From: Abditibacteriaceae bacterium
GTDB taxonomy: Bacteria; Armatimonadota; Abditibacteriia; Abditibacteriales; Abditibacteriaceae
DNA length: 33,454 bases
Direction of reading: 5' to 3'
Assembly: GCA_031425655.1 (NCBI GenBank)
Contig: JANPJS010000241.1
Span: forward strand, 1 to 33,454
Below, piece by piece: positions 1 to 33,454 of this stretch. Position 1 is the stretch's first letter. Each line of letters starts with the position of its first letter. A program made the translations under genes and the position numbers. The notes below the pieces were generated by a model. That model was not told the origin of the DNA. It saw only the letters and a list, made by a program, of their open reading frames with translations, and ran no database searches.

Positions 1-40
1 TTCGCTTGCGCCGTCACGTTTTGTTTTCTCGAATAGCATT

Positions 41-757
41 ATGAACGAATTGCAAACCGTGGTTTTATCCGGCGTCGGCGTGATTAGGCCACAGGACGGC
101 GCGCGGTGCCTTGAAAAGTTCGCGCTGGAAAATTATCTGGAATCGCAAAAAACCTATCTCGACCGCTGTTCGGCGTTGGCTTTGGCCGGCGCGGCGCTGG
201 CTTTGCGCGATGCGGAAATCGCGTGGCCGGTCGAAGGCGGCGAAGAATTTGGCCTGACATTAGGCACGCATTTGGGCTGCGTGGATACGATGCAGGGCTT
301 TTGGAAAAACGTCGCCGAAAAAGGCGTGCGATTGGCGACGCCGCTGTTGTTTTCGCATTCTTACGTCAATTCGCCGATTTCGCTGTGCGCCATCGAATTT
401 GGCTTAAAAGGCTATCATTCGACGTTTTGCGCAGGCAAAAGCAGCGGCCTCGAAGCTGTTCGCGCCGCCTTCGACGCGATTCGTCTGGGCCACGCGCAAG
501 CGATGCTGTGCGGCGGCGTCGAAGCTCTCACGCCGACGCGCGAAGCGTGCGAAAGCGGCGATTTAGGCGAAGTTTCGGTGTTTTTCGTGCTGGAAGGCGT
601 CGAACACGCCAACGCGCGCGGATCGCAGAACACGCGCGAAATAAACGAGGCCATGTTTGAATCTGCGGCGCACGACGACTCAGTTATTAAACGCTTTGGC
701 AATTGCGGCGGCGCGACCGGCGCATTGGCGCTGTCCGAACTGCTGCACCGAAAATAA
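41..757 (+). CDS. Beta-ketoacyl synthase N-terminal domain protein, truncated, probably non-catalytic (chain-length-factor-like)
   Basis: FabF-like segments (VVLSGVGVI, YLDRCSALALAGA, GLTLGT, FGLKGYHSTF, IRLGHAQAMLCGGVE, GEVSVFFVLE, FGNCGGATGAL). At the STAC-SSG catalytic position the sequence reads CAGK-SSG. 238 aa. Confidence 0.75.
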   Translation: MNELQTVVLSGVGVIRPQDGARCLEKFALENYLESQKTYLDRCSALALAGAALALRDAEIAWPVEGGEEFGLTLGTHLGCVDTMQGFWKNVAEKGVRLATPLLFSHSYVNSPISLCAIEFGLKGYHSTFCAGKSSGLEAVRAAFDAIRLGHAQAMLCGGVEALTPTREACESGDLGEVSVFFVLEGVEHANARGSQNTREINEAMFESAAHDDSVIKRFGNCGGATGALALSELLHRK

Positions 758-771
758 ATTAAAGAGTTGAA

Positions 772-868
772 TCTCGCAAAGACGCAAAGTCGCAAAGACG
801 AGTTGATTAGCCGCGATTGGTCGCAATCCTTCCCCTTGTTTTCTTTGCGCCTTTGCGCCTTTGCGAGA
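772..868. repeat. Palindromic element with 3 x 8-nt units (nCGCAAAG) per arm
   Basis: 772-798 TCTCGCAAAGACGCAAAGTCGCAAAGA versus 842-868 TCTTTGCGCCTTTGCGCCTTTGCGAGA, 25/27 complementary, intergenic. Confidence 0.9.
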
Positions 869-877
869 AACAAAAAT

Positions 878-1816
878 ATGAACGAAAATCTACTGCCGCA
901 CTTACGCATGATGCTGCTGATTCGCCGCTTTGAGGAGCGATTGGACGATTTGTTCGCCTCCGGCGTGATTAAGGGCACTTCGCATCTTTACGCCGGACAG
1001 GAAGCCGTCGCGGTCGGCATCTGCGCGTGCCTTTCGCACGAAGATTTAATCACTTCGACGCATCGCGGGCACGGGCACTTTTTAGCCAAAGGCGGCGGCG
1101 CCAAAGAATTGATGGCCGAGCTTTTCGGCAAGGCGACCGGGCCAAGTAAAGGGCGCGGCGGCAGCCAGCACGTCGCCGATTACAGCGTCGGGTTTTTGGG
1201 TTCCAACGGCATCACAGCGGGCGGACTTCCCATCGCAACCGGCGCGGCGCTGTCGTTGCAAATGCGGCGCGAGCCGAATTGCGTGGTGTCGTTTTTCGGT
1301 GAGGGCGGCGCCAATCAGGGCACGTTTCACGAAAGCCTGAATATGGCCGCGATCTGGCGTTTGCCGATTCTTTACGTCTGCGAAAACAACCTTTACGCGA
1401 TGAGCACGCGCTTCGATGAAACCTTCGCCACGCCGACGGTCGCGGCTCGCGCGGCAGGCTACGGTTTTCCCGGCGAAACCGTGGATGGCACCGATTTCTT
1501 CGCTGTGCGCGAAGCCACCGAGCGCGCCGCCGAACGCGCCCGCACTGGCGGCGGCCCGACGCTGTTGGAAATGCACACTTATCGTTATTACGGTCACAGC
1601 AAAAGCGATAAGCGCGAATACCGCACGCGCGAAGAAGAAGAGCAGTGGCGCGAACGCGACTGCATCGAAAAAATGCGATTGGCTTTAGGTGTTTCCGACG
1701 CCGATTTTGCCGATTTAGACAAAGAGGTCAATGCCGAAGTGGACGAAGCCGTCGCCTTCGCCATGCAATCGCCGGAGCCGGAAGTCGAAGAATGGGAAAC
1801 GCAAATCTACGCATAG
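878..1816 (+). CDS. TPP-dependent 2-oxoacid/acetoin dehydrogenase E1 alpha subunit
   Basis: HLYAGQEAVAVG, STHRGHGH, GRGGSQH, TPP motif GEGG..(N)..CENN, TYRYYGHSKSD. Start moved to ATG 878 because the upstream in-frame part is the palindromic repeat. Confidence 0.92.
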   Translation: MNENLLPHLRMMLLIRRFEERLDDLFASGVIKGTSHLYAGQEAVAVGICACLSHEDLITSTHRGHGHFLAKGGGAKELMAELFGKATGPSKGRGGSQHVADYSVGFLGSNGITAGGLPIATGAALSLQMRREPNCVVSFFGEGGANQGTFHESLNMAAIWRLPILYVCENNLYAMSTRFDETFATPTVAARAAGYGFPGETVDGTDFFAVREATERAAERARTGGGPTLLEMHTYRYYGHSKSDKREYRTREEEEQWRERDCIEKMRLALGVSDADFADLDKEVNAEVDEAVAFAMQSPEPEVEEWETQIYA

Positions 1817-1887
1817 AATCCCAATAAAAATGAGGCCTGTCCCGTAAGGGCGCCGTCGAATCGAACGGTTATCGCTGCGCGCTCTAA

Positions 1888-2217
1888 ATGGACTTCACGC
1901 TTGATCCCGACGAAAAGTGGGTCGCCTGCGAACGCTGTCGCAAGCGACTGCGGCCTCTGGCCAAATATAAGCCCGAAGAAGTTCGTCTCAACGCGCCCGA
2001 ACTTGGCCCACTCGAAGACATGAGCCGTCTGGGTTTTCGTGGTTTGATGGCTTCGCTGGGCCTGATTTTTATCACCTCTTTGCTCAGTTGCATCGGCGAA
2101 AGCGCCGCGACTCGCTATCGCAGTCGCAAGGTCGCGCGACTGAAACGTGAGGTGCTGGCGCGCTATCCCAAAAGCCTGATTTGCCCGCGCTGCCTCAAAG
2201 TCACACGCGAGCGATAG
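1888..2217 (+). CDS. Small membrane protein with two CxxC motifs (possible Zn ribbon split by a TM segment)
   Basis: CERC near the N-terminus, hydrophobic GLMASLGLIFITSLLSCIG, CPRC near the C-terminus. Confidence 0.6.
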   Translation: MDFTLDPDEKWVACERCRKRLRPLAKYKPEEVRLNAPELGPLEDMSRLGFRGLMASLGLIFITSLLSCIGESAATRYRSRKVARLKREVLARYPKSLICPRCLKVTRER

Positions 2218-2277
2218 CATTTTGCGGCACACTCCTTGCCCCCATCGCGCTGCATCCAACCGCAAAGGAGCCATGCC

Positions 2278-2472
2278 ATGAGTCAGAACGATCAAACGGG
2301 CAATAACAACGAAGAAGCGGCGAAAACGCCGCTCGAACTCGTGAAAGAACAGCAAGCGATGAAGCAGGAAAACCGCGAAGTGCAAGAGCAACGCCCCGAC
2401 GCCGACCCCGAAATTCCGGGCCAATCGTCGCCCTCGAACATTCGCAAGCATCCGCAGCGCAAGTTGGGCTAA
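2278..2472 (+). CDS. Small hydrophilic hypothetical protein (64 aa)
   Basis: AAGGAG at 2265-2270 upstream of ATG 2278, followed directly by a terminator. Confidence 0.65.
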   Translation: MSQNDQTGNNNEEAAKTPLELVKEQQAMKQENREVQEQRPDADPEIPGQSSPSNIRKHPQRKLG

Positions 2473-2475
2473 AAA

Positions 2476-2509
2476 CAAAAGGGCAACCGCCAAAACGGTT
2501 GCCCTTTTG
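2476..2509. terminator. Rho-independent terminator, probably bidirectional
   Basis: CAAAAGGGCAACCG-ccaaaa-CGGTTGCCCTTTTG, perfect 14-bp stem between convergent genes. Confidence 0.85.
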
Positions 2510-2616
2510 CTTTGGCCGGCGACGTGCGGTGCAGCGAAAACGTAGCGCCAAAGTGAGGAACGAAACGCAGGATCGAAACTGTAATGGGTGAGATGCAGCG
2601 CGTTATCCAGTCGCTG

Positions 2617-3165
2617 TTATTGGCGTTTGATGCTGTTACGAAACATTTTTAGGCCTTGCGACATGACTTCACGAATGATTTTCTTTTCGTTTCTCGACCA
2701 AACAGGAATGTAACATTTACCTTCTGGCGTGACAGCGGGTAAATTGTTGCCCCAAAACAATTTGCTGTAAATCATTTTTGTGAAGTCGCGGTCAATATCG
2801 AAGTTGCCGCCAGTCGACCTTGACACGTCGGTAAATAAGTTCCACACCGTTAAAAACTCATTGGGATTTATTGATGTTAGGCCTTCGGTTTTGGAATGTT
2901 TGGCCTTTAACCACTTAACGACAGTATCTAAATTATGAAGGTTGAGTTCGTCTTGTTTAGGAAATATATTTTCGACTTCAAGAGATATGTTTTCGACTTG
3001 AGCGTAAGCAGCTAACGCATCCAGCGAAACGAAAACCCGTATTTTTCCGTTTGAATCAAGCACAACACCGTCTAAGTCTTCGTTCACCTCTTCAACGCTA
3101 TACCAAATGAGATAGCGGTCTTTATTATCGAGGCGATACCAGAGCGGATAGTATAATTTATTCAT
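2617..3165 (-). CDS. Hypothetical protein (182 aa), AT-rich, likely horizontally acquired
   Basis: Open frame from ATG 3165 (MNKLYYPLWYRLD...), visibly AT-richer than the flanks. The longer ORF call overlaps the divergent YdcF gene. Confidence 0.75.
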   Translation of the reverse strand: MNKLYYPLWYRLDNKDRYLIWYSVEEVNEDLDGVVLDSNGKIRVFVSLDALAAYAQVENISLEVENIFPKQDELNLHNLDTVVKWLKAKHSKTEGLTSINPNEFLTVWNLFTDVSRSTGGNFDIDRDFTKMIYSKLFWGNNLPAVTPEGKCYIPVWSRNEKKIIREVMSQGLKMFRNSIKRQ

Positions 3166-3256
3166 GTTTGTATTCTCGCCTACTGCCACGCCGCGCGCAT
3201 CGGCAGAACCAGAACGCAAACTAAAAATGCAACATTTGAAAGCCAGATTGCCCTTC

Positions 3257-4126
3257 ATGCCTCCAACTCCGCCGCGTCCCAAGAACCTAAAAAACGATTT
3301 TCGCGCTGCCTCACCGCCGCGCCGCGCACTTTGGATTAGTGTTTTGCAGGGCGCGCTTTTCGGGCTTCTGGCATATATTCTCCTCGACGACACCGGAGTG
3401 TTGAATTTACTGCCTTTGCTGCGGAATTGGCCGAATTTAGCGCTGATTTTTCTGGTTTCTGGCGGAGTAATCGGCGTTATGCGGCGCGAAAAATGGCTGC
3501 AAATTTTTACCGGCGTGGCAGCGATTTTATGGCTTGTCGTCGCGTTTTCGCCGCTCTCGGCGCGATTGGTGGGTCCGCTGCTGTTGCAGGCTGCGCCGGC
3601 GGAAATCGCGCGCGGCGCCGACGCCGTGGTCGTGCTGGCTTCGTTTATTCAAAGTGACGGCGAATTTACCAGCGATGCTTTGCATCGCTTGCTGCGTGCG
3701 ATTGAATTGATTCGCAGTGGCCGCGCGCCGCGTTTGGTGCTAACCGAAGTGCGTCCGCCAGCGGGTTCTTACAGCGTCGCGGCGAAAAAGCTGGCGGCGA
3801 ATCTGAAAATCCCCATCAATCTCATAACGCTCAAAGGCCCGATGGGCGACACGCACGACGAAGCCGTAGCCGTGGCAAAACTGGCCAAACAGCGCGGCTG
3901 GAAGCGAATTTTTCTTGTCACCTCGCCCACGCACACACGCCGCGCGAGCCTTGTTTTTCGCCACGCGGCGCGCGAAATCAAACTCGTGGTGTTGCCTGTG
4001 GCTTCGCAGGAAACCACTACTGATTTACAAACGCTCGACACGCCCGCCGACCGCCTGCGCGCTTTTGGTATGGCGATGCGCGAGGTCGTCGGATTGCAGA
4101 TTTATCGGCGGCGCGGATGGATTTGA
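3257..4126 (+). CDS. YdcF/DUF218 (SanA/ElyC-like) membrane protein
   Basis: N-terminal TM helices, ADAVVVLA, RLLRAIEL, DTHDEAVAV, IFLVTSPTHTRRA, MREVVGLQIYR. Start uncertain (3227 or 3257). Confidence 0.85.
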   Translation: MPPTPPRPKNLKNDFRAASPPRRALWISVLQGALFGLLAYILLDDTGVLNLLPLLRNWPNLALIFLVSGGVIGVMRREKWLQIFTGVAAILWLVVAFSPLSARLVGPLLLQAAPAEIARGADAVVVLASFIQSDGEFTSDALHRLLRAIELIRSGRAPRLVLTEVRPPAGSYSVAAKKLAANLKIPINLITLKGPMGDTHDEAVAVAKLAKQRGWKRIFLVTSPTHTRRASLVFRHAAREIKLVVLPVASQETTTDLQTLDTPADRLRAFGMAMREVVGLQIYRRRGWI

Positions 4127-4211
4127 CGGCAATTTTGAATTATGAATTATGAATTTTGAATTATTCGTCTGCTCAATTCAAAATTAAAAATTCATAATTC
4201 AAAATTGCCGT
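4126..4211. repeat. Palindrome of 7-nt tandem repeats (AATTWTG)4 / (MAWAATT)4
   Basis: Arms 4126-4162 and 4175-4211, 35/37 complementary, 12-nt loop, starting on the last base of the YdcF stop codon. Confidence 0.92.
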
Positions 4212-4284
4212 TTCAGGCAAGCGCGCCTAAACTCGCAGGGCCGTTCGACGGCGTGTGATTTTACGTTTCTCTGGAGAAATTTTA

Positions 4285-5901
4285 GTGTCTGAAAATTCTG
4301 TTCCGCGCCCTGTCATGCTGTGTATTCTCGATGGTTGGGGATTATCTGAACGCACCGATTACAACGCCGTCGCATTGGGAAATACGCCGAATTTCGACCG
4401 CATCTGGAACGCTTGCCCGCACACGAAACTCACGGCGCACGGCGTGGATGTCGGCCTGCCCGCCGGCGTGATGGGCAACAGCGAAGTTGGACACTTGAAT
4501 ATCGGCGCCGGACGCATCGTGTGGCAGGATTCGTCGCTGATTGATGCTGAAATCCGCAGTGGCGAATTTTTCAACAACGAAGTGATTCTGGCCGCCATGC
4601 GACACGCCAAATCGCATAATACGCGCCTGCATTTGTTGGGTTTAGTCTCCGACGGCAATGTTCACGCTTCGGAAGGGCATTATCTGGCGCTGCTCGAAAT
4701 GGCCCGGCGCGAAGGCTTGCAAGGCGACCGCGTCGTGTTTCACGTCTTCACCGATGGCCGCGATACGCCGCCGCAATCGGCGCAAAAGTATCTCGCCGCG
4801 CTCGAAGCGCAGATGCAGAAAACCGGCGCGGGCGTGATCGGTTCGGTCATCGGGCGTTACTACGCAATGGATCGTGACAACCGCTGGGAGCGCGTCCAAA
4901 CCGCCTACGATTGCCTGACTAACGGCAAAGGCGCGTTCGCCAAAAGCGCGGGAGATGCCATCCGCGAAGCCTACGCGCGCGGCGAAAACGACGAGTTCAT
5001 TCCCGCGACGATTATTGAAAACACGCCGCGCATCGGCGACGACGACGCGGTGGTTTTCTTCAATTACCGCTCCGACCGGGGCCGGCAATTGACGCAAGCG
5101 CTGATTGCCGCCGAATTTGATAATCATTTGCGCGAGGAATCGCAGCAGCCGGGCGCGACCGGCGCCGAAGACGTGCCGATTATCAAACATTTTCGGCGCG
5201 AAGTGTGGCCGCGCACGCATTTCGTGACCATGACGCAATACGCCAAAACTCTTGATGTGCCTTACGCTTTCGGCCCGCGTCCGCAGCGCGACGGATTGGG
5301 CGAAACCGTCGCTAAAGCCGGAAAAACGCAGCTTCGCATCGCCGAAACCGAAAAATATCCGCACGTCACCTATTTCTTTTCGGGCGGCATGGAAACGCCG
5401 TGGGATGGCGAAGAGCGCATCATGGTTCCCAGCCCAAAAGTGGCGACTTACGATTTGCAACCGGAAATGAACGCCGCTCAAGTCATCGAAAAAGTGACGG
5501 GCGCGATTCGCTCCGGGCACTTCGATCTGGTCGTTCTCAACTTCGCCAATCCTGATATGGTTGGGCACACCGGAATTTTGGAAGCGGCCATAAAAGCCGT
5601 CGAAACCGTGGACGCCGGTTTGGGTGAAGTTATAAAAGCGATTGACGACATGGGCGGCGCGCTTTTGGTGATTGCCGATCATGGCAACTGCGAGCAAATG
5701 ATTGACTACGAAACCGGCGAGCCGCATACCGCGCATACTACCAACCCTGTGCCGTGCATTTTGGTCGGCGCGGGCCAGACAAACGCGAAGTTGCGCGATG
5801 GCGGGCGTTTAGCGGACGTGTCGCCGACGCTGCTCGATTTGATGAGCGTGCCGAAGCCGGCGGCGATGACCGGCGAAAGTTTGATTCTACGAGAGGTTTG
5901 A
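4285..5901 (+). CDS. gpmI: 2,3-bisphosphoglycerate-independent phosphoglycerate mutase
   Basis: ILDGWG, MGNSEVGHLNIGAGR, DGRDTPP, GRYYAMDRD, AETEKYPHVTYFF, NFANPDMVGHTG, ADHGN, HTAHT. GTG 4285 is preceded by GGAG. Confidence 0.97.
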   Translation: MSENSVPRPVMLCILDGWGLSERTDYNAVALGNTPNFDRIWNACPHTKLTAHGVDVGLPAGVMGNSEVGHLNIGAGRIVWQDSSLIDAEIRSGEFFNNEVILAAMRHAKSHNTRLHLLGLVSDGNVHASEGHYLALLEMARREGLQGDRVVFHVFTDGRDTPPQSAQKYLAALEAQMQKTGAGVIGSVIGRYYAMDRDNRWERVQTAYDCLTNGKGAFAKSAGDAIREAYARGENDEFIPATIIENTPRIGDDDAVVFFNYRSDRGRQLTQALIAAEFDNHLREESQQPGATGAEDVPIIKHFRREVWPRTHFVTMTQYAKTLDVPYAFGPRPQRDGLGETVAKAGKTQLRIAETEKYPHVTYFFSGGMETPWDGEERIMVPSPKVATYDLQPEMNAAQVIEKVTGAIRSGHFDLVVLNFANPDMVGHTGILEAAIKAVETVDAGLGEVIKAIDDMGGALLVIADHGNCEQMIDYETGEPHTAHTTNPVPCILVGAGQTNAKLRDGGRLADVSPTLLDLMSVPKPAAMTGESLILREV

Positions 5902-6139
5902 ACGGGAGGCCCATGCGTGATTCAGGTTTAGCTGCCGTGCTGAGTTTTTTCATTCTACAAATACGCGCAGGAAAACCCGTCCCGTTCGCGTTACTAACAT
6001 CAAAACAACACCCGAACACCTGCTGAATCTGTTTCTCACGACCTTAACAATCATCGCGGTCGCCGCTTTGGTTTATGTCGTCCGCATCGGTTTTGGCGCG
6101 CGTTAAAAACCGCTGTGTTTTTGCAAATTAAGGATTATC

Positions 6140-7468
6140 ATGGCTGAATTTCTGCCCTTTCATGGCCTGCGCTACGATGGTAGCAAAGTGAATTTGAGCG
6201 ACGTTTTGTGTCCACCTTACGACGTGATTAAAGGCGCCGCGCGCGATGAACTTTTGAAGCGAAGCCCGCACAATATCGTCGCCGTCGAACTGGCCGCGCG
6301 CTACGGCGAAGACGCCACGCCGCAGCAATATGCGCACTCCGCCGCGTTGCTGCAACAATGGCGAGATGCCGGAATTTTAGTGCGCGACGACACGGCGTAT
6401 TACGTTTATGAGCAGGAATTTACCATTCCCGGCAGCGGCGAAGTGAAACAGCGGCGCGGTGTTCTGGGCGCGCTGCGCTTGGAAGAATTCGGCAAAGGCG
6501 TGCAGCCGCACGAACACACGCTCAGCGGCCCGAAAGCCGACCGATTGAACCTTTTGCGCGCTGCGAAAACCAATACCTCGCCGATTTTCGGCTTGTTCGG
6601 CGACGACGACGGCTGGGTCGCGTCAGTGATTGACGCCGTGACTCAGGAAGCGCCGCTGATGCAAGCCACCAGCGCCGACGGCGTGATCGAGCGCTTGTGG
6701 CGCGTGACCGACGACGAATCGGTCAACGCCATCGAAGCGGCTTTTGAAAACGAAGTGATTCTCATCGCCGACGGCCATCACCGCTACGAAACCGCGCTCA
6801 ATTATCGCAACGAAACCATGCAGGCCGCGCAGGATGCCGGGCGCGAATGGACGGGCGCCGAGCCGGAAAATTACGTGATGATGATGTGTGTCAGCACCAA
6901 CGATCCGGGCCTGATCGTGCTGCCAACGCATCGTCTTGTGAAAACGGGGCGCGTGGATTGGGCCGAGATTTTCGATGCGCTCGAAGTGCACTTCGAGGTC
7001 ACGCCGGTGGCTTCGGAATCGAACGCGCAGATTCAAGCGCAAGAGCTTCTGACGGCGCTGAACGCAGCCGACAAAGAAGCGCGTCCGTGTCTGGGAATGC
7101 ACATTGACGGGCAAAGTTACGTTTTGCATCTGCTGCCCGGCGACGAACATTTGCGCGCGATGGACAGCGAGCGCAGCCAGTCTTATAACGCCTTAGACGT
7201 GTCGCTTTTGCATACGCTAATTTTGCAAAACCAGTTCGGCATCGGCGCGGCGGAGTTAGCGGCTTACAGCCACGTCGGGTATACAATTGACGCCGCCGAA
7301 GCGATTGCCAAAGTCAACAGCGGCGATTACGGCGCAGCTTTCATTCTGCGCTCGACGCCGGTCGCGCAAGTGCGCGAAGTCGCCGCCGCCGGCGACAAAA
7401 TGCCGCAAAAGTCCACTTACTTCTACCCGAAACTGGTGACGGGTTTGGTTTTAAGGCCAATGCACTGA
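6140..7468 (+). CDS. DUF1015 family protein
   Basis: PFHGLRY, PPYDVI, PHEHTL, NTSPIF, IADGHHRYETA, LPTHR, MPQKSTYFYPKLVTGL. Confidence 0.93.
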   Translation: MAEFLPFHGLRYDGSKVNLSDVLCPPYDVIKGAARDELLKRSPHNIVAVELAARYGEDATPQQYAHSAALLQQWRDAGILVRDDTAYYVYEQEFTIPGSGEVKQRRGVLGALRLEEFGKGVQPHEHTLSGPKADRLNLLRAAKTNTSPIFGLFGDDDGWVASVIDAVTQEAPLMQATSADGVIERLWRVTDDESVNAIEAAFENEVILIADGHHRYETALNYRNETMQAAQDAGREWTGAEPENYVMMMCVSTNDPGLIVLPTHRLVKTGRVDWAEIFDALEVHFEVTPVASESNAQIQAQELLTALNAADKEARPCLGMHIDGQSYVLHLLPGDEHLRAMDSERSQSYNALDVSLLHTLILQNQFGIGAAELAAYSHVGYTIDAAEAIAKVNSGDYGAAFILRSTPVAQVREVAAAGDKMPQKSTYFYPKLVTGLVLRPMH

Positions 7469-7525
7469 GTTAGTTGATTCCAACACGCCGGGGGTTGAAA
7501 AACCCGGCCAGCTTTAGCTTGATGC

Positions 7526-7554
7526 TTATGGAGCGCAACAGGTTGTGCCCCTAA
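7526..7554. repeat. Degenerate REP-like palindrome
   Basis: TTATGGAGCGCAACAGGTTGTGCCCCTAA; its reverse strand starts TAGGGGCAC, resembling the GTAGGGGCG arm at 24584. A second hairpin GCCGGGGGTTGAAAAACCCGGC lies at 7487-7508. Confidence 0.45.
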
Positions 7555-7560
7555 CAATGC

Positions 7561-7606
7561 CAAAATTAACGGCCCGCCTGAAAATTCAGGCGGGCCGTTA
7601 ATTTTG
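7561..7606. terminator. Bidirectional terminator between convergent DUF1015 and bamA
   Basis: Perfect 22-bp inverted repeat CAAAATTAACGGCCCGCCTGAA-aa-TTCAGGCGGGCCGTTAATTTTG. Confidence 0.88.
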
Positions 7607-7618
7607 CGCGATGCGATT

Positions 7619-9808
7619 TTAGAACGAGGCGCCGATGCCGAAGTGAGTGCGGAAACCGCCGTTTTTGCCCTTGCCTAAATCGAGCCGAATCGGGCCAATC
7701 GGAGTTTGCACGCGAATACCGCCGCCGATGCCGACCAGAACGCCCTTCTCGCTGCCTGCCGTGTTGCTGGAGGAAAACAATCCGCCGGATGATTTTCCTG
7801 CGTCCACGAAGCCGACGATCTGGAATTTGCGCTGCAAGCGATAACGCAGTTCGATGTTGCCGAAGAATTGATTGTCGCCGAATTGCTCGTCGGTTTCATA
7901 GCCGCGCACGGTGTCGGAGCCGCCAATGAAATACTGCTCGAAGGCGGGCAACTGCCCGAACGATTTACCGATGACGATGCGCCCGGCCAGCACCAATTTC
8001 GGCTGTTCGTTCGCTTTGTCGCCCTTCATCAGCGGAATGTAGCGGCGCAGGTCAAGATCGAATTTCGTGAAATCGGTGTCGCCGCCTAATAATTTCAAGG
8101 CTTTTTCCACGACCAACTGCACGCGGCTGCCGCGCGACGGATCAAGTCGCAAATCGCGCCTGTCGCTCACATAGCCAATCGAAGGCGCTGTAATGCGGCC
8201 CGACGCGATGCCCGGCAACGAGGTAATCGTGCCGCTGAGATCGGTCTTGAACAAACGCGCTTTTTCGCCGCGAAAGCCAAAAATTAGCGACGATACGCGG
8301 TCGTAATCGAGCGGCATGGTGTAATCGAGCCGTCCGCCGGTGCGATGCTCTTCGTAAAAGTCCGTGTCCGGCAAACCTGTGATCAAGTTGACCGAGCGCG
8401 GTTCGCGGAAGATGCGCCGGCTATAAATCGAGGCGTTGTAAGAAGCGTTTTTATCGCCGATAAACGGATTGCCGTAGCCAATGTCGAAAGTCCGCACCGA
8501 ACCGAGTTCAACCGAGCCGGAAACGCGCTTGCCGGTGCCCTGAAAGTTGCTTTCCGAAAGCGTCACGAAGCCGGAAAGCTTCGAGCGACTGTCGAAGCCC
8601 ACGCCCAGCGTAAAGGTTCCGGTGCGCTTTTCCTTGACGCCGATAGTCACGATCAGAAAACCGGGCTTGTCGGCGTCGTCGTCGAGCTTAAAAGTGACGT
8701 CCTCGAAAAAGCCCGTATCGTAAAGACGGTTTAAATCAACCTGCAATCGCTTTTGATCGAACGGATCGCCGGTTTTGGTGCGAATCAAGCGGCGCAGCAG
8801 CGATTCGCGGGTTTTCTTCAAGCCCGAAATGGCGATTTTGGAGACTTTCGCTTCCTGCACAGTTAAGGAAATTCTGCCGTCCTCTTCCTGCTTGACTTCG
8901 GTGACCAGCGAGGCGAAACCGCGCTGGCGATAAAGCTCCTGAATACGCCCGACATCTTCGTTGAGCGTGTTCGAGTTGAGGACGGTGCCGATTTTGGTTT
9001 GCACCACTTTGAGCAGTTCCTCAGTCTTGATGGAATTGCTGCCGTTGATAACAAAACCCGTGACGGCACGGTTCTCGGCGACGACGAAGGCTACGTCTAC
9101 TTTGGTGGCGTCTTCGAGGTTGGGTGTCACTTGATATTGCACCGAAGCAAAGAATCCCATCGCGGCGATTTTGGAACGGTCAAGTTCGGCCTGGCGCGCC
9201 GAAAATGCGCCGCCCCGCCGCGTCATGTTCGCCTGCAAAAGCACCGATTCTTCGGGAATCACGCGCAAGCCGACGACGCGCACCTGGGCGATTTCGCGGC
9301 CTTCGGCGGCAGCGATGGTTTCGGCGCTGGGGCCACCCTGCGTGACCGAGGGAACGAGCGGGCCGGTTGTCGCCGGCACGCCGGGTTGGGGCAGACTGCT
9401 GCCGCCGGGGCCGGTCGGACGCGTGCCCTCACCGGTCGGCGGTTTGGGCTGCGGAAGTTCGGTGCTTTTGTCGGGGCCAACCGGAATCTTCAAGCCGTCC
9501 GGCTCGGTTTTGGAATCGGGCGAGGCCGCCGGTTTATTGGCCTGATTATTCGACGCCTGAGCCAACAACACGCGCGGCTTGCGCTCAGTTGTGGCGTTTG
9601 CGATGCGCGATCCGGCAACCGACGCGACTTGCGTGAGCTGCGGCGCGGCGTCCGTTTCTTCGGCGTTGGCGGGCACGAAGAGCGCGCCACCGAGCAAAGC
9701 AACGCCGCACGTCGCGGCCAAAAAGAAAGGCGCACGCGGCGCTTTCGTAAGTTCAGAAAAATACGGCGATTTGGGTGCGGCGAGGGGTGTGGTTAAAGTC
9801 CGGTGCAT
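7619..9808 (-). CDS. bamA: Omp85/BamA outer-membrane protein assembly factor (about 3 POTRA domains, Pro-rich N-terminal linker)
   Basis: Signal-like hydrophobic stretch, POTRA repeats (..GFFASV, ..YRQRGF, ..TGFFEDV), KEKRTG barrel start, GGSDTVRGY, TPIGPIRLDLG, C-terminal GIGASF. Confidence 0.92.
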   Translation of the reverse strand: MHRTLTTPLAAPKSPYFSELTKAPRAPFFLAATCGVALLGGALFVPANAEETDAAPQLTQVASVAGSRIANATTERKPRVLLAQASNNQANKPAASPDSKTEPDGLKIPVGPDKSTELPQPKPPTGEGTRPTGPGGSSLPQPGVPATTGPLVPSVTQGGPSAETIAAAEGREIAQVRVVGLRVIPEESVLLQANMTRRGGAFSARQAELDRSKIAAMGFFASVQYQVTPNLEDATKVDVAFVVAENRAVTGFVINGSNSIKTEELLKVVQTKIGTVLNSNTLNEDVGRIQELYRQRGFASLVTEVKQEEDGRISLTVQEAKVSKIAISGLKKTRESLLRRLIRTKTGDPFDQKRLQVDLNRLYDTGFFEDVTFKLDDDADKPGFLIVTIGVKEKRTGTFTLGVGFDSRSKLSGFVTLSESNFQGTGKRVSGSVELGSVRTFDIGYGNPFIGDKNASYNASIYSRRIFREPRSVNLITGLPDTDFYEEHRTGGRLDYTMPLDYDRVSSLIFGFRGEKARLFKTDLSGTITSLPGIASGRITAPSIGYVSDRRDLRLDPSRGSRVQLVVEKALKLLGGDTDFTKFDLDLRRYIPLMKGDKANEQPKLVLAGRIVIGKSFGQLPAFEQYFIGGSDTVRGYETDEQFGDNQFFGNIELRYRLQRKFQIVGFVDAGKSSGGLFSSSNTAGSEKGVLVGIGGGIRVQTPIGPIRLDLGKGKNGGFRTHFGIGASF

Positions 9809-9845
9809 AATCCCGGAGGTGCCTCCGATAAAAATCTCATAAAGA

Positions 9846-9868
9846 AACCCCGGCGGTTAACCGGGGTT
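9846..9868 (-). terminator. Terminator-like hairpin between the ECF sigma gene and bamA
   Basis: Minus strand AACCCCGG-ttaaccg-CCGGGGTT followed by TCTTT. Confidence 0.5.
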
Positions 9869-9887
9869 GCTTTGGTTCGCTTAAATT

Positions 9888-10625
9888 TTAGCGCATTGCG
9901 GGAACACTTGCTTCTTTTTCTTCAATGGGCAGCGTGCTTCCAGGCAGCGGCCCCATCAAATAAGGCTCCATCAAGCGGCGAATGGCGTTGCGGGCGCGGA
10001 ATAAACGGCTTTTAATGGCTTCGAGCGTCGAATCCGTAATGCGCGCGATTTCTTCGTAGGTCAGTCCCTCAATGTCGCGCAATACGATGACGGTGCGGTA
10101 GTTGTCGGGCAACTGGGCTAAGGCTTCGTGCAGGCGAACGCGCAGTTCGGCGCTTTCCAGCACTTGCAGCGGCAAAGGACGCTCATCGGCCACGCGCTGG
10201 CTGCTCCAGCCCTCATTGCTGCCTTCTTCGATGGGCGCATCCAGCGACACGCTTTCCACGCGGCGGCGGCGCTGCAATTTCTTCTGCTGGTTGTGGCACA
10301 AATTGATGGCAATACGATACAGCCACGTATAAATTTGCGAATCGCCGCGAAACTCGTTCCACGCGCCGTAAGCGCGCACGAAAGTGTCTTGCGTGAGGTC
10401 GCAGGCTTCTTCGTAGTCGCCGGTGTAGCGATAAACAAGCTGAAACACCTTGCCGTGATAACGCTCGACGACCTCTTCAAAAGTCATGGATTGCTTAACG
10501 GGAAGCGGCGACGGACTTGTCGCGCCGACAGGCAAAATCGGGTCGCTGGAGCGAATCGCCGGAGTGATCGCAATCGTCTGGGGAGCGCGCATCGGCCCCG
10601 GCGAGCGGCGAGAAAAGAGAGCCAT
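9888..10625 (-). CDS. ECF RNA polymerase sigma factor (RpoE/SigW-like)
   Basis: Region 2 (FEEVVERYH, DLTQDTFVRAY, FRGDSQIYTWLYRIAIN) and region 4 (LPDNYRTVIVLRDIEGLTYEEIA..IKSRLFRAR). GAGG RBS. Confidence 0.93.
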   Translation of the reverse strand: MALFSRRSPGPMRAPQTIAITPAIRSSDPILPVGATSPSPLPVKQSMTFEEVVERYHGKVFQLVYRYTGDYEEACDLTQDTFVRAYGAWNEFRGDSQIYTWLYRIAINLCHNQQKKLQRRRRVESVSLDAPIEEGSNEGWSSQRVADERPLPLQVLESAELRVRLHEALAQLPDNYRTVIVLRDIEGLTYEEIARITDSTLEAIKSRLFRARNAIRRLMEPYLMGPLPGSTLPIEEKEASVPAMR

Positions 10626-10726
10626 TTTTATTACCTCACGAATTGATTACCAGCAGTATAACAGGCCCGCTTTTACAACTAAAGCCATTTTCAGTTGATT
10701 CGGCAGACTTTTGGAGATGGTCGTGC

Positions 10727-10755
10727 TGAGACTTATGCCCCTCTGGTTTAGTTCC
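10727..10755 (-). promoter_or_regulatory. SigmaE-type promoter upstream of the ECF sigma gene
   Basis: Minus strand GGAACTA-N16-GTCTCA, matching the RpoE/AlgU-type GGAACTT-N16-GTCnnA pattern. Confidence 0.65.
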
Positions 10756-10769
10756 AAAACATTGCAATT

Positions 10770-13700
10770 TTAAAACCGCCAGGTTTTTTCCACCGTGACC
10801 TTCTGATTGCTCTGGGTTCCCGGCCCGCCGCTTTGCTGCACGCCGAGTTGCACGCCGTTTTTAAGGCGATATTCGACGCGAAAAGTGTAGGGATATTCGA
10901 TGCCGCCGAAGCCGGCAGCCGCCGGGCCGGTTGGCGACGTGATATTGCCCAAAACGCGCCGATAACTGATATAAACGCGGTCGCCGATGGCTTTGCCGAT
11001 TTGCACGCGAAACGGCTCGTTCAAGCGATATTCGAGCGCGACCGTGTCCAATCCGAAAGCGCGTTGCAGCGATTGCTCGACACCCGACAAGAGCGGGCTG
11101 GAAATGAGCGAAAAGAGCGCATTGCGATATTTTTCCTGAACCAAGCCCGGCTGTGCGCCGCTTTCCGACGAGGTGCCGAGCAACAAAGTGAACGCCTCGT
11201 CCTGCGAAAGCGGCGGGTTCGAGGTGACGTTGATATTCAGCTTTTGCGAAGTTTCGCTGCCTAAATCAAGCGGCCCATTGATATCTAAAGTAATTTGATA
11301 GCGGCCCACTTGGCCTCGCGCTGTCGCGTTGATGTCCACTTGCGTGCGTAAAAACCCAGTGGCCGGGTCGCGGTAGGCCGAAAGGCGCAGTTCGCCTTTG
11401 GTAAGGCGTGCCTGCGTCGTGGGAAAGCGCATTTGCCCGCTGGGAATCTGCACGGTGCCCAAAACCACAGGGTCGCGCGGCGTGCCGCTGAGCGCGACTT
11501 CGCCGGTCACGTCGGCGCGCACGTTCGGCATGATGAACTGCACGCCCGTGCCGATGGAAACATCGAGATCAAGCGCCGGGCCGGACGGCAATTCTATACC
11601 GGCGCTGACACCGCCAATGGGTGTGCCGCTGAGAACGGCCTGCGTCAGCGCGACTTTGCCCGCCACGCGAATTTGGTTTTCGCTTTCTTCGTTGTCTTCG
11701 GCGGGCAGTTCGCCGGGCGCAGGCGCAACGGGCGGAGCGCCCTGCACGCGCCACGGCGCGATCCATTCGCCGTCGGCGTCGAAAATGCCGGCGTCGTAAC
11801 GCTGCGCGGCGGTGAGGCGAGCGGCCACCGAAGGGCGTGGGCTGCGCGGCAGAATGCGCGGACGCAGCGGGCGATTGTCGAAAGTCAGCACGCCATCGAG
11901 TTGGCCTTCGACCGCGTTTTTCAATCCAGCGCCCAAGCCGGCCAAAACCAAACGCGCCGGCTGCGCGCCGTCCAACGGGCCAAGCAGGGACGAAGCCGCG
12001 ACGATTTGCTTGTAAACCGCGAACGATTTGAAATCGCCCGAATCGCGCAGAGGCTGCACACGCGAATGCATCAGGCGCGCGAAGCCGGCGCTGAAATTCG
12101 GTGAAAGATCAAGCGCGCCCAGCGAATACGCATGACCTGCGCTGCGTTTCTTTTGCGCCGTTCCCGCTGCGGCCAACATCCAGCGAACGCGCTGCGAATT
12201 AGCCGGCACGCCCGGCCCGGTGCGCCACAGAAACGCGAAATTCACATCGCGCAATCCGGTAATTGTGCCCGTAGAAATTTGCGCGCCGCTGACTTCAATG
12301 TCGAGATTGTAACGATGGTGGCTTAGGGAAGCGACAGGCTGCGCGAAGGTTTCGGGGCTGATGTCAAGCTGCGCATCGCCGCTGACGGCAAAAGCGCCCG
12401 ACAGCTTGGTTTTGGCCGCTTCAGCCGCTTTTTTATCGGCTTTTTTGCTGGATTTCTTGTCTTTCGGCTCCACTCCCGGCGCGTTGCCGGTGTCTTTGCC
12501 CTCCACGCTGTCGGGCGGCACAATTTGTCCGCTCAAGGCTCCGGTGCCGTCGGCGCCGCTGAAAACCAAGCGCCGCCCCTCGACCACGCTGATGCGGCCC
12601 GTCACGCCCGACAAACCGGCTTCAATCGGCAAAAGTGTCGGTTGCAAGCGGAAACGGCCATTTTTCAGCGTCACTTCGCCGCCGATGCGCGGATTCTCCA
12701 GTGTTCCCATCACGTCGAACGAGCCGACGAATTCGTCGGCGGAAGCGCGAGCCAAAGCTGGGACGAAAGTGGCGGCGAACGCGCCCAAATCGTCGCGGCT
12801 CAGCGGCAAATGCACTTCAATCGGCGCTTTGGGCAGCGGGCCAAGCTGCTGCCAGCTCCACGGAATTTTGCCGGACGCCGACGACGATTGAAACGTGCCT
12901 TTAGTGATAGTCAGGTTCGGCCTGTCAATTTGCAAAAAACCGTTGGCGATGTCGAAGCGCGAAATACGCAGCGAATCCATTGTATAACGGTTGTAAGAAA
13001 TGTTTTCCGCCGTGATGGCGCCGGTGACTTTTGGGTCGTTGGTTTTGCCGCTGATGTCGAACGAAAAGAGCGAGAGTTCGCCGCGCAAACGCGATGAGCC
13101 GTCCACATCGCGCAGTGCGGGAATCCACGGCGCGATCTGCGATAAATTGGCGTTGATGACGCGCGCTTCGAGCGCGATGTCGCCGCCGGGCACGATGCGT
13201 GCGCCTTCGGCGACACGCAAAACGGTGTCTTCGACTTCCACGGTTTCTTCGCCCGGAATGGGCGTTTTCGGAGCTTCGAGGCGCAGCGTTGCGGTGTGAA
13301 TGGTAATGGCTTTGCCATCGTAATCGAAGGCGGCATCCACTTTGGGCAGCGGCCTCGTGATGCTGAGAGGGCCACGCGCATGAGCATCGCGCAGCGTCAG
13401 CGATTTGACCGCGACCGTGGGCCGTTGCCAGCGCCCGCCCAGATTGGCCTGCATCGCCACCGTGCCGTCTAAGCCGGGCGGCAGTTTGGCGATGGTGTCC
13501 ACCACTTGATCGAGAATTGGAATGCGCGTGGCGCGCAGTTTGAGAGCGCGCTGCGCTTCGGTCAGAGCGCCGAAAAAGAACGAAAGTCGCTCGTTTTCCA
13601 TGCTGACAATCGCGTCCAGACCGGGCGCGTTGGGTGTCGCCGGCAAATCGCCCGATACGCGCCAGATGGCGTGCGCCGCTGGTTGGTCGCCGTCTGCGGG

Positions 13701-16700
13701 CAGGTCGCGCACCAGTTCAAACTGCTGCGCTTTCAGCACGCCGTTTTGCAGCGATAAATCGGCGTTTAAGGTGCCCAAAGGCAGGCCGCGCCAGCGCAAA
13801 TCGGCGGCGCGCATTTTGATGACGCCGGTTTGCGGTTCAAACGTCGGCTTGCCGTCGGGCGCGTGCAGCGCGCCGCTGAGCAAAATATCAGCGGTCAGGG
13901 CGCCGCGCACCGGCAGCGTTCGCAGCGGAAATTTAGCTTGTCCGGGCACGCGCGGCGCTTTTTGGCGAAGGTTATCCAAATCGTCGGCGGCACGCAGCAA
14001 ACGCGAGGCGCGCACGCCGTTGGCGACTAACTTCGCCTTCCAATCGCCTTTGGGGTAATCGGCCTGAAAGTCCGCCGTGAAGGGCGTGCCGTCGGCGGTT
14101 CCGCTGACTTCGCTGAGCGAAATTTTCGGGCCGTCCGGCGTGGAAGTGAAGGCTAATGCCCCGCCCGCTTGCTCAATACCGATGCCGAATGCCTGCGCCA
14201 AACGCACGGCGGCGCGTCCCGTGACTTTGGGCTGCCGCGCCGTCCCGCCAATTTGCGCGGTAGCCGAAAGCAAGCCGTCTACGTTGGCTTCGCGCTGCAA
14301 ATCGGCAAACTCGGCGATTTCGCCCAAGCGCGCGGCGCGCACGTCGGTAATAGTCGCTTTCAAATCGAGCGCGATGTCGTCCGCCGTTTTCGTAAGCGCG
14401 CCGGTGACGGAGGCGCGGGCGCCCTGACTCCAGACAGCGAAGGATTCCAGCGGCACGCTTTTCCATTCGGGCAAAGCCACGGAAAACGCGGTGCGCGCCA
14501 CGTCTATCGGCACTTCGGTGGTTTTCCAGCGCAGCGCGCCATCGTAAAGCCGCGCTTGAACTTTGGCCTGCACTTCGGCTCGCGTGCCCGAAAAATCCAC
14601 TTGCGCGAAGCTCGTCCCGCGCACACCCCAGTCGGTCAGATTAGAGTCGGGCGGAAGCACGACAAGATTTTTAATCTGCGCGGCGTCTATTTTTTCGGCT
14701 AAAAGCTGGCCATTTAAAGCGCCGTTTTCTTCCAACTTGAGATGCCCGTTCCACTCGCCGCCCAGCGCGTTGGCGACGAAGCGCGGCAAAAGCAGCGTTT
14801 TTCCGTCAAGAACGAACTCGGCGCGGGCTTCGCGGACGGGCAGATGCTTCGTTTGGCCGTTTTGCGGCGGCAAAGGCAATGTCGCGGCCTCGGTTTCCAG
14901 CGAGCCGGAAAGCTGCGGCAACAGCCCCGTCGCGTCTTGCGAAATGCTGCCGCGCAAGGCCACGCGCACCGCCTGACCGCTCGCGCCGTGCAGCCAGAGC
15001 GGCACGCCGAAAGCGTCCAGTTGAGTTTTGAGTTTTGAGTTTTGAGTTTTGAGTTCGGAATCGCCCAATGAAGCATTTCGCGCGGCTAAAATGGCTTCTC
15101 CGGCGAACTTCCAATCTTTGGCGGAGCGAAAACGCAGCGCGCCGCTGCCGCGCAAGCGCGCGTGATGAAGATTCGCCACGCCGTCACCCGAAAGCGGGCG
15201 CAGCGACGAGGCGGGCAAGGCGAAATCGAAGCGCGTTTGATAAACGTCGCGGGCACCGGGCCGCGAAGCCACGCGCACGCTGCCTTTTGCGTTGCCGATT
15301 AACTGAAGGTTTTGCGCCTTCAAATAAGGATTGATACGCTGCGCGTCCACCGTCACCTGGGGCGCGACAAGGGCGAAGCGCAAGCCTTCGGCGCCGCTGC
15401 TGACATCGCCGCGAAAGGCGCCCATGTCGCTTTGCGCGATGGCATCGGCAAGGCGAATGTTCTTGCCGTCGAAAGTCACTTCTGCGGCCACGTCGCGCAG
15501 ATTGATGTCGCGGATGGTCACGCGCGATAAGCGCACGGTTCCCGCGACGGACGGCAAGAGATTCGGCCCGGCGCCCGCGAAGCGCACCTGCCCGCTGACC
15601 GTGCCGATATTTTTGACTTCGCGCACCGCTTCCGGCGAAAGAGCCGCGAGATTGACGCGCGAAATGTCAACCGCCCCGGCGATGGCCTGGCCGCTCCAAT
15701 TATCCGGCGCGTTCGGCGTGGCGGTGACCACGCGCAGATTTTGCCCGCGCGCCGTGCCGTAGCGCGGAATGGTGCCGTTAAAGCCGCGCAAAGTAACATC
15801 AGCAGCGGCGGGCTGCGCGTTTAAATTAGCCCAGCGGCCCAGCACGTTCGCCGCGTTGGCACTGCCCGAAATCTGGCCGAGTTTTGCTTCGCGCCAGGCG
15901 CCCGAAACGCCGCCTAATTCGGTTTTGACCCATAATTGGCCTCGCGGCAAATTGTCGCGGCGTCCGCCGAAGCCTTTCCAGAAAACCGCGCCGTTGGCGC
16001 TCAGAGCGCGCAAATTTCCCCGGCGCGGCGCTTCGGCGACAACGCCTTTGGCGCGAAAATCGGTGCGAACGCGCGCCGTTTCGAAATTGGCGCCCGACCA
16101 CGATGCTTTGCCGTTCAATGTGGCGGCGACAGCGCGTCCGGCGCGCGGCTGCGTGGCGGCAACATCGCTGGCCGTAAAAGTGGCATCGCGCTGTGTTCCG
16201 GCCACGCGCACGTCGGCCTGCAAGCGCGCGGCACGCCCGGCACCCTGCGGCAGCGCGCCCGAAACGCCGGTTGCCACGAAGTGCGTTTGGATTCGCGGCG
16301 CAGTGCCCGGCGCAGCAGCGAACTGCAAATCGCCTTTGACAGATGCGGTTTGCGCGGCGCCGTCGAACGCCTGTCCGCGCGTTCCGGCACTTTGAAAAGT
16401 CGTTTCGAGGCGCAGCGGGCCATTTTTCGCGGCGGCTAATTTCGCGTTGGCAGTCAACGCCCCGCTTTTCCAATCGCCCCACTGCGCGTGCTGAAAACGC
16501 ACGTCCGGCGCTGCGGTTTGCGCGGTCAGTTGCACGCCGTTGGCATCGCCGGCGCCGTCGAGCGTGGCGGCGACATCGCTGCTTTGCGCCGCCCCGTAGT
16601 GCGGATGCGAAAACGCGAATTGCCTCACGCGCACCGGCCCGGCGAAGCGCACATTATTGGGATCGCCGGTCAGATGCAAGTCGAAGGAAGATTGCCCGCC

Positions 16701-18005
16701 GCGTAGTTGAACCTGCTGGAATTGCGTGTTGTTTTTCAGCACCGCACGCGCGACGCGCAACAAGCGCATGGTGTCGGCGGCGCTGCTTTGCAATTGCACG
16801 TCGAAGGTCGGCTGCGGCAGCAAAACGAGAGTGCCGCTGGCGCGCAGCGGCGTATTCAGCGTGGTCAGACGAACGCCGGGCGTTTGCAAAGTGCCGCCGC
16901 TAAACGACAGCGGCCCGCTGAGGCCGCGCACTTCGCTCGGCGCCTGCGTGCCCGGTTCTTTTATTGAATACGAACGCGCCGCCACGTTGTCGAGAACCAA
17001 ATCGCCGCCCGCGATGACTTGATCGGCGCGAGGCCGATTTTTGTCGTAAGCGATGTGAAAAGTGCCGCGCGCCGTGCCGTTTTGCGCGGTTGCTTCGCCT
17101 TTGCGAAAAGCGTAATCGGCTAAAAGCGGCGCGGGAATCGGCGGCAATATTAAATCGCCCGTAAGCCATTGGCCTTTGCTGTCAAGGGCGCCGCGCGCCG
17201 CCGTCGCGCCGATATGAACACGTTCGGGGCCGAGAAAACCTTCGTCGGCGGCAACATCAAACTGCACCGGCCCGTCGCCGTTTATTTTCGCGGTGCCGTC
17301 TAAACTGCGTGCGTCGGCGAGCAGGATTTTACCGCTGGCGGAGCGAAAAGAATGGTCTTCAAACCACAAACGGCCTTCGCGCACGTCCACTAATCCGCGC
17401 CATTGCGCGCCGCCCGTTTTCTGATTTTTGAGCAAATCGGCGAAGTTAAGCTTGCCTTTGGCATCGCGCTGCACGAAAACCTGCGGCTCATCGAGACGCA
17501 CGCCGCGCAGCGTTTCAAGCGGCGGGCGGCGCAGCGCCAAGCCGACGAAATCGAGATACAGCGTGATGGTGCGAGCGCGGGCGAGGGCGCCCAGCGGGCT
17601 GGAGGCATCGCGCCCAATCACTACGTCGCGCACAACGACGTGACTGAGCCAGTCGCTTTCGACGGGGCCGATTTCGATTTTCGTGCGATATTGCGCTTCG
17701 AGTTGCGGAATGATCTGGCGGCGCAGCGTGCCTTCGATGTCGAAGCGTTGCAGCGTGTAGCGCCGACCTAAAATCAGCATCAGCGTGAGAATAATGAGCG
17801 GCAATCCGACGCGCGAAACGCGTCCCACGAGGCCCATGCCCGGCCCGTGAATTGGGCGCGAAACGTCTTCGGTGTCGCGCAGCGCGCTGGAACTGAGAGG
17901 ATGACGCCGGGCGCGCACCAAGCCTTTGCGTAGACGACGCAAGTGGCTCCAGCGTAGCATTGAGCGCTGAAAATCTAAATGACGCGAACGGCGGCGTTTT
18001 GACAT
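10770..18005 (-). CDS. tamB: TamB/AsmA-like translocation and assembly module protein (2411 aa)
   Basis: N-terminal TM anchor, AsmA-like start (LDEPQVFVQRDAKGKLNFADLL), long beta-rich repeats, C-terminal DUF490-like region (LSGTPRDP, SNPPLSQDEAFTLLLG, QIGKAIGDRVYISY, EKTWRF), near bamA. Start uncertain. Confidence 0.85.
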   Translation of the reverse strand: MSKRRRSRHLDFQRSMLRWSHLRRLRKGLVRARRHPLSSSALRDTEDVSRPIHGPGMGLVGRVSRVGLPLIILTLMLILGRRYTLQRFDIEGTLRRQIIPQLEAQYRTKIEIGPVESDWLSHVVVRDVVIGRDASSPLGALARARTITLYLDFVGLALRRPPLETLRGVRLDEPQVFVQRDAKGKLNFADLLKNQKTGGAQWRGLVDVREGRLWFEDHSFRSASGKILLADARSLDGTAKINGDGPVQFDVAADEGFLGPERVHIGATAARGALDSKGQWLTGDLILPPIPAPLLADYAFRKGEATAQNGTARGTFHIAYDKNRPRADQVIAGGDLVLDNVAARSYSIKEPGTQAPSEVRGLSGPLSFSGGTLQTPGVRLTTLNTPLRASGTLVLLPQPTFDVQLQSSAADTMRLLRVARAVLKNNTQFQQVQLRGGQSSFDLHLTGDPNNVRFAGPVRVRQFAFSHPHYGAAQSSDVAATLDGAGDANGVQLTAQTAAPDVRFQHAQWGDWKSGALTANAKLAAAKNGPLRLETTFQSAGTRGQAFDGAAQTASVKGDLQFAAAPGTAPRIQTHFVATGVSGALPQGAGRAARLQADVRVAGTQRDATFTASDVAATQPRAGRAVAATLNGKASWSGANFETARVRTDFRAKGVVAEAPRRGNLRALSANGAVFWKGFGGRRDNLPRGQLWVKTELGGVSGAWREAKLGQISGSANAANVLGRWANLNAQPAAADVTLRGFNGTIPRYGTARGQNLRVVTATPNAPDNWSGQAIAGAVDISRVNLAALSPEAVREVKNIGTVSGQVRFAGAGPNLLPSVAGTVRLSRVTIRDINLRDVAAEVTFDGKNIRLADAIAQSDMGAFRGDVSSGAEGLRFALVAPQVTVDAQRINPYLKAQNLQLIGNAKGSVRVASRPGARDVYQTRFDFALPASSLRPLSGDGVANLHHARLRGSGALRFRSAKDWKFAGEAILAARNASLGDSELKTQNSKLKTQLDAFGVPLWLHGASGQAVRVALRGSISQDATGLLPQLSGSLETEAATLPLPPQNGQTKHLPVREARAEFVLDGKTLLLPRFVANALGGEWNGHLKLEENGALNGQLLAEKIDAAQIKNLVVLPPDSNLTDWGVRGTSFAQVDFSGTRAEVQAKVQARLYDGALRWKTTEVPIDVARTAFSVALPEWKSVPLESFAVWSQGARASVTGALTKTADDIALDLKATITDVRAARLGEIAEFADLQREANVDGLLSATAQIGGTARQPKVTGRAAVRLAQAFGIGIEQAGGALAFTSTPDGPKISLSEVSGTADGTPFTADFQADYPKGDWKAKLVANGVRASRLLRAADDLDNLRQKAPRVPGQAKFPLRTLPVRGALTADILLSGALHAPDGKPTFEPQTGVIKMRAADLRWRGLPLGTLNADLSLQNGVLKAQQFELVRDLPADGDQPAAHAIWRVSGDLPATPNAPGLDAIVSMENERLSFFFGALTEAQRALKLRATRIPILDQVVDTIAKLPPGLDGTVAMQANLGGRWQRPTVAVKSLTLRDAHARGPLSITRPLPKVDAAFDYDGKAITIHTATLRLEAPKTPIPGEETVEVEDTVLRVAEGARIVPGGDIALEARVINANLSQIAPWIPALRDVDGSSRLRGELSLFSFDISGKTNDPKVTGAITAENISYNRYTMDSLRISRFDIANGFLQIDRPNLTITKGTFQSSSASGKIPWSWQQLGPLPKAPIEVHLPLSRDDLGAFAATFVPALARASADEFVGSFDVMGTLENPRIGGEVTLKNGRFRLQPTLLPIEAGLSGVTGRISVVEGRRLVFSGADGTGALSGQIVPPDSVEGKDTGNAPGVEPKDKKSSKKADKKAAEAAKTKLSGAFAVSGDAQLDISPETFAQPVASLSHHRYNLDIEVSGAQISTGTITGLRDVNFAFLWRTGPGVPANSQRVRWMLAAAGTAQKKRSAGHAYSLGALDLSPNFSAGFARLMHSRVQPLRDSGDFKSFAVYKQIVAASSLLGPLDGAQPARLVLAGLGAGLKNAVEGQLDGVLTFDNRPLRPRILPRSPRPSVAARLTAAQRYDAGIFDADGEWIAPWRVQGAPPVAPAPGELPAEDNEESENQIRVAGKVALTQAVLSGTPIGGVSAGIELPSGPALDLDVSIGTGVQFIMPNVRADVTGEVALSGTPRDPVVLGTVQIPSGQMRFPTTQARLTKGELRLSAYRDPATGFLRTQVDINATARGQVGRYQITLDINGPLDLGSETSQKLNINVTSNPPLSQDEAFTLLLGTSSESGAQPGLVQEKYRNALFSLISSPLLSGVEQSLQRAFGLDTVALEYRLNEPFRVQIGKAIGDRVYISYRRVLGNITSPTGPAAAGFGGIEYPYTFRVEYRLKNGVQLGVQQSGGPGTQSNQKVTVEKTWRF
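15023..15055. repeat. Heptamer array (GAGTTTT)4+GAGTT inside the tamB reading frame
   Basis: Perfect repeat, translated in TamB as ELKTQNSKLKTQ. Confidence 0.95.
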
Positions 18006-18172
18006 GAAACTCGGTGTGCGATGGAAAAAGCTGTGATGAGTTCCGAGTCGCGCAGAGTGCGCTGATTAGCGCAAAAGTGCCGCCCAAACAGCAGCAGAGA
18101 TTTGCGCGGAACGGCGAAAGCGACGAGTTTCATTTTCTCACAGCGTAGCGGGCCACACAAACCGGCTATCCT

Positions 18173-18339
18173 TCAGGGCAATCGCATGAGAATAGGGTTT
18201 TGGGTTTTGGGTTTTGGGTTTTAGGTTTTGGATTCTGAACCGAGACGATCATGTCCGCACCCACTACCCAACACCCAACACCCAACACCCAACACCCAAA
18301 ACCCAAAACCCAAAACCCTATTCTTATACGTTTGCCTGA
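18173..18339. mobile_element. 167-bp MITE-like element with internal heptamer arrays
   Basis: Imperfect terminal inverted repeats 18173-18197 and 18316-18339, continuing into (GGGTTTT)n and (AACACCC/AAAACCC)n arrays, flanked by GGCTATCCT at 18164-18172 and 18340-18348. Confidence 0.65.
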
Positions 18340-18385
18340 GGCTATCCTTTTACCGTCCTCGCCGGGCGCAAGTTCAAAACTTTCC

Positions 18386-19423
18386 ATGAGAAGCCGCTTT
18401 TCGCTGGGCCGTCGTTCACCGCGTGCAGTCGCCGACCCGAAGGCCAAAGCGCGCCGCAAAAAACGCGCATTGCTGGCCGTTGGAATCCTGCTTTGCGCTG
18501 CAGCTCCGACCTTCGTTGCTCAACTCCGGCTTTACCGTCGCAATCTGGCAATGGCGCGCGAAATTTTGCCGATTTTGCCCGTTTTAACTGCGCGCGACCG
18601 CCTGCTGGTTTTAGCGCCGCACCCCGACGACGAAACTTTAGGCGCGGGCGGCACCATCGCCGAAGCGCGGCGGCGCGGCCTTGCGGTGCGTATCGTGTTT
18701 CTCACCAACGGCGACGGTTCGCGCTCGACGCAACTCGCCGTAAATCTGCGCCAACGACGGCTTAACTCGTTTTCAGAATTAGCAAAGCTGCGCCAACAAG
18801 AAGCCACAAGCGCAACCCGCGCGTTGGGCGTGGCCACTCCAGATTTGATTTTTCTCGGCTATCCCGACGGCGGCACCAAAGAAATGCTGCTGCGCCACTG
18901 GACGCCGAATAACCTGTATCGCTCGCCGTTTACCGGCGCCGATTATGCGCCTTATGACAACGCGCGCACGCCAAACGCGCCATATTGCGGCGAGCAGGCA
19001 TTAGCCGATGTCACGTCTGTGCTGCGCGAGTTTCGTCCGACAATTGTTATCACTACGCATCCGCGCGACTCGCATTCCGATCATCACGCCGCTTATGAAT
19101 TCGCCGCAAAGTCGCTGGAACAACTGCGGAAAAATCCGCGCCAAGCGTGGGCCGAAGACACGCGATTGCTAACATTTATCGTGCATCACGGCCTGTGGCC
19201 GGTGCCTTACGGCTATCATCCCGACGCCACGCTTTCGCCGCCCGCCGACTTGAAAAGCGGCACGAATTGGATGCGCGCACCGCTGAATGCGACTTCACGC
19301 AGCGCGAAAAATGCCGCGCTCGAAGCGTATTCCAGCCAACTGGCGACCACGCCGAATTATCTGCGCTCGTTTCTGCGGCGCAACGAACTTTTCGGTTTAA
19401 TGGCTCCGCATGAACAAAAGTAA
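18386..19423 (+). CDS. PIG-L/LmbE family deacetylase with N-terminal membrane anchor
   Basis: LVLAPHPDDETLGAGG, VFLTNGD, FLGYPDG, DSHSDH, YSSQL. Start moved to ATG 18386 because the upstream frame is translated repeat. Confidence 0.9.
   Translation: MRSRFSLGRRSPRAVADPKAKARRKKRALLAVGILLCAAAPTFVAQLRLYRRNLAMAREILPILPVLTARDRLLVLAPHPDDETLGAGGTIAEARRRGLAVRIVFLTNGDGSRSTQLAVNLRQRRLNSFSELAKLRQQEATSATRALGVATPDLIFLGYPDGGTKEMLLRHWTPNNLYRSPFTGADYAPYDNARTPNAPYCGEQALADVTSVLREFRPTIVITTHPRDSHSDHHAAYEFAAKSLEQLRKNPRQAWAEDTRLLTFIVHHGLWPVPYGYHPDATLSPPADLKSGTNWMRAPLNATSRSAKNAALEAYSSQLATTPNYLRSFLRRNELFGLMAPHEQK
19223..19395 (+). repeat. 173-bp direct repeat, copy 1 (3' end of the PIG-L gene)
   Basis: Aligns without gaps to 20139-20311; 19 mismatches by manual count (about 89% identity). 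Confidence 0.95.
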
Positions 19424-19447
19424 ATGGCTATTAGGCGTTAATCATGT

Positions 19448-19476
19448 TCGACAGAACGCCTAACGCTTTTTATAAT
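19448..19476 (+). promoter_or_regulatory. Sigma70-type promoter
   Basis: TCGACA-N17-TATAAT upstream of the 19550 gene; overlaps the inverted repeat TTAGGCGTT..AACGCCTAA (19431-19463). Confidence 0.65.
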
Positions 19477-19549
19477 ACTTGTTCAGTCACAAGCTCCAAA
19501 TGGCCGCTGCAGGTCAAATCAGAGCTGCGGCGAATAAGGAATGTGTTCA

Positions 19550-20035
19550 ATGGAAGAAACCCACGTCAATGATTTGCGGATATTACAAGACCGGATTGCT
19601 CAGATGGAGCAAGAGGCTAAAGAACGGGATACGCAGTTGGAGTTAAGGCACAAAGCGCAAATGGTAAAGCATCGCATGATGCTGGGCTTGGTCGTTGTGG
19701 GCATGGGCATCACAATGATGGCTAAGCAGGGCACAACACAAGGAACGCCTCAGTCGTTGACGGTCCGCTCACTCAAAGTGGTTGATGCCAAAGGATTCAC
19801 TCTTGTGACTCTTGGCGCCGATGTCAACGACGGAGGACAAATATCTGTCTATGGCTCCACCGGGAAAAAAGTCGCGTCGTTGGGAACCAGCGTAAAGGGC
19901 AACGGCGGCGCATGGTTTTTCGATGCTGAGGGGAAAACGCAGCACACCTCCATTGGCATTAACCAGAATGGGCAGGGCGTGGTGACTCACAATGCCCTGC
20001 AGAATGCCATTCAGCCGGGGAAGAAACAGCCGTAG
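19550..20035 (+). CDS. Hypothetical bitopic membrane protein (coiled coil, TM, Gly-rich beta repeats)
   Basis: AAGGA 9 nt before ATG 19550 (alternative start 19541). Repeated segments such as VVDAKG..LVTLG, VYGSTGKKVASLG, FFDAEGK..TSIG. Confidence 0.8.
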   Translation: MEETHVNDLRILQDRIAQMEQEAKERDTQLELRHKAQMVKHRMMLGLVVVGMGITMMAKQGTTQGTPQSLTVRSLKVVDAKGFTLVTLGADVNDGGQISVYGSTGKKVASLGTSVKGNGGAWFFDAEGKTQHTSIGINQNGQGVVTHNALQNAIQPGKKQP

Positions 20036-20065
20036 TAAAGCACCCACTTTTGCAATCCTGCCGAT

Positions 20066-20098
20066 AAAAAGCCGTTCTCTTTTTGAGAACGGCTTTTT
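20066..20098 (+). terminator. Rho-independent terminator
   Basis: AAAAAGCCGTTCTC-ttttt-GAGAACGGCTTTTT. Confidence 0.85.
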
Positions 20099-20138
20099 TG
20101 TGATTTCGCTTATGTATTCGTGTTTAAGGCTACAAGCG

Positions 20139-20321
20139 GACGCCGCGCTTTCGCCTCCCGCCGACTTGAAAAGCGGCACGAATTGGATGCGCGCACCGCT
20201 GGATATAACCTCACGCAGCGCGAAAAAAACCGCGCTCAAAACATATTCCAGTGAACTGACCACCACACCGAATTATCTGCGCTCGTTTTTACGGCGCAAC
20301 GAACTTTTCGGCGGGGACTGA
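20139..20321 (+). pseudogene. Orphan 3' fragment of the PIG-L deacetylase gene (repeat copy 2)
   Basis: Encodes DAALSPPADLKSGTNWMRAPL...FLRRNELFGGD*, with no 5' part of the gene. Confidence 0.85.
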
Positions 20322-20362
20322 CTTTAGAAGGCGATAAACTGATGGGGAATTGAGACGGCGAT

Positions 20363-20683
20363 ATGCGAAAGCTGCGATTGAGTAAATGGGACAAGGCGGG
20401 CATCAGTGTCGCGCTGCTTTTGTTTGTGGGCTTGATGGGATTTCGCGCCTACATCGCGGGTTATCTTTACCCACACTATTGCCAACGCGATCTGACAACC
20501 CGTATACGCCGCGCACACATAATTTGGCGGCACAGAACCTCGGCTGGGGGTTATGCAGAAACGAAATACGCTCTTCCAATGGCAAACTTTAATTGCGGCC
20601 CAGCAGATGCAGTTCGTCAGGAGTGGGGAAAGTTCTATTTATACTGCCCTGATTGCGTTTATAAAGGTAATTTGTGCTCCTGA
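20363..20683 (+). CDS. Hypothetical small protein with N-terminal TM segment and Cys-rich C-terminus
   Basis: 106-aa ORF, AGISVALLLFVGLMGF, five Cys, AT-richer than core genes. Confidence 0.55.
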   Translation: MRKLRLSKWDKAGISVALLLFVGLMGFRAYIAGYLYPHYCQRDLTTRIRRAHIIWRHRTSAGGYAETKYALPMANFNCGPADAVRQEWGKFYLYCPDCVYKGNLCS

Positions 20684-20698
20684 CGGCAAGCGACACGC

Positions 20699-20741
20699 TG
20701 AGAATGTAGAATTGAGAATGGTGAATTCGGAAAGATTCTCA
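20699..20741. repeat. Degenerate heptamer array with a short inverted copy
   Basis: TGAGAAT GTAGAAT TGAGAAT GGTGAAT (20699-20726), and ATTCTCA (20735-20741) overlapping the next ATG. Confidence 0.6.
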
Positions 20742-22249
20742 TGCTTACTTTTTCTCACATCTCGAAGCGGTTTGGCGGCGTGCGCGCCTTAGAAGACGTG
20801 TCGTTTGAAATTCAGCGCGGCGCGATTCACGCGATTGTCGGCGAAAACGGCGCCGGCAAAAGCACGTTGATGAAAATCGTGTCCGGCGTGCATCTGCCCG
20901 ATACCGGCACCATCACGCTGGACGGCAAGGAAATCACGGTTCCCACGCCGCGCCGCGCGCGTGAATTGGGCATCGCTCTCGTGCCGCAAGAACCGGCGTT
21001 GTGCCCTAATCTGAGCGTCGAAGACAACCTCAATTTAGGTTACGAGCCGGCGCAGATGGGTTTCGTCAAGCGAGGCGAAATGCGTCGTCGCGCGGTCGCG
21101 GCTTTGAAGCGCGCGGCACTGGATATTTCGCCGGAATTGCCGGTTGAGCGATTGTCGGCGGCGCAGCGCCATTTGCTGCAAATCGCCCGCGCTTTGGCCG
21201 AAGACGCGAAAATTCTCATTCTTGACGAGCCAACCGCCGCGCTTTCCGAAGGAGAAGCCTCGAATTTATTCGAGCGGTTGCGCGGCCTCAAAGCCGAAGG
21301 CGTAACGATTCTTTATATTTCGCACCGCCTGCCGGAAATCTTCCAGCTTTGCGACGGCATCACGACGTTGCGCGACGGCCATCACGTCGCCACGCAGCCG
21401 ATTTCGCAGGTCACACCCGAAGACATCGTGGCGCACATGGTCGGACGCGAACTGGCGACCGAAGAAGAAGCCGTCGAAGCCAAAATCGCGGCCTCGGCGG
21501 CGATTGTGCGCGAGAATCCGCTCTTCGAGTGCAAGAATTTATCGCACAGCGGCGATTTTGAGGACGTGTCGTTTGCGGTTTATCCCGGCGAAATCGTCGG
21601 CATGGCCGGACTTGTCGGCAGCGGGCGCACCGAAGTGGCGCGCGTGATTTTCGGCCTCGATCAAGCGACCACCGGCACCATGACGTTAGAAGGTAAAGCC
21701 TACGCACCGCGCGACCCACGCGCCGCGATTCGCGCCGGAGTGGCGATGGTGCCCGAAGACCGGCGCCATCAGGGGCTTGTGATGCAGCTTTCCGTGCGCG
21801 AAAACCTGTCGCTGCCCGCTTTAGCCGCCAAAGTCGGCGATTTAGCGTCGGGGCCGATGGTCAAGAGCGGCATGGAGCGGCAAACGGCCCAGGCGCGCAT
21901 CGCCGATTTGGGAATCAAAACTTCCAGTCAGGATGCCGGCGTTTCGACGCTCAGCGGCGGCAACGCGCAGAAAGTGGTCATCGGCAAATGGCTGACGGTC
22001 GGCCCGCGCTTTTTCATCGTGGACGAGCCGACGCAGGGCGTGGACGTGGGCGCCAAAGCACAAGTGCATCGCCTGCTGGTGGAACTGGCCTCCAAAGGCT
22101 ACGGCGTGCTGATGATTTCCTCCGATTTACCCGAAGTTTTGCACCTGTCGCACCGCATTTTAGTGATGCGTCAGGGCAAATTAGCTGGCGAACTCCCGCA
22201 TCATTGCGGCCCCGAAGATGTAATGCGTTTAGCGGCTCTGGGCAGCTAA
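20741..22249 (+). CDS. Monosaccharide ABC transporter ATP-binding protein (RbsA/MglA-like, two NBDs)
   Basis: GENGAGKSTLMK, ILDEPTAAL, YISHRL, GLVGSGRTE, VPEDRR, LSGGNAQKV, DEPTQGVDVGAK, ISSDLPE. Confidence 0.95.
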   Translation: MLTFSHISKRFGGVRALEDVSFEIQRGAIHAIVGENGAGKSTLMKIVSGVHLPDTGTITLDGKEITVPTPRRARELGIALVPQEPALCPNLSVEDNLNLGYEPAQMGFVKRGEMRRRAVAALKRAALDISPELPVERLSAAQRHLLQIARALAEDAKILILDEPTAALSEGEASNLFERLRGLKAEGVTILYISHRLPEIFQLCDGITTLRDGHHVATQPISQVTPEDIVAHMVGRELATEEEAVEAKIAASAAIVRENPLFECKNLSHSGDFEDVSFAVYPGEIVGMAGLVGSGRTEVARVIFGLDQATTGTMTLEGKAYAPRDPRAAIRAGVAMVPEDRRHQGLVMQLSVRENLSLPALAAKVGDLASGPMVKSGMERQTAQARIADLGIKTSSQDAGVSTLSGGNAQKVVIGKWLTVGPRFFIVDEPTQGVDVGAKAQVHRLLVELASKGYGVLMISSDLPEVLHLSHRILVMRQGKLAGELPHHCGPEDVMRLAALGS

Positions 22250-22270
22250 CACGAAGACAAAGGAGCGAGA

Positions 22271-22537
22271 ATGAAAGGTTTAGTTGACGCAAAGGTTTTC
22301 CTGCAAACGATGATTTCGCTGGCCTCAGCATCTTTGGGACTCGTTGCGGCGTTGGCATGGAACGAAGCCATTAAAGAAACGATTAAACGCCTGATGCCGG
22401 GCGGCGAAGGCTTGGGAGTTCTGTATTTGTATGCTGTGCTGGCAATAGTTCTCGCAATCGTCGTGCTGACGATTTTATCGCGTTTGGCAGCCCGAATCGG
22501 TGGCGACGCGGCCATCGCCCGCGAAGCCGAAGGATAA
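22271..22537 (+). CDS. DUF5654-like small membrane protein
   Basis: SLGLVAALAWNEAIK motif, two TM segments, AAGGAG RBS. Confidence 0.8.
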   Translation: MKGLVDAKVFLQTMISLASASLGLVAALAWNEAIKETIKRLMPGGEGLGVLYLYAVLAIVLAIVVLTILSRLAARIGGDAAIAREAEG

Positions 22538-22614
22538 ATTGACCACCGAGAACGCAAAGAGCGCCGAGAGAGGTTATTTCTCTCGGCGCTCTTTGCGTTC
22601 TCGACGGTCAATTT
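22536..22614. repeat. Palindromic element with 3 x 9-nt units per arm; probable bidirectional terminator
   Basis: Arms 22536-22571 and 22579-22614, 34/36 complementary. Units CACCGAGaa CGCAAAGag CGCCGAGag. Spans exactly from one stop codon to the convergent stop codon. Confidence 0.92.
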
Positions 22615-23198
22615 TATTGCTTTTTCAAACTGACGACGCGCAGACGCTCTTCGTAAGCCCATTCGAGGCGCACTTTGTCGCCGACTTTGACTTCGGCGAT
22701 GGCTTGCAGCGCAGCTTTGTCCAAGCCGCCGCCGTCTTTGGGCAAGTTGCCGATCCAACGCGGCGAATAGCGTTCGATGGGCTTATCGCCGGATTTGACT
22801 TCGATCCAGTTTTCGCCTTTGGCCGTGACTTCGCCTTCAACCACGCCGGTTTTGTCCGTCGGCTCAAACCATTCTACGCTGACGACGCGCAAACGCTCGA
22901 TGAACGCCCAGTTCAAGCGCACACGATTGGGCACGCGCAGCTTTTTGATGGTTTCGAGCATCGCTTTATCGGGGCCGCCTCCGTCTTTGGGCAGGCCGCC
23001 GACCCAGTTGGCGACGTAACGCTTGGATTCTTTGGCGTCATCAGCGCGCACCTCGATCCAGTTTTCGCCTTTGGCGGTCAGCATCCCGTCGAGGCGGCCT
23101 TTATCGCCTTCGGCAGCCAGGCTTGCTTGCGGCGCCAGAGCGCTCGCCATCAATGCGGCTCCGGCCAGAGCCGTTGCCATCGTCTTTTTCATTTGCAT
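22614..23198 (-). CDS. Putative nested in-frame secreted protein (194 aa) with two tandem copies of one domain
   Basis: AAAGGA 8 nt upstream of ATG 23198, signal peptide MQMKKTMATALAGAALMASALAPQASLA, repeated TAKGENWIEV...LPKDGGG.DK...VRL.W...ERLRVVS. Confidence 0.55.
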   Translation of the reverse strand: MQMKKTMATALAGAALMASALAPQASLAAEGDKGRLDGMLTAKGENWIEVRADDAKESKRYVANWVGGLPKDGGGPDKAMLETIKKLRVPNRVRLNWAFIERLRVVSVEWFEPTDKTGVVEGEVTAKGENWIEVKSGDKPIERYSPRWIGNLPKDGGGLDKAALQAIAEVKVGDKVRLEWAYEERLRVVSLKKQ

Positions 23199-24467
23199 TT
23201 CTTCAATCCTTTCGTTATCGCGGGTTGGAATTTGTTCCCGCGTTAAAACCTGTTTTGGTGCAATCTTAGCCGGAGAATCGAGTGATTCTCCGATTGGCTT
23301 TTCGTTCGTCATCGGGAGCTTTTTGGTCTCCGATGCGCGTTCGATTTCGGATTTCGGCGCCGGCAGAAAAACTCTGTCTTCGCGGCGAGGCGATTGGCCC
23401 ATCGGGCGGCGAGGCGCTTTGATTTCGCTTTTGGCCGCCGGAAAAGCCAGAACCCGTGACGATTGTGGTTTGGCTGTTGCCTTTTCAGGCGAAGCAGGCT
23501 TTAACGACGCGGCACGAGCAATCTCGCGCTTTGGCACTGCCGCAAGACGAGGTTTGTCATTCGTCTTCACTTTGGCCACGCGAATTTGCGGCGCTGGCTT
23601 TAAATGCGCCGTGTGCGCTATCGCCGGTTGCTCGTGCGGAGTCAACTGCTTGGAGCCGACGGCGACTAAAGACACTCCGCACACCGCTGTCGCCGCTGTT
23701 TTGAGCTTCAGCAGCAGCCATGCGTGCCGTGCGTTTTCGACAAGCGCCACAGCTTTCGTGCTGACTGCGCCCGTCGCGGCTGTTCCCGCCGCCGCTGTTC
23801 CCGCTGACATCGAAACCGCTGCTGCAGAAAAAGCCGTGGTCATCGCAGCGGCCAGACTTGCGGGCGCTGCCTGCACGGCATGAGAAGAAAGCAGCGCGGC
23901 CAAAGTCGCCATCGAAAGCGTGACGCCGTGACGTGTGAAGTAACGCCGCAGCTTTTCCAGAGCGCGAGACACACGTTTGCGCGCCGCGTCTTCGCTCACG
24001 CCTAAAGCCTCGCCGGTTTCTTTCAGGCTGCGCGCTTCAAAGCAGCGCAACAGCACGGCGCTGCGGTCGCCGGCGTTTAAGGTGCTCATCGCGTCGTGCA
24101 GCAGCGGTTGGATTTGCGCCCAGTTGTCCTCTTCGGCGGATGGTTGCGTGGTCATTTCGTGCATCATGGCTTCCGCCGCCTTTTGCGTGCGCTGCTGATG
24201 GCGGATTTCCTGTTTTCGGGCATTTTTCGACACAAATCGCGCCGTCTGAAACAGCCAACCCGCAAGCACCGTTTCCGGTCGCAATGTCGCGGCTTTTTGC
24301 CAGAGCAGCAGAAAAACCGCCTGTGTGGCATCTTCGGCCAAAGCGGAGTCTCCAATCTCGCGCAAGCAGGTTGAATACACGAAATTCAAGTGGCGTTCGA
24401 CCAAACGTCCGAAGGCGGCTTGCGAATCGCTTTTCACAAACTCTTGAATTAACTGCCAGTCGTGCAT
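22614..24467 (-). CDS. ECF sigma factor with a long C-terminal extension (Ala-rich linker, TM, low-complexity linker, duplicated beta domain)
   Basis: AFGRLVERHLNFVYSTCLR, AEDATQAVFLLL, LAGWLFQTARF, DRSAVLLRCFEARSLKETGEALGVSEDAARKRVSRALEKLR, then AAPASL...LKLK-TM. Confidence 0.9.
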   Translation of the reverse strand: MHDWQLIQEFVKSDSQAAFGRLVERHLNFVYSTCLREIGDSALAEDATQAVFLLLWQKAATLRPETVLAGWLFQTARFVSKNARKQEIRHQQRTQKAAEAMMHEMTTQPSAEEDNWAQIQPLLHDAMSTLNAGDRSAVLLRCFEARSLKETGEALGVSEDAARKRVSRALEKLRRYFTRHGVTLSMATLAALLSSHAVQAAPASLAAAMTTAFSAAAVSMSAGTAAAGTAATGAVSTKAVALVENARHAWLLLKLKTAATAVCGVSLVAVGSKQLTPHEQPAIAHTAHLKPAPQIRVAKVKTNDKPRLAAVPKREIARAASLKPASPEKATAKPQSSRVLAFPAAKSEIKAPRRPMGQSPRREDRVFLPAPKSEIERASETKKLPMTNEKPIGESLDSPAKIAPKQVLTREQIPTRDNERIEEMQMKKTMATALAGAALMASALAPQASLAAEGDKGRLDGMLTAKGENWIEVRADDAKESKRYVANWVGGLPKDGGGPDKAMLETIKKLRVPNRVRLNWAFIERLRVVSVEWFEPTDKTGVVEGEVTAKGENWIEVKSGDKPIERYSPRWIGNLPKDGGGLDKAALQAIAEVKVGDKVRLEWAYEERLRVVSLKKQ

Positions 24468-24491
24468 TCTTGCTTCCTCTTACTCTTATAA

Positions 24492-24516
24492 TGTCCGCCG
24501 ATTCAGGAAGCGGACA
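24492..24516 (-). promoter_or_regulatory. Palindromic candidate promoter/operator directly upstream of the extended ECF gene
   Basis: TGTCCGC-N11-GCGGACA, about 25 nt before ATG 24467. Confidence 0.45.
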
Positions 24517-24576
24517 AAATAATTTTTCCGCAGGTTGTTAGACAGTTATGGCCTTAACAATTTGGTGGACACAGTG

Positions 24577-24613
24577 AATCCTTGTAGGGGCGCCGGGTGC
24601 CCTTACAAGGATT
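24577..24613. repeat. REP-like palindrome with GTAG motif
   Basis: AATCCTTGTAGGGGCGCC-g-GGTGCCCTTACAAGGATT, 16/18 complementary, just downstream of ppx. Confidence 0.7.
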
Positions 24614-24624
24614 GACTAAAGCCT

Positions 24625-26154
24625 TTAATGCTGTATCTGACTTTCCAGCGTGATGGGCAAGCCGGCGGCGAGCGAAAGCAAATCAAGCGCGTTACGCTCG
24701 GCGTCCCAAAGTTCGACAGCGGGATGTTCGTCGGCGATGAGCGTTAAATGCAGGCCATTTTTGTCGTGATGCGCCTGCACGTCGCGCACCAGACCGGCGC
24801 GGCCTCGCTCCAGATATTCAGCGAGGCGCAGCAGCGAAGCGAGCCACAACAGGCGCGTTTCGTCGCCACGGTGCAAGAGCGAGGCGAACTCGCCGGGCGC
24901 GGGCGTGCCTTTGCGATGATAGCGCGCGGCTAAAGCGATGAGCGCGATTTCTCGCGGCGCAAAACCCGGCAGTCCGCTGCTGGCAATGAGGGTTTGCGAA
25001 TGTTTGTGGTGATCGTTGTAACGAATAGCCAGCCCGATGTCGTGCAAAAGCGCGCTGGCGCCCAGCAGTTCGCGCTCCCACGCGCCCAAGCCGTGCAGCG
25101 GCATAAGTTGGTCGAAAAGACGGCTCGCCAGATGGCGGACGTGCAGGGCGTGCGCTTCTTGAAATCCGTAAAAACGCGCTACGTTCAGCACGCTGAAATC
25201 GCGCAAATCCGGCGTGACGGGATAAGGCAAAGCGCGCCAGAACTGCTCGAAAAATAGTCCTTCGCGCAATCCGAATTCCGAAATCGTGAGATTGTCCACG
25301 CCCAAACGCTCGACGATGGCGCGAATAACCAGAGCGCCCGGCAAAATGATGTCGGCGCGGTCGCGCACCAGTCCCGGAATGCGACGGCGCTGCGAAAGCG
25401 GCAAATCGCACAGCTTCTGGATGATGTCGTCTAAAGCGGCACGGCTCAGCGCGAAGCCGTTGATGCTTTGCAGCGGAAAATTCTGGCGCGCCGCTTCGAC
25501 TTTGGCTAAGGTGCGAATCGTGCCGCCCAGTCCAGCCAGCGGGCCGCGCTCGCCTTTGAGCCACGAAACCGTGTCCAGTTGGCGCTCGATTTCGCCACGC
25601 ACGGCCTTGAGTTCGCTTTTTTTGATCGGGTCGCTGTGAACGAAGCGTTCGGTGAGCGCCAGAGCGCCTAAAGTCAGGGCTTGGCCTTGCGCAAAGCGGC
25701 GCCCGTTGATGCGGCTGACCTGCGCGCTGCCGCCGCCGATGTCCACCACGACGCCATCTTCCAGAGGCACCGCGTTGAGCGCACCGAGCACGCCGTAAAA
25801 TGCTTCTTCCTCGCCGGAAAGCAGTCGCAGTTCAAGTCCGAGTTCCAAGCGCACGCGCTCTAAAAACGCCGGGCCGTTGGCGGCTTCGCGCACTGCGCTG
25901 GTGGCCGTTGCGAGGATGGAATCAACGCCCGCGCTGTCGCAAAAGCGTTTAAAAAGGCGCAGCGTCTGCAAGCCGCGCGTCATGGCTTCGTCGCTCAGAC
26001 CGGCCTGTGTCATGCCTTCGCGCAGACGCACGATTTCGCGGATTTCGTCTTCGAGATGGTAGCTGAAGCCGGGCCGGTGATTCATCACCACCACGCGGGC
26101 GCTGTTGGAACCAAGATCAATAATAGCTGTGCGTTGAGCGGCAGAGAGAGGCAT
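24625..26154 (-). CDS. ppx: Exopolyphosphatase / pppGpp phosphohydrolase (Ppx/GppA, long form with HD domain)
   Basis: IIDLGSNSAR, ATSAVREAANG, SGEEEA, DIGGGSAQ, GLGGTIR, RADIILPG, GLREG, LLHDIG, RYHRK. Start at ATG 26154. Confidence 0.93.
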   Translation of the reverse strand: MPLSAAQRTAIIDLGSNSARVVVMNHRPGFSYHLEDEIREIVRLREGMTQAGLSDEAMTRGLQTLRLFKRFCDSAGVDSILATATSAVREAANGPAFLERVRLELGLELRLLSGEEEAFYGVLGALNAVPLEDGVVVDIGGGSAQVSRINGRRFAQGQALTLGALALTERFVHSDPIKKSELKAVRGEIERQLDTVSWLKGERGPLAGLGGTIRTLAKVEAARQNFPLQSINGFALSRAALDDIIQKLCDLPLSQRRRIPGLVRDRADIILPGALVIRAIVERLGVDNLTISEFGLREGLFFEQFWRALPYPVTPDLRDFSVLNVARFYGFQEAHALHVRHLASRLFDQLMPLHGLGAWERELLGASALLHDIGLAIRYNDHHKHSQTLIASSGLPGFAPREIALIALAARYHRKGTPAPGEFASLLHRGDETRLLWLASLLRLAEYLERGRAGLVRDVQAHHDKNGLHLTLIADEHPAVELWDAERNALDLLSLAAGLPITLESQIQH

Positions 26155-26172
26155 AGAAGTAAGACGATTTTT

Positions 26173-26236
26173 AACACAAAGACACGAAGGCACAAAGAAT
26201 CCTCTGTGATTCTTTGTGCCTTCGTGTCTTTGTGTT
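26173..26236. repeat. Perfect palindrome with 3 x 8-nt units (RCACRAAG) per arm
   Basis: AACACAAAGACACGAAGGCACAAAGAATC-ctctgt-GATTCTTTGTGCCTTCGTGTCTTTGTGTT, 29/29 complementary. Confidence 0.95.
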
Positions 26237-26284
26237 GAATTTACGCTTTGAATTGCGGCAGCGAGCGCTTCGACACCAATACTT

Positions 26285-27172
26285 TCAGGAAACCGCTTCT
26301 TCGCGCCCGCTTTGCGCCGAACGCTCGGCGGCATCCAGCAGGGCCATGATTTCAAGCGTGTCTTCCAATTCGACCGGCGCTTTTCCAGTGCGAAAGAAAT
26401 CGGCGATGAGCACAAGTAAATCGGAGTAAGCGCGGCTCATGTCGGCGACGAAGGGCACCGCGCGGTCTGTGTCGCGCAGGCAGCCGCCATAAACGTAGGC
26501 GTCGTTGGAAAGCTCAACCACGCCGCGCCGATTGCCGGTGTATTGCACTATCGCCGTCGCGCCGGAGTTGTCGCGGCGCACGAAAACGCTTTGCGCCCCA
26601 TTTCCCATCGCGCGTTGCAGCATCTCGAACGTATGCACGCCATACCAGACAATCGAACTGCCCGATGGCGCTTCGCCTAATGGCCCAAAGAGCGTGGTGA
26701 AGCGCGGCAACGGCAATTGGGCGCAGGCTTCGCGCAGTTGCGGCACAAACCGCAGCGACGAAGCGGAAAAGAAAGCGATATTTCTGTCGCCGACGATGCG
26801 CGCAACGGCGCGACTATTTTCCAGCGTATCGGCAAGCGGCTTATCCAGAAAAATCGGCTTACCCAGCTCGGCGCAACGCGCCATATATTCCAGATGAAAC
26901 GCCGGATCGTTGATTTCCAGCATCAGCGCGTCACAATCGGCGACGGCTTCCTCGAAATCGGTCGTCACCTTGATGCCCCATTCTTGCAAAGTCACCTCCC
27001 GCGCGTTGAGGCCGTCTTCGTTTTGAAAAGGCGTGCTAAAACGCAGGCAACTTGCAACGCGGAGGCCCGCCACTTTCTGATCTGCCGGGCAATCGGGCGC
27101 TTGGATTCGTTGCGCAAATTGGATGGTGTGACTGGTATCGAGGCCAATCAGAGCCACGCGAATTTCTTTCAT
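26285..27172 (-). CDS. Gfo/Idh/MocA family oxidoreductase
   Basis: IRVALIGLDTSH, GKPIFLDKPLA, SASSLRF, WYGVHTFE, LDAAERSAQSG. Confidence 0.88.
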   Translation of the reverse strand: MKEIRVALIGLDTSHTIQFAQRIQAPDCPADQKVAGLRVASCLRFSTPFQNEDGLNAREVTLQEWGIKVTTDFEEAVADCDALMLEINDPAFHLEYMARCAELGKPIFLDKPLADTLENSRAVARIVGDRNIAFFSASSLRFVPQLREACAQLPLPRFTTLFGPLGEAPSGSSIVWYGVHTFEMLQRAMGNGAQSVFVRRDNSGATAIVQYTGNRRGVVELSNDAYVYGGCLRDTDRAVPFVADMSRAYSDLLVLIADFFRTGKAPVELEDTLEIMALLDAAERSAQSGREEAVS

Positions 27173-27186
27173 GGTGAGTGTTCTTG

Positions 27187-27672
27187 TCAGCCGTTCAAAC
27201 CATCGCAGCAGCGATGCGCCGGCTGAATAATCATCAGCGAGCCGTGTTCATCGTTTGAGACTGCTAATGATTTGCCGGCGTGGTCGTGATCGAAATCGTC
27301 GCCTAAATCATCGGTGAGGACATAGATTTCCCATTCGTTGCCGTCCGGGTCGTGCGCCCAGATTTTGTCTTGTTTCGCATAACAGCACGTCGTATCGGCT
27401 TCGTCAAAAGTCGCCAAGCCCGCGTCTTGCAGGCGCTCTTTGGCGGCGTGAACTTCAGCGATGCTGGACACCTGAAAACCGAGATGGTCGAGGCTGCCCG
27501 CGCCCGGCGTAGTCGGGTTTTGCGTGAGCGCAAATTTCAGCGGCGGCTCGTTCAAGTCGAAATTCGCGTAGCCGGGCCGCGTTTTATGAGGCGGCACGCC
27601 GAAAAACGCCGTATAAAACGCGACGGAACGCTCCAAATCCGCAACTTTGAGCGAAAAATGCATTTTCGTCAT
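27187..27672 (-). CDS. ArsI/CadI-family VOC (glyoxalase-like) protein
   Basis: HFSLKVADLERSVAFY, RPGYANF, LDHLGFQV, TTCCYAKQDKIW..DPDGNEWE. GGGAG RBS before ATG 27672. Confidence 0.9.
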   Translation of the reverse strand: MTKMHFSLKVADLERSVAFYTAFFGVPPHKTRPGYANFDLNEPPLKFALTQNPTTPGAGSLDHLGFQVSSIAEVHAAKERLQDAGLATFDEADTTCCYAKQDKIWAHDPDGNEWEIYVLTDDLGDDFDHDHAGKSLAVSNDEHGSLMIIQPAHRCCDGLNG

Positions 27673-27751
27673 CGTTTTCTCCCTTCGCGCTAAGCTCAAA
27701 CGCCGAGTATAAACCGTTTATCATCGAATTTGTCAGACTCACACGAGGCCA

Positions 27752-27797
27752 CCCGACGATGAATCGGCGGGCTGAAACACAAAGCCCCGTCGGGGCT
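27752..27797. repeat. Two-hairpin REP-like element
   Basis: CCCGaCGAT-ga-ATCGgCGGG followed by AGCCCC-gtc-GGGGCT, between divergent genes. Confidence 0.55.
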
Positions 27798-27818
27798 GAG
27801 AAACGCGCAAGGATTGCC

Positions 27819-28985
27819 ATGAATCCGCTTCGCCTGCTTTTCACTTTGCTTTTGTGCGCCGCGACAAGCCACGCGGCGCCGTTAACCGGACGCCTCGCCT
27901 ACATTCAAAACGGTGCGGCTTATGTGGTTTCGCTGCCCAACGGAAAGCCGGCAAAACTGCCGCAATCGGGCAACACGTTTTTAGTGAGCATAGCGCCCAC
28001 AGGCGGCTCGGTGCTTTATTTCAACCAATTAAAAGCCGACTGCCGCGCTTATCTTTCGCGTCCGCCCTACAAAACGGCGCGGCGCTTGGACAAGCCATTC
28101 GACAGGTTCAAACCCGACTTCGCGCAGTGGACGCAGAGCGGCGCGGCAGTGCTATTGGCTTCGTGGGAGGAAAGCTATCTTTTCCGGCCCACGAGCGGCA
28201 CTTCCCTGCGCTTTCCAGACAGTCAGGCAGCACTTTCGCGCGATGGAAAGCAGGTCGCGTTCGCCACCGAAAAAGCAATCAAGCTGCGCCGAATTGGCGA
28301 TAAAAGCGAACGAGTGCTGTTTTCCGTCGCGCGCCCGCAGCCGCTTTTCGCGGCCTTGAAACGCGCCAAATATCCGAAGAACCTGCACGACTTGCAAAGC
28401 GCGATTTCGCCCGATTCGTGGAAAGACGCGACGATGTGGAATTTCGGCTCCCTGGCTTTTTCCGCCGATGGCAAAACGCTGAGGTTCGCCTGCAACGCGG
28501 GAATCGGCGCGGGCGCGGCGGGCAATACAACCTATTGTTGGTTCGCCTGCGACCTGAAAAGCGGACGTTTGGCCGCCTTGTCGAAACTTGGCGCGCTGTA
28601 TTCGCGTTTGCCCGCCAATGTGCAGCTTTCGCCCGACGGCGCGAAGCTGCTTTACGTTACTTCGGTTCATTCGAGCGCGATTGATAATCCCAGCGCGGTT
28701 TCCGTGCTCGATTTGCGGACGCAAAAGGAAATCGCGCTGTCCAAGCTGACAACCGCAAAGAAATACGATACAAATTTGGTCTATGGCGCGTGCTGGTCGC
28801 CCGATAATCGCGCCGTCGCGGCCTCGGCGCTTTATTACAGCACCGAAAACGTGCTGAAACAGGAAAACTGGCAGCCGCGCGACGCCGATTACACGCTGTA
28901 TCTGCGCGATTTAAACAATCGCACGCTGCGCGCCATTCCAGGCGCCGTCGCGCCGAGTTGGGGACGAGGAAGGGATGAGGGATGA
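27819..28985 (+). CDS. Secreted TolB-like/PD40 beta-propeller protein
   Basis: Signal peptide MNPLRLLFTLLLCAATSHA; blades LSRDGKQVAF, FSADGKTLRF, LSPDGAKLLY, WSPDNRAVA, APSW. Confidence 0.8.
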   Translation: MNPLRLLFTLLLCAATSHAAPLTGRLAYIQNGAAYVVSLPNGKPAKLPQSGNTFLVSIAPTGGSVLYFNQLKADCRAYLSRPPYKTARRLDKPFDRFKPDFAQWTQSGAAVLLASWEESYLFRPTSGTSLRFPDSQAALSRDGKQVAFATEKAIKLRRIGDKSERVLFSVARPQPLFAALKRAKYPKNLHDLQSAISPDSWKDATMWNFGSLAFSADGKTLRFACNAGIGAGAAGNTTYCWFACDLKSGRLAALSKLGALYSRLPANVQLSPDGAKLLYVTSVHSSAIDNPSAVSVLDLRTQKEIALSKLTTAKKYDTNLVYGACWSPDNRAVAASALYYSTENVLKQENWQPRDADYTLYLRDLNNRTLRAIPGAVAPSWGRGRDEG

Positions 28986-29016
28986 AGGCGGGGGGATGAG
29001 GGATGAGGGATGAGGG
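28961..29016. repeat. Heptamer array (GGGATGA)n supplying the stop codon of the beta-propeller gene
   Basis: GGGACGA, (GGGATGA)2 at 28972-28985, (GGGATGA)3GGG at 28993-29016. TGA 28983-28985 is the ORF stop. Confidence 0.9.
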
Positions 29017-29030
29017 CAGGTGATGAAAAG

Positions 29031-29065
29031 AAAACGGCGCTTTCCGATTTGGAAAGCGCCGTTTT
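29031..29065. terminator. Bidirectional terminator
   Basis: AAAACGGCGCTTTCC-gattt-GGAAAGCGCCGTTTT between the convergent propeller gene and the tRNA. Confidence 0.88.
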
Positions 29066-29070
29066 TACGA

Positions 29071-29153
29071 TGTCGCAGAGAGGACTCGAACCTCCACGGG
29101 GTTGCCCCCACTAGCCCCTCAAGCTAGCGCGTCTGCCATTCCGCCACTGCGAC
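29071..29153 (-). tRNA. tRNA-Leu(GAG), CCA not encoded
   Basis: Acceptor stem GTCGCAG/CTGCGAC plus A, D arm GCGGAATGGCAGACGC, anticodon arm CTAGC-TTGAGGG-GCTAG, long variable arm, GTTCGAGT T loop. Confidence 0.96.
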
Positions 29154-29158
29154 AAATG

Positions 29159-29497
29159 TTATTCGTTCAGGCCAAGCACAGCACGCCAAACGCGGTCGCC
29201 GAAGAGCATAATCACCAGATAAATCGCCAAAAACACGATGAAGTGGTAAATCGTGAGCTTATCGGTGGGAATGCCGGCCAATAAAGCGGTGAACAAGAGG
29301 CCAATGGCGCTCCATTTGGTGGCCGGTTTGAGGATGCGTTCGGCTCCGACCAACATATCCACGCTGCCGGCCTGACGTCCGCCGGTGGCGCCGATGCCCA
29401 TCACGCCGCCCTGCTGCGCCTTGTCGGTTTGCAAGGCCATCAGCACGACCAGCACAAGTGCGTTAAAAATTAATAATCCCAATGCAAAATTTGCCAC
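29159..29497 (-). CDS. secG: Preprotein translocase subunit SecG with an extra C-terminal hydrophobic segment
   Basis: TM1-LQTDK-Gly-rich loop-GAERILKPAT-TM2 pattern, GTG start with GAGG RBS, directly upstream of tRNA-Leu(GAG) as in the E. coli secG-leuU arrangement. Confidence 0.72.
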   Translation of the reverse strand: MANFALGLLIFNALVLVVLMALQTDKAQQGGVMGIGATGGRQAGSVDMLVGAERILKPATKWSAIGLLFTALLAGIPTDKLTIYHFIVFLAIYLVIMLFGDRVWRAVLGLNE

Positions 29498-29554
29498 AAA
29501 AAACCTCAATCTTCGGATGCGCAGCCGGCCAAAATCGCGGCGGCGCGAATTAAA

Positions 29555-29583
29555 ATTATAGACGAGTGGCACAAAGCGGTCAA
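29555..29583 (-). promoter_or_regulatory. Sigma70 promoter for secG and tRNA-Leu
   Basis: Minus strand TTGACC-N17-TATAAT. Confidence 0.75.
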
Positions 29584-29623
29584 GCAACGCCGCGCGTTTG
29601 ATAGAATCCAATGCGACGAATTT

Positions 29624-30463
29624 ATGAATCCTGAAAAAGTGAAAGCGCTCCTCGAAAGCGTTCAAAGCGGCGCCGTTTCCCCCGACGAGGCGCTGCACAA
29701 CTTGCGCGATTTGCCGTTTGAAGACCTCGATTTTGCCAAAGTTGACCACCATCGCGGTCTGCGACAGGGCTTTCCCGAAGTGATTTTCAGCCAGGGCAAA
29801 ACGGCGGCGCAAGTGGCCACCATCGCTAATGCGCTGCATTCGCGCGGCGCCACGGTTTTAGCCACGCGCGCCACGCGCGAAGCCTTCGACGCGGTGCAAA
29901 CCGCGATTCCTGCCGCCGAATATCACGAACTATCGCGCTTAATCCACGTTCGCGGCGAGGTGGCGCCTCATTTGCCGGGACGTGCCGGGGTTTTGTGCGC
30001 CGGCACCAGCGATTTGCCGGTCGCCGAAGAAGCCGCCATCACGCTCGAAGCCATGGGCGCGCACGTCGAGCGCATTAGCGATGTCGGTGTCGCCGGATTG
30101 CATCGCTTAATGCAATATCGCCCGGTTTTCAGCGAATGCGACGTGCTTATCGTGTGTGCGGGCATGGAAGGCGCTTTGCCCAGCGTGGTCGCAGGCTTAG
30201 TAGATGTGCCGGTCATCGCGGTTCCGACCAGCGTGGGTTACGGCGCGAGTTTTGGCGGTTTGGCGGCGTTGCTGGGAATGCTGAATTCCTGCTCCAACGG
30301 CATCGCCGTGGTGAACATTGACAATGGTTTTGGCGCCGCCTCCTTCGCCGCGTCCATTTTAAGAGGGATGAGGGCGGAAGTGCCTTTCATCCCTCATCCC
30401 TCATCCCTCATCCCTACTTATGTCTCTTCTATATTTCGATTGCTTTTCCGGGATTTCCGGTGA
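29624..30463 (+). CDS. larB: Nickel-pincer cofactor biosynthesis carboxylase LarB (AIR-carboxylase-like)
   Basis: FAKVDHHRGLRQGFPEVIF, AGTSDLPVAEEA, DVGVAGLHRL, AGMEGALPSVVAGL, PTSVGYG, MLNSC, VVNIDNGFGAA. The C-terminus runs through a repeat into larC. Confidence 0.93.
   Translation: MNPEKVKALLESVQSGAVSPDEALHNLRDLPFEDLDFAKVDHHRGLRQGFPEVIFSQGKTAAQVATIANALHSRGATVLATRATREAFDAVQTAIPAAEYHELSRLIHVRGEVAPHLPGRAGVLCAGTSDLPVAEEAAITLEAMGAHVERISDVGVAGLHRLMQYRPVFSECDVLIVCAGMEGALPSVVAGLVDVPVIAVPTSVGYGASFGGLAALLGMLNSCSNGIAVVNIDNGFGAASFAASILRGMRAEVPFIPHPSSLIPTYVSSIFRLLFRDFR
30364..30415. repeat. Asymmetric heptamer palindrome AGGGATGAGGG ... (TCATCCC)4T at the larB-larC junction
   Basis: 30364-30374 and 30387-30415, translated in LarB as GMRA..FIPHPSSLIP. 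Confidence 0.92.
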
Positions 30464-31874
30464 CATGGCGCTCGGTGCGCTGCTTGATTGCGGCGTGCCT
30501 GTCGAGGCGCTGCGCGAAGGTTTGGCTTCGCTGCCGGTCGAAGGCTGGCACATTGATGCGCAACCGACGCTGATTTCCGGCATTCACGCGATGGACGTGA
30601 CGATTTCGCTGCACGGCGTCACCGATGCCGACGAGCTGTTAGCAGTCGGCAGTCAGCAGTCGGCAGTCAGCAAGACTCACGAGCATTCTCACGAACACGC
30701 GCATCCGCACAGTCACGACGAACACCCGCATTCACACGAACACGCGCATTCACACGAACACGCGCATCCGCACGAACACGCGCATTCACACGAACACGCA
30801 CATCCGCACGAACACAGTCATTCACACGACCACTCGTCACTCGTCACTCATCACTCGTCACTTGCCCCTCACGGTCGTTCCATGGCGGAGATTCGGGAAG
30901 TCATCGCCGGCAGCGCGCTCAGCGAGCGTGTGAAAGCGACAAGTTTGGCGATTTTCGAGAAAATCGCGGCTGCCGAAGCCGAAATGCACCACACCACGTT
31001 AGACGATGTGCATTTTCACGAAATCGGCGGCGTGGATTCGCTGCTCGATATTTGCGGAGTGGCGTGGTGTCTCGAATATCTGGGCGCCAATGAAGTGCAT
31101 TGCTCGGCGCTGCCATTATCAAGCGGTTTCGTGGATTGCGCGCACGGGCGGATGCCGGTTCCGGCGCCTGCAACGCTGAAAATTTTGCAGGGCGTGCCGC
31201 TCTACCCGACCGAGGTTAAAGGCGAACTTATCACGCCGACCGGAGCCGCGATTGTGGCCACGCTGGCGCAAAGTTTCGGCGCGCCGCCCGCTTTCGCGCC
31301 GCACGCCGTCGGGCACGGCGCGGGAAAAAAACGCTTCGCCGACCGGCCCAATATGCTGCGCGCTGTTCTCGCAGAGCGCATGGCGGCGGCTGTGGCCAAT
31401 GACGGCCTCGACTGGCAAAACCTGCGCGTCATCGAGTGCAACATTGACGACATGAACCCGGAACTTTTCGATTACGTCATGGCGCGGCTTTTTGAAGCGG
31501 GCGCGCTCGATGTGTGGCTGCACAGCGCGCAAATGAAGAAAAACCGGCCCGCCACGATTCTGCACGCGCTGTGCGCGCCCGATTCGCAAGACAAACTCAT
31601 CGCCGTTTTGCTGCGTGAAACCACGACTTTAGGCGTGCGCGTGCGCGAAGTGCGCCGCGCCGCGTTGCCACGCGAAGTGCGCGATGTGGAAACACCCTTT
31701 GGCAGCGTGCGCGTCAAAGTCGCGCGCTGGCCGGAGCAAAACCTGTGGCGCGCCGTGCCCGAATACGACGACGTGGCGCGCGTGGCAGCGGAGCGCGGCG
31801 TGGCGGCGCAAGAGGTTTATCTGGCGGCGCAACAAGCCGCGCGCGACAGCGAAGCCAAAAATCCTGCCGCGTGA
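30420..31874 (+). CDS. larC: Nickel-pincer cofactor nickel insertase LarC (single ORF, His-rich loop)
   Basis: YFDCFSGISGDMALGAL, VHFHEIGGVDS, CAHGRMPVPAPAT, GELITPTGAA, ECNIDDMNPE, GALDV, MKKNRP, ETTTLGVR, PEYDD. Confidence 0.95.
   Translation: MSLLYFDCFSGISGDMALGALLDCGVPVEALREGLASLPVEGWHIDAQPTLISGIHAMDVTISLHGVTDADELLAVGSQQSAVSKTHEHSHEHAHPHSHDEHPHSHEHAHSHEHAHPHEHAHSHEHAHPHEHSHSHDHSSLVTHHSSLAPHGRSMAEIREVIAGSALSERVKATSLAIFEKIAAAEAEMHHTTLDDVHFHEIGGVDSLLDICGVAWCLEYLGANEVHCSALPLSSGFVDCAHGRMPVPAPATLKILQGVPLYPTEVKGELITPTGAAIVATLAQSFGAPPAFAPHAVGHGAGKKRFADRPNMLRAVLAERMAAAVANDGLDWQNLRVIECNIDDMNPELFDYVMARLFEAGALDVWLHSAQMKKNRPATILHALCAPDSQDKLIAVLLRETTTLGVRVREVRRAALPREVRDVETPFGSVRVKVARWPEQNLWRAVPEYDDVARVAAERGVAAQEVYLAAQQAARDSEAKNPAA
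30641..30672. repeat. Heptamer array (RGCAGTC)4 inside larC
   Basis: AGCAGTC GGCAGTC AGCAGTC GGCAGTC AGCA, translated AVGSQQSAVS. Confidence 0.9.
30678..30830 (+). repeat. 18-nt coding repeats forming the LarC His-rich loop (HEHAHS/HEHAHP)
   Basis: CACGAACACGCGCATTCA and CACGAACACGCGCATCCG units in tandem. Confidence 0.9.
30831..30862. repeat. Heptamer array (CACTCRT)4 inside larC
   Basis: CACTCGT CACTCGT CACTCAT CACTCGT CACT, translated HSSLVTHHSSL. Confidence 0.9.
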
Positions 31875-31904
31875 CGTAAACTATCGAAGGCAAGAAGGAG
31901 TATC

Positions 31905-33413
31905 ATGCACATTCATAAAAATTACGGCTTTGCTCTGGCGATTGGCGCTCTGCTGGCCAACTTATCGCTGGCCGGCGCCCAATCGAAGGCGCTTTCAACC
32001 GATACGATTAACGTCGCGGCGGCTTCGCGCGGCGGGCGGATTATCAGCGTCTCGTCGTTTCTCAACAATCAAAAGGAATTCTCCGCCGATAACCTGATTG
32101 ATGAGCAAGTCTCTGGACTCAATGGCAAAGGCTCGGCAGGCTGGGTCAGCAACCGTTACGATCCGATCAATATGGAGCAGGTCACCATCGGCTTCAAGGA
32201 CAACAGTGCCAAGACGCTGGGCCGCATTGTTATCAATCCGGCGGCTTACGTGGCGCGCGAGCGCTGGGCCAGAGACATCTCGGTGCAGGTTTCCACGCAA
32301 ACTGCCGAAGGCCCGTTTACAGCCGTCAGGGAAATCACGCTGCGCCAATCGCCCGAAGCGCAGGAATTCAAGTTCATAGCTACTGAAGCGCGTTTCGTGC
32401 GCTTGGTTTTTCGCACCAATTACGGCTCGGATCGCGCCGTAGGACTGGGCGAAATTGAGCTTTACGAAGCCATCGGCAACGGCGATAAATTCGGCGAAGT
32501 CATTGGGCGGCTCGAAAACACCATCGCCGATTTAAAGAAGTATCAGCAGGCTCAATCGGAACTCAGCACCAATTCTGCAGCAGTGCGCTCGGTCAGCACG
32601 GCGACAGGCGCAGCATCCGTCGCGCAAAGCGCGGCCACTAATATCGCAGCCAGCGCCAACGGCGGCAAAATCGTCGGAGTCTCCTCGGTTTTTCAAAGCG
32701 AACGCGGCAAAGGCCCCGACCCGGCCTACGGCGCCGACAAACTGATTGACGGCAAAATTCTTACGCCCAAAGACCCCAAAGTCAGCACCAACGGCTGGGC
32801 CAGCCAGGGTTTCGCGCCGGGCGAGCAATGGGTGATTTTAGGCTTCAAGGACGACCGCACGCAGCCCATCGGCAAAATCGTCATCAACCCGATGAGTTTT
32901 CAGCCGACCGACCGCTGGGCGCGCCGCATAGACGTGCAAGTCAGCACCGACCCGTATAAAAACACGCAGGATTTAGCCGCCTTCCGCACCATCAAAACGC
33001 TGAATTTGCGCACCGTCGCGGTGCCACAGGAGTTTGAAATCGGGCCGGTCGAAGCGAAATACGTGCGCTTGGTTTTTACGGCCAACGGCCCCGGCGGTCT
33101 GGAAATCGAAGGTCTCAATCCAAACATCAACTCCGACCGCGCCGTGTCGTTGGGCGAAGTCGAAATCTATCCGCCGCGCATTTCCAGCAACGAATTGAAC
33201 GGCATCATCTCAAACTTCGAGTCGGTATTGTCCGATCTCAAAACCGTGCGGCGCAGCGCCCCACTCGTCGCCACCAGCGATGATGCGGCGGGAGCGGAAA
33301 CCACACCCGCCGTCGAAGAAAACGCCAAAAATTTGCCCGACGTGACTGTCGCTCATGTCACGGCTTCCAACACGCGCATCAAAGCCGCACAACCGCCGGT
33401 GCGACGCAAATAA
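31905..33413 (+). CDS. Secreted protein with two discoidin / F5-8 type C-like domains, each followed by an amphipathic helix
   Basis: AAGGAG RBS, signal peptide, internal duplication NVAAASRGGRI..ADNLID..GWVS..RWARDI..EARFVRLVF..LGEIELY versus NIAASANGGKI..ADKLID..GWAS..RWARRI..EAKYVRLVF..LGEVEIY. Confidence 0.8.
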   Translation: MHIHKNYGFALAIGALLANLSLAGAQSKALSTDTINVAAASRGGRIISVSSFLNNQKEFSADNLIDEQVSGLNGKGSAGWVSNRYDPINMEQVTIGFKDNSAKTLGRIVINPAAYVARERWARDISVQVSTQTAEGPFTAVREITLRQSPEAQEFKFIATEARFVRLVFRTNYGSDRAVGLGEIELYEAIGNGDKFGEVIGRLENTIADLKKYQQAQSELSTNSAAVRSVSTATGAASVAQSAATNIAASANGGKIVGVSSVFQSERGKGPDPAYGADKLIDGKILTPKDPKVSTNGWASQGFAPGEQWVILGFKDDRTQPIGKIVINPMSFQPTDRWARRIDVQVSTDPYKNTQDLAAFRTIKTLNLRTVAVPQEFEIGPVEAKYVRLVFTANGPGGLEIEGLNPNINSDRAVSLGEVEIYPPRISSNELNGIISNFESVLSDLKTVRRSAPLVATSDDAAGAETTPAVEENAKNLPDVTVAHVTASNTRIKAAQPPVRRK

Positions 33414-33454
33414 TCAGGGCTGCCACGAAAAGGCGGCGGGGCTATCGCCCTCTT

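Follow-up and report, generated by a model that had tools for sequence, protein, structure and literature searches.

Tandem heptamer repeats are known from several bacterial groups, and the cyanobacterial STRRs are comparable to those considered here. In Xanthomonas and Nostoc, the repeats GGGAATC and GGGGAYT have a period of 7 nt and prefer four units; each genome has one word, interpreted as G-quadruplexes, whose G-rich strand lies just past stop codons and whose antisense lies before starts, and Xanthomonas genomes hold 70-75 convergent heptamer pairs each, between aligned ORFs (Rehm et al. 2015, PMC4692102). Most of these repeats have the same flanking genes in both species, and the passages considered name no protein partner (PMC4692102). 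Geobacter metallireducens has paired 7-8-mer "global regulator binding sites" of several classes, one with five heptamers, which are ascribed to IHF/HU or to unknown regulators; the proBA gap carries a different repeat in G. sulfurreducens, a single swap that was noted at the time (Aklujkar 2009, PMC2700814). In Beggiatoaceae, TAACTGA direct repeats were discussed together with host RNA-binding candidates in a paper whose main text does not contain the term "helix bundle" (MacGregor 2015, PMC4679880). REPIN-RAYT systems form several populations per genome, each with its own protein, and conserved spaces appear to be overwritten by other types (10.1101/2024.10.14.618302). The heptamer-pair architecture itself is already published for Xanthomonas, Nostoc and Geobacter. 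A link of such repeats to four-helix-bundle proteins was not found in the literature, and the supplementary neighbour lists of Rehm 2015 and Aklujkar 2009 may name four-helix genes.

The window analysed here is the whole of contig JANPJS010000241.1 (33,454 nt) from the 327-contig, 5.98-Mb assembly GCA_031425655.1 of an Abditibacteriaceae bacterium (G000), which was compared with the congeners G001, G002, G003 and G005. A sequence-only reading of the window had described eight 7-nt periodic arrays with a fixed period and polarity, a free sequence and the consensus RRTNNNS. All eight are present, as judged by TRF and by the sequence. Across the assembly, TRF found 546 period-7 arrays of at least three copies, against 2, 13, 153 and 58 of periods 5, 6, 8 and 9, so that the excess over periods 5, 6 and 8 is genome-wide; a second detector found 335 period-7 arrays of at least four copies and none in block-shuffled DNA. 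Among 142 close inverted pairs the left arm is richer in G than in C in 137, with five ties and no reversal; in congener DNA the figures for 31 pairs are 27, two ties and two reversals. The consensus is enriched on independent loci, at 448 of 537 arrays outside the window (83%, versus 41% for letter-shuffled units) and at 124 of 178 congener arrays (70% versus 40%), but it is not universal: AAGTGAA, AAATGCA, GAAGTCA, GGGGCTG and GGAGGCG fail it, and GATGAGG matches it out of phase, its invariant part being GA[GA]G. Nor is the sequence free, since the arrays draw on a limited set of words that each go with one protein clade, or the period strict, some four-helix-bundle clades having 8-mer arms.

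Five motifs are the usual content of an arm (210 of 338 hairpin arms), although GAGGGAT arms most often have four (19 of 34). Array length peaks at 29-35 nt, with 455 arrays and then 68; in G003, where AATTGAG is the commonest word in the 2 Mb examined, the peak is flatter (87 versus 82). Because period excess, polarity and motif all hold on independent loci, slippage alone is insufficient, as had been supposed. Polymerase slippage with a preference for 7 nt (Mrazek 2007, as cited in PMC4679880 and PMC4692102) would account for a tail of long arrays of up to 197 nt and for copy numbers that vary between sister copies; it predicts neither inverted pairing, polarity, position at stop codons and the 32-nt length peak nor the shared loops and the protein-word link described below. 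Polarity and loops have gone most of the way to refuting it, and it is very improbable. We give still less credence to the G-quadruplex account of Rehm et al. (2015, PMC4692102). The period, the preference for about four units, the convergent pairs and the position after stops between aligned ORFs recur here, and a few words are G-rich (GGGGCTG, GGGTTTT). Yet the commonest words, GAGTTTT, GAGTGAC and GAATTTT, lack the G-tracts able to form a quadruplex and replace G-rich words at the same junctions, which refutes this as a general account.

The sequence-only reading had also pointed to an association of such arrays with four-helix-bundle genes, and here it was right. Elsewhere in the source genome lie seven TIGR02436 four-helix-bundle (IVP/Avd-like) genes with inverted arms that match the arrays; six have heptamer arms and the seventh mostly 8-mer arms, and a left arm adjoins the gene just 5' of its own start. 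The words of these resident cassettes and their variant units cover the two most numerous families of arrays (169+38 and 48), and gene-bearing and gene-less forms share words, an AACGGC end (11 arms) and one loop. Upstream and downstream words agree in 41 of 49 scored cassettes, against 11% by permutation. Relatives of the protein of one resident cassette, C92, have 7 as the best period at 74 of 76 loci in many phyla, and an A[AG]TT core occurs in 42 of 59 versus 1 of 54 in other clades; each protein clade is associated with its own word. The overall Mantel rho of protein and word was only -0.09, and the link could come from joint transfer of protein and word within one cassette. In cassette flanks, too, five is the commonest number of motifs (49 of 152 versus 2 shuffled), and five-motif arms match a pentameric family: 2RLD, a homologue (E 1.7e-28), contains five chains, and in Avd all five protomers touch one RNA stem-loop. 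No resident cognate cassette was found in the 327-contig assembly for the GAGGGAT, GGGTTTT and AAATGCA arrays, and the resident cassettes of three further genomes (G012, G014, G024) give no exact match to the listed dominant words. Across genomes, array number correlates with the number of four-helix genes (0.66), but not specifically (0.62 for GxxExxY genes; related genomes are not independent). Of nine matching pairs 150-3000 nt apart, three surround four-helix genes and a fourth (C161) has 8-mer arms; other recurrent cargo was not seen, the remaining pairs enclosing unrelated single genes or nothing called.

In the window, a gene-less AATTWTG hairpin (4127..4210) starts at the stop codon of an elyC-like gene, with a left arm at 4131-4164, a 10-nt loop and a right arm at 4175-4206, five motifs in each arm and CGGC/GCCG ends; it folds at -39.7 kcal/mol (z -8.65) and is followed, before pgm, by a conserved TAAACT (4228-4233). 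End and word family are those of the C92 cassette. Three congeners have other words at the elyC-pgm junction, and in each of four congeners the word there is that of a cassette resident in the same genome. A solo GAGTTTT arm on the minus strand (15021..15055), whose complement is translated in frame within a TamB-like gene (ELKTQNSKLKTQ), is missing at this position in all four relatives. So is the gene-less hairpin in the divergent gap between tamB and a deacetylase gene (18177..18336), which has 55-nt GGGTTTT/GGGTGTT arms, 89% complementary, and a non-repeat loop whose family occurs at six genomic places. The arrays had been placed on stops, starts or in frame; the start at 18251 that would put this arm in frame is uncertain because homologue alignments start at residues 46, 13, 31 and 78. 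What had been taken for facing arms at 20699 is a solo plus-strand left arm with five GAA[TA] motifs (20699..20740; GAATTGA family), whose partner is a 7-nt remnant reaching the ATG of a sugar ABC ATPase gene (fold z -0.7); cassette L113 bears its word. A solo GAGGGAT left arm (28961..29016, plus strand) encodes the final codons and stop of a TolB-like gene, of which both homologues compared terminate earlier and lack the array. At the larB-larC junction, a GAGGGAT hairpin with a short left arm and a right arm of 4-5 units (30364..30415, fold z -4.5) ends 4 nt before the larC ATG, and larB reads through it to overlap larC; the congeners have a 10-mer hairpin (G001), GGTTTTR hairpins (G002, G003) or none (G005). 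The LarC His-rich loop begins with an in-frame, five-motif CAGTCRG left arm (30641..30672, plus strand) and ends with an in-frame, five-motif right arm of the GAGTGAC family (30831..30862, minus strand), its non-matching partner, which bears the word of resident cassette C262. Both are missing in all four relatives, and about five other mismatched left/right pairs occur in the genome. The gene products affected in the window are TamB, LarB, LarC and the TolB-like protein.

Genome-wide, 135 of 150 hairpins have co-directional neighbours (background 75%); among 135 such cases, the left arm is at most 8 nt from the stop in 108, and an ATG without an SD-like word follows the right arm within 6 nt in 80. 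This distribution, together with the reuse of junctions by different words, and indeed by different repeat families, would suit stems selected by the host for translational coupling or mRNA processing, with words drifting by slippage and template switching and cassettes using the same hairpins. We consider that unlikely. Selection for RNA pairing on the transcript finds no support in the mismatches, sense-strand A.C exceeding G.U (223 versus 150; 74 versus 37 hairpins); the arms of one hairpin are as unlike as permuted arms (3.85 versus 3.80 mismatches), which, without locus-specific outer extension, also speaks against copying of one arm from the other; identical loops occur at unrelated loci; and the word tracks the protein clade across phyla.

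Non-repeat loops are common to separate loci in families of 6, 6 and 22 copies, in both orientations (25 versus 23 pairs), and double variants are linked (odds ratios 6.5 and 5.6). Whole elements have thus been copied between loci in either orientation. Congeners occupy the same junctions (odds ratio 6.5), but not with identical arrays: word or period differs at 30 of 48 co-occupied junctions. The overlap of two genomes is, by arithmetic, equally expected from independent insertion into about 37% permissive junctions. Junctions that are always occupied were rejected, since of 22 ends occupied in both G000 and G003 a third congener was filled at no more than 9, compared with 5 of 32 occupied in G000 only (p 0.058), 3 of 7 in G003 only and 9 of 66 in neither, in regions picked for their richness in occupied junctions and with a detector that under-calls degenerate arms. 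Target-site duplications of 2-6 nt are near permuted levels (best at 5 nt, 4.3% versus 1.9%, P 0.03 uncorrected).

The same swaps bear on a regulatory reading, in which paralogous pentamers bind the arms and so govern how operon mRNAs, those of the pentamers among them, are translated or how stable they are, and the arms spread by host gene conversion, the protein having no role in copying. Similar ideas appear in MacGregor (2015, PMC4679880) and Aklujkar (2009, PMC2700814). The left arm just before the four-helix gene's own start fits, as do 181 solo arms, with 62 left arms after a stop, 35 right arms before a start and one or two clear reversals. A regulon, however, should keep its word per gene, and arrays persist without the gene: G011, one contig of 93% completeness, gives 53 matches to arrays and none to PF05635 at E<=10. 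We rate this reading slightly below that of host-selected stems.

The dedicated machinery proposed to write or move the arrays stays hypothetical: no enzyme was linked to them, and G011 keeps its arrays without the gene. PF00078 reverse transcriptases gave no match at E<=1e-8 in G000-G003 (79-97% complete) and correlate with array number at 0.26, and a retro-element route was rejected. A RAYT as mover was rejected too: of 17 Y1 transposase (PF01797) genes in four congeners, none had 5-10-nt tandem arrays nearby. We know of no catalytic site in the four-helix-bundle fold. The heptamer system resembles REPIN-RAYT in its many-copy, extragenic inverted pairs with a short spacer (170 hairpins, 11 of them intragenic) and in the overwriting of occupied spaces. 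REPINs are built of short palindromes that carry a GTAG/CGTC tag, whereas the arms here are tandem arrays of non-palindromic heptamers, and the enclosed gene encodes a TIGR02436 four-helix bundle instead of an HUH (Y1) transposase. With neither an HUH transposase nor a reverse transcriptase nor a target duplication linked to it, the system works like REPIN-RAYT but is not one. MITEs derived from DDE elements likewise share terminal inverted repeats with a gene-bearing element; here target duplications do not exceed chance, and the parent ORF is PF05635/TIGR02436, not a transposase. ORF-bearing 23S rRNA intervening sequences and the Avd of DGRs belong to the same pentameric family (PF05635), and the RNA stem-loop that Avd binds comes from its own element. 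Such rRNA intervening sequences are stem-bounded segments excised from the RNA, and DGRs combine Avd with a reverse transcriptase and with template and variable repeats; these arrays lie at mRNA junctions, and no such reverse transcriptase was matched in G000-G003. The Geobacter repeats share the paired tandem 7-8-mers in several classes, and TAACTGA, complementary to a word with the A[AG]TT core (AGTTATC), mostly ends just before start codons (PMC4679880), as does the right arm here.

The arrays are very probably the arms of a cassette (left arm, four-helix-bundle gene, right arm) in copies that are non-autonomous and gene-less; their polarity is the fixed inward orientation of terminal arms. 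A pentamer would bind one five-motif arm, one motif per subunit and most likely single-stranded, and such specific binding is more likely than not. The elements would land at operon stop/start junctions and displace earlier occupants time and again, either entire or one arm at a time, with no target duplication. The route would resemble recombination, the protein giving the specificity and an enzyme coming from the host or elsewhere; a role of the protein in copying is conceivable but somewhat doubtful. Elements may be tolerated because the stem would bring the stop and the following start into one fold, which a terminating ribosome could open. Taken whole, gene-less cassette arms with clade-specific words, copied and replaced at operon junctions, are the best explanation and a reasonably likely one. 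More tentatively, the PF05635 family may be the specificity factor of a new class of miniature selfish elements, its pentamer reading its own word as five motifs in tandem and directing an enzyme-borrowing overwriting of junction hairpins in competition with nuclease-linked GxxExxY 8-10-mers; this would explain much of the heptamer excess, including STRR, GGGAATC and TAACTGA.

A surplus of 7-nt repeats in bacteria has been on record since 2007 with no cause assigned, and the widespread PF05635 family has, to our knowledge, no function outside DGRs. The match between cassettes and arrays and the word swaps point to a protein partner for this long-unexplained class of repeats. Several protein-word pairs lie side by side in the source genome, so a direct test of specificity exists. 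If specificity holds, the family would be a natural set of sequence-specific nucleic-acid-binding pentamers, and the overwriting of junctions would be a general force acting on stop codons, protein termini, loops and ribosome-binding regions.

The eight heptamer arrays located by the sequence-only reading were all recovered, at 4126 (elyC-pgm), 15023 (tamB), 18195, 20699, 28961 (TolB-like gene), 30364 (larB-larC), and 30641 and 30831 (LarC His loop), and they belong to a real dispersed family. Across the assembly (G000; 5.98 Mb in 327 contigs, the window being contig C241), the anticipated excess of period 7 was evident, with 546 TRF arrays as against 2, 13, 153 and 58 at periods 5, 6, 8 and 9; a second detector found 335 period-7 arrays genome-wide and none in shuffled DNA. 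Beyond the window, 448 of 537 arrays match the proposed unit RRTNNNS (41% with letter shuffling), as do 124 of 178 in congener DNA (shuffled, 40%), but it does not cover several words of the A-ending or GG kind. Because the GATGAGG arrays conserve the tetramer GA[GA]G, the unit is better described as a tetramer (the motif) plus three freer bases. The fixed polarity held, the G-rich arm coming first in 137 of 142 close pairs (none reversed) and, in congeners, in 27 of 31 (two reversed). The array at 20699, previously read as a facing-arm pair, is a solo arm without a hairpin.

Position was scored against our own calls of 4447 genes. Flanking genes were co-directional at 135 of 150 intergenic hairpins, i.e. 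gene-less inverted arm pairs, compared with a 75% background (p = 1e-5). Among these 135, the left arm begins within 8 nt of a stop codon in 108, and 80 have an ATG no more than 6 nt past the right arm and lack an SD-like word; solo arms obey the same rule, left arms after stops and right arms before starts. The larB frame continues through the hairpin and overlaps larC by 44 nt (window 30420-30463), and larB of the congener G001 likewise reads into its own 10-mer hairpin. LarC carries an 18-nt His-rich tandem repeat (30713-30833) that is variable in every relative and is bracketed by two in-frame arms only in this genome.

Non-repeat loops recur at unrelated loci: that of the 18195 element in 6 copies, that of AAGTGAA elements also in 6, and that of GAGGGAT (the family written GATGAGG before) in 22 of 23 pattern matches. 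Recurrent loops occur in both orientations. Because such loops recur and double variants are linked, whole elements are copied between loci. Target duplication, mirrored variation between the arms of one hairpin and a sense-strand G.U bias in stems were looked for in G000 hairpins and not found.

The suggested tie to four-helix-bundle genes proved correct. Seven TIGR02436/PF05635 genes are present in the genome, none of them inside the window; six are surrounded by heptamer arms of the same polarity and the seventh by arms made mostly of 8-mers. The two commonest array families in G000 are repeat words of such cassettes, GAGTTTT/GAATTTT (contig C92) and GAGTGAC (C262); variant cassette units and the loop of the C74 cassette recur in gene-less copies, and an AACGGC end is common to both kinds (11 arms). 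A survey of G000 and its relatives covered 76 loci; a match was obtained at 75, flanks were usable at 72, and both arms were periodic at 49, of which 41 carried one and the same word in the two arms (permutation, 11%). Other words found without a gene in G000 have a cassette in relatives: GGATGAA (L092, L098), GGTTTTT (L094), AAATGCA (L090) and GAATTGA (L113). In relative G022 one dispersed arm haplotype is identical to an arm of a resident cassette. Arms of 8-mers occur in two clades of the family (L003, L083, L085, L093, L102, L045; L084, L091), and period is therefore clade-specific.

As relatives of the C92 protein we took the 80 best (identity 53-78%), which come from Cyanobacteria, Bacteroidota, Chloroflexota, Planctomycetota, deltaproteobacteria, Acidobacteriota and others. 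Period 7 was best in 74 of the 76 scorable loci, and both arms were periodic in 59; an A[AG]TT core was present in 42 of these 59 cassettes and in 1 of 54 from other clades. Because arms turn over fast between congeners yet this core is kept across phyla, we infer that it is maintained through selection by recognition. Alternatively, co-transfer of cassettes would account for the protein-word link; over all clades together, the protein-word distance correlation is weak (rho -0.09).

Of 338 hairpin arms, 210 contain five tetramers. The commonest array length is 32 nt, and numbers drop from 455 arrays at 29-35 nt to 68 at 36-42 nt; cassette flanks, too, most often show five motifs (49 of 152, as against 2 after shuffling). 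Against this rule, GAGGGAT arms peak at four, and in the congener G003 the length peak is flatter than in G000. The nearest structure is 2RLD (E 1.7e-28), with five chains per entry. Avd is described as a pentamer whose protomers, all five of them, touch a single RNA stem-loop (bioRxiv 2023.10.23.563531), and a reference title cited in PMC10053308 presents Xcc0516 as five four-helix bundles in one assembly. Each subunit of a pentamer could read one motif of an arm.

At elyC-pgm, this genome and three congeners carry AATTWTG, GATGAAG, AATGCGG and GATGAAG, in each case the word of a cassette resident in that genome; at larB-larC this genome has GAGGGAT, one congener a 10-mer and two others GGTTTTR forms. 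None of the remaining six window arrays occurs at homologous positions of relatives, where alignable. In a comparison of G000 with about 38% of the G003 genome (2.03 Mb), 828 orthologous gene ends had an array in both (56), in G000 only (119), in G003 only (44) or in neither (609; OR 6.5), with degenerate arms under-called by the detector (sub-threshold signal, 23% vs 4%). At 48 ends both genomes also had an inverted partner. Words were called automatically there, in some cases in the wrong orientation, and were the same at 10 ends, two bases apart at 8, and more different or of another period at 30. Some junctions have four words in four genomes, and the C54 cassette site is in G003 an empty hairpin of a different word. 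Because about five left/right pairs in G000 are mismatched like the LarC pair, replacement may proceed arm by arm. Junction reuse could be direct overwriting of an earlier hairpin or, alternatively, insertion time and again at the one third of junctions that are permissive; in a third congener, arrays were present at 9 of the 22 ends occupied in both genomes and at 5 of the 32 occupied in G000 only. Directly after the swapped elyC-pgm hairpin, TAAACT/TACACT (4228-4233) is conserved in the four congeners and is presumably a -10 box for pgm. Other hairpin families, of the CCCCTCCCC and GTCATTCTGAG types (G000 C26:32369; L066; L058), also occupy stop/start junctions, and one site so filled has heptamer hairpins in congeners.

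Some findings weigh against reading the arrays as elements copied with the help of the four-helix protein. No enzyme could be linked to them: in the four congeners, no PF00078 (reverse transcriptase) match was found and none of 17 Y1 transposase genes had arms. Over 41 genomes, the suggested correlation of array abundance with gene families was obtained for four-helix gene number (0.66), but GxxExxY gene number gave 0.62 too. Ten of 11 genomes without a four-helix gene have at most five array matches. G011, a single contig, has 53 AATGATG/AATACGG matches (L073-L078) and no PF05635 gene; its arrays may be orphaned or served by another partner. The dominant words of G012, G014 and G024 had no exact resident cassette match.

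Hairpins with 8-9-mer arms lie just after stop codons at window 767-873, 22536-22614 and 26170-26239. Inverted 8-10-mer arms flank eight of nine GxxExxY (TIGR04256) genes in G000, the arm preceding the C143 gene matches the 767 hairpin, and such hairpins alternate with heptamer ones at orthologous junctions. These arms and GxxExxY, whose product we take to be a nuclease, would constitute a parallel, nuclease-linked system. G000 has 277 copies of a 15-nt word, GGGYGCCCTYTGGGC (e.g. in C85, C89, C65, C298), none of them in the window; the word is also present in L092, G001 and G003. By eye it lies within several unrelated repeat families, substituting part of an arm; a test of periodic flanks (9 of 277 vs 6 of 300) did not capture this pattern. 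It is possibly a very small element parasitising other repeats. Elsewhere in the window, the deacetylase 3' end is duplicated (19223-19395 and 20112-20321; 173 nt, 89% identical), the gene ends about 160 codons early relative to its congener counterparts, and two unrelated small ORFs are inserted before the ABC ATPase gene. The tRNA-Leu(GAG) (29069-29154) adjoins the TolB-like gene; its other neighbour, presumably secG-like, varies among congeners.

Paired-heptamer architecture has been described for single words and interpreted as G4 (Rehm 2015, PMC4692102), paired 7-8-mer classes with one swap by Aklujkar 2009 (PMC2700814), and overwriting for REPINs in the REPORTH preprint (10.1101/2024.10.14.618302); the word described before start codons by MacGregor 2015 (PMC4679880) is, in our terms, a right-arm word. 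Our search of mainly open-access papers found no published link of the four-helix-bundle family to such repeats. The arrays work like REPIN-RAYT as a dispersed family, but fail its defining enzyme test, and a categorically new mechanism is plausible. What is new here is the presence of several protein-word pairs within one genome, the clade-word test across phyla, the five-motif count, the loop evidence of copying, and junction reuse counted across 828 gene ends.
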